From Anaerolineae bacterium (GTDB taxonomy: Bacteria; Chloroflexota; Anaerolineae; B4-G1; DUEL01): a stretch of 64,000 nucleotides of DNA. This document shows, piece by piece, positions 1-64,000 of this stretch. Positions within the stretch are counted from its first letter, which is position 1; the number at the start of each line of letters is the position of its first letter. Location of the stretch: NCBI GenBank assembly GCA_016931695.1, contig JAFGEI010000023.1, positions 5,328 to 69,327 on the forward strand, in the 5' to 3' direction. The notes beneath the pieces are model-generated. The model worked only from the letters and a program-made list of their open reading frames with translations. It was not told the DNA's origin and did not search any database. Position numbers and translations under genes: made by a program.

Positions 1-524
1 TGCTGACCGGGTTCACCCCCGAGCTGTCCGACGCGCGCATCCCGCTGCGGGAAGGGCGCCGCTCCTACCGCTTTTACCGCTGGCCCGGCGGCGCGCCGGA
101 GCTGGACGGCTTGCAGCCGCTGCCCTCCCCGGCCCGTTGGGCCAACGGCGCCCGGTTGATCGGCTACGTCGCCGCGGGGGAATACCGTCCCGGCGGCACG
201 CTGCGCTGGACCCTGGTCTGGCAGCCCCTCGGCACCCCTACCGAGGATGTCAATTATCACTGGTTCAACCACCTGGTCGACGGGGCGGGACAGATGTGGG
301 GCCAGGCGGACGGGCCCAGCATGCTGCCGGGCTACTGGCGCGCGGGCGATACGGTGCTGAACTGGTTCGAGATTTCCATCCCTGCCGATGCCCCGCCGGG
401 CGATTACGCGATGCGCGTCGGCCTGTACCGCTTCCCGGGCCTGGAGAACATTGCTGTGTTGGACGCGGAAAACGGGCCGGGCGCAGAGTGGATCGTGATC
501 GGCTCGATCCCCATCGAGCGGTAG
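1..524 (+). CDS. 3' end (partial) of a GT-C-type glycosyltransferase-like protein; C-terminal beta-rich repeat domain
   Basis: Frame is open from the window edge to the stop at 522-524. The translated tail (…RWTLVWQPLGTPTEDVNYHWFNHLV…MRVGLYRFPG…) is clearly paralogous to the two C-terminal repeat domains of the downstream 736-aa protein (…LYVTLVWSPLR…YVHLIDDAG…VRVGLYEP…). Confidence 0.6.
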   Translation, partial: LTGFTPELSDARIPLREGRRSYRFYRWPGGAPELDGLQPLPSPARWANGARLIGYVAAGEYRPGGTLRWTLVWQPLGTPTEDVNYHWFNHLVDGAGQMWGQADGPSMLPGYWRAGDTVLNWFEISIPADAPPGDYAMRVGLYRFPGLENIAVLDAENGPGAEWIVIGSIPIER

Positions 525-536
525 GGCGAGCGGCTG

Positions 537-2747
537 ATGGAAAATCGTGCTGTTGGCCGCCGTTTTCCTTTCGCCCTGCTCGCCATCCTCCTGGCCTTTG
601 TCGTCCTGGCAGGCGCCGTCAGCGTCGTCAACCCGCTCTTTGAGTCGACGGACGAGATTCGCCACTATCGCTACGTCCGCCACCTGGTCGTCTACCGCCA
701 GCTGCCGGTGCAGGGCGCGGAGGCGGCCCGCTCCCAGAGCCACCACCCGCCCCTCTATTACGCCCTCAGCGCCCTGGCCAGCGGCTGGATTCCCTCTCCC
801 CACACGCCAGAGATCGAGCAGCCGCTCAACCCTTTCTGGGGCTACCGCATGTGGGAGGTCAGCGTCGACAACAAGCTCCAGTACCGGCACGACCCGGCGG
901 AGGAATTTCCCTTTCGCGCGGGATACCTGGCCGCGGTTGTGCCCCGCTGGGTCAACGTGCTGCTCGGCGCGGTCGCGGTCTACCTGACCTACCGGCTGGG
1001 GCGGCAGGTCTGGCCCGACCGGCTGCCGCTGGCCTGGGGGGCGGCGGCGCTGGTCGCTTTTACGCCCCAGTTCCTCTACCTCAGCGGGGCGATGAACAAC
1101 GACGTCATCGCTGCTGCGGCCGGCGCTGCCGTGCTGCTGGTTAGCGTGCGGATTGTCCAACAGGGGGCCGGGCAGAAGCAGCTGGTCGCCCTGGGGCTGG
1201 CCTACGGCCTGGCCCTCTTGTCCAAGTTCCACTTGCTGGCGATGGGCGGGGTGATCGGGTTGGCGCTGGCGCTGGCCGCCTGGCGTGCGCCGCCCTTCGA
1301 ACGGCCGGAGCCGGGTGCGCGTTCACGACCCCTGGCGCGGTGGCTGCGCGGGCTCAACGTCGTGCTGGGGCTGGCGGTGATCGTGGCTGGCTGGTGGTTC
1401 CTGCGCAACTGGCGTCTCTACGGTGACCCGACGGGGATGAGCAAGGTCAACGAGCTGTGGATCGGCCGGCCGGCCTCGGAAGGCTGGTGGGCGCTCTCGC
1501 AGAGCCTGCCTTACCTCTGGAGCAGCCTGTGGGGCCGGTTTGGCTACGGCCAGATTCCACTGCCCCAGGCGATCTATGGCGGGCTGCTGTTCTGCTGCGC
1601 GCTGGCGCTGGTGGGGTACCTGCTGCCCCGGCGGGGGCCGCTGCCCCGCGCCGCCCTGCTGCTCCTGGCCGTCACCGTGGCCGGTTATGTCGCCGTCGTC
1701 TTTTACTACATCCTCATCCAGCCGGCCGGGCCGATGGGGCGATTCCTGTTCCCGGCCTTTCCCGCCTTTGCCGTGCTCGTCGTCGGCGGGCTGGACCGCT
1801 GGCTGCGGCGGCCGGGATGGAGTGCGGGCATCGCGGCGGTTGGGATGGCGGCGCTGGCCCTGGTCGCCCTGCTGGGCTACCTCTTTCCCGCCGTGAGCGC
1901 TCCCCCGTCGCTTCCCGCCCCGCCGGACGACGACGGAGTGCTCCAGTTCGGCGACGTCGCCCAGTTGCGCGCCTTTGAGATTTCATCCGGCAGCCTCCGG
2001 CCCGGCGAGCCGCTCTACGTCACCCTCGTCTGGTCGCCGCTGCGCCGGACAGCGCAGCCCTACGTTGTCTACGTTCACCTGATCGACGATGCGGGCGTGC
2101 TGATCGCCCAGCGGGACACCTGGCCCGGCCTGGGGCGGGCGCCGACGACCGCATGGCAGCCCGGTCAGCCCTTTGTCGACACCTACCGCGTCGACCTGCC
2201 CGAGACCGCCTATGCCCCCAACCGGGCCACCGTGCGCGTTGGCCTCTACGAGCCGGCGTTGGGCCGCCTGCCGGTCACGATCGCCGGCGAGCCAGCCGGC
2301 GATGGAATGGTCGTGGGCATGGTGACAGTTGAAGCGCCGCCGGGCCCCTGGCCCAACCCGCTGGCGGCCAACTTTGGCGACGAGATCCAGTTGGTGGGAT
2401 ACACCGTCGAGCCGCGCGCGCTGAGCGCCGGGGGGACATTTACCCTGACCCTCTACTGGGAGCCGCTGCGCCAGCCCCAGCACGACTACCTGGTCTTTGC
2501 CCAGGTCATCGATTCGGAGTGGAACGTGTGGGGCAGCCGCGACGGCCGCAGCCCCGGCTGGACGGAGGGACAGGTCGTCGGCGACGTGCGCTTGATCACC
2601 CTACGGCCCGACACCCCTGCGGGCAGCTATCCGATCCAGATCGGCCTCTTTCACGACGAGACCGGCCGCCTGCCCCTGCTGGCCGCCGATGGGCATCACC
2701 TGGACGAGCGGGTGCTGCTGGGCCCGATTCGAGTGGAGGAACCATGA
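537..2747 (+). CDS. GT-C superfamily glycosyltransferase, GT39/ArnT-like (PMT_2-type) membrane protein with two C-terminal extracytoplasmic repeat domains
   Basis: 736-aa ORF. The N-terminal 450 aa has multiple TM helices and is rich in aromatic and Arg residues (…RHYRYVRHLVVYRQLPVQG…SQSHHPPLYY…), typical of dolichyl-phosphate-mannose/undecaprenyl-phosphate-sugar-dependent GT-C enzymes. The C-terminal 270 aa is an internal duplication of an about 110-aa domain. Its stop overlaps the start of the next gene (ATGA). Confidence 0.75.
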   Translation: MENRAVGRRFPFALLAILLAFVVLAGAVSVVNPLFESTDEIRHYRYVRHLVVYRQLPVQGAEAARSQSHHPPLYYALSALASGWIPSPHTPEIEQPLNPFWGYRMWEVSVDNKLQYRHDPAEEFPFRAGYLAAVVPRWVNVLLGAVAVYLTYRLGRQVWPDRLPLAWGAAALVAFTPQFLYLSGAMNNDVIAAAAGAAVLLVSVRIVQQGAGQKQLVALGLAYGLALLSKFHLLAMGGVIGLALALAAWRAPPFERPEPGARSRPLARWLRGLNVVLGLAVIVAGWWFLRNWRLYGDPTGMSKVNELWIGRPASEGWWALSQSLPYLWSSLWGRFGYGQIPLPQAIYGGLLFCCALALVGYLLPRRGPLPRAALLLLAVTVAGYVAVVFYYILIQPAGPMGRFLFPAFPAFAVLVVGGLDRWLRRPGWSAGIAAVGMAALALVALLGYLFPAVSAPPSLPAPPDDDGVLQFGDVAQLRAFEISSGSLRPGEPLYVTLVWSPLRRTAQPYVVYVHLIDDAGVLIAQRDTWPGLGRAPTTAWQPGQPFVDTYRVDLPETAYAPNRATVRVGLYEPALGRLPVTIAGEPAGDGMVVGMVTVEAPPGPWPNPLAANFGDEIQLVGYTVEPRALSAGGTFTLTLYWEPLRQPQHDYLVFAQVIDSEWNVWGSRDGRSPGWTEGQVVGDVRLITLRPDTPAGSYPIQIGLFHDETGRLPLLAADGHHLDERVLLGPIRVEEP

Positions 2748-3724
2748 GCGAGGGACAGGTGAAAGGTGAGGGACGCAAGTGGTGGTGGAACGTCGCCCGG
2801 GTGGTGATCAGCCTGGGCGTGCTGGCCTTGGTGCTGGTCACCATCGGCTTCGAAGAGATCGTCGACACGCTGGCCCACGCCGCGCCCGGGCCGTTTCTCG
2901 CCGCCCTGTTGCTCTTTGTCGTCGGCGTGGTGGTGCGGGCCGCGCGCTGGCGCGCCCTGCTGGTCGCCCTCGACGTCGACGTCCCTTTTCGCCGCCTGGT
3001 CTATTGGTACTTTTCCGGTTCTTTCTTCAACGTCTTTTTGCCCACCGGCTTTGGCGGCGACGTGGTGCGCGTCCTGGAGCTGGCCCAGGAGGCCCAGGCG
3101 ACGGCTGCAGCGGGGACGGTTTTCGTCGATCGCATGACCGGCCTGCTGGTGCTCTTTGCCATGGCGCTGCTGGCGCTCCCTTTCTCGGGCGGGCTGCTGC
3201 CGGTCGAGGTTCGCCTGGCCGTTGGGCTGTTGGCGGCCGGGGGGTTGACCGCCGGGGGGTTGATCCTGCAGGGGGGGGTGCTGCGCTGCCTGGGCCGTTG
3301 GCTGCCCGGCCCCCTCTCCCTCGACGGCGAGGGCGTGCTGGCCCGGGCCTACAGCGCGATCACCGCCTGCGGCTGGCGCGCCGTGGGCGGGGCGCTGTTC
3401 TTTTCCCTGGTCTTTAACATCCTGCTGATCCTGATCAACTATTTGGCTGCCGTCGCCATAGGTATGCGCATCAGCATCTTTTACTTTATGCTCTTTGTCC
3501 CTGTCCTCTCGGTTACCCTGATGCTCCCCATCTCGATCGGGGGCCTGGGGGTGCGGGAGGGCATGGCGGTGCTGCTCTTTACCCAGGTCGGCGTGGATGA
3601 ACCGACCGCCGCCGCTGCTTCACTGGCCGTCTATGCCATCTCGGCAATGACCGGTCTCTTTGGTGGGCTGCTCTACCTGCTCCAGTCCATCCGTTCCTTG
3701 AGGAGGAAACCGCCAGATGATTAG
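2744..3724 (+). CDS. flippase-like domain protein (lysylphosphatidylglycerol-synthase TM-region / UPF0104 family)
   Basis: Start chosen at the ATG at 2744 (MSEGQVKGEGRKWWWNVARVVISLGVLALV…), overlapping the upstream stop. The earlier part of the track ORF overlaps gene 537..2747. Polytopic membrane protein with the RAARWRALL signature typical of this family. Confidence 0.7.
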   Translation: MSEGQVKGEGRKWWWNVARVVISLGVLALVLVTIGFEEIVDTLAHAAPGPFLAALLLFVVGVVVRAARWRALLVALDVDVPFRRLVYWYFSGSFFNVFLPTGFGGDVVRVLELAQEAQATAAAGTVFVDRMTGLLVLFAMALLALPFSGGLLPVEVRLAVGLLAAGGLTAGGLILQGGVLRCLGRWLPGPLSLDGEGVLARAYSAITACGWRAVGGALFFSLVFNILLILINYLAAVAIGMRISIFYFMLFVPVLSVTLMLPISIGGLGVREGMAVLLFTQVGVDEPTAAAASLAVYAISAMTGLFGGLLYLLQSIRSLRRKPPDD

Positions 3725-5972
3725 GCGCATCCTGCCCATCTTATTGCTGGCATTGCTCGCCGTCCTGTTGTTCTGGGACCTGCTCTGGCTGCCGGCGGGC
3801 CAGGCCATCGCCGGCAACGACCTGAGCCACATGTTCCTCCAGTGGTGGCAGTTTGCGCTGCAGTCGGTTCGCCAGGGGGAACTGCCGCTGTGGAACCCCT
3901 ACCTTTTCTCCGGCGCGCCTTTCCTGGCTAATCCCGAGCCGGCCCTTTTGTACCCGCCGGTCTGGTTGGTGCTCCTCCTGGCCCCGAGCCGGGCTGCCGG
4001 ACTGCTCTTTGTCGCGCACCTCTGGCTGGCGGGAGCAGGGATGTTTGCCTGGCTGCAGCACGAAGGGGCGGATCGGACGGGGGCCTTTTTCGGCGCGGTG
4101 GCTTTTGCCTTCAGCGGCTATTTCTTTGCCCGCATCTATGCCGGTCACGCTGGCGTCGTGATGACCCAGGCCTGGCTGCCCTTGATCCTGCTGGCCACCC
4201 GCCGGGCGATCCTGAAACAGAGCGGGGCCTGGGCGATGTGGGGGGGAATTCCGGTCGCCTTATCGCTGCTGGCTGGCAACACGGCCGCATTCTTCTACGT
4301 CGCGCCGATCCAGGCGCTGTATGCCCTGTACTTGATCGGGGGGGAGTGGCGGGAGAAGCGGGGATGGCGCATCCTCCTGCGAGGGGTAGGGCGCCTCGCT
4401 TGCTTGCTGGCGGTTGGGGGAGGGTTGGCGGCGGTGCAACTGCTGCCCACGCTCGAATTCCTGCGCCTCTCCACGCGCCAGGAGGCGACCTATGCCTTTG
4501 CCAGCAGCTATTCCTGGTCGCCCGGCAACCTGCTGACCCTGCTGGTGCCCAACTTTTTCGGCGAACCGGTGCGGACCGGTTATTGGGGGGATGGGCTCTA
4601 CGAAGAGCTGATCTATTACAGCGGCATCCTGCCCCTTTTCCTGGCCCTGGTGCTGGGGTTTCGCCTGCGTCACCGGCGGGCCGCGCTGCTGCTGGTGTTG
4701 GCTGGGGTGGGGCTGTTGCTGGCCCTGGGTCCTTTTACGATCCTGCACCGGCTGGCCTACAACCTGGTTCCTCCCTTCCGCGCCGCCCGTGCGCCGGCGC
4801 GGGCCGGTTTCCTCTTTACTTTTGCCGTCGCGGCGCTGGCCGGGCTGTCGCTAACTGCCCTGCGCCAGCGGTTGGAGGACGTGCGCCCAACCCTGCGCCG
4901 GTGGCTCCGCGGCCCGGTGCCGCGGCTGGTCGTCTTGCTTGCCTTGTTGGTCATCCTGGCCGGTTTCCTGCTTTACATGCTGCAGCGGGACAGCAACCCC
5001 GAGGTGGGCCGGCTGTGGCACGTCGCCAACAGCACGGCGCTCTTTTTGCTCTTTTTCCTGCTGATGATCGGGCTACTGCACGCCTGGCAGGCGGGCCAGC
5101 TCGACGCTCGTTGGGCGCCCGTTCTGGCCATCGCCCTGGTGTTGATCGACCTGTGGAGCTTTGGCCGCCCGCTGCTCCAACCCACGGCGCTGGCGGATAA
5201 CGCCTACTGGCGGGCCGTCGGCGACCTGGCGGCGGAGGAAGAGGGGCGGGTCCTGCCCTGGGGGCTGGGGGTCTTTGAGCAGAACTATGGCATGGCGCTG
5301 GGGTTGGAGAGCGTCTTTGGCTACGACCCGTTGGAGTTGGCGCGCTACCACCGCCTCACCACGTCGGTGCCGGACCCCCGCGCCCGGGCCTATGACCTCT
5401 TGCACGTCCGCTACCTGGCGGCGTGGGGCGAGATGGATTTCCCCGCCGGGGAGGACGCGCCCCGGCTGCTCGGCCAACGGGACGGGGTCTGGGTCTATGA
5501 GCGGCCCACGGCGCTGCCGCGCGCCTGGCTGGTCCACCAGGTCGAGGTGCTCGAGGGGGAAGCGCTGCTGGCCCGCCTGAACGAGCCCGGCTTTGACCCG
5601 CGGTCGGTGGCGCTGCTGGAGCAGGAGCCCGGCTGCCCGCTGGCCGAAGCGGACGAGGCGGAGGGCGTGCTGACCGTCGAGCGGGGGAACAACCGGCTCG
5701 AGCTGGAAGTCGCCGCTGCCGCCCCGGGGCTGCTCGTCTTGAGCGAGCCTTACTACCCCGGCTGGCGGGCAACGGTGGATGGGGAACCGCTCCCGCTGCT
5801 GCAGGTCGACTATGCGCTGCGGGGGGTCTGCGTGCCGGCGGGGGAGCACCGGATTGTGCTGACCTTTTTGCCGCCGTCCCTGCTGATCGGTTTGGCGGTC
5901 AGCCTGCTGGCCCTGCTGCTGGTGGGATGGGCCGGGTGGCGGGTTTGGCGAGATGGGAAAAGGCCGGGCTGA
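3717..5972 (+). CDS. YfhO family membrane protein (GT-C-like glycosyltransferase)
   Basis: 751 aa. The N-terminus (MIRRILPILLLALLAVLLFWDLLWLPAGQAIAGNDLSHMFLQWWQF…LPLWNPYLFSGAPFLANPE) matches the conserved YfhO N-terminal region. Many TM helices. The ATGA overlap with the upstream gene suggests an operon. Confidence 0.8.
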   Translation: MIRRILPILLLALLAVLLFWDLLWLPAGQAIAGNDLSHMFLQWWQFALQSVRQGELPLWNPYLFSGAPFLANPEPALLYPPVWLVLLLAPSRAAGLLFVAHLWLAGAGMFAWLQHEGADRTGAFFGAVAFAFSGYFFARIYAGHAGVVMTQAWLPLILLATRRAILKQSGAWAMWGGIPVALSLLAGNTAAFFYVAPIQALYALYLIGGEWREKRGWRILLRGVGRLACLLAVGGGLAAVQLLPTLEFLRLSTRQEATYAFASSYSWSPGNLLTLLVPNFFGEPVRTGYWGDGLYEELIYYSGILPLFLALVLGFRLRHRRAALLLVLAGVGLLLALGPFTILHRLAYNLVPPFRAARAPARAGFLFTFAVAALAGLSLTALRQRLEDVRPTLRRWLRGPVPRLVVLLALLVILAGFLLYMLQRDSNPEVGRLWHVANSTALFLLFFLLMIGLLHAWQAGQLDARWAPVLAIALVLIDLWSFGRPLLQPTALADNAYWRAVGDLAAEEEGRVLPWGLGVFEQNYGMALGLESVFGYDPLELARYHRLTTSVPDPRARAYDLLHVRYLAAWGEMDFPAGEDAPRLLGQRDGVWVYERPTALPRAWLVHQVEVLEGEALLARLNEPGFDPRSVALLEQEPGCPLAEADEAEGVLTVERGNNRLELEVAAAAPGLLVLSEPYYPGWRATVDGEPLPLLQVDYALRGVCVPAGEHRIVLTFLPPSLLIGLAVSLLALLLVGWAGWRVWRDGKRPG

Positions 5973-5987
5973 CGAGCTACTGCGCAG

Positions 5988-7073
5988 TCACGACCACGTT
6001 GGCGGTTCGTCGCGGGAGTGCCGCCAATGTCGCCAGCGCATCCAGGCCAGCAGCCGGGGCGCGCCAACCGTGTACAGCCAGTAAGCCAGCCGCGCGGTGG
6101 GGAAATCATAGGCGCCGATATAGCGCGCCAGTTCGGCGCCAAACCCCTGTTTGAAGCGGTACACCCCCCACATCGGGTCCGCTTCCTCCAACACCTCGGG
6201 CGCGCCCCATAGATCGTAGACGGTGCACCCTCTCTCCTTGGCCCAGCGGATTGCTTCCCACTGGAGCAGGTGATTGGGCATCAGCTCGCGGTGGGCAGGG
6301 CGGGAGGCGCCGTACATGTACCAGGCCCGCTGCCCGTAGCAAAAGAGGATCACCATCGCCACCGGCTCGCCTGAGACTGTGGCGATCAGTGGTTGGGCGC
6401 GCCCGGCCTGGATGAACGAGCCCCACGCATCCCGGTAATAGGCCTCGGGCCGAATCACGAACCGGTTGCGCTGGCTGGTTTCCTCGTACATCCGGTACAG
6501 CAGCGGCAGGTCGTCGCTTCCCCCTTCCTGCACCTGCACGCCCTTCCGCGCCGCAAGGCGGACGTTGTAGCGCCACTTGGACTTGAACCCGGCCATGATG
6601 TCGTCGAGGTCTGGGGTCAGGTCGAGGAGCATCGTGTTGCGGAACTGGACCTGCTCGCGCGAGGGCTGCCATCCCCGCCGGCGCAGCCGTTCGACGACCT
6701 GCTGGCCCGGTGGCAGGTCCAGCGGCACATCGGGATCGATCTTGACGAACAAGGCCCGTTCCCGGCGCGCAAGGTCCTCCAGGTCCGCCAATACCTGTAC
6801 CAATAGCGGCGCGTCGCCATAGTCCAGCAGCGGCCCCTTGGGTACGTACGCCACGCGCACCGGCAGCCGGCCCGCCTGGCGGAGCAGCAGCAGGGCGGCG
6901 GCTTGTGGTTCGCCTGCAACATGCCACAGCCAGCAACTGACCTGCCAGCCTTGCCGTTCCTTCAAAGCTCCCCATTCCCAGCTCTGCAGAACGTGCGGGT
7001 CTGGCAGGCGCTGCAGCACCTGCTCCCATTCTCCCGGGCTCGTTATCTGTCGTTTCTCGAGGTTGTTGGTCAT
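5988..7073 (-). CDS. FemAB family protein (aminoacyl-tRNA-dependent peptidoglycan interpeptide-bridge peptidyltransferase-like)
   Basis: 361 aa. Motifs HVLQSWEWGALKERQGW…, …NHLLQWEAIRWAKERGCTVYDLWGAP are characteristic of the FemAB/FemX family. Convergent with the YfhO gene, with a 15-nt gap. Confidence 0.75.
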   Translation of the reverse strand: MTNNLEKRQITSPGEWEQVLQRLPDPHVLQSWEWGALKERQGWQVSCWLWHVAGEPQAAALLLLRQAGRLPVRVAYVPKGPLLDYGDAPLLVQVLADLEDLARRERALFVKIDPDVPLDLPPGQQVVERLRRRGWQPSREQVQFRNTMLLDLTPDLDDIMAGFKSKWRYNVRLAARKGVQVQEGGSDDLPLLYRMYEETSQRNRFVIRPEAYYRDAWGSFIQAGRAQPLIATVSGEPVAMVILFCYGQRAWYMYGASRPAHRELMPNHLLQWEAIRWAKERGCTVYDLWGAPEVLEEADPMWGVYRFKQGFGAELARYIGAYDFPTARLAYWLYTVGAPRLLAWMRWRHWRHSRDEPPTWS

Positions 7074-7090
7074 TGGTTGCGGTAAATCGC

Positions 7091-7263
7091 CTGGGCAGTG
7101 TAACTGCTCAGCCGGTCGCCCCTGGATGCCCTCCCAAGCCCGGAAAGGAGAAGGACGTGGCTGTCGCGGGCGGCGAAGCCGCCCGCGACAGCCACGTTTT
7201 CCCCCCTTCTCCAGCGCGGGAGGGCATCCAGGCGGGCGGCCTGGGCAGTTACTGAGCAGTTAC
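7091..7263. repeat. palindromic MITE-like repeat, copy A (about 165 bp, imperfect inverted-repeat arms around a perfect 19-bp stem / 3-nt loop hairpin at about 7156-7196)
   Basis: Termini are gtaactgctcag … ctgagcagttac, flanked by ctgggcagt on both sides. The central hairpin is cgtggctgtcgcgggcggc-gaa-gccgcccgcgacagccacg, followed by ttttcccccc. Two homologous copies lie at 38973-39118 (reverse orientation) and 39220-39320. Confidence 0.6.
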
Positions 7264-7368
7264 CAATTGCCTTGAGGGATACCGGGCACCATGATGCCGT
7301 GGAATGGGCAAACTGTCAAGAAGGCCGAGCGGCTGTAGCCGTTGTCATTTGCCTCTCTGGCGCTTTCG

Positions 7369-7376
7369 TGTATACT
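7369..7376 (+). promoter_or_regulatory. possible extended -10 element (tgtatact) upstream of the kinase gene
   Basis: TGnTATACT-like motif about 25 nt upstream of the RBS/ATG at 7400. No convincing -35 element. Confidence 0.25.
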
Positions 7377-7399
7377 TTTCGCTCCACAGGAGAAACAGC

Positions 7400-9115
7400 A
7401 TGAACGACGTGAAGGGAAAATCAATCTGGCGCGCCGAGCCGCGGACAACCGTACAGGTCCAGTTCCCGGATCGGCGGACGTTCGAGGCGCCGCGGGGAAC
7501 CCCGTTAGAGGTCTATGTTAAGGAAGCGTGCAGCAGTTCAGAGGTGCCGGTCATTGCCGCCTCGGTGGACGGCGAGCTGCGCGAGCTGGCTTACCCGCTG
7601 GAGCGAGACGCGCAGGTGACGCCGATCTGGCTCTCTGATTCGGATGGCGTCCGCATCTACCGCCGCTCCCTGGCCTTTCTGATGGTTGCGGCGATTTCGG
7701 AGCTCTACCCCGGCGTTCACATCGTCATCGACCACTCGGTCCCCTTTGGCGGCTACTTTTGCCGCGTGCTGGGCCGCGAGATGTTCTCTGCCGCCGAGCT
7801 GGAATTGATCGAGGAGCGGATGCGGGCCATCGTGGCCGAGAACGCTTCCATCACCAAAGAGCGCGTGCCCATTGGCGACGCCCTGGCAATGTTCATGCAG
7901 CGGGGCCAGGACGACAAGGCGCGTCTCTTTTCCCGGCGCAGCAAGGATTACTTGGTTCTCTATCGGCTGCACCAATACCGCGACTATTTTTACGGCTACA
8001 TGGTCCCCTCCACGGCTTATCTGCCGCACTTTGCGCTGCGGCTTTTGCCGCCAGGATTCATCCTGCAGTATCCCCGTCGCCACCGCCCGACAGAGCTCTT
8101 GCCCTACCAGGAATATCCCCGCCTCAATACGGTTTTTCGCGAGTATAGCGACTGGCTGCAATTGCTGGGGGTGCAGGATGTGAGCTGTCTCAACGAGGCC
8201 GTCGAGCGGCAGCGCATCCAGGAGATCATTCTCGTCTCGGAAGCGTTGCACGAGGGACGGATCGCCCACATCGCGCACGAAATCGCCCGCCAGCGCGAGC
8301 AGGTCCGGCTGGTGCTCATCGCCGGCCCCTCTGCTTCGGGCAAAACGACGTTCTCCAAGCGCTTGTCGGTGCAACTGCTGGCCCACGGCATTCACCCATT
8401 CCCCCTGGCCTTGGACGACTACTTTGTCGATCGGGACAAGACCCCCTGTGACGAGAAGGGGGAGTACGATTTCGAGGTGCTGGAGGCGCTCGACCTGGTC
8501 TATTTCAACCAACAACTGCTGGCCATGCTGGAGGGAAAGCCGGTCGCGATGCCCGCCTTTGATTTTCGCAGCGGCAAGCGCAGTCAAGGGAGAGAGGTGC
8601 AGCTGGGGCCCGACCACGTCATTCTGGTCGAGGGCATTCACGGCCTGAATCCCAACTTGGTCCCGGCGATCCCCAAGGAGTGGGTCTATCGCATCTATGT
8701 CTCGGCGCTGACCCAGTTGAACATCGATCGGCACAACCGCGTGCCCACCACCGACACGCGCCTCATCCGGCGCATCGTGCGCGACGCCACCTTTCGCGGC
8801 TACAGGGCGGAGGAGACGCTAAACCGGTGGGAGAGCGTGCGACGGGGAGAAAAGCGGCATATTTTTCCCTACCAGGAACACGCCGACGTGATGTTCAACT
8901 CGGCGCTGCCTTACGAGATGGCGGTCCTCAAACCGCTGGCGGAACCGCTGTTGCTGCAAATCAAGTCCCCCGGCACGCGCCGGGTCGAATCCAAGCGGCT
9001 GCTGGCCTTCCTGGAGTGGTTTACCGCCTGCCCACCCGATATGGTGCCTGGCAATTCGATCCTGCGCGAGTTTATCGGCGGCTCGATCCTGCACGACTAT
9101 GTCCCCGGCCGGTAG
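7400..9115 (+). CDS. PRK/uridine-kinase-family P-loop kinase with N-terminal TGS and ThrRS-N-like domains
   Basis: Start at ATG 7400 after aggagaaacagc (MNDVKGKSIWRAEPRTT…). The C-terminal half has a Walker A (LIAGPSASGKTTFSKRL) and the phosphoribulokinase/uridine kinase fold (…HVILVEGIHGLNP…). The N-terminal 250 aa resembles the TGS plus second additional domain of ThrRS. Confidence 0.75.
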   Translation: MNDVKGKSIWRAEPRTTVQVQFPDRRTFEAPRGTPLEVYVKEACSSSEVPVIAASVDGELRELAYPLERDAQVTPIWLSDSDGVRIYRRSLAFLMVAAISELYPGVHIVIDHSVPFGGYFCRVLGREMFSAAELELIEERMRAIVAENASITKERVPIGDALAMFMQRGQDDKARLFSRRSKDYLVLYRLHQYRDYFYGYMVPSTAYLPHFALRLLPPGFILQYPRRHRPTELLPYQEYPRLNTVFREYSDWLQLLGVQDVSCLNEAVERQRIQEIILVSEALHEGRIAHIAHEIARQREQVRLVLIAGPSASGKTTFSKRLSVQLLAHGIHPFPLALDDYFVDRDKTPCDEKGEYDFEVLEALDLVYFNQQLLAMLEGKPVAMPAFDFRSGKRSQGREVQLGPDHVILVEGIHGLNPNLVPAIPKEWVYRIYVSALTQLNIDRHNRVPTTDTRLIRRIVRDATFRGYRAEETLNRWESVRRGEKRHIFPYQEHADVMFNSALPYEMAVLKPLAEPLLLQIKSPGTRRVESKRLLAFLEWFTACPPDMVPGNSILREFIGGSILHDYVPGR

Positions 9116-9151
9116 CTATTCTGCACGCAGAAAGCCGGGGAAAAGCAGTCG

Positions 9152-9179
9152 GCCGGGGCGAGAAACGGCTCGCCCCGGC
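9152..9179. terminator. GC-rich hairpin between convergent genes (possible bidirectional terminator)
   Basis: gccggggcgag-aaacgg-ctcgccccggc, an 11-bp perfect stem, sits between the kinase 3' end (9115) and the 3' end of the minus-strand aldolase-Fae gene (9215). There is no U-tract. Confidence 0.45.
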
Positions 9180-9214
9180 CGAACCCTGTGGGGGCGTGGC
9201 ATGCCGTGCCCTCG

Positions 9215-10687
9215 CTACGGCGCGTAGCGGAAGGGATGGCGCGCCGCGGCCTTTTCGGCCAAGAGCTCGGGCAGCGTGGGCCGTCCCTCGATGGCCTTGC
9301 GAATTGCCTGGCTCATGGCCTTGAAATTGTTGAACGAAACCCGCTTGGCGATCGAGGCCGCGGGATGGACAAAGGCGTTGACGATCAGGACCAGGTCGTC
9401 CAGCAGCGCGGGCGGCAAAAAGCCGCTGTCGACGTTCTTTTGGATCGCCAGGTTGATGCCCTCGGCAGCGTGCTCGTAGAACAGGCGGCGTTGCTTGGCG
9501 GTGCGGGCCGTCACCGTGGGCACCAGCAGGGTCAATGGGCGCTCGTTGATCACCTGCAGGCCGCGCTCCTCTCCCCACTCGGCCGTGGCGCGTGTGACGG
9601 CGCGGCCCACCGGCCCGTCGCGCAGTCCCACGAGCAGGTCGACGTGGGCGAGTTCTTGGAAGGGCGGGCCGGCGAATCCCTCGCCGACTTTCATCGTCCA
9701 ATTGGCGACGGTGCGCGGCGTTTGCGGCGTGGCCGCGACGTGGGTGGTCACCCGGCGGTCGCCCAGGTCGTAGACGATCTCGGCAGCTGGAATCTTGCCC
9801 AGCGCCTCGAGCTGCATGCGCAGCTCTTCGTAATCCTCGCGCCGAAAGCCGCCGCCGGGCACGATCGGGTGGCGCGAGTTCCCCACCTCCAGGCCCATCA
9901 TCTGCAGCCCCTCCTTGACCGCCTGGGTGGCGCTGCAGCGCACCACGATGCGCACCAGCTTTTGCACCTTTTGTTGCCACTCCTGCGCCGTCGCCAGGTC
10001 GCCCTCCAGCGTGGCCTGGTAGACCTGCTGCCAGATGTCGGGGATCAGGTTGGCGCTGGCCAGGATGGCCCCGTCCGCCCCGGCGGCGAGTGCGGCCTGC
10101 ACCACCTCGTCGTGGCCGACGAAAATGCCCACCCGGCCCTTGACCTTTTCGAACATGGCTTCCATAAACGGCAAGTCGCCCGACGAGTCCTTGATGCCGA
10201 TCGCGTTCTCCAGGTCGAGCAGCAGCCCCTCCGCCGTCCACCAGCGGAAGTGGGTTCCGGCGCACTGGGGGATGTTATAGATCACCAGCGGGAACCCCAG
10301 CTTGTCCAGGGCGCGGTAGTGGTCATAGACCTCGTTGAAGCTGGGCTTGAGAAAGTAGGGGGCGACGACGAGGGCGCCGGCGGCGCCGGCGTCCCGCGCC
10401 CACTCGGTCATTGCCAGCGTCTCTCGCGTCGACGGCATGCCGGTGCCAGCCAGCACCGGCACCCGTCCGCCGGCTTCCTCCACGCAGATTGCGATCGTCC
10501 GTTGCCGTTCCTCAAAGGTCATAGACGAGAACTCGCCGGTCGTGCCGCAGGGCACCAGCCCGTTGACGTGGGGCAGCACGTGGCGGATCAAGGCGCGAAA
10601 GGCCGCCTCGTCGACCCGATCGTCGCTTGTGAAGGGGGTCACCAGGGCGGGGAAAATACCGCGAAACCAATCTGTTTTGTAGCTCAT
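9215..10687 (-). CDS. fusion protein: DHDPS/DapA-family class I aldolase domain (N-terminal) plus formaldehyde-activating enzyme (Fae)-like domain (C-terminal), copy 1
   Basis: 490 aa. The N-terminal 300 aa has DapA/NAL family hallmarks (FPALVTPF…GTTGEF…, Schiff-base Lys in IGIKDSSGDL, …ILASANL…). The C-terminal 170 aa aligns with Methylorubrum Fae (VGEGFAGPPFQELAHVDLLVGLRDGPVG… vs [27 protein letters not shown]…; …ARHPFRYAP vs …ATHPFAANA). Confidence 0.7.
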   Translation of the reverse strand: MSYKTDWFRGIFPALVTPFTSDDRVDEAAFRALIRHVLPHVNGLVPCGTTGEFSSMTFEERQRTIAICVEEAGGRVPVLAGTGMPSTRETLAMTEWARDAGAAGALVVAPYFLKPSFNEVYDHYRALDKLGFPLVIYNIPQCAGTHFRWWTAEGLLLDLENAIGIKDSSGDLPFMEAMFEKVKGRVGIFVGHDEVVQAALAAGADGAILASANLIPDIWQQVYQATLEGDLATAQEWQQKVQKLVRIVVRCSATQAVKEGLQMMGLEVGNSRHPIVPGGGFRREDYEELRMQLEALGKIPAAEIVYDLGDRRVTTHVAATPQTPRTVANWTMKVGEGFAGPPFQELAHVDLLVGLRDGPVGRAVTRATAEWGEERGLQVINERPLTLLVPTVTARTAKQRRLFYEHAAEGINLAIQKNVDSGFLPPALLDDLVLIVNAFVHPAASIAKRVSFNNFKAMSQAIRKAIEGRPTLPELLAEKAAARHPFRYAP

Positions 10688-10695
10688 GTCGCCTC

Positions 10696-12120
10696 CTACG
10701 CTCCGAACGCCTGGGCGATGGCCGCCCGTGCGGCGTCATAGACGCTCTTGTAGAGTGCATTCCGGTCCAACGCCTTGGGGTGGACAGTCGCCAACGCGAC
10801 CATGACCTCCTCCTCGGCTGCCCGCGTGGGGATGGTCTCGCTCTCCAGCGCATCGGCGATCGCCCGGGCCAGGGCGGCCTGGGTGGGGCCATAGATCATG
10901 TTGGCCTGGCGCAGGTTCTGTTGCGGCAGGGTCGGCAGCAGCAGCGTCGCCGGGTAGACGGTGAGGCCGGGTTCCAGGATCGTCGTCAGCGCCTCCCGGC
11001 CGTGGAGCGGGTAGGTCAGTTGCATGGCGTAGGCATCGCCCAGGGGGGTATCCTTGCCGCCGGCAACCAGGTCGATCTGCACCTGGTTCAGGCCCTCGCC
11101 GGCGGCGCCTGTGCCCACCCGCAGGCCGTTTGTGCGAACAGCCTCGGCGGACAGTTCCAGGTCGCCAAAGCGGTCCTCCAGCTGGCCGCCGGGGAACGCG
11201 ACGGGCGTGTCGGCAGCGGCGACCCGGCCCAGCTTTTCCAGTTCCAGACGGATCTCGGCCTGCGTCTCGTGGATCAGGGCGCCGCCCACGCTTTTCAGCG
11301 GCCTGCGCGGCCGTCCCACCGGCACGCCCATCATGTTGAGCGCGGCCTTGACCGCCACGCCGCCGCCGTGGCGGCAAAAGATGCGCGACAGCTTTTGCAC
11401 CTGCCGTTGGAGCGCCCGCGCCTCGTCCAGCCGCCCCTCCCGCACGTGCTGCAGCACCTGCTGCCACACCTCGGGATAGACCTGGGCGCTGGCGAGGATC
11501 ATGCCGCCCACCCCGCCGGCGAGGGCGGGGACCACCACCTCGTCGTGGCCGATGAGCAGGTCGATGCGGTCGCCGGCGTACTCGAGCAGCTCCATCGTAT
11601 AGGTCAGGTTGCCGGACGAGTCCTTCAATGCCACGACGTTGGGCAGGTCGGCCAAATCCTCCACCACCGTGCGCGGCAGGTAGGCGTCCACTACCTGCGG
11701 GATGTTGTAGAGGATGATGGGGATGTCGACCTGGGCAGCGATGTCGTAATAGTGCTGGTAGAGGCCCTTGTCGGAAGGGTGGAGGAAGTAGGGGGTGACG
11801 ACGAGAACCGCGTCGGCGCCAGCCTCGCGCGCATCGGCGGCCAGGGCGAGGGCCTGGGCCGTGCCGGAGGCGCCGCAGCCGGCGATGACCAGCTTGTCTC
11901 GCACCTCGTTGCGGGCGATCTCGACCATCCGGCGCTGCTCGGCGCGGGTCAGGTAGGGAAACTCGCCCGTCGTTCCGCTGGTGACGACCCCGTCGACGTG
12001 CGGCAGGACGTGGCGGATCAGGCCGCGAAAGGCCTGTTCGTCCAAATCTTCTGTCTGGCGGTCAAAGGGCGTCACCAGGGCGGGGAATATGCCCCGCAAG
12101 TTCAATTCATCTTGGCGCAT
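10696..12120 (-). CDS. fusion protein: DHDPS/DapA-family aldolase domain plus Fae-like domain, copy 2 (divergent paralog of 9215..10687)
   Basis: 474 aa. The N-terminus is FPALVTPFDRQTEDLDEQAFRGLIRHVLPHVDGVVTSGTTGEF…, with an active-site-type Lys in VALKDSSGNL. The C-terminal domain is again Fae-like (…GLRVGTGAAGEGLNQVQIDLVAG…VHPKALDRNALYKSVYDAARAAIAQA). There is an 8-nt gap to the paralog downstream and a 10-nt gap to the GH57 gene upstream, all on the same strand. Confidence 0.7.
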   Translation of the reverse strand: MRQDELNLRGIFPALVTPFDRQTEDLDEQAFRGLIRHVLPHVDGVVTSGTTGEFPYLTRAEQRRMVEIARNEVRDKLVIAGCGASGTAQALALAADAREAGADAVLVVTPYFLHPSDKGLYQHYYDIAAQVDIPIILYNIPQVVDAYLPRTVVEDLADLPNVVALKDSSGNLTYTMELLEYAGDRIDLLIGHDEVVVPALAGGVGGMILASAQVYPEVWQQVLQHVREGRLDEARALQRQVQKLSRIFCRHGGGVAVKAALNMMGVPVGRPRRPLKSVGGALIHETQAEIRLELEKLGRVAAADTPVAFPGGQLEDRFGDLELSAEAVRTNGLRVGTGAAGEGLNQVQIDLVAGGKDTPLGDAYAMQLTYPLHGREALTTILEPGLTVYPATLLLPTLPQQNLRQANMIYGPTQAALARAIADALESETIPTRAAEEEVMVALATVHPKALDRNALYKSVYDAARAAIAQAFGA

Positions 12121-12130
12121 GTGAACCTCC

Positions 12131-13714
12131 TTACAAGAAATTTTCAGCCATTTGTGTGCTAAAGATATTGTTCTGTTCTTGCAGCGCGCCGAGCCAGGCC
12201 CGGTCGAACTCGCCGCGGCGCAGTTGGGCGTAAATGGCTTCCATGTTCTCGACGTGCCCCCGCACCCGCTCCTCGGCGTACTGGCGGCTGCTTTCCCGCC
12301 ACATCATGAAGGCAAAGTCGCTGCTCTGGGCCAGCAAAAGCTCGCGCAGGTACTGCTGCCGGGCCAGGCGCAGCGCTTCTTCCGCGATGCCTGCCGCGGC
12401 GTCGAATTCGTCCAGCCGCTCGATCGCCCGGTAAAGCCGGGGATAGAGCCAGTGGTTGCGCCCCATCAGCCAGCTTTCGCTATAGCCCTGGTAGCCCCAA
12501 CTGGACAGCGACGGCGTCACCTCCTGGTTGACCGGATACTGGCGCAAATAGTCCGAAGCGGTGACCAGCTCGACCGTTTGCTGGTCATAGACCAGCTTGC
12601 GAAGCACCAACTCCAGCCAGGTCGGGCCTTCCCGCCACCAGTGGCCAAAGTGCTCGGTGTCGAACATGGCGACCAGGACCGGCTTGCGTCCCATCCAGGC
12701 CTGCAGCGCCTGCACCCGCTCCTGGCACCAGTGGAAAAAGTGCTGCGCGTGCGCGTCGCAGCGGCGAAAGGCCGCGTCGGGGTCGTACGCGCCGCCGCCC
12801 GCCCGCTTGCCGCGGTGATACTTGATCCCCGTGCCGGCCGGGCGGTCGATGTGGGTGAAAGGCGCGACCTGCTCCAGCTCCAGTTCGTAGCCAATGTCCC
12901 GGTCGCCGTCGAGGTAGCACGGATCGCCCGGATAGCCCTTGTCTTCCAGCCAGACCAGGTCGTGGATGCCCCAGTCGCGGCCAAAGGCGACCACTCCGTG
13001 GGGAGAATGGACCGGGGCGTGGACGCCGAACCGGGGCCGGGGGTGGCCGTTGAGAATGCCATTGGCGTTGAGAAAGGTGTAGCGAATTCCTTCCTCCTGC
13101 AGCAGCTCGTCGATGCCCGGAGAACGGCCACAGCAGGGAGCAAACCCGCACTCGGGAAGCCAAAAGCCCTGCGGCCGTTCGCCAAAGACGGCCTGGTGCT
13201 GCTGCAGGCCGAGCTGTATCTGGAGCCTGGCGGCGCGGGGGTAGAGCGTCCACAGGGGCAGATAGGCGTGGGTCGCCGCCGAGGTCAGCAGTTCGACGCA
13301 GCCCGCATCGCGCAGGAAGGCAAAGGCGGCCGTCAGGTCGTGATTCCAGTGTGCAAAGACGCGGCGGCAGCGCACAAAGTGCTGGTGGTACATCTGCGCC
13401 AGGCGCAAGAAATCGGGCCTGCCGCCCAGTCGCGCCATCTCCCGCTCCGCCAGCCGGACGCGGTCCTCCAGGTAGCCCAGGTAGCGCTGCTGCAGCAGCG
13501 GGTCGGCCAGTTGGGCCACCAGGCAAGGGGTGAGGGAGATGGTGATTCGGAAGCGGGCGCCGTCGCGGACCAGCCCGCTCAGGGCCTCGATCAGCGGGAT
13601 ATAGCTCTCTGTGATCGCCTCGAACAGCCAGTTCTCTTCCTCGGAGTGCGGCTGTGCGGCGTTGCGCACGAAAGGCATGTGCGTGTTCAAGACGAACAGC
13701 AGGCAGCCTTTCAC
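12131..13714 (-). CDS. glycoside hydrolase family 57 protein, alpha-glucan branching-enzyme-like
   Basis: Start set at the GTG at 13714, overlapping the upstream TAG by 1 nt (VKGCLLFVLNTHMPFVRN…). This is the GH57 HxH(L/M)P(Y/F)V N-terminal motif; an ATG alternative lies at 13678. The catalytic region is …WLPECGF…, …FDTEHFGHWW…. The size of about 528 aa fits GH57 branching enzymes. Confidence 0.75.
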   Translation of the reverse strand: MKGCLLFVLNTHMPFVRNAAQPHSEEENWLFEAITESYIPLIEALSGLVRDGARFRITISLTPCLVAQLADPLLQQRYLGYLEDRVRLAEREMARLGGRPDFLRLAQMYHQHFVRCRRVFAHWNHDLTAAFAFLRDAGCVELLTSAATHAYLPLWTLYPRAARLQIQLGLQQHQAVFGERPQGFWLPECGFAPCCGRSPGIDELLQEEGIRYTFLNANGILNGHPRPRFGVHAPVHSPHGVVAFGRDWGIHDLVWLEDKGYPGDPCYLDGDRDIGYELELEQVAPFTHIDRPAGTGIKYHRGKRAGGGAYDPDAAFRRCDAHAQHFFHWCQERVQALQAWMGRKPVLVAMFDTEHFGHWWREGPTWLELVLRKLVYDQQTVELVTASDYLRQYPVNQEVTPSLSSWGYQGYSESWLMGRNHWLYPRLYRAIERLDEFDAAAGIAEEALRLARQQYLRELLLAQSSDFAFMMWRESSRQYAEERVRGHVENMEAIYAQLRRGEFDRAWLGALQEQNNIFSTQMAENFL

Positions 13715-14103
13715 TAGGTCAGTGTGGTCCACGATTCCTCGTTGCTTGCGGATGGGCCGTCGCGCGGCAGGCAGATGGTGTTCGAGGTCACGGCGGGGTG
13801 AAAGCGCCCGGCCGCCGTCTTGAAACCAGCCTGCGCGCAATAGTTGCGATCCGCGGCCCAGATTTCCAGGTACCAATGATCGATCTCGGGGGAGATGTCG
13901 ACGTCAAAGTGAAAGTGGGAGTTGGTGTCGTCGAACAAGATGTCGGTCACGTCGTGGATGCGCAGCGTCCACTGCGCCTGCAGCGGGTCGAATCCTCCCT
14001 CGAGGCCGACCCGTTCGACGGTCTCTGGGCTGACGTGCCACCAGATAAAGGTCCAGTGGGGGTCCTTGGGCAGGAAATAGGCGCGGTCGGGATACTCATT
14101 CAT
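13714..14103 (-). CDS. DUF4912-like domain protein (GH57-associated)
   Basis: 130-137 aa. Start is either ATG at 14103 or TTG at 14127 (…NEYPDRAYFLPKDPHWTFIWWHVSPETVERVGLEG…). Family assignment is from memory of the conserved W-rich pattern that accompanies GH57 genes. Confidence 0.55.
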   Translation of the reverse strand: MNEYPDRAYFLPKDPHWTFIWWHVSPETVERVGLEGGFDPLQAQWTLRIHDVTDILFDDTNSHFHFDVDISPEIDHWYLEIWAADRNYCAQAGFKTAAGRFHPAVTSNTICLPRDGPSASNEESWTTLT

Positions 14104-15370
14104 CGGCTGGGCGCTGCGGTTCGTCAAACAGGCTGCTTTTCTTGATAATCTGGTAATAGGCGATCAGGGAGAGCGCGATGCGGGCGGTGTGCCACTGCTG
14201 CCAGTTGCCGTCCTGCACGTCGCCCTCCTGGCGGGTTTGTGTCTTGAGTAGCCATTGGGCGTTGGCCGAAAGGAGGGGCAGGGGGGCGTCGGGCATCTTG
14301 ACCAGCGTTTCCAGGGTGAGACAGGTGTTCTCGTAATGCCCCCAGCCCCAGCCCTCGATGTTGCCCTCGGCATCAAAGATGGGCCGCTCCTCGCCGCGCA
14401 GCCACTCGACCGCCCGGTTGATGCGCCCACCCAGTGGCCGGAGGTCGATCTCAAAGGCCTGGCCGACCAGCATGCCCTGCAGGGCGTCGCAGGTCTTGTT
14501 GAGCGCTGGGCTGCCGCTCAGGCCCTCCTGTCCGGGGTGGCAACTGCCGCTGTTCCAACTGCCGTCCGCGTTCTGGGTGGCGGTGAGCCAGCGAATGGCC
14601 CGCTCCACGATGGCGCGGTAATCCGCCTGGCGGACCTCGCCCAGCGCCTGCAGCGCCGCGCTCGTCGCGCCGACCTCGCTGTAGCAGCGGGTCGGCGTCG
14701 TCACGTCGAACCCCCATACCTGGGCATCCCACCCGCCGTCCTCGTTCTGGGCCTGGACCAGCCGCTCGATGCTGTACGAAACGGTGGGGGGGATCGCTTC
14801 CAGGCGTGGCTGGCCGGCCTGGTAAAAGCAGCGCACGGCGAGCGAGATTTCATAGACCGGCATCCCGCTGCCGGGATTGATGTACTCGACCGCCCACATC
14901 TCGGGGTGGGAGCCGATCCAGCTCAACCCCCGCTGCAACATGCCTGCGACGTCGACGTCATAGGCCAGGTTCTCCAGCTCCTGGGCGGCGTTCAGGCAGA
15001 GCACGGCGTAAGCGGTGCCCCAAAAGTTGCTCACGTCGAACTGGAATCCCCAACCGCCGTCGCTGTGCTGGCTGCGGCTTAGCCGGCGCACGGCGCGGAC
15101 GATGGCGTCCTCGGTCTGCTGCACCTTCCGGTGGAGGTTCATGTCCTGGCCCACCTGCGAGGTGATGTGCTGCACCTGCTCCTTGCTGCCGGCTATCAAC
15201 TCGCCGGCGTGGCTCATCATGCGCTCGGTGACCTGGCCGATCCGGGCAAAGCAGTCGATAAGCTTTTGGTACTTTTGCTCGTTGGTGAGATTGCTTTCCA
15301 GGATGCCCATCAAATAGCCCCGCACCTCTGGGTCCTGGAGAATCTCCAGGGGATTTTCGAGTGTGCTCAT
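14096..15370 (-). CDS. prenyltransferase/squalene-oxidase-repeat protein (alpha/alpha-toroid, terpenoid-cyclase/protein-prenyltransferase-like)
   Basis: Start at ATG 15370 (MSTLENPLEIL…) after the RBS aagggag. The upstream 66 codons of the track ORF are Arg/Ser-rich junk. QW-type repeats QNEDGGW and QNADGSW plus multiple W/G-rich helix pairs. 424 aa. Confidence 0.65.
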   Translation of the reverse strand: MSTLENPLEILQDPEVRGYLMGILESNLTNEQKYQKLIDCFARIGQVTERMMSHAGELIAGSKEQVQHITSQVGQDMNLHRKVQQTEDAIVRAVRRLSRSQHSDGGWGFQFDVSNFWGTAYAVLCLNAAQELENLAYDVDVAGMLQRGLSWIGSHPEMWAVEYINPGSGMPVYEISLAVRCFYQAGQPRLEAIPPTVSYSIERLVQAQNEDGGWDAQVWGFDVTTPTRCYSEVGATSAALQALGEVRQADYRAIVERAIRWLTATQNADGSWNSGSCHPGQEGLSGSPALNKTCDALQGMLVGQAFEIDLRPLGGRINRAVEWLRGEERPIFDAEGNIEGWGWGHYENTCLTLETLVKMPDAPLPLLSANAQWLLKTQTRQEGDVQDGNWQQWHTARIALSLIAYYQIIKKSSLFDEPQRPADE

Positions 15371-15371
15371 C

Positions 15372-16028
15372 TCACCACGCTCCCTTTTCGCCGGCGATCG
15401 CCATCCGCCGCGCTTCGCGGGCGACCTCCTTGACGTAGCAGGCCGTCCTGAGCGCTCCCAGCAGGTCCTGCGGCCTGCGGCAGACGCTGGCCTCAAAACC
15501 GTAGCAGTTGCGGATGACGTCGATGATGCTCTCGCCATCCAGGGTGGCAAAGTTTTTGAGCGCCACAAAGACGATCATGGGCAAGAGCGGCCGGTCCCCA
15601 CCCACGTACTTGATCCAATCGTGCGGCGGGTGGCTCAGGTCCAGCACCACCAGGTACGCCTCTTCGAAGCGCATGGTCCGCTCGAACGTCTCGTCGGGCA
15701 CGACGAACCAGGCGTCAATCTCTCGTTCGTCCAGCGCGCTGGCCACGTAGTACATCTTGCGCGGGGGTTTCCGCGCCGGGGGGGCTGCTTCGTCCCACGG
15801 GGCCTGGGGCTGCTGCTGTTTGCCGATCTGCACCAGGTCGTCGATGCGGCCCACGCGGTCCAGGTAGCCGATCAGCTCCCGCACCTTGCCTTCCGTCCCT
15901 TCCCCACCCAGGGTGTCGTACTCCACGCCGAGGTGGAAAAAGAGCGTCTTTAAGCTCTCTTTTGTGGGAAAGTGACGGGTGAGAATCTGAAACAGTCTGC
16001 TCCGGTAATCCTGCTGCGCTTCCGCCAT
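15372..16028 (-). CDS. hypothetical protein with N-terminal effector-associated-domain (EAD)/death-like motif
   Basis: Start at ATG 16028 (MAEAQQDYRSRLFQILTRHF…), with a possible alternative GTG at 16070 inside the GDE gene. The motif …SLKTLFFHLGVEYDTLGGEGTEGKVRELIGYLDRVGRIDDLVQIG…QP follows the L-x-L-C/F-F-x-LG-x-Y-x-L-x-G-x-K-x-RELI-x-Y-x-R-x-GR-L-x-L pattern. The C-terminal 130 aa is an unrecognised alpha/beta region. Confidence 0.5.
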   Translation of the reverse strand: MAEAQQDYRSRLFQILTRHFPTKESLKTLFFHLGVEYDTLGGEGTEGKVRELIGYLDRVGRIDDLVQIGKQQQPQAPWDEAAPPARKPPRKMYYVASALDEREIDAWFVVPDETFERTMRFEEAYLVVLDLSHPPHDWIKYVGGDRPLLPMIVFVALKNFATLDGESIIDVIRNCYGFEASVCRRPQDLLGALRTACYVKEVAREARRMAIAGEKGAW

Positions 16029-16029
16029 C

Positions 16030-18420
16030 TCAACTTGCTCCCTTTCCGAAAACCTCCACCAGCGGGTCACACCACTGAGACCAAAACTGGATCGGTTCTT
16101 TCACCGGCACCGGGTTGTCGTGCGTCTGCTGGTCCGGGTACGGGTTGCTGCCCCGAGGCCGGGCCAGCAGTTCGTGGTTGTAAAAGATCGCCCCCTCGGT
16201 CATCTGGTGGTCCAGGGTATTGATCAATATCTGTTCGACGAGTTCGTCCTCGCCCAGCATTTGCAGCAGCTTGATCAGGTAGGGCGTGGAGCGCAGCCAG
16301 ACGACGTCGGCGTGATACTGGTGATCGCCATAGTATATCTGTGGGGAGACGCCGCGGGCGACGATGCCAAAGGGCCACCTGCCAATGCCGTATTTGACCA
16401 GCCGGCGATGGACCAGCAATTCCTGCCTGATCCGCTCCCAGATGGCGGACAGCTCTGCCGGGGCAAAGATCATCTCGCCCAACATTGCCGCCGCTACCAC
16501 GGCCGGCTCGGTCGGCAGCGGGTCCCGCACGCTCCGCTCGCGATAGACCACGTTGTACAAAAAGCCCCGCTCCGGATCCCAAAACACGGCCTTAAAGTGC
16601 GCCGTGGCGCGGGCGAGCAGGTCGGCGACCCGCTCCCTGAACGCGGCAATTTCCGGCCCGGCCTGCGCCGGCAGCGGCTCCCGGCTCAGCGCCAGGCGGA
16701 TCGTTTCCAACATCCCCTGCAGCATGACGATCCACTGGGCGTTGATCTCGGGCAAAAAGAACTCGGGCGCGGAGAGATGTTCTTTCAATGCCCTGTCGTC
16801 TGCCAGCCGCTCGTACAGGGCATGGATGAAGGATTCGGACACCCGGTTGGGCAGGTTTTCGATGAGCCGCCCCTCGCAGAACACGGACTGGGTTTGGGTA
16901 TCGATCCACGAATGTCGCGGGACGCTCAACAGCAGGCCGGTCGGGGCGTCTACTTGCGGCGGCCCGTCTTTCTTGTAAAGCGGATGAGCCAGCGCATCCT
17001 GGCGGCAAAACCGTTCGACCATCTTGATCGCATAGGGCAAGAGGTCCCAGGCAAAGTCCACGTCACCTGTCCGCTGGACGTAGGCGTTGGCGGCGATAAA
17101 GCACAACAAGGTGGCGTCAGAGGTATTATAGTCCTCGTTGTCTTCCTTGTTAAACTGGGGCAGCCGGTTCAGGATGCGCCCCGAAGCCTCGTCTTGCATG
17201 CAGAGGGCGAGCAGGATAATGTTCTTGATGTTCTCCCGCTCCTCCGGGATGCGCATCAGCGTGTCCATGCTGTTCAGGATGCCCTCGAACACGTCGCGGT
17301 ACCAGGGGTTCTTGAACCACCAGGCGCCCGCATAGGGGACCTGGACGTAAAAGATGGGCGGCTGGGCCAGGTGGATGTAGAGCTTGAACTTGGTCAGGCC
17401 TGCGATGCGGCCCAGGATTGCATCCTGGAACGGGATGCCGGGCCGCAGTGGAAAGAGTTGCTGGAGGCGCTGGTACAGCCGCCAGTCCTCCCCCCGCGAC
17501 TGTTGCAGCTGCTCTTCCAGCACGGGGAACGAGGGAAAGGCCGCTTTTTTTTCTTCCTCGTGCAGGTTGCAGCAGAAAAAGAGCCGCGCCCAGCGGGATG
17601 CAAAAGAGGGCGGGATTCGAACTTGAAAGAAGGCAGCGATGTCGTGGTGCTCCTCCTCGAACACGGTTTTGCCATCGGGGGATTCCTCCCTCTCGCCGGT
17701 GCCCAACTTGTAATGCCACTCCAGTTGTTGCGGCTTGGCAAAACGATCCAGTTCTACCGGTGGTAGGCGGAACGTGATCGACCGCTGCCCGTGGCGAAAT
17801 TGGATGTTTCGATAGCTCGCGGAATCGTTCACCTGGATTTCATAATCGAAGCGGGAGGGGTCGTACATGTGGCGGATGTCGAGGAACGGCTGGAGGACAG
17901 GGGTGATGGCGGTGCCGTGATGGACCAGCCCGTGGGGAAAATAGAGTTCGACGCAGCCGGTGATGCACAACGGCTGGTTTCGCGAGTGCAGGTAGTAGGA
18001 AACGTAGAACGGGATCTCCGCGCCCTCCCTCCCACCCAGGGCGGCGGCGGCGATCTTGTATTCGTAGGTCACGCGCCAGGGATTGAGCCGCACCGCCAGG
18101 CGGGTGCGATCGGTGACGAACGGCAGGTACTTGCCGGCCGGGTCCTGCAGGCCGAGCGCGACGCAGTCGATGAATTTCCAATTCTCGCCGCCCTGGTAGA
18201 CCAGCAGCCCCTCGTAGGGATAGTCGCGGTTGGGAGCGATCAGCCGCTTGTCGTCTATCTCGATGATGCTGGAATAGATGGACTGAACCCACTCGGCGGA
18301 AGGGGCCATCAGCGCGCAGCGCCGGTTGCGGGCAAATCCCCAGTCGGGGTTCTCGAGCGGGGTCAGCGAGATGAAACTGCCGATCGGGTCTTCTGCCAGG
18401 GGGGTGTCCGCGTAGCGCAT
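16030..18420 (-). CDS. glycogen debranching enzyme family protein (amylo-alpha-1,6-glucosidase-type C-terminal alpha/alpha toroid with GDE N-terminal domain)
   Basis: 796 aa. …FYNHELLARP…, …WFKNPWYRDVFEGI…, …LDHQMTEGAI… are typical of the bacterial/archaeal GDE_N plus GDE_C architecture. Confidence 0.8.
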   Translation of the reverse strand: MRYADTPLAEDPIGSFISLTPLENPDWGFARNRRCALMAPSAEWVQSIYSSIIEIDDKRLIAPNRDYPYEGLLVYQGGENWKFIDCVALGLQDPAGKYLPFVTDRTRLAVRLNPWRVTYEYKIAAAALGGREGAEIPFYVSYYLHSRNQPLCITGCVELYFPHGLVHHGTAITPVLQPFLDIRHMYDPSRFDYEIQVNDSASYRNIQFRHGQRSITFRLPPVELDRFAKPQQLEWHYKLGTGEREESPDGKTVFEEEHHDIAAFFQVRIPPSFASRWARLFFCCNLHEEEKKAAFPSFPVLEEQLQQSRGEDWRLYQRLQQLFPLRPGIPFQDAILGRIAGLTKFKLYIHLAQPPIFYVQVPYAGAWWFKNPWYRDVFEGILNSMDTLMRIPEERENIKNIILLALCMQDEASGRILNRLPQFNKEDNEDYNTSDATLLCFIAANAYVQRTGDVDFAWDLLPYAIKMVERFCRQDALAHPLYKKDGPPQVDAPTGLLLSVPRHSWIDTQTQSVFCEGRLIENLPNRVSESFIHALYERLADDRALKEHLSAPEFFLPEINAQWIVMLQGMLETIRLALSREPLPAQAGPEIAAFRERVADLLARATAHFKAVFWDPERGFLYNVVYRERSVRDPLPTEPAVVAAAMLGEMIFAPAELSAIWERIRQELLVHRRLVKYGIGRWPFGIVARGVSPQIYYGDHQYHADVVWLRSTPYLIKLLQMLGEDELVEQILINTLDHQMTEGAIFYNHELLARPRGSNPYPDQQTHDNPVPVKEPIQFWSQWCDPLVEVFGKGAS

Positions 18421-18431
18421 GGGCTGTCACC

Positions 18432-19880
18432 TCATTCCTGCACACAAAAGACGACGCCGGCCTGGGGTTGGTGCTCTTTGCCTGCCCGGTCGGTGACGGC
18501 GACGGTCAGCCAGCGCGGGCGGTCGAGAAAATTGTGCAGCGCCTGCTCCATCCGCGCGAAATCGCGCCGCAGTTCCCAGCTGCGGCTGGGGTCAGCCGCA
18601 TCGTGGAGCACCACGAACAAGCGGTTGGCGGCGTGGAACCGGCCTTGTTGAGACTGCTGCGCGTACAGCCAGCGCGCCAGTGCCGCGGGGTGTGCCTGGG
18701 CGTAGCCGACGTCGTGGCCGAACCCGCGGGGGAGGGCGGTCAGCTTGAGGTCGAACCCCGTTTCGTCCAGGTAAAAGTCGACCGTGTGGTGGAAGGGGTC
18801 GGGCTCGGGGCGGGTGCGGGGGTGGGCCAGGATGATCTCGAGCGCCGCCTGGTGGGTATGAAAGTTGTACCAGCGCCGGAGGACATAGCCGCCAAATTCG
18901 CGCGGCGGAAGGTCGCGTTCGGCTGCCACCCGCCGCGTCTCGCGGCGCAGTGCGCGCAGCGTCGGCGTGGAATAGACAAAGCGGCTGGCCTGGTCCCAGG
19001 CGTCGTCCTGCACCCGGCCCCAGGGCGGCATATCTTTGACCTGCAGCAACTCCTGGCGCCGGTCGACTGGCGCGGCGGGTTTTTGGAACACGATCACGTA
19101 CTCGTGCTTAAAGACGTAATATCCCCCTGCCAGGGCCCGGTAGCGCCAGAGGTTGCTGGCGCGGCCCTTGCCCCGCTCGTTGCCGGCGATGTTTTTGACC
19201 ACGATGGCCTTGGTGCGCAGGCCCACCCGCTGCATCCGCTCCATGCAGTAGAAGCCGAGGGGGACCAACTCGCCGCGGCTGTACTTGTCGCCGACGACCA
19301 GCGCCGCAAATCGCCCTGGCTCCAGGAGATCGAACCCGTGCCGGGCCACCGCGCCGAACTGGTCGAGGAAAGCTTCCACGGAAGGGGCGTTGGAGAGGTC
19401 GGCGGGATGGTCTGAAAACGAGATGATGTCGTGATAGGGGGGGTGGAGCAGCAGCAGCTGGGCATGTTCCGTGCCCAGCGCAGCCAACTCTTGCCGCACA
19501 CGCACTGCTGTTTCGGCCTGGGTGGCGTCGCCCGGCACGAGGCGGATGCGGTCGCCCAGCAGCTCGGGTGGTAGCTTGGCGCGCACCGCTTCCACCAGCC
19601 CCGGCTGCAGCTCGACCCCCACCAGCCGCCGCTCGAGGCGCGCTGCCTCGATGGCGCTGGTGCCCGAGCCGAGGAAGAGGTCGAGCACCACGTCGTCCTT
19701 CTTTGTGTAGCGCAGCAAGATCTGGGTGGCGATCTGGGGGACGAAATTGCCGTGATAGTCCAGTTGGTGCCCCCCGCTCCGGTCGCGGCTGTCGATCAGC
19801 CACAGGGAGTCGGTCCAGATATGCTCATACTCCCGCCAGCGATCGAGGTCGATATCGGAATAGGGAGGGGTCTTGGTCAT
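18432..19880 (-). CDS. SAM-dependent amino-methyltransferase-like protein (motif I DLFLGSGTS … motif IV LLLLHPPY), with an about 250-aa C-terminal extension of unknown function
   Basis: Start at ATG 19880 (MTKTPPYSDIDL…), forming ATGA with the stop of the upstream GH57 gene. The 41-codon Arg-rich upstream extension is rejected. FxGSGT followed about 85 aa later by (D/N/H)PPY is the N6-adenine/N4-cytosine DNA MTase or Trm11/RlmL-type RNA MTase signature. Confidence 0.6.
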   Translation of the reverse strand: MTKTPPYSDIDLDRWREYEHIWTDSLWLIDSRDRSGGHQLDYHGNFVPQIATQILLRYTKKDDVVLDLFLGSGTSAIEAARLERRLVGVELQPGLVEAVRAKLPPELLGDRIRLVPGDATQAETAVRVRQELAALGTEHAQLLLLHPPYHDIISFSDHPADLSNAPSVEAFLDQFGAVARHGFDLLEPGRFAALVVGDKYSRGELVPLGFYCMERMQRVGLRTKAIVVKNIAGNERGKGRASNLWRYRALAGGYYVFKHEYVIVFQKPAAPVDRRQELLQVKDMPPWGRVQDDAWDQASRFVYSTPTLRALRRETRRVAAERDLPPREFGGYVLRRWYNFHTHQAALEIILAHPRTRPEPDPFHHTVDFYLDETGFDLKLTALPRGFGHDVGYAQAHPAALARWLYAQQSQQGRFHAANRLFVVLHDAADPSRSWELRRDFARMEQALHNFLDRPRWLTVAVTDRAGKEHQPQAGVVFCVQE

Positions 19881-21262
19881 AATTCGGCCTTTTTGAGAAT
19901 CTCGTCCAGGATATCGGCGCCGGTGCGGTTGCTCTGCCCATTGATCGCCACGCGCAGGTCGCGGTATAGACCGGGGGTCAGGTCCTCGCCGGTGGCGTAG
20001 CACGTGAGGGCGATGGCGCGGACCCCGTTGGCGATGCCATAGCGCGGCTCATACCGTTCCAGGCGCTCGAAGAAAAAGGTACAGCTGGCATACATCCGTT
20101 GCCGATAGAACTGGGCTTCCAGCAGCCACAACATTCGCTGTGCTCCCTCGGCACCAAGTTTACTCAGGCCGTGCCGGGCCAGCAGTTCCGGGCCCTCGAT
20201 CTCTCCCATCACCACGGCAATGTACTCGTCCCGCAGCGCCCAGGGTTCCAGGCCCATCTTGAGCGCCTCGCGTTCGTAGGCCGCGTCCAGGTTGCAGGCC
20301 AGGTTATCCAGCGCGCGCCGCAGGGCGCCTTTCCAGCGGCTGTCGCCCTCGGTACACTCGCATCCCACCACCCAGCGGGCCAGCCCGTGCGGGCAGCTCC
20401 AGGACGAGTTCTGCACGATCTCGATCTCTGTTTTCGGAGGGTGGTCGCGCAGGTAGCGGCCCAAGGTCGTGATGGTGTAGCCGTGTTGTTCGCCGATTTC
20501 CAGGATGCGCTGCAGCACCGCGGCCCCCTGTGGGCGGTGGTGGCCAAAAGTCTCGCCGTCGGTGGCCGCGAGCAGCAGCCCGTCGCGCTGGCAGCGCCAC
20601 CTGACGTGGTCCCAAATCCATCCGTCCACGTTGCCCGGGTCCGGCATGTCGAAGGAGAGGGTGTTGGAGAGGTGGCGATCGCGCACAAAGACCGCGATTT
20701 TCTCTTCTTCGCCGCGGATGCGCACCCAATAGGGGCCGGCGCCGTTCTCCATGCTTCCCCGCACCTGTTCGTCGGAGAGGATGGTAAAGCGGATACCTTC
20801 TGAAACCAGGACCTGCAGCGTCGCCTCGTCGACCGCCATCTCTGGCAGCCACATCCCCTCGGGGCGGTGGCCGAAGCGATGGGTAAAGCTGGCGATGCCC
20901 CAGCGGACCTGGCAGACCTTGTCCCGCCGCCGCGCCAGGGGGAGGATCGTGTGGTGGACCGGCTGAGCCAGTCCGTTGCTGACGCCGTGGGCGGCATAGT
21001 GGGCCCGTTCGCCGGCGACGATCCGCTCGTACGTGGCAGGGGCGTGCTCGTCCAGCCAACGGGCCAGCGTTCCCCCCAGGTTAAAGCTGATCCGTTCGAA
21101 ACTGCCGGCTTCGGCCAGGGGAGTATAGCTCTCGGCGGCGATGCGCTCGTTCCAGTTGGCGTACGGGGCGGCGTCCGGCTCGCGGGAGATGTGATTGGTG
21201 AACGGGTCCGCTCGCGGCGGCTGGTAAAAATGGCCGTGGACACAGAAATAGCAATCAGACAT
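19877..21262 (-). CDS. glycoside hydrolase family 57 protein (alpha-amylase/4-alpha-glucanotransferase-like)
   Basis: Start at ATG 21262 after aaagga (MSDCYFCVHGHFYQPPRADPF…). Conserved GH57 region …GMWLPEMAVDE…, …ATDGETFGHH…. 461 aa. Confidence 0.75.
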   Translation of the reverse strand: MSDCYFCVHGHFYQPPRADPFTNHISREPDAAPYANWNERIAAESYTPLAEAGSFERISFNLGGTLARWLDEHAPATYERIVAGERAHYAAHGVSNGLAQPVHHTILPLARRRDKVCQVRWGIASFTHRFGHRPEGMWLPEMAVDEATLQVLVSEGIRFTILSDEQVRGSMENGAGPYWVRIRGEEEKIAVFVRDRHLSNTLSFDMPDPGNVDGWIWDHVRWRCQRDGLLLAATDGETFGHHRPQGAAVLQRILEIGEQHGYTITTLGRYLRDHPPKTEIEIVQNSSWSCPHGLARWVVGCECTEGDSRWKGALRRALDNLACNLDAAYEREALKMGLEPWALRDEYIAVVMGEIEGPELLARHGLSKLGAEGAQRMLWLLEAQFYRQRMYASCTFFFERLERYEPRYGIANGVRAIALTCYATGEDLTPGLYRDLRVAINGQSNRTGADILDEILKKAEL

Positions 21263-21269
21263 CGGCTCG

Positions 21270-22190
21270 TCAGTCTGTCCTTTGCGAGATTTGCCAGCCC
21301 CAATTGCTGGCGGCGGCAACCAGGCTGGTGTAGACCAGGCCCGGCAGGATCGAGATGAGCAGGGTGAGGATGAAGGGATCGGTCTCCATTCCCGCTCGCG
21401 CGCTGAGAAAAACGAACAGCGCAAAGGCACCCCCTGCCCAACCGCCCAGGCCGACGATGGCGCCCATCTTTTGCGCCTCTTTGCTGCTCAAAGTGCGCCC
21501 GCCTTTTTTGGCCTCGTGCCCGACCATCCAGCCCGCGAGCAGGCCCAAGGGAAATCCGGCCAGAACGCCCACACAACAGATCGCGCCCAACCCGGTGACG
21601 ATGGCGTTGACGACCGCCAGGATCAGCCCGAGCTGCATGGTAGATGCAGCCATGCTGGCCGGGACAGGGCTGGGACGGGATGGCGCTGGCCTGGGCGGTT
21701 GGGGAGCGGGCCGGCTGGGCTGGGGTGTGGGGCGGGTGCGCACCGCTGGGGGCGGCGGGTACAGCTTGGCTAGCGAGGACTGGGCCAGGCGGACGATTTC
21801 TTCGTCGTCGGCGACGTCGCGCGCCTGCTCAAACTCCCACCGGGCCTGATCGATCGATCCCTGCCTCAGGGCGTAGTCGCCGCGGGCAATGTGAGACTGG
21901 GCGAGCTCGTCGTCCGCTGAAGGCTCGCCGGGCGGCGGCTCCGGCAAGGACGGCGCGAGGGGTTCCGCCGGGGGAGCGACCGGCGCTTCTTGCGGCGCGA
22001 ACGGTTCCACCATCAGGGTGGGCATCTCGATCGACGCTGGTTCTGGCCAGTCGAACAGGTCGTCCAGCTTGGGGATTTCTACCTCGGGCGGTTTCGGCCA
22101 CTCGAACTGGTCGCTGCCCAGGGCAAAGCCGCACTGCTGGCATGTCGTGGCCTGCGGGTCGTTTTCCGTGTTGCAGATGGGACATTTCAT
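21270..22190 (-). CDS. zinc-ribbon domain membrane protein (N-terminal C4 zinc ribbon, TPR-like segment, Pro-rich linker, C-terminal polytopic TM domain)
   Basis: Start at ATG 22190 (MKCPICNTENDPQATTCQQCGF…). Pro-rich PPPPAVRTRPTPQPSRPAPQPPRPAPSRPSP. C-terminal glycine-zipper TM segments. Confidence 0.55.
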   Translation of the reverse strand: MKCPICNTENDPQATTCQQCGFALGSDQFEWPKPPEVEIPKLDDLFDWPEPASIEMPTLMVEPFAPQEAPVAPPAEPLAPSLPEPPPGEPSADDELAQSHIARGDYALRQGSIDQARWEFEQARDVADDEEIVRLAQSSLAKLYPPPPAVRTRPTPQPSRPAPQPPRPAPSRPSPVPASMAASTMQLGLILAVVNAIVTGLGAICCVGVLAGFPLGLLAGWMVGHEAKKGGRTLSSKEAQKMGAIVGLGGWAGGAFALFVFLSARAGMETDPFILTLLISILPGLVYTSLVAAASNWGWQISQRTD

Positions 22191-22195
22191 CGCCT

Positions 22196-24343
22196 TCACT
22201 CCGCGTACTGCCGGGCTGCGAGGCGCAGCGCCAGCGCCCACGTCCCGCCTGCCGGCAGGTCGAGTTGCCAGATCAACAGCGTGCACGTCCCCTGGTAGGA
22301 CCGCTCGTAGCCGGCTTCCGAATTTGTGACGGCTTCCAGGGGGAAATGCCACAGCGTGGCCGGGCGGTCGGCGTGCAACGAGACCTCGCCCGCCAGATCG
22401 GGCAGGGTCGAGCCGACGACCAGCTGCGAGACCCCGTCGCGCTGGCCTGCAGCGGCCAGGCCGAGGCGCTCACCGTCGACGCGCAGGACGCCGTACTCGC
22501 TGTTGCCGCCGACGATGCCCCAGTTCCACTCGACGCCCAGGCGGAGGGAGAGGGGTTCGGCGCCCGCGTTTGTGACCTGGTAGTCGATGGTCAGCTCGTC
22601 GCTGCCGGCGGCGGCGGACAACCGTTTCTCTAGCCGTACCGGCCCGGCGGCCCCAACGCGGCCCACGCGGAACAGGGTCAGGCTGGCGCCCGGCTCCTGC
22701 TCGTCGATGCGCACTCCATACGGCTGGGCGAGAAAATCGCCGCGCTCCGCGCCACCGCCGTGGGAAAAGGACTCGCAGGTTGTGCCGGGGTGGAGAAAGT
22801 GGTCCAGCAGCGCCAGGCGGCGGTACGAATCGTGCGCGATATAGTCCGCGACGTCGCGTTCCTTGACCCGGATTGCAGCTGGCGGGGCTTTTTCGCCCGG
22901 CAGGACCAACCGCCCCTCGGCTGTCGCAGCGAGCAGTTCGTCGTGGTACCCCTCGCGGCGGCGGGTCATGCTGTTCAGCAGGTTGTAGCGCTGCCAGCGC
23001 CAGTCCCATTCCACCAGCGCCCCGCCGTAGCCTGGCTTGCAGACTAGCAGGTGCCGGTCCGTGTTCACCACCACCTCGGCCTGTCCATCACCGTCCACGT
23101 CATACTGCTCGACCTCGGCCCAGGGAGCGGCGCCGAAGCGGGCCTGGTCGGCCAGGTGCTCGGCGGCGATGAGGTGCGCATAGTTGGCGACGCGGATGTG
23201 AAAGAGATAGATGCCGCCAAAAAGGCCGTGCCAGTAGCCGCAGTTGCACTGGGACGACCAGAGGTGATCCAGCGCCCGCGTTTTTTTCTCTCCCTCGGCC
23301 ATCGCGTGTACCTTGCGGCTGACCCAGAGCATCTTTTTGTGCATCTGGTTCACCTCGTCGTAGCGGGCGATGAAGGAGCGCCAGTGCCCACCCTTGACAA
23401 AGCGCAGCACGTCCTGCCGTCCCTGCTCTGCCAACTGCTGCCGGATCCGCTGCAGCGCGGCAAAGTCGTCTGGCGGCAGCGCCCACTGCATCATCTCCTC
23501 GTAGGACGCGCAGGGCAAATAGACGCGGCCGAGCGGCGGCTGGCCGGCGGCAATCTCTCCCAGCGGGCGCGTGTCGAGCCAGTCGCTGTTGGCCTCCAGG
23601 GCGGTAAAGAACCGCTCGACCCACGCCTCTCGCTCCCAGCAGAGGTCCCACGTCCCGGGCCAGAGGCCGAACTTTTCGCCGTCGTCCCCCATCACGGCGA
23701 CCCTGGCCTGCCCGGCGCTGTTTTCGGGCGCCGCGTCTGCCTGGGTGCGCAGCCAGTCGATCACCTCTTCCACCGGGTGCCAGGGGATGGCGTAGCGCAG
23801 GTACATCGAGTTGCCAAATACCTGCAGCGCGTGGCCCTGCTCCTCGGTTACGTAGGCGCCAAAGAGATCGTCGTCGGTGAGACCGACCATCTTGAAATGG
23901 GTGTCGTCGAGCAGGGTGTAGCGGATGCCGGCCTCGGACAGAGACTTGGGGAGGTGGGGCTCCCAGACCCGCTCGGCCAACCACGCGCCTGTTGGCCGGC
24001 GTCCAAAGCGCTGCTGCAGAAAACGGTTCGTCTTGTGCAGCTGGCCGGCCTTGTCGGCGTCGGGGATCGCGGTCAGGATCGGCTCATAGTAGGCGCCGCC
24101 GAGCATCTCGACCTGGCCGCGGTCGACCAGGGCGGTCAGGCGCTGCAAGTGGTCGGGCTGGTGGGCGGACAGCCAGTCCAGCAGCGGGCCAGTATAGTGA
24201 AAGGCCATGCGGATGCGCGGGTGGCGCTCCAACGCTGCCAGCAGCGGGCTGTAGGCCTGTTGGACTGCCAGGGCAAAGACGTGGCCGAAATTGCCCACAG
24301 GCTGGTGGTTGTGGATGACCAGGGATAACGTGATCCGGCCCAT
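22196..24343 (-). CDS. large glycoside hydrolase family 57 protein (4-alpha-glucanotransferase/amylopullulanase-like, with C-terminal accessory domains)
   Basis: Start at ATG 24343, overlapping the glgA stop (TGATG) (MGRITLSLVIHNHQPVGNF…). GH57 motifs …WLAERVWEP…, …GDDGEKFGLWPG…. 715 aa. Confidence 0.75.
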   Translation of the reverse strand: MGRITLSLVIHNHQPVGNFGHVFALAVQQAYSPLLAALERHPRIRMAFHYTGPLLDWLSAHQPDHLQRLTALVDRGQVEMLGGAYYEPILTAIPDADKAGQLHKTNRFLQQRFGRRPTGAWLAERVWEPHLPKSLSEAGIRYTLLDDTHFKMVGLTDDDLFGAYVTEEQGHALQVFGNSMYLRYAIPWHPVEEVIDWLRTQADAAPENSAGQARVAVMGDDGEKFGLWPGTWDLCWEREAWVERFFTALEANSDWLDTRPLGEIAAGQPPLGRVYLPCASYEEMMQWALPPDDFAALQRIRQQLAEQGRQDVLRFVKGGHWRSFIARYDEVNQMHKKMLWVSRKVHAMAEGEKKTRALDHLWSSQCNCGYWHGLFGGIYLFHIRVANYAHLIAAEHLADQARFGAAPWAEVEQYDVDGDGQAEVVVNTDRHLLVCKPGYGGALVEWDWRWQRYNLLNSMTRRREGYHDELLAATAEGRLVLPGEKAPPAAIRVKERDVADYIAHDSYRRLALLDHFLHPGTTCESFSHGGGAERGDFLAQPYGVRIDEQEPGASLTLFRVGRVGAAGPVRLEKRLSAAAGSDELTIDYQVTNAGAEPLSLRLGVEWNWGIVGGNSEYGVLRVDGERLGLAAAGQRDGVSQLVVGSTLPDLAGEVSLHADRPATLWHFPLEAVTNSEAGYERSYQGTCTLLIWQLDLPAGGTWALALRLAARQYAE

Positions 24344-25800
24344 CAGCTTTGCGCGTGGCGTTCGATGGCCTGGCGGTAGAGCTGGAGGTACTTTTTCGCC
24401 GCAGCGCTCCAGCAAAAGTCGCCCTTCATGCCCCGCATCTGGAGCGCTTCCCACGCCGCCCGGTCGCGAAAGACCCGCATCGCTCGCCGGACTGCCTCCA
24501 GGCCGGTCTCGGGGCCAAAGGGCGAAAAAGAGAAGCCGGTGGCCTTGTCCGGCCGCTCGTGGTAGTCGATCACCGTATCGGCCAGGCCGCCGGTCTTGTG
24601 TACTACCGGCACCGCGCCATAGCGCATGGCGATCATCTGCCCGCGCCCGCACGGCTCGAAGCGGGAGGGCATCAGGTAGATGTCGCATCCGGCATAGATG
24701 CGGTGGGCCAGGACGTCGTCGTGCCGGAAAAGGCAGCGCACCTTGTTGGGGAAACGGCGTTGCAGCCCCTCCAACATCTCCTGGTATTCCGGCTGGCCGG
24801 TGCCCAGCAGCACCAATTGAACGTCGCCGGCCAGCAGCGGCTCCATCATCGCCGGCAAGATGTCGACTCCCTTGACGTGCTCCAGCCGGGTCACGAGGCC
24901 GAGCAGCGGTACGTCAGGGCGGACCGGCAGGTGCGCAGCCTGTTGCAGCGCGGCCTTATTCACCGCCCGCATCTTGGTGCTGGAGCGGTCAAAGTGGTGC
25001 GAGATGTGGGGATCGGTCGCCGGGTCCCACACCTGGCAGTCGATGCCGTTGGGCACGCCGGAGAGCCGATCCTGGCGCTGGCGGAGCAGGGGCGCCAGGT
25101 CGCCGCCCGCTGCTGTTTGTAGGATATCTTGGGCATATTGCTGGCTGACCGTGTTGACCAGGTCCGCGTTGGCGATTCCCTGCGCCATCCAGTTGACTTG
25201 TCCGGGCGGTTCCACCTCCAGGTGCTTGACGTACTCCATTTGGGCAAAGGTCAGCAGCAGCCGGCCAGAGATGCCCTGGTAGGCGAGGTTATGGATGGTA
25301 AAGAGACAGGCCAGGTGGCGGTATTGGCGGAGATAGCGGCCCTCGTAGGCCAGCCAGGTTGGAAGGACGGCGGTATGCCAGTCGTTGGCGTGGATGACGT
25401 CGGGCATCCACTCCAGCATCTCCAGCGAAGCGATCACCGCGCGGCCAAAGAAGGCGAATCGCTGCGGGTCGTCGTCAAAGCCATAGACCCGCTCGCGCGG
25501 GGAAAAGAATTTTTCGTCCCACACCAGATAGACGGGGACGCCGTCGCCCGTCGTGGTGTGGACGAGGTGGGCCCGCTCGTGTCCTGGGCCGACCGGCACG
25601 GAGAAGGGCCTGGCAAACTTTTTGAACTGGAATTCCTCGGAGCGAATGGAACCATAGCGCGGGATCATCAGGCGAACGTCGTGGCCCATGGCGTGGAGCA
25701 CGTTGGGCAGTGCGCCGGCGACGTCCGCCAATCCTCCGACCCGGGCGAATGGAACCGCTTCTGCGGCGAGAAACAATACTTTTAGCCGTTTGTCGCTCAT
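24343..25800 (-). CDS. glgA: glycogen synthase (ADP-glucose-type, GT5)
   Basis: Start at ATG 25800 (MSDKRLKVLFLAAEAVPFARVGGLADVAGALP…). Classical GlgA N-terminus and C-terminal GT-B domain (…GLVTRLEHVKGVDIL…, …MPSRFEPCG…). Confidence 0.85.
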   Translation of the reverse strand: MSDKRLKVLFLAAEAVPFARVGGLADVAGALPNVLHAMGHDVRLMIPRYGSIRSEEFQFKKFARPFSVPVGPGHERAHLVHTTTGDGVPVYLVWDEKFFSPRERVYGFDDDPQRFAFFGRAVIASLEMLEWMPDVIHANDWHTAVLPTWLAYEGRYLRQYRHLACLFTIHNLAYQGISGRLLLTFAQMEYVKHLEVEPPGQVNWMAQGIANADLVNTVSQQYAQDILQTAAGGDLAPLLRQRQDRLSGVPNGIDCQVWDPATDPHISHHFDRSSTKMRAVNKAALQQAAHLPVRPDVPLLGLVTRLEHVKGVDILPAMMEPLLAGDVQLVLLGTGQPEYQEMLEGLQRRFPNKVRCLFRHDDVLAHRIYAGCDIYLMPSRFEPCGRGQMIAMRYGAVPVVHKTGGLADTVIDYHERPDKATGFSFSPFGPETGLEAVRRAMRVFRDRAAWEALQMRGMKGDFCWSAAAKKYLQLYRQAIERHAQS

Positions 25801-26030
25801 GTCCTGCCATTCCTCGAGATCCCGGCCCGTTGCCCGTGTTCTATCCAACCGCCCTCTCCCGGCGCGGTGCGCGAAAGCGGCGTAAAAGTCGGCGAGGGTG
25901 TCGGCGTGGCGCTGGGTGAGCGGCGGGAAGATGGGATGAAAGAAATGAACACTCCCACCACCATGCTGACGACAACGAGCAGGCTAATGATCCAAAAGAT
26001 GCGCTGGGCACTCGATTTTTTACGTGTCAC
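25797..26030 (-). CDS. possible small membrane protein (77 aa) translationally coupled to glgA
   Basis: GTG start preceded by AGGAGA at 4 nt (MTRKKSSAQRIFWIISLLVVVSMVVGVFISFIPS…), with an N-in TM helix. Its TGA stop overlaps the glgA ATG (ATGA). The 5' half is AT-richer than the flanks. The Pro/Thr-rich tail could be a GC-frame artefact. Confidence 0.4.
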   Translation of the reverse strand: MTRKKSSAQRIFWIISLLVVVSMVVGVFISFIPSSRRSPSATPTPSPTFTPLSRTAPGEGGWIEHGQRAGISRNGRT

Positions 26031-26382
26031 AATTTCTCCTTGTGCCGCTCATTTCTCTCGGCGCGGGTTGTGGGATTGGCACCATTGCCACTTCCGGTTC
26101 CAAAGGTGCCGGTTTCGGGCCTGGAATTCGCTTTCAGCCGTGGAATTCCGTGGCGGGAATGACGCCGCCCCCAAAACACCAGGCTCCAGGTCGTATTATA
26201 GCACAGAGGGCGGCAACGACAACCAAAAAGGAAGGAGGTGTTCGAGGCAAATCCCGCCCAGTGGGCGAGAACGGCGAGGTAAAAACTGCTTTGGCTTCGA
26301 AATCCCATCGCCCCTGTCACTTGCGTGGGGAGCAAGGTGGGATAGAATGGGCCAACCGACGCATTTCTTGCAGGAGGCTGTT

Positions 26383-27915
26383 ATGACCCAGTTCATCATT
26401 GCCCACGACGTGGGCACCAGTGGCAACAAGGCGGTCCTGGTCGATACCGCCGGCGCCGTGCGGGCCACCGCTTTTGCTCCCTATCCAATTCACTATCCCC
26501 GCCCGGATTGGGCGGAACAGGAGCCGGAGGACTGGTGGAACGCTGCCGCCGCCACGACGCGCCAGATCATGGCCCAGGCCGCCGTCTCGCCCAGCGACAT
26601 CCTCTGCGTGGTGCACGCCACCCAGATGCTGGGCATCGTTCCGATGGGCCGCGACGGCCGGCCTCTGCGCCGGGCGATCATCTGGCTCGACGGGCGGGCC
26701 TCGGAGCAGGCGACGCGCATCATGCGCAAGTTCCTGGGACCGCGGGTCTTTGCCGCCCTTGCCGGGGCCGAGATCGGCGGCAAGGACGGCATCGCCAAGC
26801 TGCTGTGGCTCAAGGAGAACGAACCCCAGGTCTATGACGGCATGGCCTGTTTCCTCGACGTCAATGGCTATCTCACCTACCGCGCCAGCGGGCGCATGGT
26901 TTTCGAGTGGTCCTGCGCCTCCGCTTTTGGTTTTGATCTGAAGAAAAAGGACTGGCTGCGCTTTATCTTTCAGTACGTCGGACTCGACCTGTCCAAGTTC
27001 CCCCCCCTGGTGCGGGCGATCGACCAGGTGGGGACGCTAACCGCGGCGGCGGCCCAGGACTGTGGGCTGCTGGAGGGCACGCCTGTCTTTGGCGGCGGCG
27101 GTGACGCGCAGGGAGCGGCGGTCGGTTCGGGGGCCGTGGAGGAGGGAGAGGGCCACATCTCTCTCGGCACCTCCGGCTGGGTTGGCGTCGTCACCCGCCA
27201 GACCCCCACCGGGCGCCACGGCGTCGCCGCCATCCAGGCCGTCGACCCCGACAAGGCGTTTCTCTTCTCCGAGATGGAGACTGCCGGCGCGTGCCTAAAG
27301 TGGATCGCCGACGAGTTCTACCGCCACGAACAGGCCGACCCCAATATCCCGAACGTCTATGCGCTGATGGATCAGGACGTAGAGACCATCCCCCCCGGGT
27401 CCGACTACCTGGTCTTTACGCCGTGGATGTACGGCGAACGGTCTCCGGTCGCCGATACGTGGGTGCGGTCGACCTTTTTCAACATGAGCGCCGATCACAG
27501 CCGCGAGCACCTGCTGCGCGCGGTCTACGAAGGGGTAGCCTATAACCTGCGCTGGATGCTCGAGATCGTGGAGGACAAGTTTGGCTTTCCCCTGCCGCTG
27601 CTGCGGGTGATCGGTGGCGGCGCGCGGGGATGGCCGTGGATGCAGATCATTGCCGACGTGACCGGCCGGCGGGTGGAAACGGTGGCCCAACCCCAGGAGG
27701 CGGGGGCAGTGGGGATCGCCCTCGCCGCCGGGGTAGGGCTGGGTCTCTATCCGGATTTCCGTTCGTTGAAGGACATTGTTCGCGTCGAGCGGACCTTTGA
27801 GCCGCAGGTGGACCATCGTCCCGTCTACGACGTGTTGTACGCTGCCTATCGTCGTCTTTATTCTTCGCTGCGCCGTCTCTACCGTGACGTCAACGAGGTG
27901 CGCTTCCGTATTTAG
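26383..27915 (+). CDS. FGGY-family carbohydrate kinase (xylulokinase/gluconokinase-like)
   Basis: Start at ATG 26383 after caggagg (MTQFIIAHDVGTSGNKAVLVD…). FGGY N- and C-terminal domains (…GTSGW…, …GGGARGWPWMQIIADV…). Confidence 0.8.
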   Translation: MTQFIIAHDVGTSGNKAVLVDTAGAVRATAFAPYPIHYPRPDWAEQEPEDWWNAAAATTRQIMAQAAVSPSDILCVVHATQMLGIVPMGRDGRPLRRAIIWLDGRASEQATRIMRKFLGPRVFAALAGAEIGGKDGIAKLLWLKENEPQVYDGMACFLDVNGYLTYRASGRMVFEWSCASAFGFDLKKKDWLRFIFQYVGLDLSKFPPLVRAIDQVGTLTAAAAQDCGLLEGTPVFGGGGDAQGAAVGSGAVEEGEGHISLGTSGWVGVVTRQTPTGRHGVAAIQAVDPDKAFLFSEMETAGACLKWIADEFYRHEQADPNIPNVYALMDQDVETIPPGSDYLVFTPWMYGERSPVADTWVRSTFFNMSADHSREHLLRAVYEGVAYNLRWMLEIVEDKFGFPLPLLRVIGGGARGWPWMQIIADVTGRRVETVAQPQEAGAVGIALAAGVGLGLYPDFRSLKDIVRVERTFEPQVDHRPVYDVLYAAYRRLYSSLRRLYRDVNEVRFRI

Positions 27916-28178
27916 TGGTATAATATGGATCGGTGCTACTTGTGGAAACGAGTGACAAGCTAGTACATCGCGGCCGAAATGAGCAGCCAGTTCTTGCTCA
28001 GAGGGGAGCGTCAGATCCCCGTCGGGAACGCCGACTTGGCCGCTTGCCGGGGCCTGTGGCCCGGATTCCTGCAAATCCGCGGGGACAGGGGAATCCAGGC
28101 CAGGCATAGAACCGGCGGGGTATTTTCGCCTGCGTGTACTAGCCAAAAGGCCATGCGCTATTTCAAAGGAGAGATGAA

Positions 28179-29828
28179 ATGAAAAAGAACCAATGGTTTG
28201 TGCGACTGCAACTGCCGCTTGCACTTATCATCGGCCTGTCTTTTGCTCTGGTTGTGGCCATGGGGGGCTTGCGCGCCCCGGCCCAGGCCGGTCCCCCAAG
28301 CCCCTGGCAGTTGGTCCCCATCAGCACCGACCCCGACTTTAACGCCCTGGACGTCCCGATCGACAGCAGCGTCAGGGTCACCTTCACCGAGGCGATCTCG
28401 CTTCCCACTGTGGACGTCACCACCTTTGCCGTGCACGGCAGCCAGGGGCCTGTGTACGACGGCGTCTACAGTCTGGAAAATGGCGACCGGACGGTCGTCC
28501 TGGACCCGGATCGAAATTTCTATCCTGGCGAGGTTATCCGGGCCTCTGCCACGACCGGCATCCTCGGCAGCGGTGGGGACCCGGTCCAGGTTCCCTACAC
28601 CTGGCAGTTCTGGGTCGAGACGGAAGGGGACAGCGCGCGGTATGGCCTGGTGGGCGCGCTCTTTGGCGCCAACGACAAGTGGACGGACGCGATCGCTATC
28701 GGTGACATGGACGGCGACGGCGACCTCGACGTGATCGCCGGAAACGCCTACTATCAAAACGTTATCTACTTTAACGGCGGGGCGGGTAACTTTTACGTGG
28801 GGCAAAACCCCTGTGAACAGTCTCCGATCCCTGAGGGCGTTCACTGCTTCAGCGGCAGCGGCGACGCCACGCGCAGCCTGGTTTTGGGTGACATTGAGAA
28901 CGACGGCGACCTGGACGTGGTTGTCGGCAACAACGGCGACCAGAATCTCATCCACGTCAACGATGGTGCGGGGAACATGGATGCGTCCCGCGTCGTCAGC
29001 CCCGAACCCAATTTTACCATCGCCGTTGCCATGGGAGACGTCAATGGCGACGGGTACCTGGATATCGCCGTTGCCAACAGGGGCAATGACGATCCGAACA
29101 TGATCTATTTCAACGACGGCGACGGCACTTTTAATACCACGTTCTATCCACTGGGATCGGGAGCGGGGGATACCCACGATTCCTATGCCATTGCCCTGGG
29201 CGACCTGGACGGCGACGGCGACCTGGACGCGGTCGTCGGCAACATTGGCGCTGACCCCGACATGATCTATATCAACGACGGCGTCGGCAACCCCTACGAC
29301 ATCGTTTCTTACCCTTTTAACAGCAGCGTCGATACAACGCACGCTCTTGCCCTCGGCGACATGGACGGCGACGGCGACCTGGATATCGTCGCCGGCAAGA
29401 ACGGGCAGCGGAACGCGATCTATTACAACGACGGCGGCGCCTCGTTCGACGCGCCCCATTTTGCCTTTGGGGCCTCTTCCGATTACACCCTGGGTGTCGC
29501 CCTGGGCGACCTGGATGGGGACGGCGACCTGGACGTGGTGGTCGCCAACGATGGCGGGCAGAACGCGGTCTATTTGAACGATGGCCACGGTGTCCTGGCG
29601 CGCCATCCCCTGTTCTATGGCACCGGCCACGACAACAGTTGGAGCGTCGCCCTCGGCGACCTCGACGACGACGGCGACCTCGACGCGGCGGTCGGCAATG
29701 CCGGGACCGCTGGACTGGGCCAGAACTTTATCTACCGGAACCGCCAGGCGGTCTATTTGCCCCTGGTCGTGCGTGACCTGACCCGCTTTGTGGTCTATAT
29801 GCCGCTCATCAAGCAGGTCTCCCCGTAG
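28179..29828 (+). CDS. secreted FG-GAP/VCBS-repeat (integrin-alpha-like beta-propeller) protein with N-terminal Ig-like domain
   Basis: RBS ggagagatgaa-ATG. Signal peptide (MKKNQWFVRLQLPLALIIGLSFALVVAMGG). Seven or more repeats of …ALGD(L/M)DGDGDLD(V/A)VVGN… . Confidence 0.8.
   Translation: MKKNQWFVRLQLPLALIIGLSFALVVAMGGLRAPAQAGPPSPWQLVPISTDPDFNALDVPIDSSVRVTFTEAISLPTVDVTTFAVHGSQGPVYDGVYSLENGDRTVVLDPDRNFYPGEVIRASATTGILGSGGDPVQVPYTWQFWVETEGDSARYGLVGALFGANDKWTDAIAIGDMDGDGDLDVIAGNAYYQNVIYFNGGAGNFYVGQNPCEQSPIPEGVHCFSGSGDATRSLVLGDIENDGDLDVVVGNNGDQNLIHVNDGAGNMDASRVVSPEPNFTIAVAMGDVNGDGYLDIAVANRGNDDPNMIYFNDGDGTFNTTFYPLGSGAGDTHDSYAIALGDLDGDGDLDAVVGNIGADPDMIYINDGVGNPYDIVSYPFNSSVDTTHALALGDMDGDGDLDIVAGKNGQRNAIYYNDGGASFDAPHFAFGASSDYTLGVALGDLDGDGDLDVVVANDGGQNAVYLNDGHGVLARHPLFYGTGHDNSWSVALGDLDDDGDLDAAVGNAGTAGLGQNFIYRNRQAVYLPLVVRDLTRFVVYMPLIKQVSP
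28690..29710 (+). repeat. intragenic near-identical DNA repeats (ggcgacctggacggcgacggcgacctggac-like units) encoding the FG-GAP calcium-binding loops
   Basis: The motif recurs at about 29200, 29350, 29500 and 29650 with 150-bp periodicity. Confidence 0.5.
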
Positions 29829-29881
29829 CGATTTGCCGCTCTCGCTGGGGGAGAGATCGCGGCGTCGTTGCCCGAAAACAA

Positions 29882-29909
29882 GATGCCCGGCGCTCGAGCG
29901 CCGGGCATC
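29882..29909. terminator. perfect 28-nt palindrome between convergent genes (bidirectional terminator candidate)
   Basis: gatgcccggcgctcgagcgccgggcatc, between the FG-GAP gene end (29828) and the DUF1232 gene end (29938). Confidence 0.5.
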
Positions 29910-29937
29910 TGCTGCCCAATGCCGGTGGGGTTTGAAC

Positions 29938-30411
29938 CTATTCTGCTGCCTCGGCGATCGTTTCTTCGCCCCCGGTGTCCTCTTCCTGTTCCACGTCCCT
30001 TGCCGCTTCATCTTCGACGGTAAACTCGCCTTCGATGACGGGGGGCTCCTCACCGGCGGGCCACTCGCCGATCTTGGCGCCCAGCGCCCGCAGGTGTTCG
30101 CGAACCACCTCCGTCGGGCTCAGTTCGATGAACAGCTTGGTGCTGAGCAGCAGCACCGCGACGTCGTCGAGCTGGCCCAGGCCCAACAGAAAGTCGGGGA
30201 CAATGTCTGGCGGGAGAAAGAGGTAGGCCAATGCTCCCGGCAGGATGAGCTTGAGGCCCCAGGGCACGCGGGGATCAAAGTACAGCCGCCATGCCAGGCG
30301 AACCTGGCGCACCAACTCTTCCAGCCAGGCCAGGATCACGTTGACGTTTTCAGGCTTGGCGGGGAGCGGTTTCTGATCGGATGGGACAGGCACCGATTGT
30401 TTGCGCATCAT
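29938..30411 (-). CDS. DUF1232 (YkvA-like) domain membrane protein
   Basis: Start at the ATG-ATG pair at 30411/30408 after GAGGAG. …DIVPDFLLGLGQLDDVAVLLLS… matches the DUF1232 core. Acidic C-terminal tail. Confidence 0.65.
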   Translation of the reverse strand: MMRKQSVPVPSDQKPLPAKPENVNVILAWLEELVRQVRLAWRLYFDPRVPWGLKLILPGALAYLFLPPDIVPDFLLGLGQLDDVAVLLLSTKLFIELSPTEVVREHLRALGAKIGEWPAGEEPPVIEGEFTVEDEAARDVEQEEDTGGEETIAEAAE

Positions 30412-30442
30412 TCTGCTCCTCGTACATCTTGCTCGATCCAGC

Positions 30443-31624
30443 TCATATTGCAGGGGAATTATAGTCGGCTTTGCGAGAATCAGCAACTGTAGGGGAAGGT
30501 GTGTGTTTGCCGCCGATTTCTTCCCTGGGCGGCAGCATCTCCAGCAGGGCCAGCAGTCCGCCGCCCACGACCGACTGCCCGCCCATCAGGATCGGGGTAT
30601 CGCTCTCGCCCACGGCGCGGGAGAAACGTCGCAGGAACGGGTTCTGAACCGCTTCCCAGCGCAGCAGGTCGGCATAGTAGCGGTCGGAAGCGGAGGGCCA
30701 CAGCCCGCGCGCTGCCAGCAGCACGCGGTTGTCGAACAACACCGCGTCAGCCAGCGCGGACAATTCCGCCACAAATCCCTCGACGCCCACCTGGTAGAGG
30801 AAATCGGCCAGCAGGCTGCGCACCTCTCCCCGTCCCATGCGGCCGCTGGCAATCATCCCCCGTTCCTCGACAAAAAAGCGCACGTAACAGCGGGTTCTTT
30901 GCTCCAGGGCGGCCCAAACCGCAGCGGAGGAGCGGCCGATCACGGCCAGCTTCCCGCCTTCCTGGCTCATCACCTGCTGCGCCCGCTCGACCGGGGCGGC
31001 GGGCCATTCCAGTCCGTCCAGCGCCGCTCGCAGGTGCGCGCCGATCCGCGGGCAGGCGCGGGCGATGAGGAGGTCGGTAGGCGTGTCGAGGTCGAACCGG
31101 CTGGCGGCGGAGGGGGCGAGCGCCGAGACCGGCAGGCCGGCATTGTCGGCCAGCGACCAGGCCAGGCCATTGTCCCGCTCCTGGGCGGCGACGATAGGCA
31201 GCCATTCGGCGGGGGAGCGCAGGGCGACCCAATCGGAAGAATGGAGGTTGTTGGTCACCGCCATCGTTTCCGCGTCGGAAAACCGCCCCAGCGCCCGGCG
31301 CCAGTCGTCGCCGCTCATCAGGGGGGCGGCGCCGCCCCCGGCGTAGAGGATGGCCGGTGCAGCGTAGCGGCGGATCAATCCCGCCAGGCGGCGGCCAAAA
31401 TGGAACGGCTGATCCGGGGCGTCGACGTCCACCTCGAGCGGCAGGTGTGCCAGCCGAGCGGCCCAGCCCGGGTCGTCGGTCGCGACCACGGCCCGAGCGA
31501 CGACCCCGGCCTGCAGCAGGACCTCGGCCAGGTCGGCAGCGGCGGCCTGGCGGGCGCAGCAGACTGCCTGCTCCACCGCGCTCTCTCCTCCTCCTCCGAC
31601 CAACAGGAAAAGTGTCAACTGCAC
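30443..31624 (-). CDS. hypothetical protein, N-terminal nucleotidyltransferase-like (DUF2064/CofC/MobA-like) region
   Basis: Start uncertain: GTG 31624 after ggagaaag, or TTG 31642. The …FDLDTPTDLL… motif resembles the D-x-D-T-P-x-DL end of the MobA-like fold. The rest is Ala/Gly-rich. Confidence 0.45.
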   Translation of the reverse strand: MQLTLFLLVGGGGESAVEQAVCCARQAAAADLAEVLLQAGVVARAVVATDDPGWAARLAHLPLEVDVDAPDQPFHFGRRLAGLIRRYAAPAILYAGGGAAPLMSGDDWRRALGRFSDAETMAVTNNLHSSDWVALRSPAEWLPIVAAQERDNGLAWSLADNAGLPVSALAPSAASRFDLDTPTDLLIARACPRIGAHLRAALDGLEWPAAPVERAQQVMSQEGGKLAVIGRSSAAVWAALEQRTRCYVRFFVEERGMIASGRMGRGEVRSLLADFLYQVGVEGFVAELSALADAVLFDNRVLLAARGLWPSASDRYYADLLRWEAVQNPFLRRFSRAVGESDTPILMGGQSVVGGGLLALLEMLPPREEIGGKHTPSPTVADSRKADYNSPAI

Positions 31625-31729
31625 GTTGCTTTCTCCCACCAATGCACTGCCAAGGTATAGAATCTACCGCTAACGAACAAGGGGCCCGGCATCGCCAGGC
31701 CCCCCAGCAAAAAAAGCCCTTTGCACCGT

Positions 31730-32263
31730 TCAGGCAATCTCGGGTACGATCAGCCCATAGCCGCCATCCCTGCGGCGGTAGGCCACGTTGATGCCTCCTT
31801 GCTCCCCGTCGAGAAAGACAAAGAACTGGTGACCCAACAGCTCCATCTGCTCGATCGCCTCTTGAGCGGACATGGGCAGCACTTCAAAGCGCTTTACCCG
31901 CACGATTTCCACGGGTGGAAGGGTGTCTTCCGCTGGCATGTTCTCTTCCATTCCCCGCTGCCGGCGGTCCTGCTGCCGGTTCTTGTAACGAGAAATCTGC
32001 CGCCGCATCTTGTCCAGCGTTGCGTCGATTGCGGTGAACATGTCCGCTCCCCGTTCCTCAGCCCGTAGCATCGTGCCGTGAATCCAGATTGTCAACTGGG
32101 CGACTTGACGGTGCGCGTTGGAGCGGGTGTTCTCTACAACCAACTCCATTCGTGCCTCTTCGATGTTGGAGATGTACCGTTCCAACTTTTCGATTTTTTG
32201 TTCGACATATTCTTGCAAGCGTGGGGTAATCTCCAGATTTCGCGCAACCAATTGGACTTGCAT
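31730..32263 (-). CDS. hpf: ribosome hibernation-promoting factor (long form)
   Basis: 177 aa, RBS aggaggtaagg. The MQVQLVARNLEITPRLQEYVEQKIEKLERY… N-terminal RaiA domain plus a C-terminal dimerisation domain. Confidence 0.85.
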   Translation of the reverse strand: MQVQLVARNLEITPRLQEYVEQKIEKLERYISNIEEARMELVVENTRSNAHRQVAQLTIWIHGTMLRAEERGADMFTAIDATLDKMRRQISRYKNRQQDRRQRGMEENMPAEDTLPPVEIVRVKRFEVLPMSAQEAIEQMELLGHQFFVFLDGEQGGINVAYRRRDGGYGLIVPEIA

Positions 32264-32296
32264 ATTCCTTACCTCCTAAAAGAGATTTGATCCCCC

Positions 32297-33016
32297 TCAC
32301 GGCGCTCGTGCTAACGTCAGCGCCCATACTGCTGCGGCCCCTTTCGAGTGCAGGGCGTCAGCGCAGGCCTCCAGCGTCGCGCCAGTGGTGCAGACGTCGT
32401 CCAGCAGCAGGACCTTTTGGCCCGCAACGCGGTCGTCGCTGCACTGGAATGCGTCCTGGACGTTTCGGCGGCGGTCCGCCGCACTGAGGCGCATCTGGGA
32501 AGCGGTCGCGCGCACGCGCAAAAGGGCTTTTTCGTTGACTGGCAGCCCAATTTTCCTTCCCAGTTCCCGCGCCAGGAGCGCGGCCTGGTTATAGCCGCGC
32601 TGGCGCAGGCGGCTGGGGTGCAGGGGTACGGGCACAATGACGTTCACGGGCAGGGGGTGTTCCTCCCAATACATCCGCAACAGCCCGCCCAGCGGTTCGG
32701 CCAACTGCCGTCCCTGGCGGTACTTGAGGCGGTGGATCGCTTCGCGTGCCGGGCCGTCGAACAACAGCGCCGACCGGATCCCGTCGAGCCGCAGCGGGGT
32801 TTGTGCACAGCGCGGGCAGAGTTCGCCTGCTTGGATGGGCAGTCCGCAGCGGGTGCAGATCGTCCCGTCGAGCCAGGGGAGCTGTGGAACACAAGCGGGG
32901 CACAGCCAGGTATCCATCCGCCGGCAGACCATGCAGCGCGGCGGAAAGAGTAAATTGACCAGGAAACGGGCGAGTGATTCCCGCGATGACAAGACGCGCG
33001 GCTCACTAGGGGACAC
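32297..33016 (-). CDS. comFC: ComF family protein (competence; phosphoribosyltransferase-like with N-terminal zinc finger)
   Basis: C4 zinc ribbon (CMVCRR…CPACV…CTRCG…CPRC) and PRTase motif …KVLLLDDVCTTGATL…. Confidence 0.8.
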   Translation of the reverse strand: MSPSEPRVLSSRESLARFLVNLLFPPRCMVCRRMDTWLCPACVPQLPWLDGTICTRCGLPIQAGELCPRCAQTPLRLDGIRSALLFDGPAREAIHRLKYRQGRQLAEPLGGLLRMYWEEHPLPVNVIVPVPLHPSRLRQRGYNQAALLARELGRKIGLPVNEKALLRVRATASQMRLSAADRRRNVQDAFQCSDDRVAGQKVLLLDDVCTTGATLEACADALHSKGAAAVWALTLARAP

Positions 33017-33049
33017 GCCATGCTCCTTAATGGGCTCGCTGCTTCAATG

Positions 33050-33994
33050 TTAGAATAGCATACCCGACAGTGCGCTGTTCTTGAGCGTGATCGCCGCCGG
33101 CCCCAGCAAGACGATGAACAAGGAGGGAAAGATCAGGAAGGCAATCGGCAGCATCAGCTTGACGGGGGCCTTGCGCGCTTCTTCCTCCGCTCGCAGGCGG
33201 CGGCGCACCCGCATCTCGTTGGACTGGATGCGCAGCACCTTGGCGATACTGACGCCCAACTGGTCAGCCTGGATGATTGCCGCGATGAAGGTGGAGACGT
33301 CAGAGACGTCGACGTTGTCCGCCATTGCGCGGAGCGCTTCGCGGCGGACCTTGCCCAACTGGATCTCTTGCAAGACCTTGGCAAAAGAGTTGCTGAGCTC
33401 ATTGTCCCACTTTTCGACGACCTTGAACATCGCCTGGTCGAAACCGAGGCCCGCCTCGACGCAGATGGTGAGCAGGTCGAGGGCATCCGGCAGTGCCTTG
33501 CGAATCTCGTCCTGCCGGGTCCTGATCTTGGAGCCCAACCACAAGACGGGCAAAAAAGCTCCCAACAACGTGCCGCTGGGGATCAGGAGGAACTTTTGCC
33601 AGATCGGAATGCCCCTGGCTGGCAACAGGGAGACGACCAGGGCAACGCCAATACCGGCTGCCAGAACGTAGCGCACGGCGACGAAAATAGTCGGCTCGAT
33701 GCGGTGCGCCAGGCCACCGATCTCGAGCTTTTGGCGAGTCCGCTCGATGGTTTGGGCGGGCGTCATCCGCCCGATGAATCCGGCAAGATTTCTCAGTAGC
33801 GGCGCCAGGATGCGCTCGCTAAAGGGCATCGACAGTTCGATCTCTTCCAACGTCGGCGGCCGGTCCATTGCCCCCAGCTCTGCCAGCCGGTCCTCCAGCG
33901 AATCCTCTGCACTGGGAGCGCGCATACCGATGAGGACCAGCACAATGCCGCCAATCAATACCGCTCCCAAAATGATGATCACAGTTGTTGTCAT
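33050..33994 (-). CDS. tadC: type II secretion system F family protein (Flp pilus assembly TadC)
   Basis: Start at ATG 33994 after ggtggga (MTTTVIIILGAVLIGG…). T2SSF domain. The upstream 59 codons of the track ORF are rejected. Confidence 0.75.
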   Translation of the reverse strand: MTTTVIIILGAVLIGGIVLVLIGMRAPSAEDSLEDRLAELGAMDRPPTLEEIELSMPFSERILAPLLRNLAGFIGRMTPAQTIERTRQKLEIGGLAHRIEPTIFVAVRYVLAAGIGVALVVSLLPARGIPIWQKFLLIPSGTLLGAFLPVLWLGSKIRTRQDEIRKALPDALDLLTICVEAGLGFDQAMFKVVEKWDNELSNSFAKVLQEIQLGKVRREALRAMADNVDVSDVSTFIAAIIQADQLGVSIAKVLRIQSNEMRVRRRLRAEEEARKAPVKLMLPIAFLIFPSLFIVLLGPAAITLKNSALSGMLF

Positions 33995-34083
33995 TTCCCA
34001 CCGCCTTCCCGCAACACCCACAAACTCCCGCTTTGCGCGCTCGGGAGAGCACTCGGAGGCGACTCGCCGAGTGGTTACGTTCC

Positions 34084-35040
34084 CTATACGTCGATATCCA
34101 CGATTTTGCGAATGACCATGAACCCGGCAAAGATTCCCCCTACCGCTACGGCGATCATGATCCATCCACAAGGGTCCTCGACCAGCTGCATGATAAAGCT
34201 GGGGTTGATCAGGTAGATGAAAAAAGTAAGGGCGACCGGCATAAAGCTGATCAAGTAGCCAGAGTAACGGCCCTGGGCCGTGAGGGCCCTGACCTCGCCC
34301 TTGATGCGCACGCGCTCGCGAATCGTAAAGTTGATCGCGTCCAATACCTCGGCCAGGTTGCCGCCGACCTCGCGCTGGACGTTGATCGCCGTGATCATCA
34401 GGTCGAGGTCCTCCGAGGGAATACGCCGGACCATGTTCATCATCGCCTGCTCGACCGATAGGCCGAGCTGCACTTCCTTGACGACCCGCTGGAACTCTTC
34501 GCTGATCGGCGCCGGCATCTCACGCGCGACGGCCTCCATTGCCTGCAGCACGCTGTAGCCAGCGCGGATCGAGTTGACCATCAGGTTGATCGTGTCTGCC
34601 AATTGGCTGTCAAAGGTGTTGAGCCGTCTCGACTTGGAGATGGAAACGTACCAGCGGGGAACAAAGAAGCCGATCACCCCGGCGACGAGGGCGACGATGA
34701 TGCCGCGGAAGAGAAAACCGATTACGGCAAAGAGAATGATACAGATCACGGTCGCCGCCAGGAACTCGCCGGCGGTCATTTTGAGGTTGGCGCCGGACAG
34801 TTGGGTGCGGATGTTGTTGGCAAAGCCGCGCTTTTCCAGCGCCTCGTCGAGTCGGTCGCCCAGCAGCGACTTGCGATCGCTCTCGGTTTTGCGCCTTTCC
34901 TCCACGATGGCCTGGGCGTCGGCATAGCGATCCAGGCGCTCGCTGACGTCGTCCCGGCCGCCCCGGACGATGGTGATGACCGCGTAGACAATGGCTCCGA
35001 GGAAAAGCGCCCCCGCCACGTACAAAAGAATCGTGTCCAT
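34084..35040 (-). CDS. tadB: type II secretion system F family protein (Flp pilus assembly TadB)
   Basis: 318 aa, three TM segments, T2SSF domain. Confidence 0.8.
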   Translation of the reverse strand: MDTILLYVAGALFLGAIVYAVITIVRGGRDDVSERLDRYADAQAIVEERRKTESDRKSLLGDRLDEALEKRGFANNIRTQLSGANLKMTAGEFLAATVICIILFAVIGFLFRGIIVALVAGVIGFFVPRWYVSISKSRRLNTFDSQLADTINLMVNSIRAGYSVLQAMEAVAREMPAPISEEFQRVVKEVQLGLSVEQAMMNMVRRIPSEDLDLMITAINVQREVGGNLAEVLDAINFTIRERVRIKGEVRALTAQGRYSGYLISFMPVALTFFIYLINPSFIMQLVEDPCGWIMIAVAVGGIFAGFMVIRKIVDIDV

Positions 35041-35061
35041 CCCACTACCTCCTGGGAATCA

Positions 35062-36459
35062 CTACCGGCGGGCCCGATCTCCGAAACCAAAAATAGTTGG
35101 CGGCAAGTGGATGCCTGCAGCCTCGATCTTGTCCATAAACTTGGGGCGCACGCCGGTTGGACGAAGCTGGCCGATCACTTTACCGCCCTCAAAGCCCGAT
35201 TGTTCGAACTTGAACACCTCGGTGCGCACGATGGTATCCCCCTCCATGCCCTCGATGGCGGTCATGCTGACCACCTTGCGGGAGCCATCGCGGAAGCGTT
35301 CCAGCTGGATGATGACGTCGATCGCCGCGGCGATCTGCTCGCGGATCGCCCGGTGGGGCAGCTCCATGCCTGCCATCAGCACCATGTTCTCGATGCGGGC
35401 CATGGCCTCGCGGGCGTTGTTGGCGTGAATGGTCGTCATCGAGCCCTCGTGGCCGGTATTCATCGCCTGGAGCATGTCAAAGGCCTCGGAGCCACGGCAC
35501 TCGCCCACGACGATGCGATCCGGCCGCATCCGCAGCGAGTTGATCACCAGGTCGCGGATGGTGACCTCGCCCCGTCCCTCGATGTTGGGGGGGCGGGATT
35601 CGAGCGTCACCACGTGCTCCTGCTGGAGCTGCAGCTCGGCAGCATTCTCGATGGTAATGATCCGTTCATCAAAGGGGATGTAGCTGGAGAGGATGTTGAG
35701 AAAGGTCGTCTTGCCCGTGCCTGTGCCGCCCGAGATCATGATGTTTAGCGCCGCCTGCACGCAAGCCTTGAGGAACTCGACTCCTTCGGCGGTGATGGCG
35801 CCCAATTCGATCAGCTTTTCGGCCGTGAGGGGGATTCTAAAGAACTTGCGGATGGTCAGCACCGGGCCGACCAGTGAGAGGGGCGGGATGATGGCGTTGA
35901 CGCGGGAGCCGTCCTGCAGCCGCGCATCCTGGTACGGCACGCTCTCGTCGATGCGCCGCCCCAGGGGGGCCACGATGCGCTCGATGATGCGCATCAGGTG
36001 CTCTTCTGACTCGAAAACATTCGTGACCCGCTCGATCTTGCCCTTGCGCTCGATGTAAATGTTCTTGGGGCCATTGACCATGATCTCGGTGATCTCGTCG
36101 CTGGCCAGGAGTGGCTCCAGCGGCCCCAGACCGAGAATCTCGGCCACAATCTGCTCGAAAAGGCGCTCCCGTTCGGCCCGGCTGAGGGCGATGCGCTCTT
36201 CGGCCAACACTGCCTCGAACATCTCGCGAATGGTCCGCCGCACTTCGTCCTGCTGGCTGATGTCCATTGTCGGATCCAATTCGTCGATCAGCTTGTTCTG
36301 GATCCTCGTCTTGAGGTCGCGGTAGGCGTCACGAACGGTGGAAGGCGCTGCACGGCGAACCCGATCCTGCGTTGGCGGCGGAGTTGGCGCCTGCCCTCTT
36401 TGTTGCTGGGGTTGCTGCTGCTGCTGCTGTCCTTTTTCAATCCTTCTTAGTAGCGACAT
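35062..36459 (-). CDS. cpaF: CpaF/TadA family secretion ATPase
   Basis: Start at ATG 36459 after ggtgagagagga ([20 protein letters not shown]…). Walker [10 protein letters not shown], and the …[12 protein letters not shown]… VirB11-like core. Confidence 0.85.
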
Positions 36460-36515
36460 TCCTCTCTCACCTTCCTTCACCCTGCGCGGATGTCAACCAG
36501 CGGTTCCAGCCCGGC

Positions 36516-37787
36516 TCAGAAAATCCGGCCCAACATGCGTCGGCTATCTTCGGCCTCCAGGTCTTGTTCCGATTCCGTGGCTTCAAATTGCTCCACTTTT
36601 TCTACCAGCACCGCGGCCAACTGGCCAAATGCCTGTGCCAGCGGTCTTGCCACTTCTTCTGTCACAATCGGCAGCCCTCTGTTGGCTGCGATCACCCCAG
36701 CACGCTCGTCAAAGGGCAGGTGGATCGTGGCTGGCAGCAGCGCTTTTTCGATCTGGTCGATGCGGATCCCGCCGCGGATGTCCGCGTTGTTGATCACCAG
36801 GGCCAGCTTGTCCATCGGGTATCCCAGCTGGCTGGCCAGGTCCATAAAGTTTCGCGCGTCCTTGATGCTGGGAATCAGGGGCGTAATCACCATCAGGATG
36901 AACGTCGCCTCATCCAGCAGGGTGATTGTCACGTCGTCGACCCAACTCCAGGTGTCGGCGATGATCCAGTCAAACTCGTCGATCATTTTTCGCAAGATGG
37001 TGCGGATGCGCGGATTTCCCTCTTCATCCCGCCCCATCATCGCTTCAGCCATCTCGGGATTGGGCGGCGCCAGCATGGCCTTTACGCCCGAAGGGTGTGG
37101 GGTCATCACGCTGTTCAGCAGTTCCCCGTCGAGCATGTCGAGCCGGTCCGCCAGGTCGGCGATGGTGCGGGTTGGGTGGAGGTTGAACATGACAGCCACG
37201 TCGCCGAACTGGAGATTGCCGTCGAGAACAGCGATCTTTTGGGTTGCCCCCAGTCGCACCTGGAGGGCGACGGCCAGGTTGATGGCAATCATCGTGCAAC
37301 CGACTCCGCCCTTGGGAGCAAAGACGGTGATGAGCCGGCCGCGCCGGCCGCGCCGCCGCGGCGCCCCGGTAGCCACATCGACCGGCGCAGGCGCAATCTG
37401 CGCAGCGTGGGCCACGCCGATTTCATATACCCGGCGGATGGTGCTCATCAATTCGTCGCCGCTGGGCGGCTTGACCAGGAAATCCCGCGCCCCGGCCGCC
37501 ATTGCGCGACGCATGTAGCCGGTCTCTCCCTGCACGGAGAGGATAATGATCTGGGCCGATGGAACGCGCTGCTTGATCTGCTCGGTAGCGGTGATGCCAT
37601 CGATACCGGGCAAGTTGATGTCCATCAGGACGATGTCAGGCTTTGTCTCGCGGGCAAGCTGTACGCCATCCTCGCCGGTTGCCGCAGCGCCGACGACCTC
37701 AATGTCGGGGTCAAAGGAAAGCAGCTTGCGTAAATTCTCCCGCGTTTCTGGAATGTCATCGACGATCAGGACGCGAATTTTCGCCAT
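36516..37787 (-). CDS. cpaE: response-regulator receiver domain fused to CpaE-type (MinD/ParA-like) ATPase; pilus assembly protein CpaE
   Basis: N-terminal REC domain (MAKIRVLIVDDIPETREN…DIVLMDINLPGIDG…) and the deviant Walker A APKGGVGCT. Confidence 0.8.
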   Translation of the reverse strand: MAKIRVLIVDDIPETRENLRKLLSFDPDIEVVGAAATGEDGVQLARETKPDIVLMDINLPGIDGITATEQIKQRVPSAQIIILSVQGETGYMRRAMAAGARDFLVKPPSGDELMSTIRRVYEIGVAHAAQIAPAPVDVATGAPRRRGRRGRLITVFAPKGGVGCTMIAINLAVALQVRLGATQKIAVLDGNLQFGDVAVMFNLHPTRTIADLADRLDMLDGELLNSVMTPHPSGVKAMLAPPNPEMAEAMMGRDEEGNPRIRTILRKMIDEFDWIIADTWSWVDDVTITLLDEATFILMVITPLIPSIKDARNFMDLASQLGYPMDKLALVINNADIRGGIRIDQIEKALLPATIHLPFDERAGVIAANRGLPIVTEEVARPLAQAFGQLAAVLVEKVEQFEATESEQDLEAEDSRRMLGRIF

Positions 37788-37788
37788 A

Positions 37789-38859
37789 CTACTCGGCCTG
37801 CTGTGAAGATTGTGCTGCCTCTTGAATTGCTCTCAGGATATAGGATTCTACCAGGGGATTCACCGTCGGTGCCGTGACCCCGAAGGGAAGCTTGGGCGGC
37901 TGTTCGATGGCGTAGCGGGTGACGATATAGTCCAGGGTCACAGCTGTCGTCGTCGCGACGTCCTGGTCGTAAATCCCCCGCATCACCAGGTCGACGTCAG
38001 CCTGAAGCTCCAACAGCGCCTTGAGCACCAGGGTGTCCTGGATGTCGAGAAGCAGGACGACCACGTCTTGTGAAGGTATCTGGGGGGGCGGCGGGGTGAC
38101 TTCTTCCTCTGTCACAACCTGTTCCTCTACCAGTTCGATCTGCGGCACCGTTTCCTGGGGGACGTAGGGGCCGATGCGCAGCACTTCGGCATCCTGGATC
38201 GTCATCTGGGCAAAGTAGCCGGTCTGGCTCAACCCGCTGGGATAGACCATCACCGCCTGGCCCGAGGGAAGCAGCTCCATCCGCCCCATCACGCCCTCGC
38301 ACGTCGCCCCCTCCGGGCACTGGAGAATCACCCAGCGGTTGGGCAGCAGGCTCTGGAAATCTTCGTCCAGGTCAATCACCCGCCACGACGCGATAATGTC
38401 CACCCGGTCGCCCGGCTGGAGGTACCAGCCGATGGCGCTCAACATGTCGAGGGGGATGGCGATGGCCCGTTTGCCGGTCGGAATCTGTATGGCCAGGTCG
38501 GACCCTGGGGCTCTTACCTCTGGCCCTTCGCCCAGTTGATTCAGGTTGATCGGCACGCCCTGGCCGATAAAGCCGAGCACTGTCAGGCCATAGATGTCTT
38601 CCAGGTCGGTGACGTACAAATCCGGCAGCCGATCCTCCGGCCATGGCCGCAGTTCGACCAGCCCCTCCGAGATCACCATTCCGCGGTTCAGGTTGTTGCG
38701 CGCAATCGCAATCGAGACCATTGGGATCGGTGTCGGCGTCGGCGTGCCGACCTCAAAGACCTCATCCTCACGATCGCGGCTCAGCAGGAGGGCGGCAATG
38801 ACCAGTATGACTGCGACAACGACCAGCCCAATCAAGATGATTACGCGTTTACGGCCCAT
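37789..38859 (-). CDS. cpaB: Flp pilus assembly protein CpaB (SAF/RcpC domain)
   Basis: Start at ATG 38859 after gaggagg (MGRKRVIILIGLVVVAVILV…). The 69-codon upstream extension in the track ORF is rejected. Confidence 0.75.
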   Translation of the reverse strand: MGRKRVIILIGLVVVAVILVIAALLLSRDREDEVFEVGTPTPTPIPMVSIAIARNNLNRGMVISEGLVELRPWPEDRLPDLYVTDLEDIYGLTVLGFIGQGVPINLNQLGEGPEVRAPGSDLAIQIPTGKRAIAIPLDMLSAIGWYLQPGDRVDIIASWRVIDLDEDFQSLLPNRWVILQCPEGATCEGVMGRMELLPSGQAVMVYPSGLSQTGYFAQMTIQDAEVLRIGPYVPQETVPQIELVEEQVVTEEEVTPPPPQIPSQDVVVLLLDIQDTLVLKALLELQADVDLVMRGIYDQDVATTTAVTLDYIVTRYAIEQPPKLPFGVTAPTVNPLVESYILRAIQEAAQSSQQAE

Positions 38860-38972
38860 ATGTGCCTCCTCATTCGCGTTCTTGGATCCAGGAAGCCGAC
38901 CATACCACTTGCCGCCTGTTACCTCAGAGCGATGGCTGTGTTTCCCGGTGGCTTCCTGTTTTTTGTACTCTC

Positions 38973-39118
38973 GTAACTGCTCGGGCGGCCCGCCGCTAGA
39001 TGCTCTCCCGCGCTGGAGAAAGGGGGAGTGGGTGTTGCGGGCGGTTTTGCCGCCCGCAACACCCACATGTTTCCCCTTTTCCGGGCTTGCATCAGGGGGC
39101 GACCGGCTGAACAGTTAC
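38973..39118. repeat. palindromic MITE-like repeat, copy B (reverse orientation relative to copy A)
   Basis: gtaactgctcgg … ctgaacagttac termini. Internal cgcgctggagaaaggggg, central hairpin gtgggtgttgcgggcgg-ttttg-ccgcccgcaacacccac, …ccgggcttg…gggcgaccggctga. Its reverse complement aligns along the whole of copy A. Lies about 115 nt upstream of the cpaB start. Confidence 0.6.
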
Positions 39119-39219
39119 GCACTCTCAATCAATAATAGTGTGTTTCGGGGAAATGTCAAGTAGGACGATCGGCCTATTGCCTGCCCACAAGCCCGCTTGC
39201 AAGTGGTCCGGAGGGATTT

Positions 39220-39320
39220 GTAACTGCTCGGCGGGTCGCCCCTGGATGCCCTTCCAAGGCCGGAGAGGTGGCGGGGAGGCACGGCGCGGTGTTTGCTGGC
39301 GCAGTTTTTGCCGCGCCTGG
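39220..39320. repeat. palindromic MITE-like repeat, partial copy C (left arm plus GC hairpin)
   Basis: gtaactgctcggcgggtcgcccctggatgcccttccaaggccggagagg… is about 85% identical to the first 50 nt of copy A, followed by the ggcgcgg…ccgcgcc hairpin. Confidence 0.5.
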
Positions 39321-39332
39321 GGCAGGAGGAGG

Positions 39333-39372
39333 GAAGAAAAGGGGGACGTCGGCAGCTTTGCCCGCGTCCCCC
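39333..39372 (-). terminator. intrinsic-terminator-like hairpin downstream of porB (read on minus strand: gggggacg-N16-cgtccccc followed by TTTTCTTCCC)
   Basis: 8-bp GC stem with a U-rich tract immediately 3' on the minus strand, 15-50 nt past the porB stop. Confidence 0.45.
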
Positions 39373-39385
39373 TTTATCCGTGCAG

Positions 39386-40321
39386 TTATGCTGCTCCACA
39401 CAGTCGGAGCAGGTGCTCCCAGCGGCGGTCGACCTCCTTCTGCATCACGTCGATCAGGTAGCGGTTCTCGGGGCGGAAGAGGTGGCGGAAGCGGCCCTGG
39501 CGCTTGAGCCAATCTTCTACCGGGCGCTTTTCCTTGGGCGTGTAACTCAGCCGCCACTCGCCGTTCTCGACCTCAAAGAGCGGCCAATAGCAGCAATCGA
39601 CTGCCAGCTGGGTGATCTCGATGGTTTCGTCGGTGTTGTGGCGCCAGCCGCGGTTGCAGGAAGAGAGAACGTTCATAAAGGCAGCGCCGCCGCAGTTGAC
39701 CGCCTTGCGCGTCTTTTCCATCAGGTCCCGCCACTTGCTTGGGGCGGCCTGGGCCACGTAGGGGATGTTGTGGGCAGCCATGATGGCGGTCAGGTCTTTG
39801 CGGTGCTGCTGCTTGCCGGGCACGACCTTGCCGGCCGGCGACGTCGTGGTGTGGGCGCCCAGCGGGGTGGCGCTGGAGCGCTGGATGCCGGTGTTCATGT
39901 AGGCGCCGTTGTCGTAGCAGACGTAGAGGAACTGGTGCCCGCGCTCGACGGCGCCAGAGAGGGCTTGCAGGCCGATGTCGTAGGTGCCGCCGTCGCCGCC
40001 AAAGGCCAGGAACTTGATGTTCTGCTCGGGAATTTTGCCCTGGCGGACCATGCTGCGGTAGGCGGCTTCGACGCCGCTGATGGTCGAAGCGGCATTCTCG
40101 AACGCGTTGTGGATCCACGGCACGCGCCAGGCGGTGTAGGGGTAGATCGTCGTCGCGACCTCCAGGCAGCCAGTGGCGTTGGCGATAACCACCGGTTCGT
40201 CGATCGCTGCCAGCATCTGCCGCACGATGATCGAGGCCCCGCAGCCGGCGCACAAGCGATGTCCGGGCGTCAGTCGTTCGACATTCTTTGCCAGTTCTTT
40301 GGGTGTCAGTTTTGTCGCCAT
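39386..40321 (-). CDS. porB: 2-oxoacid (pyruvate):ferredoxin oxidoreductase beta subunit (TPP-binding)
   Basis: 311 aa. …LCAGCGASI…, …GGDGGTYDIG… (TPP-binding GDG). Confidence 0.85.
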   Translation of the reverse strand: MATKLTPKELAKNVERLTPGHRLCAGCGASIIVRQMLAAIDEPVVIANATGCLEVATTIYPYTAWRVPWIHNAFENAASTISGVEAAYRSMVRQGKIPEQNIKFLAFGGDGGTYDIGLQALSGAVERGHQFLYVCYDNGAYMNTGIQRSSATPLGAHTTTSPAGKVVPGKQQHRKDLTAIMAAHNIPYVAQAAPSKWRDLMEKTRKAVNCGGAAFMNVLSSCNRGWRHNTDETIEITQLAVDCCYWPLFEVENGEWRLSYTPKEKRPVEDWLKRQGRFRHLFRPENRYLIDVMQKEVDRRWEHLLRLCGAA

Positions 40322-40325
40322 CCTG

Positions 40326-41513
40326 CTACTCCCTCACGCTCAGGTAGGTCACCATTTGCTCCACCCGTCCGCTCTCGGCGGCGCGGAACATGTCCCGATA
40401 AACCGATTCGATCTCGCCGGGCAGGATATCCCGGCCGCCCAGGCCAAAGACATAGTCGGCGATCGGCATCCGCTCGCCGTGGAGGGCCAGGGCGGCCGCA
40501 ATTTCCAAGAAGAGGGGGCCGGCATTGTTCATCGCGCCAAAAGAGATGGCGCGGTCCATCACCGCGACTGCTTTCACGTGGCGCAGCGCGGCGCTCATTT
40601 CCTGTGCCGGGAAGGGGCGAAAGACCCGCGGCTTGAGCAGCCCGACCTTGAGCCCTTCTTCCCGCAGTTGGTCGACCACGACCTTGGCCGTGCCGGCGGC
40701 CGAGTTGGCAACCACGACCGCCACCTCGGCATCGCCCAGCCGATAGCTCTCAAACATGCCATAGTCGCGGTTGAACTGGCGGTTGAACGCCGCTGCCACC
40801 GCCAGGATGACCTCCGGGGCCTTTTCCATCGCCGCGACCTGCTGCCGCTTGTGCTCGTAGTAATAGTCGTAGAAATCGAGCGGGCCGTAGGTCATGGGGT
40901 TTTGCAGGTCGAGCAGCGACCACTGCGGCTGGTAGCTGCCGACGAACGCCTTGACGTCGGCGTCGTCATAGATCTCGACCCGTTCCATGCCGTGGCTGGT
41001 GATAAAGCCGTCCTGGCAGACCGCCACGGGCAGGAGGACATCGGGATGCTCGGCGATGCGCACGGCCTGGATCAGGTTGTCGTATGCTTCCTGCCCGTTC
41101 TCGGAGAAGAGAATGATCCAGCCGGCGTCGCGCATGCCCATCACGTCCGAGTGATCGCAGTGGATGTTGATCGGTCCGGAGAGGGCGCGGTTGACCAGGC
41201 TCATGACGATGGGCAGGCGGCTCGACGCGGCGATGTAGACAATCTCCCACATCAGCGCCAGGCCGTTGGCGGCGGTGGCAGTCATCACCCGCGCCCCGGC
41301 TGCCGACGCGCCGACGCAGGCGCTCATCGCGCTGTGCTCGCTCTCCACGGTCACAAATTCGGTCGTCACCAGTCCGTCCGCTACAAAGTCGGCAAACTTT
41401 TGCACCGTGGAGGTCTGGGGCGTGATCGGATAGGCGGCGACCACGTCCGGGTCGATCTGCCGCATCGCCGTGGCGACCGCCTCGTTGCCTGCTAATGCTT
41501 CAAATGTACTCAT
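40326..41513 (-). CDS. porA: 2-oxoacid (pyruvate):ferredoxin oxidoreductase alpha subunit
   Basis: 395 aa. The N-terminus is MSTFEALAGNEAVATAMRQIDPDVVAAYPITPQT…. Confidence 0.85.
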   Translation of the reverse strand: MSTFEALAGNEAVATAMRQIDPDVVAAYPITPQTSTVQKFADFVADGLVTTEFVTVESEHSAMSACVGASAAGARVMTATAANGLALMWEIVYIAASSRLPIVMSLVNRALSGPINIHCDHSDVMGMRDAGWIILFSENGQEAYDNLIQAVRIAEHPDVLLPVAVCQDGFITSHGMERVEIYDDADVKAFVGSYQPQWSLLDLQNPMTYGPLDFYDYYYEHKRQQVAAMEKAPEVILAVAAAFNRQFNRDYGMFESYRLGDAEVAVVVANSAAGTAKVVVDQLREEGLKVGLLKPRVFRPFPAQEMSAALRHVKAVAVMDRAISFGAMNNAGPLFLEIAAALALHGERMPIADYVFGLGGRDILPGEIESVYRDMFRAAESGRVEQMVTYLSVRE

Positions 41514-41516
41514 TGT

Positions 41517-41870
41517 TTACTCCTCGGCCTGGCCTTCCTCGATGATACGGATACAGAGGCGCGGGTCGTCTCGGTCGAGCTCTTGCTCGGCTTTGCGCCT
41601 GACCTGGGCGTTGACCGGGCAGACCGCCGCACAGATACCACATCCTTTGCAGTGCTCCAGGTTAAAGCCGAGCATCTTTTCGTTCTCGGCATCGACCAGG
41701 ATGCACGAATCGGGGCAGAAGAGCCAACATTGGAAACAGTGGGTGCAAGCGGCCTCGCCGCGGACGGGGCGAAAGGCGCGCCAGCCGCCGGTGAGGTACT
41801 CGACCGCGTTTCCTGCCTCCAGAATCATCCCGCCGATGGGGATTTCCTTCCATCCTTTGAGCTGTGCCAT
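41517..41870 (-). CDS. porD: 2-oxoacid:ferredoxin oxidoreductase delta subunit (2x[4Fe-4S] ferredoxin)
   Basis: Start at ATG 41870 after ggagggataaca (MAQLKGWKEIPIGG…). Two CxxCxxCxxxCP motifs. The track's 184-codon upstream extension is rejected. Confidence 0.8.
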   Translation of the reverse strand: MAQLKGWKEIPIGGMILEAGNAVEYLTGGWRAFRPVRGEAACTHCFQCWLFCPDSCILVDAENEKMLGFNLEHCKGCGICAAVCPVNAQVRRKAEQELDRDDPRLCIRIIEEGQAEE

Positions 41871-41872
41871 TG

Positions 41873-42445
41873 TTATCCCTCCACGACCTCTTCCGCCGCC
41901 CGCCGCAAAGAGCGGACGTTGGCGTCCAGTATGCCTGGAGAGACCTTTTTGCCAAACCAGGCGCGAATCTGCTCCGTCAACTCGTCGATCTCGAAAAGGC
42001 CGGTTGCGCGGGCAAAGGCGCCCAGCATGGGCGTGTTGGTGATCTCCCGGCCGATCTCTTCGATGGCGATGTGGCTGGCGTTTACCGTAAATACCTTGCC
42101 GGTGCGGAAGCCGGTGATCTCGCGCACTTCTTGGGGTAACATCGAGGTGTTGACGAGCAGTATGCCCGCCTCCTTGAGCCCTTCTGTCACCGGAACGGAG
42201 CCCAGCAGGGTAGGGTCGAGCACCAGCACCACGTCCGGCTCCTCGATCTGGGCGTGGATGGTGATCGGTTTGCGGCTGAGGCGGGTAAAGGAGCGAATGG
42301 GGGCGCCCATCCGCTCTGGCCCATAATCGGGAAAGGCCTGGAAGTACTGCCCGGTACCGAGGGCAGTTTCGGCCAGCAGCTTGCCTGCCGTGACCACTCC
42401 TTGCCCCCCGCGGCCATGCCAACGAATTTCTACTACGTCTTTCAT
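41873..42445 (-). CDS. porG: 2-oxoacid:ferredoxin oxidoreductase gamma subunit
   Basis: Start at ATG 42445 after aagggaagtgagt (MKDVVEIRWHGRGGQGVVTAGKLLAE…). Confidence 0.8.
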   Translation of the reverse strand: MKDVVEIRWHGRGGQGVVTAGKLLAETALGTGQYFQAFPDYGPERMGAPIRSFTRLSRKPITIHAQIEEPDVVLVLDPTLLGSVPVTEGLKEAGILLVNTSMLPQEVREITGFRTGKVFTVNASHIAIEEIGREITNTPMLGAFARATGLFEIDELTEQIRAWFGKKVSPGILDANVRSLRRAAEEVVEG

Positions 42446-42600
42446 ACTCACTTCCCTTTCAATAGATTGATCGCAACGACTCGGGGTACACTGCGTCCTA
42501 TTGTGCCACAAGTCAACAATTTGCGCCAGTGACGGGTTGCCCGCCAAAGGGCGATACTTGTCACAGGTTGAGATTTGTCAGTCGACCAGGATTTTGCACT

Positions 42601-44139
42601 TTACCACCGCCCGTAATAGCAAGTTTGGTAATCTGCGCCAATGATCAGCCGGAAGCCATAGGCGCTGCCCCAGTCGGGCGCGTATATCACCCGCTCGTCT
42701 GGGATGTTGAACATTGACTGCAAATAGTCCACCCCGGTTCCCTTGGCGTACTCGCTAAAGACGATGAGCATGGTCTGGTAGTAATCCCGCCGATCGGGCT
42801 CGTTCACCGCGGCCGGAAATCCTGCCCGCAGCAGCCGGTCCGCTGCCAGGTGGTCCCAATCCGGGTTGTGGGTCCCGTTCCACACGTCGACGGTGGTAAA
42901 GACGCGCGCCATGCGCGCTTCGGGGATGGGGGCCATCGCCTCGGCGACGACGGGCTCGATGGCCTCCCAGTTGGGCAAAAAGACAGACCCGCCCTGGGGG
43001 GTCGTCCACGGCGTCACCGCATCCCGGCCGATGTTGTAAAAGCGGATGTTTTGGTCCTGCAGCAGGAAAGCGACCTGGGTAATCGCGATTACGTCGTCGA
43101 GCCCCATGTCCGTCACCACCATGTCCTGCATCTGCGTCCACAGCGTGGGGATCTGGGGGATCATCCCCAGGTCTTGGCCGCGGTACCACATCGCCTGCAG
43201 CACCTGCTGCTGGCGCCGCTCGCGGGAAAAGGTGCTGCTGGTCAGCCGTGAGCGGGCGTACCAGAGCGCCTGTTCCCCGTCCAGGTGGTGGATACCCGGC
43301 TCCAGGGTAAAGATGGGATACTCGCCGTTTTCGTCGGCGTAGGGCCAATGGTCGCTGAGGGTGCAGTGGACGGGGATGTCGACGCCGCCCAGGGTGTCGA
43401 CGATGCCGATCAGGCCGTCAAAGTCGGTGCGGACGACGTGGTCGATTTCGATGCCCAGGTTGTAGAGGATGGTGTCGCGCAGCAGGCCGGTGCCGCCGCC
43501 AGGATAGCCGTAGGCTTCGCCGTAAAAGTCGGCAAAGTTGATGCGGCTCATCCAAAAGCCGGGAATGTAGAGGTAGAGGTCGCGGGGGATGGAGAGGACG
43601 GTGACCGTGCCGTGATCGACCTGGATGGAGACGATGTGGACGGCGTCGGTGTGCCACTCGGTCCACTCGGGCCGGCGGTCGCTGCCGGTGACGACGATGT
43701 TGATCGTGTCGTCGGTCAGTGAAACGGCGGGGACGGCGGTGGGGATGGGCAACACCGGCTCCGGGGTCGGGCGGCTGGGGATAAAGGTGGGGAACGGCGG
43801 CGGGAGGGTTGGCACCGGCGGGAGGGGGGTGTTGGTTGGCGTGGGGGGCGACGTCGGGGTGGGGGTGTGCGTATGGGTTGGCGTGGGCGAGGGGGGCAGC
43901 GTCGCCGTGGCGGTGGGGGTCAAAGTCGGGGACGGGGAGGCGATCGGCGTCGGGGAGAGGGTTGGTATGGGGGGGGATGTGGGAGAGGCGGCGCCCACCG
44001 CCACTGGCGGGGTAGGAGAGACCAGGCTGGAGGAGGCAAAGGTGAGGCCCAGGGCGCCCAGTCCCAGTAGCCACAGCAAGAAAAATCCTCCAACGGCAAA
44101 TACTTGCAGAACCGCCCATTGGCGCTTGCTCATTCCCAT
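42601..44139 (-). CDS. LCP family (LytR-CpsA-Psr) cell-envelope polymer transferase with Pro/Thr-rich linker
   Basis: N-terminal TM helix, an 80-aa PT linker, and the LCP core (…IVVTGSDRR…, …SIPRDLYLYIPG…, …VDTLGGVDI…). Confidence 0.8.
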   Translation of the reverse strand: MGMSKRQWAVLQVFAVGGFFLLWLLGLGALGLTFASSSLVSPTPPVAVGAASPTSPPIPTLSPTPIASPSPTLTPTATATLPPSPTPTHTHTPTPTSPPTPTNTPLPPVPTLPPPFPTFIPSRPTPEPVLPIPTAVPAVSLTDDTINIVVTGSDRRPEWTEWHTDAVHIVSIQVDHGTVTVLSIPRDLYLYIPGFWMSRINFADFYGEAYGYPGGGTGLLRDTILYNLGIEIDHVVRTDFDGLIGIVDTLGGVDIPVHCTLSDHWPYADENGEYPIFTLEPGIHHLDGEQALWYARSRLTSSTFSRERRQQQVLQAMWYRGQDLGMIPQIPTLWTQMQDMVVTDMGLDDVIAITQVAFLLQDQNIRFYNIGRDAVTPWTTPQGGSVFLPNWEAIEPVVAEAMAPIPEARMARVFTTVDVWNGTHNPDWDHLAADRLLRAGFPAAVNEPDRRDYYQTMLIVFSEYAKGTGVDYLQSMFNIPDERVIYAPDWGSAYGFRLIIGADYQTCYYGRW

Positions 44140-44148
44140 GTCGCCAAC

Positions 44149-45735
44149 CTATTCTTCCTCCCATGCCCGGGTCAGTGCAACTTGGGCTGCATAATCATCG
44201 ATCTGCCGCTCAATCTCTGGCAGGCCCCACCCCTGGCGAGGGGCAACGGCCTCTGCCACCGCGCGGGCCCGGTCTAGCCCGCCGCCGCGGATCTCGTAGA
44301 TGACGTGGGTGCGGCGGATGAGGATGTCGTTCAACGTCAGCGCCATCTCGTGCTGGATGGCATAGAGGGCCTCGGCCATCAGGTAGGGCAGTGGGGGGGC
44401 AATCCGCTGGCCCAGCGCGGGATTCTCCTCGGCGTAGGCCAGCAGCCAGGCAGCGTCTGCCCCGTATGCCGCGACCAGGTGGCTGTGACTCTCCTGGTCC
44501 TCCACCCCTGTGGCGACCCAGGGCCGTTCTCCGCCGGGCAGCGGTTCCCGGCTGTGGCAGCTGGCGTCGGGATGAATGGCAAATTCCCGCGCCAGCTTGC
44601 GCGCTGCCCGGTCGACAATCTGCTCTGCCATCAGCCGGGCGGTGGTCAGCTTGCCGCCCACGACGTTGATCAGGCCGGAATCACTTTCCGCGACGTGGTG
44701 CTCGCGAGAGAGGGCGTACGACCCTCCCCCGCCGTACAACAGCGGGCGCAGCCCGGCAAAGCTGCTGATCACATCCTCGGGCCCGATCTGCGCCGCGGGA
44801 AAGACGTGGTTCAGCGCCTCCAGCAGGTACTCGACGTCCGCGCGCCCCGCTGCCGGCTGGTCCAGCCGACCGGTATAGTCGGTATCGGTGGTGCCGAGGA
44901 GGACGTGCGCTCCCCAGGGGATCAAAAAGAGGTGGCGCCCGTCGCGGGGCGAGTCGAAAGCGACGGCGTGTTGAACGGACAGCCGGTCGGCCGCGAGGAC
45001 GAGGTGGCTGCCCTTGGTCGGGCGGACCGTGACGCTCTTGCCCGTGCTGTCCAGCTGGCGCACGGTGTCGGCCCAGACCCCGGTCACGTTGATGACCGCG
45101 CGCGCCTGCACCTCGATCTCGCCCCCTTTGATCCGGTCGCGGATCACTGCGCCCCGCAGCGCCTGGCGGCTCTTGAGCAGGCCAATCACTGGGGCGTAAT
45201 TGGCGACGACGGCGCCTTCGTGGTGGGCGGCGCGGGTGATCGCCAGGGTCAGCCGGGCATCGTCGACCTGGGCGTCGTAGAAGCGGGCCGCTCCCAACAA
45301 CCCCTGCTCGTTCAGCAGCGGTTCCCGGCGCACGACCTCGTCGGGGGCGAGCCAGCGGTGGCGCTGCACGTTGCGAAAGAGGCTCAAGGCGTCGTAGAGG
45401 GTCAGCCCGGCCCGCAGCTTCCACGGGGCCGGTTTTTGCCCGCGGTAGAGGGGATAGAGGAAGGGAAGGGGGCGCACCAGGCGGGGGGCGATCCGGCGCA
45501 TCGCCTGCCGCTCGCTGCAGCATTGAAAGACGAGGCCGAGCTGATACGCTTCCAGGTAGCGCAGGCCGCCGTGGACCAGCCGCGAGGAGCGGCTGCTGGT
45601 GCCCCAGCCAAAATCCGTTTGCTCCACCAGCGCGGTGCGGAATCCGCGCATCGCCGCGTCTCGCGCGACCGAAACGCCGGTAATCCCCCCGCCGATGACC
45701 AAGATGTCGAACAGGGAGCTGGACAAGATGTCCAT
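44149..45735 (-). CDS. glpD: FAD-dependent glycerol-3-phosphate dehydrogenase
   Basis: Start at ATG 45735 (MDILSSSLFDILVIGGGITGVSVARDAAMRG…). An alternative ATG lies at 45810. …LVHGGLRYLE…. Confidence 0.8.
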   Translation of the reverse strand: MDILSSSLFDILVIGGGITGVSVARDAAMRGFRTALVEQTDFGWGTSSRSSRLVHGGLRYLEAYQLGLVFQCCSERQAMRRIAPRLVRPLPFLYPLYRGQKPAPWKLRAGLTLYDALSLFRNVQRHRWLAPDEVVRREPLLNEQGLLGAARFYDAQVDDARLTLAITRAAHHEGAVVANYAPVIGLLKSRQALRGAVIRDRIKGGEIEVQARAVINVTGVWADTVRQLDSTGKSVTVRPTKGSHLVLAADRLSVQHAVAFDSPRDGRHLFLIPWGAHVLLGTTDTDYTGRLDQPAAGRADVEYLLEALNHVFPAAQIGPEDVISSFAGLRPLLYGGGGSYALSREHHVAESDSGLINVVGGKLTTARLMAEQIVDRAARKLAREFAIHPDASCHSREPLPGGERPWVATGVEDQESHSHLVAAYGADAAWLLAYAEENPALGQRIAPPLPYLMAEALYAIQHEMALTLNDILIRRTHVIYEIRGGGLDRARAVAEAVAPRQGWGLPEIERQIDDYAAQVALTRAWEEE

Positions 45736-45860
45736 GTTTTCGCGCCGCGTCGCAGCAGAGAACGGGCGGGGGCAGCTCGGAGAGGCTTGGTTATTCACCG
45801 CTGGCCTCATTTATCCGCGCAAGGCAAGGTGACGGTGAGACGAGGAGAATTCTTCCCTCG

Positions 45861-47564
45861 TCACCTCGTCTCCTTGTCTTTTTCTCCCAAAGGTATCAAT
45901 ACGCCTGGATTCATGATCCCCTCTGGGTCGAGGGCCTGCTTCACTGCCTGCAGGATGGTCATGCCGACCGGTCCGACTTCTTCTGCCAGCCATTCGGCGT
46001 GGTCGCGGCCGACGCCGTGGTGGTGGCTGAGGGTCCCGCCGGCCGCGAGGATGGTCTCGGTCGCCTCCCGTTTCACCGACCACCACTGCTCGATCTCGCG
46101 CCCGGGAAGCTGGCGGCCCAGGAAGGTCGTGTAGAGCGAAGCGCCCCACTGGTAGACGTGCGAGATGTGGGTCATCACGTAACCCGGCCCGCCGCCGGAG
46201 GATTGAATTGCTGCGCGGACGGCAGTGGTCATTTCATCGTACAGGCGCGGCAGGTTGGACCAGGTGGTGGCGGTTTCCAGCGTGTCGACCATCACCCCCG
46301 CGTCCATCATAATGTCCCGCAGGTAGGGGTGGGCAAAGCGGTCTCGCTTCCACGACTTGCCAGCAGACTTGCCCAGGCGCAGGCCGCGGTGGTCGGCGCA
46401 GAGATCGTTCGCTGCTTTCCAGAACGGGCCGAGCTCCTGAGGGTGCCCGTCACGTCCCAGCAGGAGCAAACAACTGCCGCCGCCGATCTGGTACTGGCGT
46501 TGTTTCAGATAGGCCTCCAGGGCGCGGTCGATCAGAGCGCGCATCCCGTGATGTTCGTGGGTCAGGGCAGAGAATCCGGTCGTTTCCGCAGCGTCGGACA
46601 GGCGGGCGATGGTGGGGCGCAGCCCGCTCTGCATCAAGTCGCGCAGCGCGGCGATCCCGTCCGCAAAGGAGCGAAAGAGAAAGCCGCGGTAGTCTTGAAC
46701 CTGGGGGTAGGGGCGAACGCGCATCGTCGCCTCGGTGATGACGCCGTATGCGCCCTCCGAGCCGATCAGCATTTGCAGCAGGGAGGGTCCGGCGGCGCTG
46801 GCAGGCGTGTTCTTGGTGGTGATGATGCCGCCCGGCGTGACCAGGCGCACAGCCTGGGTCATGTCCTCGATCTTGCCATAGCCGGTGGAGGTCTGCCCAG
46901 CAGCGCGGGTGGCGATCCATCCGCCCAGGGTCGAGAACTCGAAGGACTGGGGAAAGTGGCCGAGGGTGAAACCGTGCTCGTTCAGCTGGCGCTCTACCTC
47001 CGGCCCGGTTGCGCCGGCCTGGATACGGGCGGTGTGGGAGATGCGGTCCAGGGCCACCAGGCGGTCGAGCTGTGCCGTGTCGAGGGTCAGGGTCAACTGC
47101 TCGCCGGGCATTGGCTCTACCGCCCCCAACACGCCGCTCCCGCCCCCGAACGGGACCACGGCAATGTCCCGGTCGGCCGCCCACGTCAGTATTGCCGCCA
47201 CCTGTCCCTCGTCGGCCGGGTAGACCACGGCGTCGGGTGGATTGGGGATCGTTCCCGCCCGCACCTGCACCAGGTCCCGGTACGACTTGCCCGCGGCGTG
47301 CTCGACGCGGCACTGTAGATCGGTGCGCACCACTGCCTGTCCCAGCAGGCGGTACAACGAGTTCAACACCGGGTCGTCGAGCCGGCCGGGGCGCAGGTCG
47401 ATTTCCGCCAGCGATACGGCTGGCTTTTGGGGTTGGTCATCGGGTAGTTCCAGCCAGGCGCGCAACGAGGGCCAAAAGTTGGGCCGCCCCTGCAGGGAAA
47501 AAGTCTGATCGAGGGTGCCCCATCCCCACCAACGCAAGTTCGATATGTCCATAATGCTCATTGT
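45861..47564 (-). CDS. FAD-linked oxidase, alkyl-dihydroxyacetone-phosphate synthase (AGPS)-like
   Basis: Start at ATG 47564 (MSIMDISNLRWWGWGTLDQ…). The (R)WxGWG motif N-terminal to an FAD_binding_4 (PCMH) domain (…AVVPFGGGSGVLGA…) and an FAD-oxidase C domain (…HISHVYQWGASLY…HHHGVG…) resembles AGPS more than GlcD or D-lactate dehydrogenase. Confidence 0.65.
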   Translation of the reverse strand, partial: TMSIMDISNLRWWGWGTLDQTFSLQGRPNFWPSLRAWLELPDDQPQKPAVSLAEIDLRPGRLDDPVLNSLYRLLGQAVVRTDLQCRVEHAAGKSYRDLVQVRAGTIPNPPDAVVYPADEGQVAAILTWAADRDIAVVPFGGGSGVLGAVEPMPGEQLTLTLDTAQLDRLVALDRISHTARIQAGATGPEVERQLNEHGFTLGHFPQSFEFSTLGGWIATRAAGQTSTGYGKIEDMTQAVRLVTPGGIITTKNTPASAAGPSLLQMLIGSEGAYGVITEATMRVRPYPQVQDYRGFLFRSFADGIAALRDLMQSGLRPTIARLSDAAETTGFSALTHEHHGMRALIDRALEAYLKQRQYQIGGGSCLLLLGRDGHPQELGPFWKAANDLCADHRGLRLGKSAGKSWKRDRFAHPYLRDIMMDAGVMVDTLETATTWSNLPRLYDEMTTAVRAAIQSSGGGPGYVMTHISHVYQWGASLYTTFLGRQLPGREIEQWWSVKREATETILAAGGTLSHHHGVGRDHAEWLAEEVGPVGMTILQAVKQALDPEGIMNPGVLIPLGEKDKETR

Positions 47565-47719
47565 ACCACTGCCGTTTGTGGGGGTCAACCCCCAGGGGAG
47601 AGGGGGGGCTCCCACTTGTCACCCCGTGCGGACTGGTGTATACTGCCGCATAAAGATTGCGGTCCGGTGGACTGCTGCCCCCCGGCCCGGGAGAAGCCAC
47701 CCCCGGAGGAGGATGGTCA

Positions 47720-48871
47720 ATGAGAGTTTCCTGCTTACAAGAGAACCTGACCCGAGGACTGAGTATCGTCGGTCGAGCTGTCTCGCCGCGCTCCACGCTG
47801 CCCATCTTGAGCCACATCCTGCTGGCGACGGATGGGGGGCGTCTGCGCCTGTCGGCCACCAACCTGGAAATCGGCATCAACTGCTGGATCGGCGCCCGCG
47901 TCGAGGAAGAGGGCAGCATTGCCATCCCGGCGCGCACCTTGATCGACCTGGTCAACGCGCTGCCTCCCGACCGCGTCGACATGGAAGGGATCGTGCGGAC
48001 GATGACGCTGAACCTGCGCTGTGGCCGCAGCGAGGCGAACATCAAGGGCATGGATGCGGTCGAGTTCCCGCCCGTCCCGGTTCCCGAGGGCGAGAGTGGG
48101 ATCCAGATCGATCCCGAGGTGCTCCGCACCGCCATCTCCCAGGTCGCCTTTGCCGCCGCGACCGACGAGGCGCGGCCGATCCTTACCGGCGTCCTGGTTC
48201 TTTTTGATGACAACCAGATGGTGCTGGCTGCGGCCGACGGTTACCGCCTCTCGGTGCGCCAGGCCGCCCTCGGCGAACCGTTGAGCGAATCCCTCAGCGT
48301 CATCGTCCCGGCGCGGGCAATGACCGAATTGGGACGCATCTGCGGCGACCAGCTCAAAGGGGCAGACTCGGCGGCTGCGGTGATTGCTACCGTCACGCCG
48401 GATCACAATCGCATCCTCTTTCAGCTGCCGGACGTGGTATTGGTTTCCCAACTGATCCCCGGCAGCTTTCCCGATTATGCGCAGATCATTCCCCAGGGTC
48501 GGAACACCCGCACGGTGGTGGGGACGGCCGAGTTGATCAAGGCCTGCCGCACGGCCCAGATCTTTGCCCGCGAGGGGGCCAACATCGTCCAGTTTCACAT
48601 CCATCCGCAGGGAGAGTTGGAACCGGGACGGATTGTCGTCTCGGCCACTTCTGCCGAAACTGGCGACGACGTGAGCGAACTGGACGCCAGCATTGAGGGC
48701 GAGGCGGTCGACATCGCCTTTAACGTCAACTATACCATCGACGCGCTGTCGGTCATCGGCACGCCGCAGGTTGCCCTGGATACCACCTCGTCGTCCAGCC
48801 CCGGCGTGCTGCGGCCGGTCGGGGAAGATAATTTCGTCCACGTCATCATGCCGATGCACATGGGGCAATAG
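47720..48871 (+). CDS. dnaN: DNA polymerase III beta subunit (sliding clamp)
   Basis: Start at ATG 47720 after ggaggagg (MRVSCLQENLTRGLSIVGRAV…). Three-domain clamp, 383 aa. Confidence 0.85.
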   Translation: MRVSCLQENLTRGLSIVGRAVSPRSTLPILSHILLATDGGRLRLSATNLEIGINCWIGARVEEEGSIAIPARTLIDLVNALPPDRVDMEGIVRTMTLNLRCGRSEANIKGMDAVEFPPVPVPEGESGIQIDPEVLRTAISQVAFAAATDEARPILTGVLVLFDDNQMVLAAADGYRLSVRQAALGEPLSESLSVIVPARAMTELGRICGDQLKGADSAAAVIATVTPDHNRILFQLPDVVLVSQLIPGSFPDYAQIIPQGRNTRTVVGTAELIKACRTAQIFAREGANIVQFHIHPQGELEPGRIVVSATSAETGDDVSELDASIEGEAVDIAFNVNYTIDALSVIGTPQVALDTTSSSSPGVLRPVGEDNFVHVIMPMHMGQ

Positions 48872-49022
48872 GCATGTCACATTTCGGCACCGCAGAAGAA
48901 AGGGGGAACATCCCTCACCCATCCCCTGCGCCTGGCAGGACAGTCGGCCGGAATATGACCTTGTCGAGCTAGGCGGCACAGCCTTTGTCACAGGGGCGGT
49001 TCCACCGCCCCTGGTTTGTGCC

Positions 49023-51494
49023 ATGGAGTTGACAATGACCCAGGAACTCTTGCCGGAACAATTGCGCCGCACCTGCGATCCCCAAAGCTGGTCGTTTGAT
49101 ACGACCGCCGAACTGCCGCTGACGCCCGAGATTTTCGGCCAGCCCCGCGCCACCCAGGCCATCGAGTTCGGCCTGGACGTCGCAGGAGGAGGGTACAACA
49201 TCTTTGTGTTGGGGCCAGGAGGAACGGGGCGCACAACCACCATCCAGCGCTTTCTCGCCCAGCGCGCGGCGAAACGACCGACGCCGGATGATTGGGTGTA
49301 CGTCTATAACTTTTACCGGCCCCGTTGTCCGCGGGCGATTCGCCTGCCAGCCGGCAAAGGGCGGCAGTTTCAAGAGGACATGGCCTCGCTGGTGGCCGAG
49401 TTGCGCCAGACACTCCCGCGGGCCTTTGAGGAAGATGCCTACCGCGACTCCCGGCGCCAGATCGAGCAGGATTTTCAAAAGGCGCAGCAAAAGCTGTTGC
49501 AGCAGATCGAGTCCAACGCGCAGGAACGCGGCTTTGCGGTGATGAACACCGCTTCTGGCCTGGCGCTGGTGCCCCTGAAAGACGGCCAGCCGATCCCGCC
49601 GCAAGAGTTCCAGCAGCTGCCAGAAAAAGAACGTCAGCGATTCGCCGACATCCACCAGGAATTGGAACAGGGCGTCGAGGAAACACTGCGCCAACTGCGG
49701 AATCGAGAACGGGAAGCCCGCGAGGCGGTGCGCCAACTGGATCAAGAGAAAGCCAGCCGCGTCGTCGGGCACGCCATCGACGGTCTGGCAGCTCGCTACG
49801 CCGAGTGGGAGGAGGTCGCTGAATACCTGCAAGAAGTGCAGACCGATATCGTGCACCGCGTGGACGAGTTCAAGCAGGGCGAGGAGGCGCCCGCCGATTG
49901 GACATCCCCGGTCAGCAGCCCCTTCCAGCGCTACCGGGTTAACCTGTTCGTGGACAATGGCGAGCAGGAGGGGGCTCCGGTGGTCCTGGAATCGAATCCC
50001 AACTACCGCAACCTGATCGGCCGGTTGGAATACGAGGTCATTGCCGGTTCCACGGTGACTGATTTCACCATGCTGGAGGCCGGGGCGCTTCACCGGGCCA
50101 ACGGCGGCTACCTGGTGCTGCGGGCGCGGGACGTGCTGGCCGACCCCGCCGGTTGGCAGGCGCTCAAGCGGGCGCTGGCCGACGGCCACGTCTGCATGGA
50201 AGAGCGGGGCGGACTCCCATTCTCGGTCATTACCCTCGATCCGGAACCGATTCCCCTGGAGCTCAAGGTAGTGTTGTTGGGCAGCCCATCGCTTTACTAC
50301 TATCTCTATTCCGTCGACGACGACTTTGACAGGCTGTTCAAGGTCAAGGCGGATTTCTCTTCCGATATGGAACGCACGCCGGAGAACGAACATCTCTATG
50401 CCCTCTTTATCCGGGCGCGCGGCGAGGAGGAGAAACTGCGCCCCTTTGACCGCACGGGAGCAGCCGCGGTCGTGGAATATGGCTCCCGCCTGGCCGAGAA
50501 CCAGGATCGACTCTCGGTCCGTTTTGGCGAGGTGGCGGACCTGCTGCAGGAGGCGGACCATTGGGCCGAGCAGGCGGGACACGACGCGGTCATGGACGAG
50601 GACGTGCAGCGGGCGATTGCAGAGCGCATCTACCGCTCGAACCGGGTAGAAGAAGAGATTCGGCGGATTATCTTGGAGGGGACGCTGGTGATTGCCACGG
50701 AGGGGGAAATGGTGGGGCAGGTCAATGGCCTGGCGCTCAACGTGGTGGGGGACCACGTCTTTGGTCGCCCGACGCGCATCACTGCCCGCACCTACGTCGG
50801 ACGCAGCGGCGTGCTGGATGTCCAGCGCGAGATCAAGCTGAGCGCTCCCTCCCACGGCAAAGGGGTAATGATCCTGACCAGCTACCTGGGCGGACAGTAC
50901 GCCGCCAAGCAGCCGCTGACGCTTTCGGCCAGCATCAACTTTGAGCAGACGTACGACGAGATCCGCGGCGACAGCGCCTCGCTGACCGAGCTTTTCGTCC
51001 TGCTCTCCAGCCTGGCCGAGCTGCCGATCCGGCAGGGAATCGCCGTCACTGGCTCGGTCGATCAGTGGGGGCGGGTGCAATCGGTCGGCGGGGTGCCGCA
51101 CAAGATCGAGGGCTTTTTTGACATCTGCCAGGCGCGCGGATTGACCGGCGAACAAGGCGTGATCGTTCCGGCCAGCAACTGCCGCAACCTGATGCTGCGG
51201 GGCGACGTGGTCGAGGCGGTCGCAGCCGGCCAGTTTCACGTCTATGCGATCTGCACCGTGGACGAGGGGATCGAGTGCCTGACCGGCGTACCGGCGGGCG
51301 AGCGAGACGAGCACGGCAACTTTTCCCCCGATACGGTCCACGCCCGCGTTCAAGAGCGGCTGAAAAAGCTGGCTGAAAACCTGGACAGCAAGGGTGGAAA
51401 GGGCGAAGCGCCGGGCAAGGAGGACGCCAGGCGCCAACCGGAGGACGAGCCAGACGAAGAGGCCGGGCCAGAGAACATCCCGGGCGAGGGGTAA
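49023..51494 (+). CDS. Lon-like ATP-dependent protease (COG1067 / LonB-type: AAA-like ATPase plus S16 Ser-Lys protease domain)
   Basis: Start at ATG 49023 or 49035. Walker A NIFVLGPGGTGRTT. Proteolytic domain with …IRGDSASLTE… and …VGGVPHKIEG…. Confidence 0.75.
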   Translation: MELTMTQELLPEQLRRTCDPQSWSFDTTAELPLTPEIFGQPRATQAIEFGLDVAGGGYNIFVLGPGGTGRTTTIQRFLAQRAAKRPTPDDWVYVYNFYRPRCPRAIRLPAGKGRQFQEDMASLVAELRQTLPRAFEEDAYRDSRRQIEQDFQKAQQKLLQQIESNAQERGFAVMNTASGLALVPLKDGQPIPPQEFQQLPEKERQRFADIHQELEQGVEETLRQLRNREREAREAVRQLDQEKASRVVGHAIDGLAARYAEWEEVAEYLQEVQTDIVHRVDEFKQGEEAPADWTSPVSSPFQRYRVNLFVDNGEQEGAPVVLESNPNYRNLIGRLEYEVIAGSTVTDFTMLEAGALHRANGGYLVLRARDVLADPAGWQALKRALADGHVCMEERGGLPFSVITLDPEPIPLELKVVLLGSPSLYYYLYSVDDDFDRLFKVKADFSSDMERTPENEHLYALFIRARGEEEKLRPFDRTGAAAVVEYGSRLAENQDRLSVRFGEVADLLQEADHWAEQAGHDAVMDEDVQRAIAERIYRSNRVEEEIRRIILEGTLVIATEGEMVGQVNGLALNVVGDHVFGRPTRITARTYVGRSGVLDVQREIKLSAPSHGKGVMILTSYLGGQYAAKQPLTLSASINFEQTYDEIRGDSASLTELFVLLSSLAELPIRQGIAVTGSVDQWGRVQSVGGVPHKIEGFFDICQARGLTGEQGVIVPASNCRNLMLRGDVVEAVAAGQFHVYAICTVDEGIECLTGVPAGERDEHGNFSPDTVHARVQERLKKLAENLDSKGGKGEAPGKEDARRQPEDEPDEEAGPENIPGEG

Positions 51495-51574
51495 GGGAAG
51501 CTGTTTTGAGCGGGTGACGCAGCCGCTCAGGGCGCACGCCCGGAACCTCTCCCGCAGCACAGGGAGGAGAGCGT

Positions 51575-51784
51575 CTCAGTAGATCCAAAATCTGGCCGCA
51601 GAGACACATCTGGTTGTCGAAATTGCATAGATGTCATTCTGAGCAGCCTGCCCCGGGCATAGCCGAGGGGAGCGTAGCGAGCGAAGAATCCCGTTCCGGA
51701 GAAGCGAAATCTCGTTCTGCAAGGAACGAGACCCTTTGCTCCGCCCTCTGGGCGTCACTCAGGGTGACAAATTGGATCTACTGA
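51575..51784. other. 210-bp structured intergenic element bounded by perfect 12-bp inverted repeats (ctcagtagatcc / ggatctactgag)
   Basis: Lies between the Lon-like gene and the YfhO paralog. Internal hairpins include ctcgttc-tgcaag-gaacgag, gtcactcagggtgac and acatct/agatgt. No protein-coding potential. Confidence 0.4.
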
Positions 51785-51820
51785 GTCTGCATGCAGCGAG
51801 GCCGCCGCGTGAGAGAGTGG

Positions 51821-54034
51821 ATGGTTCCCCTGGCGCTGCTGTTGCTGGCAGCCCTGTTTTTCTGGCCGTTGTGGATTCACCCCGACAGCTTTTTCTACCC
51901 CCCCGATGGCCGCTACACCGACCTGGCCGTCACCCACTGGCCGAACGCTCTCTTTATCCGCTATTCCCTGCAATCCTGGGGCCAGGTTCCGCTCTGGCGC
52001 CCGTTGATCATGTCCGGCGCCCCTTTCGCCGCGAATCCCCTGGCGGGCCTCTGGTATTCTCCCAACTGGCTGCTCTTGCTGCTGCCGCTCACCCCTGCCT
52101 TTTCCTTGCTTTTTGTCTTGCACACTGCCTGGGCGGGATGGGGGGGGTACCGGCTGGTGCGGTCGCTGGGGGGCACGCGCAGCGGCGGGCTGGTCGCAGC
52201 CTTCACGCTGATGTTTGCCGCCAAGGCGCTGGCCCACCTCGCCCTGGGCCACGTCGGCTTGCACGCCGCGTGGGCCTGGCTGCCCTGGCTGCTGTGGGCA
52301 GTGCGCCGCCTGGCGACGCGCCGTCGCCCCGGCGACGTGGCGCTGGCGGGAGCGGCTGCGGCAATGACGATCCTGGCCGACGTGCGGCTCGGCGCTTACG
52401 GCGGGGTGGCAGCGGCCGGTTATTGGTTGGGGACGGTGTGCTCCCAAGGCGCCGCCCGGTCAAAGGCCCGCCCCTACGCAGTGGGGCTGGGCGCTGGCCT
52501 GTTGGCTGCCGCGCTGGCGGCGGTGCAGATCCTGCCGCTGGCGGCGGTATCGAGCCGGCTCAGCCGCGGCGCGATCGGCCCGGAAGCGAGCGTGGCGCTT
52601 TCCCTGCCCCCCGCTCGTCTCCTCGGCCTGCTGATCGCCGACCACGGCGGGGCGCACGAATGGCAGACGTACCTGGGAGCGGCCGGGCTGCTGCTGGCGC
52701 TGGTGGGGTTGTTCTGCTGGCCGCGGCGGCAGCGCTGGTGGTGGGGCGGGCTGGCGTTGGGCGCAGGGCTCTACTCCCTGGGCGCTCATACGGTTTTCTA
52801 TCCCGCGCTCCTGCGCTGGCTGCCCCCGTTGGGCTGGCTGCGCGGGCCGGCGCGGGCCTGGTTCCTGGTCGTGCTGGCCGCGGCGGTGCTGGCTGGGCAG
52901 GGAGTGAGCGCGGTGGAGCGGGGTGCGCTGCGCATCGGCCGCCGCGGCGGCGACCGGCTCGCTGTGGCCCTCGCCGGCGTCGCGGTGGCGGGGGGAGTGG
53001 GCGGGCTGTTCCTGCGCCTGCCGCTCAACGTCACGGCGGCAGCCCTGACCTGGGCCGCGGCGGGGCTGCTGCTCGCGCTGGCGGCAAGCCGGCGCCTGCC
53101 GCCCCGCTTTTTTGCCGTCCTGGCCTGCGCTCTTTGCCTCGGCGACCTGTGGGGTGTGGGCGCCACCCTTTACCGCGTGCGCCCGGCCGGCGAGGTGCTG
53201 GCGGAGGGGGGCGCGGCGGCAGCGTGGCTGGCCGAGCAGCCGCCCCCCTTCCGCGTCTACTCGCCCAGCTATAGCATCCCGCAGCAAACCGGGGCGCTCT
53301 ACGAGCTGGAAATGGCGGACGGGGTCGACCCGTTCCAGCTGGCCGATTACGTCGCTTTCATGCGCGTCGCCAGCGGGGTCGATCTGCCCGGCTACCACGT
53401 GACGATTCCCCCCTTCCCAGAGGTTGATCCAGGCGAGGAGCTGCTGCTGGCGCACCGCGACGCCGTTCCCGACCCGCGCCTGCTGGGGCTGCTCAACGTC
53501 CGCTACCTGGCCGCTGCCTACCCGGTCGACGCGGCCGGCTGGACGCCGCTCGGGGAGTGGGACGGCGTCTACCTTTACCGGAACGAGTACGTCCTCCCCC
53601 GCGCTTTCGTGGTCGAACAAGTGGCGACGGTAAGTGGGCTGGAAGCGGCGCTGGCCTGGATGGCGCAGAACGATCTCTCGCAGGCCGCGGTGGTGGATGG
53701 CGGCCGCCCGTTCGACGGAGCGGGGGAGAGCCGGGCGGTCGACTGGGTCGATCGGCGCCCCCAGCGCATCGAACTGACCGCCGAGGGACCGGGGTTGTTG
53801 GTCCTGAGCGAGGTGTACGACCCCGACTGGCGGGTAACGGTCGACGGCCGGGCAGCAGAGATGGTGCGCGCCGACGGCATCCTGCGCGGCGTCTACCTGG
53901 AGCCCGGGCGGCAGCAGGTCGTTTTCTCTTACCGCCCTGCCGGGCTGGCGGCGGGGTTGCTGGTCACAGGGCTGGGCGTCCTGTGCGCCGCCGCCTGGGC
54001 GATCCGCTGTAAAAGCCCTAAAAAAAGGGGTTGA
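51821..54034 (+). CDS. YfhO family membrane protein (second paralog)
   Basis: Start at ATG 51821 after gagagagtgg (MVPLALLLLAALFFWPLWIHPDSFF…). An alternative ATG lies at 51791. Same conserved N-terminal region as 3717..5972 (…VPLWRPLIMSGAPFAANPLAGLWYSPNW…). Confidence 0.75.
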   Translation: MVPLALLLLAALFFWPLWIHPDSFFYPPDGRYTDLAVTHWPNALFIRYSLQSWGQVPLWRPLIMSGAPFAANPLAGLWYSPNWLLLLLPLTPAFSLLFVLHTAWAGWGGYRLVRSLGGTRSGGLVAAFTLMFAAKALAHLALGHVGLHAAWAWLPWLLWAVRRLATRRRPGDVALAGAAAAMTILADVRLGAYGGVAAAGYWLGTVCSQGAARSKARPYAVGLGAGLLAAALAAVQILPLAAVSSRLSRGAIGPEASVALSLPPARLLGLLIADHGGAHEWQTYLGAAGLLLALVGLFCWPRRQRWWWGGLALGAGLYSLGAHTVFYPALLRWLPPLGWLRGPARAWFLVVLAAAVLAGQGVSAVERGALRIGRRGGDRLAVALAGVAVAGGVGGLFLRLPLNVTAAALTWAAAGLLLALAASRRLPPRFFAVLACALCLGDLWGVGATLYRVRPAGEVLAEGGAAAAWLAEQPPPFRVYSPSYSIPQQTGALYELEMADGVDPFQLADYVAFMRVASGVDLPGYHVTIPPFPEVDPGEELLLAHRDAVPDPRLLGLLNVRYLAAAYPVDAAGWTPLGEWDGVYLYRNEYVLPRAFVVEQVATVSGLEAALAWMAQNDLSQAAVVDGGRPFDGAGESRAVDWVDRRPQRIELTAEGPGLLVLSEVYDPDWRVTVDGRAAEMVRADGILRGVYLEPGRQQVVFSYRPAGLAAGLLVTGLGVLCAAAWAIRCKSPKKRG

Positions 54035-54059
54035 CTTCTATATAATGATTTGATATAAT
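54031..54059 (+). promoter_or_regulatory. consensus sigma70-type promoter: TTGACT - 17 bp - TATAAT
   Basis: Exact -35 and -10 hexamers with the optimal 17-nt spacer, about 40 nt upstream of the Excalibur-protein ATG. The -35 overlaps the YfhO stop codon. Confidence 0.6.
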
Positions 54060-54101
54060 TTCTTTGTATTATACTTCTCTCATAGAGGAAGAGAAGAGAA
54101 A

Positions 54102-55355
54102 ATGAAATGTCCAATTTGTGATGACGCAGAACTTGAGCAGATAAAAGGTAAAGAAAAGCTAGAGCGATTGTTCATCCGCCCTGACATAGTTTTTTGCCCT
54201 AACTGCAAAGCAAGAGCAGAGTTGTTGGGTGTAAAGCTCCGCTTTACACATATCCCTGCTCCGTATGCCTTTCCTATTGGTACTGCTCTGAATGATGCTG
54301 TAACACCGCAACAAGCCGGTCTCATAGGCGCTCAAGCTCGTCGTTGGCTTAGAATTCGTTCAACGCTAGAAGCAGGAAAACCTATAGCTACCGATAGCCC
54401 ATCAGCGATTAGGAAAAACGAAAACTGTTACTTGCATTTCCCCAATTCTATATTGAGTCAAGAATGCACGCGCCAGGGTAGCCTATACCTTGCAGAGACT
54501 GACCGGGGCAATCTATATCTTACTGACAGCCATATCTACATTGTTGGGCAAACAACCACCCGCATTCCCCTTGCCAAGATTGTCAAGATAACAATTTCAA
54601 GGGATCGCTCCCAGTTTCGCATTAGTCGAGCTGATAGGAAAACAGCGCAATACATTACCGTTTCTTCCACGCTTGACCACCATCTTCTGCAGCTTGCGCT
54701 TAGCCGTTTGACCGATGCTATAGTGCCACCACAAGTGGATATGGTTAATAATTTCCCTGCTTCATCATACAGGCTTAATCTACGGGCAATAGGACCGATA
54801 TGGCAAAAGGGAGGGCTTGGTCGTCTAGGCCTTGTTCTGCTTGCTATTGTTTTACTTTCTCCGTTTTTGTGTTGCCTTGGCAGCAGCGTCCTTGGACCAG
54901 CATTTGCTCCAGAACCCAGTCACACTCCTACTTTTACTATTTCGCCCCATCTAAAGAATACTATGACGTCAACTCCGCCAGCTACTGCTAGCCCTACAAG
55001 AACACCGACCCTGACTAACACCCCAACAAGAACAAGCACACCAACCCGGACCATTACCCCTGGCCCTTCTCCAACTTCAACAAACACCCCGACTCTGACC
55101 CCAACGTGGACACCACGCCCAACTTACACACCGAGGCCAACACCAACCGCCAGGACAACAGCGACTTCCCCACCGCCTCCAACTTCCCCGCCGCCTCCTG
55201 TTTATGATTGCTCAGGAGATATTTACAACTGTAGTGATTTTAGTACACAACGGGAGGCGCAAGCCTGTTTTGATTATTGTGTATCACAGGGGAAGGGCGA
55301 CATTCATCAGCTTGATGCTGACAATAATGGGCTGGCCTGCGAGTCATTGCCATAG
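54102..55355 (+). CDS. membrane-anchored protein: N-terminal zinc ribbon, bacterial-PH-like domain, TM helix, Pro/Thr-rich linker, C-terminal Excalibur (extracellular calcium-binding) domain
   Basis: RBS agaggaagagaagagaaa-ATG. CPICDD…CPNC zinc ribbon. TM helix [24 protein letters not shown] linker. C-terminal [42 protein letters not shown] matches the Excalibur DxDxDGxxCE pattern. Confidence 0.75.
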
Positions 55356-55365
55356 TCCAGTTGTA

Positions 55366-55386
55366 GGTCACGCTTCAAGCGTGACC
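55366..55386 (+). terminator. hairpin immediately after the Excalibur-protein stop (ggtcacgc-ttcaa-gcgtgacc)
   Basis: 8-bp perfect stem 11 nt after the TAG. No U-tract. Confidence 0.4.
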
Positions 55387-55536
55387 TGCTGCTAAGAATT
55401 ATCAGTACGAAAAGCTCGTGGCGGATTCCCGCCTTTGCGGGACAAGTTACCAAATCCGCATGTTCTGCTGGATCTGGCAGCCTGTCCCGCATCGGGAATC
55501 CAGTGGGAGCTTTTCGTGATCTACTGATTATAAGTG

Positions 55537-57921
55537 TTAGCGTGCGGTCTCGACCCGACGAGATCGCCCGTCGCTGCTGACCTCCACCGTGCCGTCCTGG
55601 TCGGTGCGGTAGACGGGGATGCTCCCCAGCCGCTCCAGCATCTCCCAGTGGGGGTGGTGAAAGAGGTTGCCCGCGCCCACCGGGATCACCACCGCGTCCG
55701 GCGTCACCGCCGCCAGGAAGGGGGCGGTGGTGGCCGCGCCGTCGCCGTGGTGGGCGGCCTTGAGGACCGTGCAGTCGAGCCAGGCCCCGCCCGCCACCAG
55801 CGCCGCTTCCACATCCTCCCCGGCGTCCCCCGCCAGCAGGAAGCAGACCGCGCCGTGGTCGAGCCGCAGCACCAGCGAGTTGTCGTTGTTGCGACTGGAG
55901 AAGGGAGCAGGGCCGGGATGGAGCACCGTCAGCAGCACGCCCTCGTCGAGCCACAACTGCAGGCCCGCCTCGCCGCGGTAGACCTCTGCCGTGGAGCTGC
56001 CGACCAACTCCCGCCAGCGGTCGCAGAGGGGCGTGTAGCAGTCCGCTTCGCGCTCGACAATCGCTGCGACCTGGTACCGCTCCAGCACCGGCAGCAGGCC
56101 CGCCAGGACGTCGTCGTCGGGGTGGGTGAGAACCACCAGGTCGAGGGAGTGGTCCCAGAAAGGCATGCGGCGGCCCAGGTGGCTCAGCAGCAGTGAAGGG
56201 CTGGGGCCGCCGTCGATCAACACCTGGCGACCCGAGGGGGTCTGGACGAAAATGGCGTCCCCCTGCCCGACGTCGAGGAACGCGACATGGAGCTCGCCGT
56301 CGGGCAGGGTGCGCCAGGCGATAGCGGCGAGCAGCAGCAGCACGCCGGACAGGCCCAGCACGAGCCGGTCGCTGAGGCGCGCGGTGAGCGCGAGCCAGAG
56401 AACGCACGCCCGGCCGCGCAGCATCGCCCGGCGCTCGGCGGGCTGGTAGCCCCACCAGGTGACGGCTGCCAGCAGCCCGTAGGCGGCCCAGGCCATCCAC
56501 GGTTCCACCCGTCCCAGGTCGACCCAGGCGTACGGGACACGGGCGGTGAGGCGGACGACCTCGATCGTATAGGCCAGCGCCAGCCAGGCAGCCCAGCCGA
56601 GCGCCTTGCCCAGCGGCAGCCAGACGAGGCCGGCGATGGTGGCGAGCCCGCCGCCGACCATGACCGCCGGCTGGACGGGGAGGATCAGGAAATTGGTCAG
56701 CAGGGTGACCAGGGAGAGACGGCGGAAATAGGCCACGAGCAGCGGCGTGGTGGAAATCTGCGCCGCCAGGGTCACCAGCAACGCCTCCGAGAACCACCCG
56801 ACGGCCCGTTCGGCCCGCTCTGGGCTGGTGAGACGGGACAGCAGCGCGACGGCTCCCCGCTCCAGCGGCCCGGTATAGAGCACCAGGCCGACGGTGGCGG
56901 CAAAGCTGAGCTGAAATCCGACGTCCCACAAGGTGAAGGGGTTGATTGCCGTCATCAGCACCGCCGCGGCGGCGAGGGAGGTGGGGGCGAAGGACTCGCG
57001 CCCCAGGTGCTTGCCCAGCAGGTAGATCACCCCCATCATCGCCGCGCGGACCACGGCGGCGGAGGCGCCGACGAACAGGGTGTAGAGAACGACCCCGCCG
57101 ATGGCGACCCACACGGCGCGCTTCCCGCCCACCATCCGCCGGGCGAGGCCGGCAAAGATGCCCGAGATGATGGTGATGTTGAACCCCGAGATGGCGATGA
57201 TGTGCGTCGTGCCGGTGGCCGAGAAAGCGTCTGCCAGGTCGGCGGGGATGCCGCTCTCAATGCCCAGCAGGATGCCCGTCAGCAGCGACGCTTCCGGTTC
57301 GTGCAGGATGGCGGCGATCGTCGCCTGGGCGCGTCCCTTCAGCGCCAACAACGCGGCGGTGAAGGGGCTCCCCTCGCCGCTCCCCAGCCGGGTCGCCCGG
57401 CAGCGGGGCACGATGGAATGGATGCCCTGCCGCGCCAAATAGTCGCGGTAGGAAAAGTCGTCGTCCGTGGGGGGGGTCTCCAGCGGCCCCCGCACCCGCA
57501 GCCGGTCGCCGTAGGCAAAGGTTGGGTAGCGGTCCACCTGCACCAGCGCCAGCCCGTCGACCGTGACCTCTCGCCCGTCGGCCAGCCGCAGCTGCTCGGC
57601 GCGCAGGCGCAGGTAGATCTTTTCTTCGCGCACGTCCGGCTCCCGCACCACGACGCCTTCCAGGGTGACGGGGCCGAGGTCGTTGTAGCGCGCCAGCGCG
57701 TGCGCGTCGAGACGGGGCTGGGCCAGTCGCCGCCGTCCCGCCCCCAGCGCCAGCATCACCAGGCAGGCGCAGAGGAGGTTGCAGCGGCGCCCTCCTCTCC
57801 AGCCGATCAAGCCGACCAGGCCGAGGAGCGCGAGCAAAGGGAGTACTTGCCAGGGGAGAGAGAGGGCGTGGTCCAGCGCAATGCCGGCCAGCCAGGCGGA
57901 AGCCAGATAGATCAGTGTCAT
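55537..57921 (-). CDS. comEC: DNA internalisation competence protein ComEC/Rec2 (competence domain plus C-terminal metallo-beta-lactamase domain)
   Basis: Start at ATG 57921 after gaggtg (MTLIYLASAWLAGIAL…). …HIIAISGFNITII… competence domain. MBL motif …VLTHPDDDVLAGL… / …AAHHGD…. Confidence 0.8.
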   Translation of the reverse strand: MTLIYLASAWLAGIALDHALSLPWQVLPLLALLGLVGLIGWRGGRRCNLLCACLVMLALGAGRRRLAQPRLDAHALARYNDLGPVTLEGVVVREPDVREEKIYLRLRAEQLRLADGREVTVDGLALVQVDRYPTFAYGDRLRVRGPLETPPTDDDFSYRDYLARQGIHSIVPRCRATRLGSGEGSPFTAALLALKGRAQATIAAILHEPEASLLTGILLGIESGIPADLADAFSATGTTHIIAISGFNITIISGIFAGLARRMVGGKRAVWVAIGGVVLYTLFVGASAAVVRAAMMGVIYLLGKHLGRESFAPTSLAAAAVLMTAINPFTLWDVGFQLSFAATVGLVLYTGPLERGAVALLSRLTSPERAERAVGWFSEALLVTLAAQISTTPLLVAYFRRLSLVTLLTNFLILPVQPAVMVGGGLATIAGLVWLPLGKALGWAAWLALAYTIEVVRLTARVPYAWVDLGRVEPWMAWAAYGLLAAVTWWGYQPAERRAMLRGRACVLWLALTARLSDRLVLGLSGVLLLLAAIAWRTLPDGELHVAFLDVGQGDAIFVQTPSGRQVLIDGGPSPSLLLSHLGRRMPFWDHSLDLVVLTHPDDDVLAGLLPVLERYQVAAIVEREADCYTPLCDRWRELVGSSTAEVYRGEAGLQLWLDEGVLLTVLHPGPAPFSSRNNDNSLVLRLDHGAVCFLLAGDAGEDVEAALVAGGAWLDCTVLKAAHHGDGAATTAPFLAAVTPDAVVIPVGAGNLFHHPHWEMLERLGSIPVYRTDQDGTVEVSSDGRSRRVETAR

Positions 57922-58060
57922 GATGCACCTCGCAGGCAGTGTTGTCGGGTCCAATGAGCCAGGCGCAACTGGCTGTGCGAATATCATACCACAGATTGGC
58001 GGAAAGGGTAATTGCGCTGTGCTCCTTGTCGCGCTCCCCAAGCTGTGTTAGAATCACGGC

Positions 58061-58888
58061 GTGCCAGAAAAGAGGTTCCACCCACAAGTATACGAACTGC
58101 GGCCCTGGTATCACGACTTTGCCCGCCTGGGCTTGCAGACGGTCTTTGACGAGCCGCCGCACATCGGCGCGCGGGCCGTCGACCTGCTGCGGCGGCTGGC
58201 CGCGGCCGCCCGCCGCGCCGCCGGCGTCCACGCGGTGGAAAAGGGCGAGCGGTTCTCGATGCGCACGCTCCTGGCCGGCGCCCCGCCCTCTCACCGCGTC
58301 AACCAGCGGGACAAGGAACAGGTCGTCATCCCGCTCATCCAGCAGGCGCTGCAGGGTTTGGAAGGCGCTCCTTCCTGTCTCGACCTCTTTTGCGCCGACG
58401 GTTACTACAGTTGCACGATCGCTCACCTTTGCCCCGCCGCCGCCATCACCGGCGTCGACCTCGACCCGGCCGAGATCCGGCGCGCCGAAACCGCCGCCCG
58501 CCTGCTGGGCGTGGCAAAAGCCCGCTTTGTCGTCGCCGACGTGGTCGATTTCGTCCGCCAGGCTGCCCCCCATGACCTGATCCTCTGTACCGGCGGCCTC
58601 TATCACCTGCAGGAGCCGCGCCATTTATTGCAACGGCTCTATCCCATCTCGACCCACTTCCTGGTTGTTCAGAGCGTCGTCACCCTGGAAAGCGAGTCGC
58701 CCGACTATTTCGTCTCCCCAGCGCCGGGCTGGAAACACGGCAGCCGCTTTACCCACGCCGCTCTGCGCCGCTGGCTGGAAGAGATCGGCTGGGAAATCGT
58801 GGCCGCGGCGCGCAACGAGCTGAGCGGCAATTCCCGCCCCTGCGACCGCGGCTCGAGCTACTTTCTTTGCCACAAGGGAGCGCCGTGA
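58061..58888 (+). CDS. class I SAM-dependent methyltransferase
   Basis: GTG start. …LDLFCADGYYSCTIA… (motif I-like), …DLILCTGGLYHLQEP…. Confidence 0.65.
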   Translation: MPEKRFHPQVYELRPWYHDFARLGLQTVFDEPPHIGARAVDLLRRLAAAARRAAGVHAVEKGERFSMRTLLAGAPPSHRVNQRDKEQVVIPLIQQALQGLEGAPSCLDLFCADGYYSCTIAHLCPAAAITGVDLDPAEIRRAETAARLLGVAKARFVVADVVDFVRQAAPHDLILCTGGLYHLQEPRHLLQRLYPISTHFLVVQSVVTLESESPDYFVSPAPGWKHGSRFTHAALRRWLEEIGWEIVAAARNELSGNSRPCDRGSSYFLCHKGAP

Positions 58889-59685
58889 ACCTGCGCCAGT
58901 ACCGCCTGCTGCGCCCCCTCGACGCCCTCTGCCGGCGGATCAACGGCCAGGCCGACCGGCCGCCCATCGACCTGCGCCGCTACGTCGGGCCGCTGCCCGG
59001 CTTTGAGCGCACCGGCGGCGAGTTCCTGGCCTATCTCAAGCTGCTCGCCGGCTTGCGGGCCGACAGCCGCGTGCTGGATATCGGCTGCGGCTGCGGCCTG
59101 ATGGCCCTGCCGCTGACGGACTGCCTGGGAGCGCGGGGCCGCTACGTGGGGATGGACATCAGCCGCGCGGCGATCGACTGGTGCCAGAAAGAGATCGCGG
59201 CCCGTCATCCCCACTTTAGCTTTATCCACAGCGACATCTACAACCCGCGCTACAACCCCGCCGGTCGGCAGCGGGCCGACGCCTACGTTTTTCCACTGGA
59301 GGACGGGGCGTTTGACCTGATCCTGCTCAAGTCGGTCTTGACCCACATGCGCCCGCCCGAGACCGCGCACTACCTGGCAGAGATTGCGCGCCTGCTGGGC
59401 GACGGCGGCTGCTGCCTGGCGACCTTTTTCCTGCTCAACCAGGCCCAGCGGCGCCTGGCGGACGAAGGGCGCTGTGCCTTTGATTTTCGCTTTGGCGACG
59501 AGACCTGGCGCACCATCGACGCCGACAACCCCGAGGTCGCTGTCGCCTACGACGAGCCGCGCCTGCTGGCGATGATCGAGGCGGCGGGATTGGCGCTGCG
59601 GGACACGGCTCATTACGGCGCCTGGAGCGGGCGCGACGACGGGTTGTCGTTCCAGGATATTTTGCTGTTGGAGCGAGCGTCGTGA
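58885..59685 (+). CDS. class I SAM-dependent methyltransferase (Methyltransf_11/25-like)
   Basis: GTG at 58885 after gggag, overlapping the upstream stop (GTGA). A TTG alternative lies at 58867. …VLDIGCGCGLMALPL…, …FDLILLKSVLTHM…. Confidence 0.65.
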   Translation: MNLRQYRLLRPLDALCRRINGQADRPPIDLRRYVGPLPGFERTGGEFLAYLKLLAGLRADSRVLDIGCGCGLMALPLTDCLGARGRYVGMDISRAAIDWCQKEIAARHPHFSFIHSDIYNPRYNPAGRQRADAYVFPLEDGAFDLILLKSVLTHMRPPETAHYLAEIARLLGDGGCCLATFFLLNQAQRRLADEGRCAFDFRFGDETWRTIDADNPEVAVAYDEPRLLAMIEAAGLALRDTAHYGAWSGRDDGLSFQDILLLERAS

Positions 59686-60572
59686 ACCTGGGCGTGGTCA
59701 TCCTCAACTGGAACGCCGCGGATGACACCATCGCCTGCCTCGACGCGGTTGCCGCCTGGCGCCGCCTCTCCCCCCAGGTGTGGGTGGTCGACAACGCCTC
59801 GCAGGGTGACGACGCCGGGCGGATCGCCCGGGCCCATCCCCAGGTAAAGCTGATCCGCAGCGACCGCAACCGCGGCTTTGCCGGCGGCAACAACCTGGCC
59901 CTGGCAGAGGCGCTGGCTGCCGGCTGCGCGGCGGTGCTGCTGCTGAACAATGACGCCGCCATCGAGGAGGAGAGTGTCGCCGTGCTGATGGAGGCGCTGC
60001 AGGCCCATCCCGAGGTGGGCATCGTCGGCCCGCCGCTGTGGGACAGCGAGCGGCCTGCGGTGCTGCTCTCGGCGGGCGGCGTCGACATCGCCCTCCACGC
60101 CGCCTCCCACCTGCTCGACCTGCCGGACGGCGAGCCCCTGCGCCGCGTCGACCACGTGCCCGGCACCTGCGTGCTGATCCGCGCCGGGGTGCTGCAGGCC
60201 GCCGGCCTGCTGGACGAGGCCTATTTCTTTGGCGGAGAACTGGCTGACCTCTGCGCCCGCGCCCGGCAGCACGGTTTCGAGAGCGCCGTCGACGGGCGGG
60301 CGCGGGCGGTGCACCGCCTGAGCCGCTCGTCGGAGCTGCGCCACACCTTGCACGTCTATTACGTCCTGCGCAACCGCTTCCTGTTCATTCGCAAGTTCCA
60401 CGCCCGGCAGCGGCTGCGGCTCTTTTTCTTGTGGGCCGCCCAGGGGCTGCGGCTGGCGCTGCAAGCGGCGCTCCGGCGGCAGCCCCGCCGCGCCCGCGCC
60501 GCCCTGCTGGGCGTGGCGGACGGCCTGCGCGGCCGCTTTGGCGGGCAGAACGAGCGGATTTTGGCCCGATGA
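59682..60572 (+). CDS. GT2 family glycosyltransferase
   Basis: GTG start overlapping the previous stop (GTGA). VVILNWNAADDTIACL…VVDNASQGD…, DRNRGFAGGNN (the DxD / GT-A motif set). Confidence 0.75.
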   Translation: MNLGVVILNWNAADDTIACLDAVAAWRRLSPQVWVVDNASQGDDAGRIARAHPQVKLIRSDRNRGFAGGNNLALAEALAAGCAAVLLLNNDAAIEEESVAVLMEALQAHPEVGIVGPPLWDSERPAVLLSAGGVDIALHAASHLLDLPDGEPLRRVDHVPGTCVLIRAGVLQAAGLLDEAYFFGGELADLCARARQHGFESAVDGRARAVHRLSRSSELRHTLHVYYVLRNRFLFIRKFHARQRLRLFFLWAAQGLRLALQAALRRQPRRARAALLGVADGLRGRFGGQNERILAR

Positions 60573-61594
60573 ACGTCCTGTACCACGTCACGATGCCCCC
60601 CTCACCGCTGCCCACCTGCGACGCCGTCGTGCAGGAGGTCGACGCGCTGCGGGGCCGCTTTGGTGGGGAAGTGGTTCACCTCTACCCGGGCCGCACGCCG
60701 GGCAGCCGCATCCCGCGCCGCTGGTGGGGGCTGCAGCGCCTGCCCGCCCTGCGCTGGCTGGAGCGGCAGGTCGATCTGCACCACGTCTTTAATCCCGACC
60801 CATTCCCTTTTCCCGTCCTGCGCTGGCTGCGCCGGCCCGTCGTCTACACCGTCGTGGCGGGGGTGCGGGAGAGCGGGCGGGACGAGGCGCAGCGCCTCGC
60901 CCGCCGGGTTCACACCCTGGTCGTTCCCACCCCGGACGACCTGGCCCGGCTGCAGGGCTGGTCGATCGACAACGCCGCCCTCGTCCGCCCGGGGCTCGAT
61001 CTCGCCCACTTTTCCTGCACTGCCATCCCCGCTGGGCAGCCGCCGACGCTGCTGCTGGGCTCGGCGCCGTGGACGGTGGAACAGTTTCACAGCAAGGGGG
61101 TCGAGGCGCTGCTGGAACTGGCGCAGGGGATGCCCGAGCTGCACCTGGTCCTGCTCTGGCGCGGCCTGCTGGTCGACGAGATCGCGCGGCGCGTTCGCGC
61201 CCGCGGGCTGGAGGAGCGGGTCGAAGTGTTGAACCGGCAGGTCGACGTGAACCAGGTGTTGGCGCGGGTCCACGCCGCCGTCGCCCTGGCGGCTGACGAG
61301 ACGCTGATCAAGGCCTATCCCCACTCCCTGCTCGAAGCGCTGGCGGCCGGGCGCCCGGTGCTGGTCAGCCGCTCGATCCCCATGGCCGCCTGCGTGGAGC
61401 GGGAGAGGTGCGGCGTGGTGGTGGAGGGGATCGACGCCCACAGCCTGCGCGCCGCCGTGCAGCGGCTGCTGGACGACTATGCGGGCTATCGTCAGCGGGC
61501 GCTGGCTGCCGCCGCCCGCACGCCAACGTTGACGGGGATGTTGGACGCCTACCAGCAAATATATAAAGCAGCGGGAGTCGCCTGTGAACGATGA
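60569..61594 (+). CDS. GT4 family glycosyltransferase (GT-B, Glycos_transf_1)
   Basis: ATG at 60569 overlapping the previous stop (ATGA) (MNVLYHVT…). …EALAAGRPVLVS… with the E-x7-E-like C-terminal domain. Confidence 0.75.
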   Translation: MNVLYHVTMPPSPLPTCDAVVQEVDALRGRFGGEVVHLYPGRTPGSRIPRRWWGLQRLPALRWLERQVDLHHVFNPDPFPFPVLRWLRRPVVYTVVAGVRESGRDEAQRLARRVHTLVVPTPDDLARLQGWSIDNAALVRPGLDLAHFSCTAIPAGQPPTLLLGSAPWTVEQFHSKGVEALLELAQGMPELHLVLLWRGLLVDEIARRVRARGLEERVEVLNRQVDVNQVLARVHAAVALAADETLIKAYPHSLLEALAAGRPVLVSRSIPMAACVERERCGVVVEGIDAHSLRAAVQRLLDDYAGYRQRALAAAARTPTLTGMLDAYQQIYKAAGVACER

Positions 61595-62054
61595 ATTGAC
61601 TGCTCTCATCCAGATCGACGACGAAGGGATCGACGGGGCGGAGGTGGCCCGCCGCGTAAAAGAAAACCTCGCCGCGCACGGCCTCGACGAGGACGTCGAG
61701 TTTCCCCAGTTCGACCTCGTGCTGCGGCGGGAGGAAGGGGCCCTCTTCCCCCCGGCCCTCTACCACGAGCTGCAGCGGGCGGCGGAGGCCCGCGGCGCGG
61801 TGCGGGTCGCCGTCCAGCCGGTCGATTCCCTCCTCCCGCTGCTGGCCCGCCTCAAGCGGGCGCTGCACGAGCTGGTCGCATTCTACGTCAACCAACTCGC
61901 CGACCAACAGGCGCGGGTCAACGACGCTTTCCTGCGCGTCCTCGCCGGCGTGGTGCAGCGGATGGAGCCGCCCGATCCCGAGCTGCAGGCGCTGCGGCAG
62001 GAGGTCGCCGAGCTGCGCGCCCGCCTGGAGCAATTGGAGGGAAAAGAGCGGTGA
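61584..62054 (+). CDS. hypothetical acidic/coiled-coil protein
   Basis: GTG start overlapping the GT4 stop. The C-terminal heptad-like …LQALRQEVAELRARLEQLEGKER. Its stop overlaps the next GTG start. Confidence 0.4.
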   Translation: MNDELTALIQIDDEGIDGAEVARRVKENLAAHGLDEDVEFPQFDLVLRREEGALFPPALYHELQRAAEARGAVRVAVQPVDSLLPLLARLKRALHELVAFYVNQLADQQARVNDAFLRVLAGVVQRMEPPDPELQALRQEVAELRARLEQLEGKER

Positions 62055-63151
62055 GCCGGCAAATTCGCGCCATCCACCAGGTGATCGACAACGCCGCGCC
62101 GGGCAACTCGATCTCGAACGAGGCGTGGGCGCTGCGGGCGGCGCTTCGCGCCTGGGGCTATCGCTCCGAGATCCTGAGCGGCCCGGTTGCCCCGGCCTTG
62201 AGCGGCGGCGCGCGTCCCCTGGGCCGTTACCGGCCCCTGGGCCGCTATCGGCCCAGGGGCGGCGACCTGCTGCTCCTCCATTACTCCGCCGCTTCCCCGC
62301 TGGCGGACCGCGTGCGCGAGATGGGCGCGCCGCTGGTGTTGGTCTATCACAACGTCACTCCCCACCGCTATTTTGCCCAACTCGACCCCGAGCACGCCCG
62401 CCGCCTGGAGCGCGGGCGCGCCGAGCTGCCGTCGTTCCGCGCGCAGACGCTCCTCGCCCTGGCCCGCTCCCAGTTCAGCCGCCGCGAGCTGGTCGCCGCC
62501 GGTTACGACGACAGCGCCGTCGTGCCGCTGCTCGTGCCCGAGCAGCTCTCTCGTATCGAGGCCGACCCGGCCCTGCTGGCCCGCTTCGCCGACGGCGCGA
62601 CGAACTTGCTGTTTGTCGGCCGGCTGGCGCCGAACAAGCGCCAGGAGGACCTGCTCAAGGTCTTGTACTACTACCGCCAGATCGAACCCCAGGCCCGCCT
62701 GTTCCTGGTCGGTTCGTGGAGCGGGGCGCGCCGCTACGTCGACTGGCTGCAGGACCTGGCCCGGTTCCTGGGCCTGTCGCAGGGGCTGCACCTGACCGGG
62801 CACGTCGAGCTGGCGCAGTTGGCGGCCTACTACCGCCTGGCCCACGCCTACGTCTCGATGAGCGAGCACGAGGGGTTCGGCATCCCGCTGGTGGAAGCGA
62901 TGCGCCTTGGCCTGCCGGTCGTCGCCTACGCCGCTGCCGCCGTGCCGGAGACGATGGGCGGGGCGGGGATTTTGGTCCGCGAGAAGCGCTCGGCCGTCGT
63001 CGCCGAGCTGCTGCACCTGCTGCGGACCGACGCCGCGCTGCGCGAGCGCATCGTCGAGCAGCAGCGGCAGCAGGCCCGCGCCTTTGCCCCCGACGTCGTC
63101 TTGCGCCGCTGGCGGCAGTTGTTGGAAGCGGCGATAGAGAAACTCGGATGA
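62051..63151 (+). CDS. GT4 family glycosyltransferase
   Basis: GTG start (GTGA overlap). …LLFVGRLAPNKRQEDLL…, …MSEHEGFGIPLVEAMRLGLPVVA… (the EX7E motif). Confidence 0.75.
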   Translation: MSRQIRAIHQVIDNAAPGNSISNEAWALRAALRAWGYRSEILSGPVAPALSGGARPLGRYRPLGRYRPRGGDLLLLHYSAASPLADRVREMGAPLVLVYHNVTPHRYFAQLDPEHARRLERGRAELPSFRAQTLLALARSQFSRRELVAAGYDDSAVVPLLVPEQLSRIEADPALLARFADGATNLLFVGRLAPNKRQEDLLKVLYYYRQIEPQARLFLVGSWSGARRYVDWLQDLARFLGLSQGLHLTGHVELAQLAAYYRLAHAYVSMSEHEGFGIPLVEAMRLGLPVVAYAAAAVPETMGGAGILVREKRSAVVAELLHLLRTDAALRERIVEQQRQQARAFAPDVVLRRWRQLLEAAIEKLG

Positions 63152-64000
63152 AGGTCCTGCACGTCGTCCACAGCTATGCCCCCGCCATCGGGGGGACCCA
63201 GTTGATGGTCCAGCGGGTCTCGGAGCGGCTGGCAGCCGATTACGGCGACCAGGTGACGGTCATGACCACGGTTGCCTACGGCAACGACTATTTCTGGGAC
63301 CCGCGCCAGCCGGCGATGGCGCCGGGGGTGGAAGAGATCGACGGCGTCACCGTGCGCCGCTTTCCGGTCTTTAACCGCCTGGCCTGGCTGCGGCTGAACG
63401 CGGCGCGGGTGGCGCACAAGCTGCGGCTGCCGGGAGAAGACTGGCTGCGCGGCCTCTATTTTGGCCCCATCGTCCCCGGCATGACCCGCGCCGTCGCCGC
63501 CAGCGGCGCCGACGTGGTGATGGCCTCCGCCTTTCCGCTGCTGCACATGCACTATGCCCTCTGGGGCGGGGAGCGGGCTAACATGCCCACCGTCCTCTTT
63601 GGCGCCCTCCACCCGGCCGACCGCTGGTGCTTCGACCGGCCCATGATCTATGATGCCATCCGCCGCTGCAGCGCCTACGTCGCCGACTCCGAATTCGAAC
63701 GGCAGCACCTGGTCGGGCGGGGCATCGACGCGGCCAAGATCGACGTCGTCGGCGTCGGGGTCGATCCCGCTCCCTACCGGGCTGCGGATGGGGCGCCGGC
63801 CCGGCAGCGGTACGGCCTGGGCGACGGGCCGGTCGTCGCCATCGTCGCCCAGCACCTGCCTCACAAGCGGATCGACCTGCTCGTCGCGGCCATGCCCGCC
63901 GTGTGGCAGCGCTTGCCGACCGCGCGGCTGCTGGTCGCCGGCCGGCGGACCGATTATTCGCTACAGTTGGAGCGAGAAATTGCGCGGTTGCCCCCCGACC
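63148..64000 (+). CDS. GT4 family glycosyltransferase (5' part; continues beyond the window)
   Basis: ATG at 63148 overlapping the previous stop (ATGA). MKVLHVVHSYAPAIGGTQLMV… is a typical GT4 N-terminal domain. The frame is open to the window end. Confidence 0.65.
   Translation, partial: MKVLHVVHSYAPAIGGTQLMVQRVSERLAADYGDQVTVMTTVAYGNDYFWDPRQPAMAPGVEEIDGVTVRRFPVFNRLAWLRLNAARVAHKLRLPGEDWLRGLYFGPIVPGMTRAVAASGADVVMASAFPLLHMHYALWGGERANMPTVLFGALHPADRWCFDRPMIYDAIRRCSAYVADSEFERQHLVGRGIDAAKIDVVGVGVDPAPYRAADGAPARQRYGLGDGPVVAIVAQHLPHKRIDLLVAAMPAVWQRLPTARLLVAGRRTDYSLQLEREIARLPPD

Follow-up and report, generated by a model that had tools for sequence, protein, structure and literature searches.

A non-autonomous palindromic element with ISBst12-type ends, probably inserted in the leader of a FemAB-like gene of an Anaerolineae bacterium

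Insertion sequences of the IS66 family have as their hallmarks ends of the form 'GTAA...' and 8-bp direct repeats (PMC11946415), the ends beginning with GTAAGCG or GTAACCG (PMC11946415, PMC12888890). ISDge4 of Deinococcus geothermalis, which belongs to the ISBst12 group of this family, is 1469 bp long, encodes a single 449-aa transposase, is present in eight or nine copies and is bounded by GTAACTGCTCAGCA and GTGACTACTCAGCA; its transposition was shown experimentally, together with an 8-bp direct repeat (PMC12898284, PMC8369957). An IS66-type element of Geobacillus kaustophilus pHTA426, which we used as a further reference, measures 1635 bp between its ends GTATCTATTCAGCCC and GTAACTATTCAGCCC and is flanked by a perfect 8-bp duplication (GACGAGTT). 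The product of its sole gene matches PF03050 (DDE_Tnp_IS66) with E = 2e-64, and a zf-IS66 domain is found in it as well.

The locus described here lies in a 64-kb stretch of DNA from an Anaerolineae bacterium (hereafter the window, meaning the whole 64,000 nucleotides that were analysed), between a FemAB-like gene of the cell wall and a divergently transcribed nucleoside kinase gene (Table 1). We consider, with a probability of roughly 0.8, that the palindromic sequence found there, called copy A, is a non-autonomous MITE with ends of the ISBst12 group (IS66 family), which was mobilised in trans and inserted in the leader of the FemAB-like gene. This assignment is based on the terminal inverted repeats, the 8-bp duplications around copies A and B, the lack of coding capacity, the ISBst12-like ends and the absence of the element from a relative, and it upholds the MITE-like mobile element that a first-pass annotation of the same DNA had proposed. 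It would add a MITE family with ISBst12-group ends in an uncultured member of the Chloroflexota, the kind of element itself being ordinary.

Table 1. Features of the element copies, of the neighbouring genes and of related elements (positions refer to the window, except for the gut-virome copies, which are numbered within their own records)
Feature	Position	Strand	Remarks
Copy A (probable MITE)	7100..7252	+	153 bp, near-perfect foldback palindrome; copy B homology over exactly 7100-7252
Left terminal inverted repeat, copy A	7100..7113	+	GTAACTGCTCAGCC
Right terminal inverted repeat, copy A (inner)	7241..7252	+	CTGGGCAGTTAC; 92% complementary; copy B alignment ends there
Left putative 8-bp target-site duplication, copy A	7092..7099	.	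TGGGCAGT; read from sequence
Right putative 8-bp target-site duplication, copy A	7253..7260	.	TGAGCAGT; 7/8 match to 7092-7099
Central perfect stem, copy A	7155..7197	.	20 bp (7155-7174 / 7178-7197), 3-nt loop
Copy B (probable MITE)	38973..39118	-	146 bp, 79.5% identical to copy A, inverted
Left putative target-site duplication, copy B	38965..38972	.	GTACTCTC; 7/8 match to 39119-39126
Right putative target-site duplication, copy B	39119..39126	.	GCACTCTC
Copy C	39220..39268	+	about 50-nt arm, 90% identical to the left arm of copy A
FemAB-like gene	5988..7073	-	Pfam PF02388, E = 9e-55; ATG 26 nt from the left end of the element
Nucleoside kinase gene (PRK family)	7400..9115	+	
Predicted sigma-70-type promoter	7291..7319	-	TTGACA-17-CATCAT, 10/12 positions; reads through copy A into the FemAB-like gene
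Predicted kinase promoter	7349..7376	+	TTGCCT-16-TATACT; downstream of copy A
cpaB (Flp pilus assembly)	37789..38859	-	GGAGG ribosome-binding site upstream
Predicted promoter	39132..39159	-	TTGACA-16-TATTAT, 11/12 positions; reads through copy B into cpaB
Gut-virome MITE copies	L058 503-644; L059 4310-4453; L060 7487-7629; L066 1126-1189; L069 21-160		

The palindrome is real and is not a product of chance. A repeat search of the copy A region returned nested arm pairs and an inverted repeat that matches at 12 of 12 positions, GTAACTGCTCAG (7100-7111) against CTGAGCAGTTAC (7252-7263), and the palindrome of about 165 bp with 12-bp terminal inverted repeats that had been reported earlier is indeed long and near-perfect from 7100 to 7263. 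Its boundaries nevertheless have to be redrawn, since the homology between copies A and B ends exactly at 7252 and the element is thus confined to 7100-7252 (153 bp), with ends GTAACTGCTCAG and CTGGGCAGTTAC that are complementary at 11 of 12 positions. Once the ends are fixed at GTAAC...GTTAC, the outer repeat at 7252-7263 resolves into C7252, the right duplication TGAGCAGT and the flanking TAC at 7261-7263, which together mimic a second right end of copy A; the 12/12 pair exists, with duplication and flank as its outer right member. The central perfect stem, given before as 19 bp, was measured at 20 bp. The window contains the 12-nt end motif, with one mismatch or none, at six places, where 0.08 would be expected. 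Elsewhere in the window, a 37-nt near-palindrome (78% complementary, with a 2-nt gap) lies at 62200-62275 within a glycosyltransferase gene.

The sequences that flank the element also required reinterpretation. The 9-bp direct flank of the first-pass annotation pairs the left duplication with the inner right end of the element: its repeat, CTGGGCAGT, is a portion of an exact 11-nt direct repeat, GCCTGGGCAGT, present at 7089-7099 and at 7239-7249, and the second copy lies inside the element as then delimited, where it forms the inner right end. The flanks proper are the 8-bp repeats TGGGCAGT and TGAGCAGT, so that the proposal to examine the flanks as target-site duplications failed for the 9-bp version and succeeded for 8-bp repeats, which match at 7 of 8 positions in copy A and likewise in copy B. 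With the boundaries fixed, a match of this quality has a chance probability of about 4e-4 per copy, both pairs of duplications being imperfect.

To the left, copy A is bordered by 11 nt that reproduce exactly the right end of the element itself, and the right flank repeats this end once again (7089-7099, 7239-7263). Reassembled from its two sides, the target would read GCC-TGGGCAGT-TAC, and these 14 nt equal the right end of copy A. The site of insertion thus looks like a lone element end, to judge by its sequence, and simple random insertion fails to explain flanks that resemble the element's own right end. Either targeting of insertion to element ends or a leftover of two ends once joined to each other could account for this oddity.

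When the 64 kb were searched by BLAST with the element as query, two full copies and one arm came to light. The related copy B noticed earlier is present at 38973-39118; it carries the same ends as copy A in the end-motif scan and is 69-74% identical to it when aligned by BLAST in direct orientation. At the locus of copy C (39220-39268) neither a matching right end nor a target-site duplication was found, and this copy is therefore regarded as a lone arm. We also considered whether copy C might be complete, with its end at CAGTTAT (39383-39389), and rejected this candidate, which has no flanking repeat and an unrelated interior. Beyond copy C comes the terminator hairpin of the upstream pyruvate:ferredoxin oxidoreductase operon (39339-39378), and the CAGTTAT motif overlaps the last stop codon of this operon (39386-39388).

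Searches for relatives of the element as a gene, as a known RNA or as a repeat were negative. Its translated reading frames, searched in concatenated form against 5.8 billion clusters, gave no protein homologue, and one translated frame gave no match among 1.84 billion representatives, in line with the earlier statement that the element has no coding potential; at 153 bp it also keeps within the size of a MITE, below about 300 bp. No tRNA was found in it. No Rfam family scored above its gathering threshold, and the Rfam matches at E < 1 were generic miRNA-precursor hairpin models only, far below their thresholds. BLASTN of the element against plasmids gave no match. An arm-pattern scan with the query GTAACTGYYCRGSSSGNCN{6,8}GATGC returned 19 loci in 185,579 reference genomes and 32 in the JGI metagenomes, all of them single chance matches that BLAST could not extend, and none in viral contigs. 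Since these scans missed the copies present in the window itself, the source genome is absent from the collections scanned. No transposase was detected in the 64-kb window, whether every called gene was compared with Pfam or the Geobacillus transposase served as a tblastn query, and the partner transposase is consequently hypothetical. A literature search found no described MITE in Chloroflexota.

The affiliation of the element was read from its ends. Its left end, GTAACTGCTCAGCC, matches the ISDge4 end GTAACTGCTCAGCA at 13 of 14 nt, a comparison that spans 14 nt (ISDge4 end from PMC12898284), and matches the IS66-type end of the pHTA426 element at 12 of 14 nt. The ends of the window element read GTAACTG and share the GTAA start of the IS66 family. 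Taken together, the end match and the 8-bp duplications place the window elements within the ISBst12-group end type. Viral contigs scanned for this pair of ends yielded a further MITE family, AT-rich, unrelated in sequence and 64-144 bp long, with ends GTAACTGTTCAGAGCC and with 8-bp duplications in all five complete copies, three of them perfect. Relatives of this gut-virome family are present in four human-faecal phage records. Ends of the GTAAC type thus belong to a widespread group of transposases that make 8-bp duplications, and MITEs have been produced with them more than once. More generally, an orphan repeat can be attributed to a family of insertion sequences from its short end motifs and from how long the duplication around it is, with no transposase in view.

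The closest relatives of the kinase that could be retrieved are 77-79% identical to it. One of them (77%), on a JGI metagenome contig designated L054, keeps the divergent FemAB-like/kinase pair with a spacer of 188 nt, compared with 326 nt in the window, and alignment of the two spacers revealed no counterpart of the 153-bp element in that of L054. The element thus appears to be absent at the orthologous site, in a comparison that is made between species and is not base-precise. Two conserved blocks are shared by the window and L054, CCATGATGCCG..GGA....CTGTCAAGA and TTGCCTCTC.G.CGCTTTCGTGTATACTT, and they coincide with both promoters predicted by the consensus scan. Two other contigs, L020 (kinase 79% identical) and L053, were discarded as empty-site comparators because their gene order differs. 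Across about 76 kb of DNA of these relatives (L020, L053, L054, L056 and L057) no copy of the element was found.

All promoters discussed here are predictions of a consensus scan. The hexamers of the FemAB-like and kinase promoters are conserved in L054 (9895-9965), while their spacers and the remaining intergenic region have diverged, which looks like the pattern of functional promoters. Strong predicted promoters on the minus strand precede copies A and B at a distance of 7 to 32 nt, and 0.1 to 0.2 such sites occur in shuffled sequence; the one of cpaB is about 7 nt upstream of the end of copy B, and the cpaB start codon follows 113 nt beyond this copy. Removal of the element and of one copy of the duplication would shorten the FemAB-like leader from about 211 nt to about 50 nt. 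These data strongly indicate that copy A was inserted between the promoter and the start codon of the FemAB-like gene, lengthening its leader, and that copy B was inserted likewise in the leader of cpaB. What both full copies have in common, judging from the predicted sites, is a position in a 5' leader just downstream of a predicted strong minus-strand promoter.

This arrangement differs from the one given by the first-pass annotation, in which the element was consistently placed upstream of the kinase and of cpaB. The spacing of 137 nt from the start codon of the kinase (ATG at 7400) is correct; however, the predicted kinase promoter lies on the 3' side of copy A, so that the kinase transcript should not contain the element, and it is the FemAB-like leader in which copy A resides. 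The statement that both copies share an orientation relative to their genes is right as geometry, A(+) corresponding to B(-) with the kinase on the plus and cpaB on the minus strand, and yet the genes that it links to the copies are not the right ones; A and B lie inverted relative to each other and are thus transcribed in opposite orientations. A promoter role had been suggested too, and the consensus scan detected no promoter inside the element. The possibility that the element carries the promoters to its insertion sites was rejected on two grounds, namely that a 28-nt similarity between the promoter regions runs in one direction at the two loci, whereas the elements are inverted, and that the FemAB-like promoter is present in L054 without the element. 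The similarity in question joins 7306-7333 of the FemAB-like promoter to 39147-39173 of the cpaB promoter, in both cases the -35 region with the sequence upstream of it, and amounts to 82% identity over 28 nt. It may represent a promoter context typical of the lineage or the site of a shared regulator, and is not part of the element.

For annotation, the elements explain two unusually long leaders, those of the FemAB-like gene and of cpaB, and open reading frames that run through them are artefacts. The longest open reading frame of cpaB (37789-39066, 425 aa, GTG start) begins inside copy B and is such an artefact, the real start being the ATG at 38859 that is preceded by GGAGG. In another part of the window, codon-position GC supports no gene with confidence over about 2.2 kb (20003-22196), where there are only overlapping open reading frames on both strands. 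Beyond the kinase gene, 9215-12120 holds two tandem paralogues, each with a dihydrodipicolinate-synthase-family domain fused to a formaldehyde-activating-enzyme (Fae) domain.

Folded as RNA, the palindrome of copy A forms a single long hairpin of -130.7 kcal/mol, compared with -79.6 +/- 4.7 kcal/mol for shuffled sequences (z = -11). In folds of the complete FemAB-like and cpaB leaders, the element closes upon itself as an isolated hairpin and leaves the start codons free. In the consensus structure that RNAalifold gives for the two copies, three pairs are changed on both sides. As such a consensus omits broken pairs by construction, the fold of copy A itself was tested on the sequence of copy B: 42 of its 63 pairs are unchanged, three persist with one partner altered and three with both partners altered, eight are broken and seven fall in gaps. 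The fold energy is -89.8 kcal/mol for B versus -123.3 kcal/mol for A. The central stems of the two copies differ at two pairs, both compensated, with none broken. The outer arms thus appear to be decaying, with the central stem as the only part that is fully kept. The compensation is weak evidence, since only two sequences are compared, and descent from different master copies could explain it equally well. A terminator search flagged the central stem of copy A on the minus, that is the transcribed, strand, with a weak U tract (CCUUCUCCUU), and did not flag copy B; both copies lie upstream of genes and not at their 3' ends.

These observations suggest the following scheme. A DDE transposase of the ISBst12 group, encoded elsewhere in the genome, would bind the GTAACTGCTCAGCC ends and move the 153-bp element, duplicating 8 bp of the target. 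In a transcript, the element would form an extended hairpin within the 5' leader that closes upon itself and leaves the start codons outside. Such a hairpin could alter the stability of the mRNA, serve as a substrate of RNase III or cause partial termination of transcription, and through any of these routes it might influence the expression of the FemAB-like gene and of cpaB.

Whether such an effect has been put to use leads to the alternatives. The MITEs could have been co-opted as 5'-leader hairpins that tune the expression of genes of the cell envelope (FemAB-like) and of the Flp pilus (cpaB) in this Anaerolineae lineage, with selection keeping the central stem intact, which seems to us a rather doubtful extension of the transposition scheme; were it true, the insertion of copy A beside its own end would hint at end-directed targeting by ISBst12-type transposases. 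Put as a rival, the locus would hold a former MITE that is now a domesticated cis-regulatory RNA hairpin, selected for mRNA stabilisation, RNase III processing or attenuation. The position of both full copies just 3' of strong predicted promoters, the two compensated pairs of the central stem and the terminator-like character of this stem in copy A all argue for domestication. Yet A and B face opposite ways relative to their transcripts, the broken and gapped pairs and the weaker fold of B resemble decay, the relatives do without the element, and there are two copies only, with poor U tracts, so we hold domestication to be unlikely. The palindromic character of the whole element might also recall REP/BIME units or IS200/IS605-type palindromes that are moved as single strands by a tyrosine (HUH) transposase, and compensated stem changes would suit an enzyme that recognises hairpins. 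Such systems, however, make no target-site duplication, while 8-bp repeats flank our element, and the ends match those of DDE-type IS66/ISBst12 elements. Neither a RAYT nor a TnpA gene was found in the 64-kb window. REP units are described as 20-40 bp long with GTAG/CGTC tags (PMC3733652), compared with 153 bp and no such tag here. A single-stranded mode of this kind is accordingly very improbable.

Two further readings would deny that the element is mobile at all. An ancestral, immobile host structure, acting as a bidirectional terminator or insulator between divergent genes, would agree with a central hairpin that is strong, rich in GC and tailed by pyrimidine-rich sequence on either strand, and with copy C adjoining a genuine operon terminator. 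A location between divergent starts needs no terminator, though, the orthologous spacer of L054 lacks the structure, and it recurs at unrelated sites, bounded by inverted repeats and by duplications of the flank; we give this reading even less credence than a single-stranded mode of transposition. Finally, the palindrome might be an assembly artefact of a metagenome-assembled genome. Position 1 of the Logan contig L075 corresponds to position 7128 of the window, and because this contig stops 29 nt into copy A, the interior of A comes from one assembly. The break fits either a repeat-induced or a hairpin-induced cause. The Logan assembly of run SRR13394437, made independently, is identical to the window over 36065-39895 and reproduces copies B and C at 100%, while copy A shares their architecture and has arms that differ from each other, unlike those of an artefactual foldback. 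An artefact is therefore next to inconceivable, and a non-autonomous MITE, mobilised in trans, is the reading that we retain.

Compared with described systems, this MITE is close at its termini to ISDge4, with which it shares the terminal sequence GTAACTGCTCAGC (13/14 nt) and 8-bp target duplications. ISDge4 and the pHTA426 element are autonomous, 1.5-1.6 kb long and equipped with one transposase gene, whereas the window element is geneless at 153 bp, and beyond about 15 nt its foldback interior is unrelated to either. The hosts differ as well, being Chloroflexota (Anaerolineae) for the window element, Deinococcota for ISDge4 and Bacillota for the pHTA426 element. The gut-virome MITEs share the 12-nt end GTAACTGTTCAG, are of comparable size and have 8-bp duplications, but their AT-rich interior is unrelated and not palindromic over its whole length, and their hosts are different, probably gut bacteria.

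Likeness of another sort, in size and setting, is found among other bacterial repeats. ERIC/IRU elements are imperfect palindromes of about 127 bp that occur in transcribed intergenic regions of enterobacteria and fold as RNA hairpins. Their sequence is unrelated to that of the window element, the host group is another one, and no link of ERIC to IS66-type ends is known. The Correia elements (CREE) of Neisseria resemble the window element in being MITEs of about 100-155 bp that adjoin genes and are co-transcribed with them. They differ in their 26-bp inverted repeats of unrelated sequence, in their TA duplication and in the promoters that can be created at their ends, compared with an 8-bp duplication, IS66-like ends and no internal promoter detected in the window element, which is thus not a CREE. 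The hairpins of CREE bind RNase III and are cleaved or protected, altering the expression of neighbouring genes (PMC2649163), and by analogy CREE are a possible functional model for the leader hairpin that the window element would form.

Follow-up and report, generated by a model that had tools for sequence, protein, structure and literature searches.

A minus-strand array of 13 genes (16.8 kb, one strand throughout), found in a 64,000-nucleotide window of an uncultured Anaerolineae MAG, probably encodes a cytoplasmic, archaeal-style glycogen pathway of the GH57/GH133 type, modular and polycistronic, whose product would be an unmodified branched alpha-glucan. The initial annotation described ten co-directional genes in a 17-kb stretch between positions 26030 and 12131, separated by 8 nt or less or overlapping. 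The tight, co-directional and operon-like layout on the minus strand was confirmed, but we count 11 genes in these 13.9 kb and the longer span fits only if two DHDPS-Fae genes are added, which lie beyond that range and are part of the same array. With the start codons chosen here, the junctions from the first to the last gene are -4, -1, +5, +7, -4, +11, +1, +1, -8, -19 (or -1), +10 and +8 nt, with at least five overlaps, the extremes being an overlap of 19 nt and a gap of 11 nt. The latter separates the methyltransferase and GDE genes, and therefore one gap within 12131-26030 exceeds 8 nt. The GC3 is 0.80-0.89 in all genes except the short lead ORF (0.67). A run of 13 genes on one strand with gaps of no more than 11 nt and even GC3 goes far beyond what chance would give (0.5^12 for the strand alone). 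The starts of the GDE, EAD7, toroid, DUF4912 and branching-enzyme genes match the gene calls on an identical public contig, and all the domain labels given earlier were reproduced with Pfam and NCBIfam.

A consensus scan identified a promoter-like site on the minus strand (26195..26222), composed of TTGTCG, a 16-nt spacer and a TG-extended TATAAT (10/12 matches plus the TG), some 165 nt ahead of the first gene; sites of this kind are no more numerous here than in shuffled sequences, and the one described is a prediction only. The 160-nt leader presented no special fold (z = 0.28) and no match in Rfam. An 11/12 promoter-like match is also found within the GDE gene (17153-17125), and transcription might also start inside the array, for instance at this position. 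At the other end, an intrinsic-terminator-like hairpin (9149..9182, minus strand), with a 14-bp stem of which 12 pairs are G-C and a T-rich tail, lies 33 nt past the last stop codon of the array. No other long hairpin rich in G+C was detected on the minus strand from 8.5 to 27 kb, and beyond this one lies a convergent plus-strand gene (7304-9115). Most likely the 13 genes are co-transcribed as a predicted polycistronic minus-strand message reaching from roughly 26.2 kb down to 9.15 kb.

Comparison with other loci suggests that the array is a mosaic built from two separable modules. Module A comprises a small transmembrane peptide, GlgA, a GH57 4-alpha-glucanotransferase, a GH57+DUF3536 protein and a DNA-type methyltransferase, genes that recur partly or wholly in related Chloroflexota contigs. 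In locus L058 they are followed by two unrelated genes and a DHDPS-Fae gene, with identities of 76% (glgA), 67% (4-alpha-glucanotransferase), 66% (GH57+DUF3536) and 69% (methyltransferase), and module B is absent. Module B, a self-contained cassette, consists of a GDE_C-like glycosidase, a small protein, an alpha/alpha-toroid protein, a DUF4912 protein and a GH57 branching enzyme. Apart from the window, eight distinct gene contexts contain it, in several phyla including Acidobacteriota, either alone (L005, L006, L049, L054, L064/65, L066-68) or together with GH57+DUF3536 (L052). In the window it is placed between the methyltransferase gene and the two DHDPS-Fae genes. Several genes had been regarded as non-carbohydrate passengers, whose absence from syntenic clusters in relatives would have spoken against the initial annotation. 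For most of them the comparison favours it: the EAD7/small protein, toroid and DUF4912 genes are kept with the GDE and branching-enzyme genes in a fixed order and always between them. The Zn-ribbon gene is not conserved.

The first gene of the array (25797..26030, minus strand, as are all those that follow) has a GTG start and an AAGGAG Shine-Dalgarno sequence and encodes a 77-aa protein with a basic N-terminus, a single transmembrane helix and a Pro/Thr-rich tail. It matched no Pfam family, and a similar 60-aa ORF heads the L058 glucan cluster (51% identity over 41 aa, E 1.8e-7). Its stop codon overlaps the ATG of glgA (ATGA; 24343..25800), which encodes a 485-aa GT5 glycogen/starch synthase of the ADP-glucose type (TIGR02095, 517 bits against a cut-off of 328; Glyco_transf_5, E 1.7e-68). 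The next gene (22196..24343), overlapping glgA by 1 nt (TGATG), encodes a 715-aa GH57 protein of the 4-alpha-glucanotransferase type with Glyco_hydro_57, AmyA-A_glucT_m and AmyA-gluTrfs_C domains. This protein matches the Thermococcus litoralis 4-alpha-glucanotransferase (PDB 1K1W, E 3e-119), and in the alignment Glu123 and Asp214 fall in WLAERV and GDDGEKFG, respectively. The gene at 21270..22190 encodes a 306-aa protein with a CxxC...CxxC arrangement, Pro-rich linkers and a multi-transmembrane C-terminal region, for which zinc-ribbon hits were sub-threshold only. In L058 the two flanking genes have no counterpart between them, L052 likewise lacks one, and this gene is a lineage-specific insertion. 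It is followed by the GH57+DUF3536 gene (19877..21262, 461 aa, assigned by Pfam), whose product is 66-70% identical to the orthologues in L055, L058 and L059 and has WLPEMA and TDGETFGH aligned with the catalytic Glu and Asp regions of the T. kodakarensis branching enzyme (3N8T). Characterised relatives have oligosaccharide-acting or 4-alpha-glucanotransferase activity (PMC4017763, PMC11206854). The catalytic Glu and Asp are kept in all three GH57 proteins of the array. Three GH57 genes are indeed present, as first reported, but to call them paralogs is loose: they belong to different subfamilies with weak mutual similarity, an estimate based on how the window proteins cross-match the GH57 proteins of relatives (24-31% identity over partial lengths).

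In module B, the gene at 16030..18420 encodes a 796-aa GDE_C-like protein of the amylo-alpha-1,6-glucosidase superfamily (GH133-like). The match to PF06202 (33.5 bits against a cut-off of 21) covers residues 363-473 only, no PDB relative was obtained by sequence or profile search, and both the glycosidase assignment, which relies on this partial Pfam match, and the specificity are putative and unproven. The same family was detected in most of 117 homologues, some of them named amylo-alpha-1,6-glucosidase by NCBI. The following gene (15372..16028) encodes a 218-aa protein with an N-terminal EAD7 adaptor domain (PF19960, 44.6 bits against a cut-off of 32) and a conserved C-terminal domain of about 130 aa. 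This C-terminal domain alone is encoded at the same position by a 126-152-aa gene in L005, L006, L049 and L054, and genes of 143-145 aa are found there in L064-L066. It is possibly a pseudo-receiver (hhalign with receiver domains: probability 29.5%, E 5.7e-4).

The 424-aa toroid protein (14096..15370), predicted to be cytoplasmic, matches SQHop_cyclase_C (1.8e-12) and falls below the threshold for Prenyltrans. We considered a prenyltransferase or cyclase function and rejected it: only the QW-type repeats are shared with squalene-hopene cyclase (1GSZ), whereas the catalytic DVDD of the cyclase is replaced by SEVGAT. All module-B loci have an orthologue (37-43% identity) at this position. The toroid gene overlaps by 8 nt the gene for a 129-aa DUF4912 protein (13714..14103; PF16258, 8.4e-27), which has an FN3/Ig-like beta-sandwich fold (AF2 pLDDT 87; Foldseek FN3 matches with E ~1e-4 and TM ~0.5). 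DUF4912 directly precedes the GH57 branching enzyme in every module-B locus, the two are fused in a 670-aa ORF in L005 (Acidobacteriota), and a Glucodextran_B domain is additionally present in some DUF4912 proteins. The branching-enzyme-type gene (12131..13732, 533 aa; Glyco_hydro_57 and BE_C) starts at a GTG at 13732 or, alternatively, at 13714. Its product retains the catalytic motifs WLPECG and FDTEHFGHWW, scores 257-260 bits with the NCBIfam branching-enzyme models, far below the equivalog cut-offs, and matches 2B5D (T. maritima AmyC, 1e-102), 3N8T (5e-69) and 1UFA (2e-56). The entry 2B5D, the nearest solved relative, was deposited as an 'alpha-amylase'.

The methyltransferase gene (18432..19880), whose ATG overlaps the GH57+DUF3536 stop codon (ATGA), encodes a 482-aa two-domain protein. 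Residues 3-267 form a circularly permuted N6/N4 DNA-methyltransferase, identified with Pfam/NCBIfam and PADLOC, that carries FLGSGT followed by the amino-methyltransferase motif HPPY. It matches the REBASE-derived Type II DNA methylase model MTase_II PDLC03351 (E 1.7e-96), and the best PDB match, also in permuted order, is 2ZIE, a putative modification methylase of T. thermophilus. Residues ~270-482 form an uncharacterised domain with an invariant PD...DLK, which gave no hit in Pfam, PADLOC or the PDB; an AF2 model (pLDDT 89) had no significant Foldseek match. The gene lies downstream of GH57+DUF3536 on the same strand, adjacent or near, in six of seven contexts (window counted), while in L052, L055 and L059 unrelated or opposite-strand genes separate it from the glucan genes. 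Identity is 56-81% among the homologues listed and ~61-76% for the full-length ones, and conservation (61-81% identity) is higher than that of the glucan enzymes.

The last two genes of the array are tandem paralogues, ~47% identical, each encoding a fusion of a DHDPS-family aldolase with a Fae-like domain. The first (10696..12120, 474 aa) follows a 10-nt gap and has an AAGGAGG Shine-Dalgarno sequence, and the second (9215..10687, 490 aa) follows a gap of 8 nt. In L058 an orthologue of the first (62% identity) is found three genes after that of the methyltransferase. A gene for an FGGY sugar kinase is divergent from the array.

Archaeal clusters that contain glgA or GT4 synthases, GH57 enzymes, GH133 and a GH57 branching enzyme have been described together with an indirect debranching scheme (PMC11046441), and the array of the window is similar in its enzyme set. 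Taking family membership as a guide, GlgA would extend alpha-1,4 chains from ADP-glucose, whose source is assumed since the window yielded no glgC, and the gene is taken to lie elsewhere. The GH57 branching enzyme would introduce alpha-1,6 branches, with DUF4912 as its accessory for binding the glucan or a partner; this accessory role is the step best supported by comparison, because an Acidobacteriota genome encodes both as a single polypeptide. Indirect debranching of the eukaryotic and archaeal kind could be carried out jointly by the GH57 4-alpha-glucanotransferase and the GDE_C-like enzyme, and GH57+DUF3536 may disproportionate or trim oligosaccharides. Synteny and fold are the sole basis for the roles given to the toroid, small and DUF4912 proteins, the first two of which would be structural or regulatory partners within module B. 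The DNA-modification-type methyltransferase, the Zn-ribbon membrane protein and the DHDPS-Fae genes would be co-transcribed outside glucan chemistry, and the product would be an ordinary branched alpha-glucan, neither methylated nor lipidated.

As the initial annotation stated, glgC (NTP_transferase), glgB (GH13) and glgP (GT35) are lacking in the cluster, and likewise in the 28 other window ORFs scanned, and the enzyme set is all-GH57. The lack of glgC, the FGGY sugar kinase beside the array and the fact that, of the five carbohydrate-active enzymes besides GlgA, four (4-alpha-glucanotransferase, GH57+DUF3536, GDE_C-like and AmyC-like branching enzyme) could degrade glucans would suit a catabolic operon rather than a storage pathway, one for cytoplasmic use of maltodextrin or alpha-glucan in which the transferases and glycosidases process imported oligosaccharides and glgA is incidental. 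We consider this rather unlikely, as the operon is led by a full-score ADP-glucose-type synthase, GH57 enzymes of the BE_C type are branching enzymes and the array contains no transporter or solute-binding gene. Moreover, glycogen operons normally co-cluster genes for synthesis and degradation (PMC11046441).

It is quite improbable that EAD7, the toroid, DUF4912 and possibly the methyltransferase-nuclease-like protein constitute a conflict or defence system lodged in a glucan locus rather than glucan accessories. Effector-associated domains, to which EAD7 belongs by name (PF19960), occur in conflict systems, the toroid protein is weakly similar to the alpha-macroglobulin TED domain, the methyltransferase with its PD-(D/E)xK-like domain resembles a restriction-modification fusion and a phage integrase adjoins module B in L064. 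However, PADLOC gave no match for EAD7, toroid or DUF4912, and EAD7 is limited to two Chloroflexota versions whereas the C-terminal domain is the conserved part. The fixed gene order between GDE and branching enzyme and the fusion in L005 also argue for a glucan accessory role. No second EAD7 partner was detected in the window by tblastn, nor a convincing STAND NTPase, the sole nSTAND3 hit being a sub-threshold P-loop in the kinase-like protein of 7304-9115.

The suggestion of a methylated or lipid-linked glucan resembling the mycobacterial MGLP, with glucose units methylated by the methyltransferase and a lipid link provided by the toroid (prenyltransferase-repeat) protein, had its basis in the joint presence of a GH57 branching-enzyme-like gene, a glucan synthase and a methyltransferase as in Rv3030-Rv3032 (PMC4555173), in the start-stop coupling of the methyltransferase to a GH57 gene, a neighbourhood kept in most relatives, and in its C-terminal domain of no recognised family (Pfam, PADLOC, PDB, Foldseek), but is hardly credible: Rv3030 is a sugar O-methyltransferase and Rv3032 a GT4 enzyme, whereas the array has an N6/N4 DNA-methylase homologue (Type II model, N6/N4 structures and HPPY), set apart from the glucan genes in three loci, and a GT5 GlgA, alpha-glucans offer no amino group to an amino-methyltransferase, the toroid lacks the cyclase DxDD and reaches no Prenyltrans threshold, and neither an acyltransferase in the cluster nor a GpgS-type glucosyl-3-phosphoglycerate synthase among the window ORFs scanned was found. 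Nevertheless, to label the methyltransferase a mere neighbour leaves its coupling, kept neighbourhood and high conservation partly unexplained.

The array would thus represent a kind of cluster already known, that of GH57/GH133 glycogen metabolism, joined here to a conserved and uncharacterised accessory cassette.

Thirteen consecutive minus-strand genes of the window, defined by ORF listing and start-codon inspection, form the array described here. It opens with a small transmembrane ORF (26030-25797, 77 aa), glgA (25800-24343, 485 aa), a large GH57 protein of the 4-alpha-glucanotransferase type (24343-22196, 715 aa), a Zn-ribbon/transmembrane protein (22190-21270, 306 aa), a GH57 protein with a DUF3536 domain (21262-19877, 461 aa) and a methyltransferase (19880-18432, 482 aa). 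These are followed by a GDE_C-like protein (18420-16030, 796 aa), an EAD7 protein (16028-15372, 218 aa), a toroid protein with SQHop_cyclase_C repeats (15370-14096, 424 aa), a DUF4912 protein (14103-13714, 129 aa), a GH57 protein of the branching-enzyme type (13732-12131, 533 aa) and two DHDPS-Fae fusions (12120-10696, 474 aa, and 10687-9215, 490 aa). The junctions, in array order, are -4, -1, +5, +7, -4, +11, +1, +1, -8, -19 (or -1), +10 and +8 nt. The initial annotation had described a ten-gene, 17-kb super-operon between 12131 and 26030. The co-directional run is there, and the operon-like organisation holds for all 13 same-strand genes, with gaps of at most 11 nt; the ORF listing, however, gives eleven genes in that range, which spans 13.9 kb, and about 17 kb is reached only when the two DHDPS-Fae genes, which lie outside it, are added. 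The observation was real, if slightly under-extended.

NCBI locus tag JW900_01815, on a 137-kb contig of an Anaerolineae MAG, encodes a protein identical to the 796-aa GDE_C-like one, and on a 7.4-kb Logan contig of identical sequence these genes are called with unchanged starts. Long plus-strand ORFs opposite the array show an antisense composition pattern. Consensus scans predict one TG-extended -10 promoter-like site (26222-26195), about 165 nt 5' of the first start codon, and one long G+C-rich terminator hairpin (9182-9149) directly 3' of the thirteenth gene, where it faces a convergent plus-strand gene. The remaining terminator-like matches are short stems, at a density no higher than in shuffled sequence. 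Within the coding sequence of the GDE_C-like protein, a sigma-70-like match on the minus strand (17153-17125; TTAACA, 17-nt spacer, TATAAT; 11/12) may be an internal promoter or a chance occurrence. A regulatory RNA in the 160-nt leader was considered and dropped, since the leader has no Rfam match and folds no better than its shuffles. With such short gaps, an upstream promoter-like site and one strong terminator, the array is compatible with a single long operon.

The synthase is a GlgA of the ADP-glucose type (family GT5), residues 23-493 of the long ORF scoring 517 bits, full-length, against the curated TIGR02095 cut-off of 328.45. Membership of GH57 was judged by a catalytic Glu and Asp in a (beta/alpha)7 domain, and all three GH57 proteins keep the motifs of the nucleophile Glu (CSR-3, WLxE) and of the acid/base Asp (CSR-4, DxExFG). 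The large one has the AmyA/4-alpha-glucanotransferase middle and C-terminal domains and aligns over 590 residues with the Thermococcus litoralis 4-alpha-glucanotransferase 1K1W (E 3e-119); its AWLAERV and GDDGEKFG segments align with the conserved catalytic pair Glu123 and Asp214. In the protein encoded at 12131-13732, PF03065 is joined to PF09210 (BE_C), and the motifs FWLPECG and FDTEHFGHWW are conserved and aligned to Thermotoga maritima AmyC (2B5D), with which the alignment runs end to end (E 1e-102). Similarity to the branching enzymes of T. kodakarensis (5e-69) and T. thermophilus (2e-56) is also full-length (3N8T, 5WU7, 1UFA). Catalytic domain, BE_C and full-length similarity together identify it as a predicted GH57 branching enzyme; since it falls far under the NCBIfam equivalog cut-offs (260 vs 920 bits), it belongs to a distinct subgroup. 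The GH57+DUF3536 protein has no close relative with a solved structure; in the alignment with 3N8T, MWLPEMA and TDGETFGH are its Glu and Asp motifs. Two proteins of this architecture have been characterised: Amo45, which cleaved only a maltotrioside substrate (PMC4017763), and PoGH57, which behaved as a 4-alpha-glucanotransferase (PMC11206854).

The GDE_C-like protein passes the PF06202 cut-off, yet the match covers only profile positions 19-119 of 367 (about 100), and TIGR01561 reaches 18.5 bits against a cut-off of 364. Of its 117 homologues, most are likewise assigned to PF06202, and the family alignment contains many invariant Asp and Glu residues, placed by sequence alignment only. Neither phmmer nor a 24-sequence profile found a PDB relative. 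Because Pfam coverage is partial and no relative has been solved, the amylo-alpha-1,6-glucosidase label of this protein is a putative one. Among the array genes and 28 other window ORFs there is no glgC and no GH13 or GT35 domain, so that the reported absence of GH13 glgB, glgC and glgP stands.

Like the classical glgBXCAP operon, the array is co-directional and contains, near its head, an ADP-glucose-type GlgA, but it has no glgC, GH13 GlgB, GH13 GlgX or GT35 GlgP and relies on GH57 and GDE_C-like proteins for branching and debranching. The eukaryotic glycogen debranching enzyme unites 4-alpha-glucanotransferase and GDE_C amylo-alpha-1,6-glucosidase domains in one protein. Both activities are plausibly present here, in the GH57 4-alpha-glucanotransferase and the GDE_C-like protein; unlike the eukaryotic pair they would reside on separate polypeptides encoded 3.8 kb apart, with a GH57 rather than a GH13 transferase, and with a GDE_C match that is partial and an activity that is putative. 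Archaeal clusters, for example in Picrophilus and Sulfolobus, combine glgA or a GT4 gene with a GH57 amylase/4-alpha-glucanotransferase, a GH133 amylo-alpha-1,6-glucosidase and a GH57 branching enzyme (PMC11046441, a 2024 review). Debranching of the archaeal type is indirect, by a transferase and an amylo-1,6-glucosidase, and a Sulfolobus GH133 mutant over-accumulates glycogen (PMC11046441). The array resembles these clusters in being cytoplasmic and clustered and in pairing a synthase and a GDE_C/GH133-type glucosidase with GH57 rather than GH13 enzymes, a combination that implies indirect debranching. It differs from them in being bacterial, with three GH57 subfamilies in one array, in holding four additional conserved, uncharacterised genes (the small/EAD7, toroid, DUF4912 and methyltransferase genes), and in being joined to DHDPS-Fae genes. 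By this comparison the enzyme set appears to be a bacterial counterpart of the archaeal arrangement. The locus is probably a GH57/GDE_C-type array for glycogen synthesis and turnover, and its product is best described as an ordinary branched alpha-glucan.

The methyltransferase gene (19880-18432) encodes a protein whose residues 3-267 match the PADLOC model MTase_II PDLC03351, a REBASE-derived Type II model (E 1.7e-96), and which aligns in circular permutation to the putative modification methylase 2ZIE (TTHA0409) of T. thermophilus, FLGSGT coming first and HPPY second. The FxGxG and PPY motifs and the profile match place it with the Type II N6A/N4C methyltransferases, and DNA methylation is its predicted activity. 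Its architecture is that of an amino-methyltransferase acting on nucleobase or amide nitrogens and not on sugar hydroxyls. It shares with the beta-class N6/N4 Type II methylases such as 2ZIE the FxGxG SAM-binding and xPPY catalytic motifs and the strong profile match, but it is circularly permuted, has the variant HPPY and is fused to an uncharacterised domain of 215 residues; its family, unlike these methylases, is unusually conserved and keeps synteny with a GH57 gene on related contigs of Chloroflexota. The C-terminal 215 residues match no known family. In Thermoflexales this domain is a separate adjacent gene, and Priestia megaterium has a stand-alone homologue with no methylase next to it. 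It has an invariant P-D ... D-L-K, where the PD-(D/E)xK criterion asks for PD...(D/E)xK on an alpha-beta-beta-beta-alpha-beta core, and its model (pLDDT 89) gave no significant structural match.

The methyltransferase family, at 61-81% identity in more than 100 clusters, those with a named source being Anaerolineae/Chloroflexota, shows far stronger conservation than the glucan enzymes next to it. In six of seven contexts, counting the window, its gene is found downstream of GH57+DUF3536 on the same strand. The pair is start-stop coupled in the window and in L063, a locus on another contig, while in other contexts giant PKD proteins, a transposase fragment or genes on the opposite strand come between the two. 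The placement is most simply explained by a local gene order that has been inherited. A more speculative reading is that the methyltransferase-PD-(D/E)xK-like protein is tied to glucan metabolism, by regulatory DNA methylation or through a non-DNA substrate, and is not a restriction-modification remnant. It was also observed that the position of the gene is kept despite large inserted genes (loci L052, L055-L059 and L063), which is unusual for a restriction-modification gene, and that L055-L057, besides the conserved methyltransferase, have at 3455-5403 another N6_N4 methyltransferase (331 aa), different from the first, which lies with a 318-aa ORF without family assignment immediately upstream of GH57+DUF3536.

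The initial annotation had likened the locus to that of mycobacterial methylglucose lipopolysaccharide (MGLP) and suggested a possibly methylated or lipid-linked glucan. The MGLP locus comprises the 6-O-methyltransferase Rv3030, the GH57 branching-enzyme-like Rv3031, the GT4 enzyme Rv3032 and the candidate acyltransferase Rv3034c, while the GpgS, GpgP and OctT genes lie outside it (PMC4555173). The likeness is a GH57 branching-enzyme-like gene near a glucan synthase and a SAM-dependent methyltransferase, and of these components only the Rv3031-type gene (12131-13732) is matched. The sugar O-methyltransferase (Rv3030/Rv3037c type) is not, the only methyltransferase of the array being of the DNA N6/N4 type, and neither is the GT4 synthase, in whose place stands the GT5 GlgA. 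None of the 13 array genes has an acyltransferase domain of the Rv3034c/OctT type, and no GpgS, GpgP or OctT was found among the window ORFs scanned. Since methyltransferase class, synthase family and acyltransferase are all unmatched, we do not class the locus as MGLP-like; the suggested chemistry was rejected on the PADLOC and PDB matches of the methyltransferase, together with a toroid protein that lacks DxDD.

To place the array among other genomes, the GDE_C-like family was used as anchor in 185,579 species genomes, followed by tblastn with the 13 window proteins and exact-protein look-ups. The order GDE_C-like protein, small protein, toroid, DUF4912 and GH57 branching enzyme, which we call module B, recurs in eight different gene contexts in addition to that of the window. 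They come from a Thermoflexales MAG (L004/L052), two MAGs of Acidobacteriota (L005 and L006), a Thermoanaerobaculia MAG (L049) and several metagenome contigs (L054, L064/65 and L066-68). The suggestion that the non-carbohydrate passengers belong to a conserved cluster is borne out by this order. Outside Chloroflexota an extra membrane protein of about 290 aa, with a weak CarboxypepD_reg match, is inserted between the toroid and DUF4912 genes. Not every member of the GDE_C-like family comes with module B: distant homologues in archaea and Desulfobacter (about 30-46% identity) stand alone. In the metagenome contig L064 module B (2237-8804) lies directly downstream of a phage-type integrase gene (407-1192), a neighbour that hints that the cassette can be mobile.

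The remaining part of the array has its own distribution. L058, an Anaerolineae-type contig, has in this order the small transmembrane ORF, a different GH57 branching enzyme (32% identity), glgA (76%), the 4-alpha-glucanotransferase (67%), GH57+DUF3536 (66%), a transposase fragment, the methyltransferase (69%), two unrelated genes and a DHDPS-Fae gene (62%). It is the backbone of the window without module B and without the Zn-ribbon gene. In L063 the order is glgA, a large GH13-like protein, GH57+DUF3536 and methyltransferase. This large protein, of about 1,160-1,190 aa with a weak GH13 alpha-amylase domain, is found at the glucan locus in L052 (3478-7044), L055 (1-3363) and L063 (5004-8477); in L063 its gene lies between glgA and GH57+DUF3536, the position held in the window by the GH57 4-alpha-glucanotransferase and Zn-ribbon genes. 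A recent horizontal acquisition of module B was considered and found no support, as there is no compositional break, GC3 being 0.80-0.89 across the 12 full-size array genes; despite this uniformity, the gene-content comparison with L058 reveals an indel at module B. As the backbone occurs in L058 without module B, and module B recurs elsewhere, the array is a mosaic, and the super-operon is a lineage-specific product in which a block conserved in Chloroflexota has been joined to a cassette that crosses phyla.

The most interesting content of the locus is this accessory cassette, conserved but undescribed, that surrounds the GH57 branching enzyme. The DUF4912 protein (14103-13714) is modelled as a seven-stranded beta-sandwich (pLDDT 87) with a generic likeness to FN3 domains (E about 1e-4, TM about 0.5). 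A word-indexed homologue search returned 7 proteins, and the breadth of the family was seen only by exhaustive profile search, which gave 3,650 representative clusters. Many DUF4912 proteins (in the set P0245-P0301) are giants of 800-1,600 aa in which an N-terminal PBP_like_2 solute-binding domain precedes 3-10 tandem DUF4912 copies, and others in this set are paired with a Glucodextran_B domain. In the literature consulted DUF4912 has only incidental mentions, such as a cyanobacterial "Rho-like" protein of unknown function. In the Acidobacteriota MAG locus L005 (14912-16924, plus strand), Pfam finds DUF4912, Glyco_hydro_57 and BE_C in a single 670-aa ORF, and this fusion is the strongest clue to the function of DUF4912.

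The toroid protein (15370-14096) has no signal peptide in its sequence and has QW-type repeat hairpins in common with squalene-hopene cyclase. Its CYSEVGATSA aligns where the cyclase has the general-acid motif YPDVDDTA, and its orthologues have SEVGAT or SDVGAT in the DVDD position. Its Prenyltrans Pfam score is 18.2 against a cut-off of 26.5. A class II terpene cyclase or prenyltransferase was discarded on the missing DxDD and this sub-threshold score, only the QW-type repeats being common. The EAD7 protein (16028-15372) carries EAD7 (PF19960; 44.6 bits, cut-off 32) and a C-terminal domain of about 130 aa. EAD7 is also present in the Thermoflexales orthologue; beyond Chloroflexota, conservation is limited to the C-terminal domain. 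The pattern of this domain, K-x-[FY]-[VL]-A-S ... [FIL]-[IV]-[VI]-x-D-L-x-x-P-P-x-D-W, resembles a receiver domain without the N-terminal acidic pair; with hhalign the small conserved protein had a weak match to four REC domains (29.5% probability), and it has no Pfam match even at E 10. No second EAD7 partner was found in the window by tblastn, and PADLOC recognised none of the EAD7, toroid and DUF4912 proteins.

From synteny, the one fusion and fold class we infer that these three passengers partner the branching and debranching enzymes in binding, scaffolding or regulation. A tentative extension, which we hold to be rather unlikely as it stands, is that module B is an undescribed, widely distributed glycogen-remodelling machine in which three or four uncharacterised proteins are complexed with these enzymes and control branch placement or granule architecture. 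Its members would be the GDE_C-like protein, the pseudo-receiver-like protein of about 130 aa, the non-catalytic toroid, optionally the CarboxypepD_reg membrane protein, DUF4912 and the GH57 branching enzyme. If true, this would provide a first functional context for the DUF4912 family, which has at least 3,650 sequence clusters, the cyanobacterial "Rho-like" proteins among them.

The glucan array is closed by two tandem paralogues (9215-12120, minus strand) in which a class I aldolase of the DHDPS family is fused to a formaldehyde-activating-enzyme (Fae)-like domain. Both score just under the dapA equivalog cut-off, and the same fusion occurs downstream of the methyltransferase in L058. To our knowledge no function has been described for it. 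Elsewhere in the window, a low-GC island on the plus strand (54100-55360; 43-54% GC, with about 65-70% around it) looks recently acquired. It holds a 417-aa ORF with an N-terminal zinc ribbon that starts MKCPIC, like the Zn-ribbon protein of the cluster, a transmembrane segment, an extended Pro/Thr-rich region and a C-terminus that is rich in Cys and reminiscent of an Excalibur-type motif. A Tad/Flp-type pilus assembly block (33050-39066, minus strand) consists of two T2SSF proteins (TadB/C-like), a T2SSE ATPase, a receiver-ParA protein (CpaE-like) and an RcpC/CpaB-like protein. Several large polytopic membrane proteins of the glycosyltransferase-C type (PMT-like and two YfhO-like), together with an LPG_synthase_TM protein, are encoded on the plus strand at 537-5972 and 51791-54034, and these flanking genes point to a locus for glycosylation of the cell envelope that has no connection with the glucan array.

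Little is known of GH57-based bacterial glycogen metabolism next to the GH13 glgBXCAP paradigm. Sediments and wastewater systems, in which glycogen storage has a bearing on process ecology, are rich in Chloroflexota. The array suggests that these bacteria can build a whole pathway (synthase, branching and indirect debranching) from GH57 and GDE_C-type parts, and the tempting analogy to the mycobacterial methylated lipopolysaccharides is removed. The more useful outcome is the comparative one, a cassette of five to six genes kept in fixed order across phyla and including the fusion of DUF4912 to a branching enzyme, which offers partners for three families without a function: DUF4912, the motif-less squalene-cyclase-like toroid and the small pseudo-receiver-like protein.

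Follow-up and report, generated by a model that had tools for sequence, protein, structure and literature searches.

Excalibur domains are defined by the Ca2+-binding loop motif DxDxDGxxCE and a conserved Cys pair, and in CbpL such a domain is joined to an Ltp superinfection-exclusion domain (PMC5137146). Excalibur proteins have also been found as gene cassettes in Vibrio (PMC2761259). The locus described here lies in an Anaerolineae chromosome, within a window of 64,000 nt that represents the whole stretch of DNA that was analysed, and it encodes a membrane protein with a domain of this type at its C terminus. Positions 54011–55536 are probably a small islet derived by horizontal transfer from a lower-GC source, a unit resembling a phage "moron" that would specify a membrane protein composed of a zinc ribbon, PH fold, transmembrane helix, stalk and Excalibur domain. 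Its features are as follows.

54011–54034, + strand: left edge of the islet, comprising the yfhO stop (TGA) and the eight codons that precede it (CKSPKKRG), all low in GC
54031–54059, + strand: sigma-70-type promoter-like site, TTGACT (54031–54036), 17-nt spacer, TATAAT (54054–54059)
54085–54089, + strand: GAGGA, resembling a Shine-Dalgarno site, within a leader rich in purines and 12 nt ahead of the ATG, read from the sequence
54102–55355, + strand: islet gene, a 417-aa ORF; its product is a single-pass membrane protein, predicted to lie N-in/C-out
54102–54254, + strand: zinc ribbon, aa 1–51, with Cys3, Cys6, Cys32 and Cys35 (C3-x2-C6, C32-x2-C35)
54414–54716, + strand: PH-like domain, aa ~105–205, a seven-strand sandwich with a cap helix (190–203), preceded by a helix at 69–90
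54810–54890, + strand: transmembrane helix, aa ~237–263, read from the sequence and from the AF2 helix at 240–259
54900–55199, + strand: Pro/Thr-rich stalk, aa 267–366, identified by degenerate 30-nt repeats (family D1), AF2 pLDDT below 50 and codon usage
55200–55352, + strand: Excalibur-type domain, aa 367–417, carrying a ten-residue motif
55363–55389, no strand: perfect 12-bp hairpin, 8 nt past the stop codon, without a U-tract, from inverted-repeat and folding analyses
55401–55527, no strand: near-perfect 127-nt palindrome of nested stems, flanked by A4 on one side and by T4 on the other, from the same analyses
55537–55539, − strand: TAA stop codon of comEC, the right limit of the islet, from the ORF list and comparison with ComEC relatives

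A preliminary description of this DNA had pointed to a sharp fall in GC content at the end of yfhO, and sliding GC and codon-usage analyses bear this out. GC content declines from 0.69–0.80 in yfhO to 0.40–0.53 across 54000–55500 and returns to 0.69–0.73 in comEC; the islet as a whole contains 48% GC against a background of 66% (z = −5), and it is the sole such dip in the 64 kb, the lowest 500-nt bin elsewhere having a GC content of at least 0.578. The coding sequence has a GC content of 0.484, compared with 0.655 ± 0.034 for 97 equal-sized windows elsewhere in the stretch (z = −5.0), and a GC3 of 0.391, compared with 0.815 ± 0.057 for its 36 other long ORFs. Because G or C ends only 34% of the Pro, Thr and Ser codons of the islet linker, versus 84% in a Pro/Thr linker of the host itself (42601–44139, − strand), the deviation exists at the codon level and goes beyond amino-acid content. 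A second ORF of low GC3 (41517–42422) was rejected as a wrong-frame reading across two oxidoreductase-like ORFs.

The islet occupies the gap between the convergent genes yfhO and comEC, and both of these genes are complete, with the end of ComEC (VETAR before the stop codon) matching in position that of its relatives (VETER). On the left, the terminal codons of yfhO, read as TGT AAA AGC CCT AAA AAA AGG GGT, and the stop codon have a GC content of 0.375 (54011–54034), compared with 0.72 for the rest of the gene, whose GC3 is 0.87. Homologues of YfhO vary in their C-terminal tails, which are basic, and these last eight codons with their stop were probably supplied by the inserted DNA. The surrounding ORFs at 48–60 kb include Lon-like, YfhO and ComEC genes, and by eye only, two ORFs at 58061–59685 and another at 59682–60572 appear methyltransferase- or glycosyltransferase-like.

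The promoter-like site had been described as perfect. Its sequence and spacing stand, while its score is 11 of 12 positions of the sigma-70 consensus, with the 17-nt spacing expected of the class (17 ± 1 nt) and an extended −10 element (TGn, with TG at 54051–54052). TTGACT-17-TATAAT has a single exact match in the window, and sites scoring at least 11/12 number just three over both strands; shuffling of the local AT-rich 90 nt produced such a score in 77 of 20,000 trials (0.4%). The −35 hexamer contains the yfhO stop codon TGA (54032–54034). A promoter-like site is also conserved ~66 nt upstream in the subfamily of one relative, P0005. The start codon of the islet gene is confirmed by the invariance of M1 in all homologues.

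Nested hairpins do bound the islet on its right side, as first noted: a 12-bp stem is followed by the nested 127-nt palindrome, and the entire 3′ segment folds at −97 kcal/mol (z = −10; a second fold gave z = −11.6). Despite these stable stems, a consensus scan of 55356–55536 found no terminator-like site, and the base of the long hairpin contains only T4 and A4 tracts. A scan of 53900–55700 against Rfam gave no match at E ≤ 1, and further copies of the palindrome or the leader were found neither in the window nor in the fetched loci of relatives or viral contigs. The palindrome could serve as a two-way terminator or as an insulator that separates the islet gene from comEC, the two genes being convergent. 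The palindrome has a GC content of 0.54 and the 3′ hairpins range from 0.51 to 0.54, overlapping the 0.53–0.59 of native intergenic DNA, and the hairpins could be native intergenic DNA instead of part of the insert.

The claim that the islet carries a single gene stands, there being one ORF (54102–55355, + strand), and the domain order originally proposed for its product is largely retained. All four Cys residues of the zinc ribbon are invariant in one family alignment (A1), and in a second (A2) two are invariant and two at least 90% conserved; the region is modeled as beta-strands (AF2 pLDDT 78–91), and Pfam Zn_ribbon matches in family members are weak only. The AF2 model is confident over residues 1–210, including the PH-like region (pLDDT 80–93), in which strands at residues 109–186 are followed by the helix at 190–203. 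When this fold was compared with the PDB by Foldseek, all 37 matches at E ≤ 1e-3 were PH-superfold proteins, led by PH, GRAM, EVH1 and RanBD domains such as those of GRK2, Dbs, Lam6 (GRAM), Dcp1 and MTMR (E 1e-4 to 1e-3). The assignment to bPH in particular lacks sequence support, however, as no bPH, PH or GRAM Pfam family was matched at E ≤ 1 in any of 11 family members. A Pfam MoaF_C match on the PH region (E 0.04–0.09) was dismissed as noise. K231 and R236 lie on the N side of the transmembrane helix and E267 on its C side, and the positive-inside rule together with the lack of a signal peptide predicts an N-in/C-out orientation. The Excalibur motif is present, although its match to PF05901 (19.7 bits, E 1.1e-3) falls below the Pfam gathering cutoff of 22; the domain is 66–78% identical to domains of proteins that carry PF05901, and three family members reach this model at E ≤ 1.7e-5. 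Its loop reads DxDxNGxxCE, in which the third Asp is replaced by Asn, and Cys residues are kept in both the helix region (QACFDYC) and the loop. Asn is accepted as a ligand at that EF-hand position.

The N-terminal module, consisting of the zinc ribbon and PH fold, matches no Pfam family and is found in no more than 13 cluster representatives out of 1.84 billion, the nearest homologue being 49–56% identical to the islet protein. It defines an uncharacterized and very rare family whose members reside on mobile or variable DNA. While the module is retained among relatives, their outside heads differ and include an SNase+LTD nuclease, NBR1-Ig with Excalibur, SH3 and an Ada-like zinc domain. P0002 and P0005 combine the same N-terminal anchor and PT stalk with SNase+LTD heads that match the PADLOC candidate family C3a212 (E 5e-58 and 4e-46, respectively), and most Excalibur domains of the islet type are joined to nucleases (SNase, DUF1524, EEP, MBL). 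The contigs of these relatives are ~50–57% GC. P0002 is located in an integrative element (L002) that also encodes a serine integrase, an excisionase and two primases; P0003 (L032) adjoins a DDE transposase; another copy (L036) occupies a lower-GC patch among LTD and PLD nucleases; and at L003 the family gene has beside it PLD and SNase nucleases together with a gene resembling type IV methyl-directed REases. The islet protein has the shortest head in the family, and its alignment gap falls at the place of the NBR1-Ig domain in P0001, P0212 and P0214, flanked by PT repeats. A protein query of phage and plasmid collections, extended for the plasmids to the islet DNA, found no match, and a scan of viral contigs with the family alignment matched PT-linker low complexity only.

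The view that the islet is a horizontally acquired, single-gene unit is thus upheld by its codon-level deviation, the intact flanking genes and the occurrence of its relatives in contigs of ~50–57% GC, one of them in an integrative element. No low-GC segment follows comEC in 15 related Anaerolineae and Thermoflexia genomes. The closest YfhO and ComEC relatives are 63–69% identical, and the yfhO-comEC synteny is conserved in no available relative; with relatives so divergent and non-syntenic, the search through them for an empty site told only that low-GC DNA does not follow comEC there. The islet edges show neither terminal inverted repeats nor a target duplication, the 64-kb window contains no tRNA and no mobility gene marks the islet, and from this lack of an integrase, tRNA, terminal repeats and duplication we infer entry by illegitimate recombination or decay of a larger element.

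We propose that the islet originated in a source of ~50% GC, likeliest another member of the Chloroflexota or its integrative element, and that it entered a GC-rich (~66–70%) Anaerolineae chromosome, either inserting into or replacing the short spacer between convergent yfhO and comEC, by illegitimate recombination or as what remains of a decayed larger element. It would be expressed from its own near-consensus sigma-70-type promoter as one ORF, beyond which the stem-loops would block antisense transcription into comEC. The product is predicted to be a type-II-like single-pass membrane protein, with the zinc ribbon and PH fold in the cytoplasm and, outside the cell, a Pro/Thr stalk of ~100 residues capped by the small Excalibur domain, which may bind Ca2+. 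Because the cytoplasmic module is conserved and the heads are exchanged, the module is best read as a membrane anchor or organizer, and it may anchor or organize the display of extracellular heads directed toward DNA, Ca2+ or the cell wall. The islet copy would then be a minimal form that displays Excalibur alone, with the nuclease absent, and it may have lost its Ig domain by recombination between two PT-coding repeats.

The short head invites the alternative that the islet is a non-functional passenger, a decaying piece of a larger protein or element that has lost its Ig or nuclease head and has yet to be purged, with the gap at the NBR1-Ig site and the recombinable PT repeats marking the loss and with the promoter-like site being a by-product of AT-richness, since such hexamers arise more readily in AT-rich DNA. 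We consider this unlikely, because a 417-codon ORF has remained intact in stop-rich DNA, every family-invariant residue is kept, neither the Cys residues nor the Excalibur motif has been lost, so few local shuffles produce an 11/12 site with TGn, and another subfamily possesses a promoter-like site at a similar distance. It is also quite unlikely that the islet is what is left of, or was carried by, a mobile element of the defence or exclusion type. The family would in that case be a system of surface nucleases or of DNA-entry exclusion borne by integrative elements, and the copy beside comEC, although it has no nuclease head, would influence the uptake of DNA or the entry of phage DNA. The islet protein lacks a nuclease domain, its sole PADLOC match is to low complexity of the PT linker (E 1.6e-3), no defence genes are adjacent in the window, its proximity to comEC is conserved in no relative, and C3a212 is itself only a candidate family; against these points stand the C3a212 matches of the P0002 and P0005 heads, the REase-like and nuclease neighbours at L003, the integrative nature of L002, the predominance of nuclease fusions among Excalibur domains of the islet type and the pairing of Excalibur with Ltp in CbpL (PMC5137146).

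An assembly chimera, in which DNA of a ~50% GC organism from the same sample was mis-joined into the contig, is very improbable. Although the contig derives from a metagenome-assembled genome of Anaerolineae (MBN1953788.1) and the right junction is present only in the window's own assembly, a Logan assembly of SRR13394437, independent and made by a second assembler, contains the left junction without a single mismatch, and each join coincides exactly with the end of a complete gene, as two random mis-joins would not. The Logan contig ends inside the 127-nt palindrome, which is where a de Bruijn assembler is expected to break. The least credible of these explanations is an integron-type gene cassette at a secondary site with the palindrome as attC: a scan by regular expression of both strands of 55341–55560 found no GTTRRRY/RYYYAAC core sites, no TTRRRY start is present at the left edge, and a search for further copies of the palindrome in the window, the fetched loci and viral contigs found none. 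Most cassettes also differ from this gene, which is equipped with a promoter of its own and a leader of 90 nt. In favour of a cassette are the presence of just one gene ahead of a long imperfect palindrome whose length lies in the range of attC sites (57–141 nt), a right edge that falls between G and TTA, and the Excalibur proteins encoded by Vibrio cassettes (PMC2761259).

Returning to transfer of a single-gene unit as the preferred reading, the islet represents foreign DNA that is clean, well bounded and un-ameliorated, in a phylum (Chloroflexota, Anaerolineae) that has been little studied. As a complete promoter-gene-hairpin unit exactly between two intact genes and without mobility machinery that can be recognized, it is therefore useful for asking how such DNA enters a chromosome and how GC-rich hosts handle AT-rich genes. 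Current understanding is not overturned by it; the event is real but fairly ordinary, and the gene is one of many accessory "hypothetical" genes. A rare zinc-ribbon/PH module whose heads are swapped and in several cases are nucleases, and which is carried on DNA of a mobile or variable kind, provides a concrete hypothesis. It is conceivable, if improbable, that the zinc ribbon, PH fold, transmembrane helix and PT stalk define an undescribed mobile-element family with interchangeable heads that acts on incoming or extracellular DNA, in which the cytoplasmic module positions or regulates the heads and the nuclease-less copy at the comEC 3′ end modulates DNA uptake. If true, this would be a surface family in exclusion, defence or processing of extracellular DNA, bearing Ca2+-dependent nuclease, Ig, SH3 and Excalibur heads.

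Among known systems, the integron cassette with its attC site shares with the islet the arrangement of one gene with a long imperfect palindrome downstream, although the islet has its own promoter, lacks core sites and is accompanied by no visible integrase or array. The SNase+LTD extracellular nucleases (C3a212; thermonuclease family) are linked to it through the paralogues P0002 and P0005, which share its anchor and PT stalk, whereas the islet protein itself has neither an SNase nor an LTD domain. In its modeled structure the PH-like region resembles bPH/GRAM-type domains, with a seven-strand sandwich and a C-terminal helix next to the membrane, yet it differs from them in having no Pfam sequence match in the 11 family members and in the zinc ribbon and long helix fused before it. 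As in the Excalibur surface proteins (PF05901) CbpL of S. pneumoniae and YokF of B. subtilis, the C-terminal ~45 residues follow a low-complexity linker, are predicted to be extracellular and include paired Cys residues and a loop of the DxDxDGxxCE type. The islet motif is, however, DxDxNGxxCE and scores 19.7 bits against the cutoff of 22, its anchor is an N-terminal transmembrane helix with the zinc-ribbon/PH module instead of a signal peptide, lipobox or choline-binding repeats, and no nuclease or other catalytic partner accompanies it. While the islet differs from phage morons in being chromosomal, between housekeeping genes and not in a prophage, and in having hairpins without a U-tract and no mobility signature, it shares with such small islets its own sigma-70-type promoter, one ORF, a downstream stem-loop, a deviant composition and undisrupted neighbours.

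The low-GC segment at 54011-55536, which lies between the convergent genes yfhO and comEC and holds one 417-aa gene (54102-55355, +), is best explained as a horizontally acquired, moron-like single-gene islet. In 300-nt windows, GC is 0.69-0.80 in yfhO, 0.40 at 54000-54299, 0.46-0.56 from there to ~55500 and 0.69-0.73 again in comEC, and the lowest 500-nt bin outside the islet in the whole 64-kb window is 0.578 or above. The coding sequence has a GC of 0.484, versus 0.655 +/- 0.034 for 97 equal-sized windows elsewhere (z = -5.0), and a GC3 of 0.391, versus 0.815 +/- 0.057 for 36 other long ORFs (0.87 for yfhO, 0.89 for comEC). Sliding GC and codon usage thus bear out the foreign composition claimed in the preliminary description. 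Amino-acid content is not the cause, because in a host ORF chosen as internal control for codon usage (42601-44139, -), 84% of the Pro, Thr and Ser codons of the Pro/Thr linker end in G or C, versus 34% in the islet's PT linker.

In the product of the control ORF, a hydrophobic segment stands at the N-terminus, and the Pro/Thr linker, ~100 aa long, is encoded by CCC, CCG, ACC and ACG codons, which account for a strong local GC skew of +0.43 on the + strand, especially at 43700-44000. An apparent second foreign gene at 41517-42422 (-), with a GC3 of 0.575, was rejected as a wrong-frame artefact across two ORFs (40326-41513 and 41873-42547, both -) that by eye look like pyruvate/2-oxoacid:ferredoxin oxidoreductase subunit genes. 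The second-lowest spot of the window, 32172-32291 (GC 0.40 over 120 nt), lies at the apparent 5' end of a gene on the minus strand; that strand has a AGGAGGTAAGGAATATG ribosome-binding site and a start there.

The host is an Anaerolineae/Thermoflexia MAG whose YfhO is identical to MBN1953788.1. Identity to the nearest homologues of its ComEC and YfhO is 63-69%, and these do not share the yfhO-comEC arrangement. A low-GC segment after comEC was found in 0 of 15 related loci, so clade-wide conservation, which would speak for an ancient segment, was not seen. The islet gene is flanked by the following sites.

Sites flanking the islet gene
54031-54059, +: promoter-like site TTGACT-17-TATAAT with a TGn extended -10, 11/12 to consensus
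55363-55389: perfect 12-bp hairpin, 3' of the islet stop codon
55401-55527: 127-nt nested palindrome, 3' of the 12-bp hairpin

The last eight codons of yfhO and its stop are low in GC (TGT AAA AGC CCT AAA AAA AGG GGT TGA), which places the left junction near 54011; the short basic tail and stop codon of yfhO were probably supplied by the insert. YfhO homologues carry variable basic C-terminal tails of similar length. ComEC ends in ...VETAR*, and its relatives stop at the equivalent residue (...VETER*, ...IETER*), so that 55536 is the furthest possible right limit. Neither terminal inverted repeats nor a target duplication were found at the islet edges, and no tRNA is present. A rival reading is an assembly chimera. 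A Logan contig, assembled separately from reads SRR13394437, matches window 51759-55435 with zero mismatches and terminates within the palindrome, which confirms the left junction; the right join is read from the window's own assembly. Against a chimera, both joins fall at the ends of complete genes.

The AlphaFold model of the islet protein, built on a five-sequence alignment, has a pLDDT of 80-93 over residues 1-210. It places C3/C6 and C32/C35 on beta-hairpins, followed by a long helix (69-90), seven strands (109-186) and a closing helix (190-203), and the top Foldseek matches in the PDB are PH-superfold domains (GRK2, Dbs, Lam6 GRAM, Dcp1, MTMR, RanBD), including 37 of 37 at E <= 1e-3. The PH module includes a conserved R176-x-D-R-K loop. 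Model and matches together support the zinc ribbon and the PH-like reading; the fold of the proposed bPH domain therefore stands, but not its Pfam membership, as no family member matched PH, bPH or GRAM models at E <= 1. A hydrophobic helix (~237-263) with K/R on its N side, and the absence of a signal peptide, point to an N-in/C-out orientation, with residues 267-366 forming a disordered Pro/Thr stalk coded by degenerate 30-nt repeats. The final ~50 residues hold the Excalibur Cys residues and a loop with Asn in place of the third Asp of the defining motif, DxDxDGxxCE (PMC5137146). Its identity to the corresponding domains of PF05901-annotated proteins, mostly extracellular nucleases (SNase, DUF1524, EEP, MBL), is 66-78%. 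Pfam by itself yields only a sub-threshold match to Excalibur (19.7 vs 22 bits).

An exhaustive HMMER search with residues 1-265 against 1.84 billion cluster representatives retrieved only 13 proteins, of which 11 scored E <= 1e-10. Cytoplasmic module, TM helix and PT stalk are kept across this family, and the outer head varies.

Heads of family members (relatives found by searches)
P0002, P0005: SNase+LTD
P0001, P0212, P0214: NBR1-like Ig + Excalibur
P0211: SH3_3
P0003: Ada-like Zn domain

The islet protein has the shortest head, and in the alignment it is gapped at the position of the Ig domain, between two PT stretches, consistent with loss by repeat recombination. The PH-like unit also occurs outside the Zn-ribbon/TM architecture: nine stretches of P0220 (2228 aa) match residues ~109-167, and the same domain forms the C-terminus of P0221 (399 aa), which is a DUF4236 + HD-CE-like protein. 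A single viral predicted structure resembles the model (BFVD A0A6M3BEE0, 296 aa; E 3.9e-7, 176 columns) and may be a relative of the Zn-ribbon/PH module that is carried by a phage.

Family genes have a GC of 0.49-0.57 and a GC3 of 0.40-0.59, on contigs of 0.53-0.58 GC. The P0002 gene lies inside an element that also codes for an excisionase, two primases and a serine integrase, a copy of P0003 follows a DDE transposase (locus L032), and the copy in locus L036 lies together with LTD and PLD-nuclease+LTD genes in a patch of lower GC, ~3.5 kb long. JGI sample 3300061472 (L029 and L030) contains both P0001, the islet protein's nearest relative (49% identical), and a YfhO homologue, P0092 (64% identical), so that related hosts and potential donors co-occur in one metagenome.

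The promoter was previously called perfect, a slight overstatement at 11/12, yet TTGACT-17-TATAAT is present and has no other exact match within the window. Its -35 hexamer contains the yfhO stop codon. Counting both strands and the islet's own, the window has three sites of at least 11/12, the others being TTGACA-16-TATTAT at 39159 (-) and TTAACA-17-TATAAT at 17153 (-); when the 90 nt of AT-rich sequence around it are shuffled 20000 times, a site of at least 11/12 arises in only 77 cases. GAGGA lies 12 nt upstream of the ATG, a start that is secure because all homologues open M-x-C-P-I-C. The P0005 subfamily has a conserved promoter-like TTGC[T/G]A-16/17-TATTAT ~66 nt upstream of the start (L003 5780-5915; also L033, L034, L035 and L036), similar to the -71 of the islet, plus a GGAG Shine-Dalgarno. 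These conserved upstream sequences suggest that genes of this family are, as a rule, self-contained transcription units.

On either strand, the 3' structures together reach a folding energy of -97 to -99 kcal/mol, with z between about -10 and -12. A U-tract is missing, the base carrying only A4/T4 tracts, and a consensus scan over these structures made no terminator call; the palindrome has no Rfam match and no further copies in the window, fetched loci or viral contigs. It is probably a transcriptional stop or insulator separating the convergent islet gene and comEC. The hairpins reported to bound the islet at right are thus present, but they may be native spacer rather than imported, since the 181 nt past the islet stop codon have a GC of 0.51, counted as overlapping native intergenic DNA (0.53-0.59).

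The islet protein is best regarded as a member of a rare family tied to mobile DNA, anchored in the membrane and displaying an Excalibur domain. We favor a predicted Ca2+-dependent surface or eDNA-related accessory function, in which a cytoplasmic Zn-ribbon/PH organiser would tether the protein. A rival reading gives the gene a defence or exclusion role: a type IV REase-like gene neighbours the family gene in L003, and the candidate defence family PADLOC C3a212 is matched by SNase+LTD heads, but not by the islet protein. Further rival readings are a decaying passenger and an integron cassette. No attC core sites occur in the palindrome.

Members with SNase+LTD heads occur amid secreted-nuclease-like genes (L003 90-4748, L036 11889-16695), whose products include PLD+LTD proteins with weak DrmC-like PLD matches, SNase+NBR1-Ig with an Excalibur-like C-terminus, a type IV methyl-directed REase-like protein and RlaP; these groups could be an eDNA-degradation or defence-type cluster. 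The position of the islet beside comEC is most likely incidental. The interpretation as an acquired islet is supported, with caveats as to recency, promoter activity, PH/Excalibur family membership and hairpin origin. An acquired single-gene islet is a known kind of feature.
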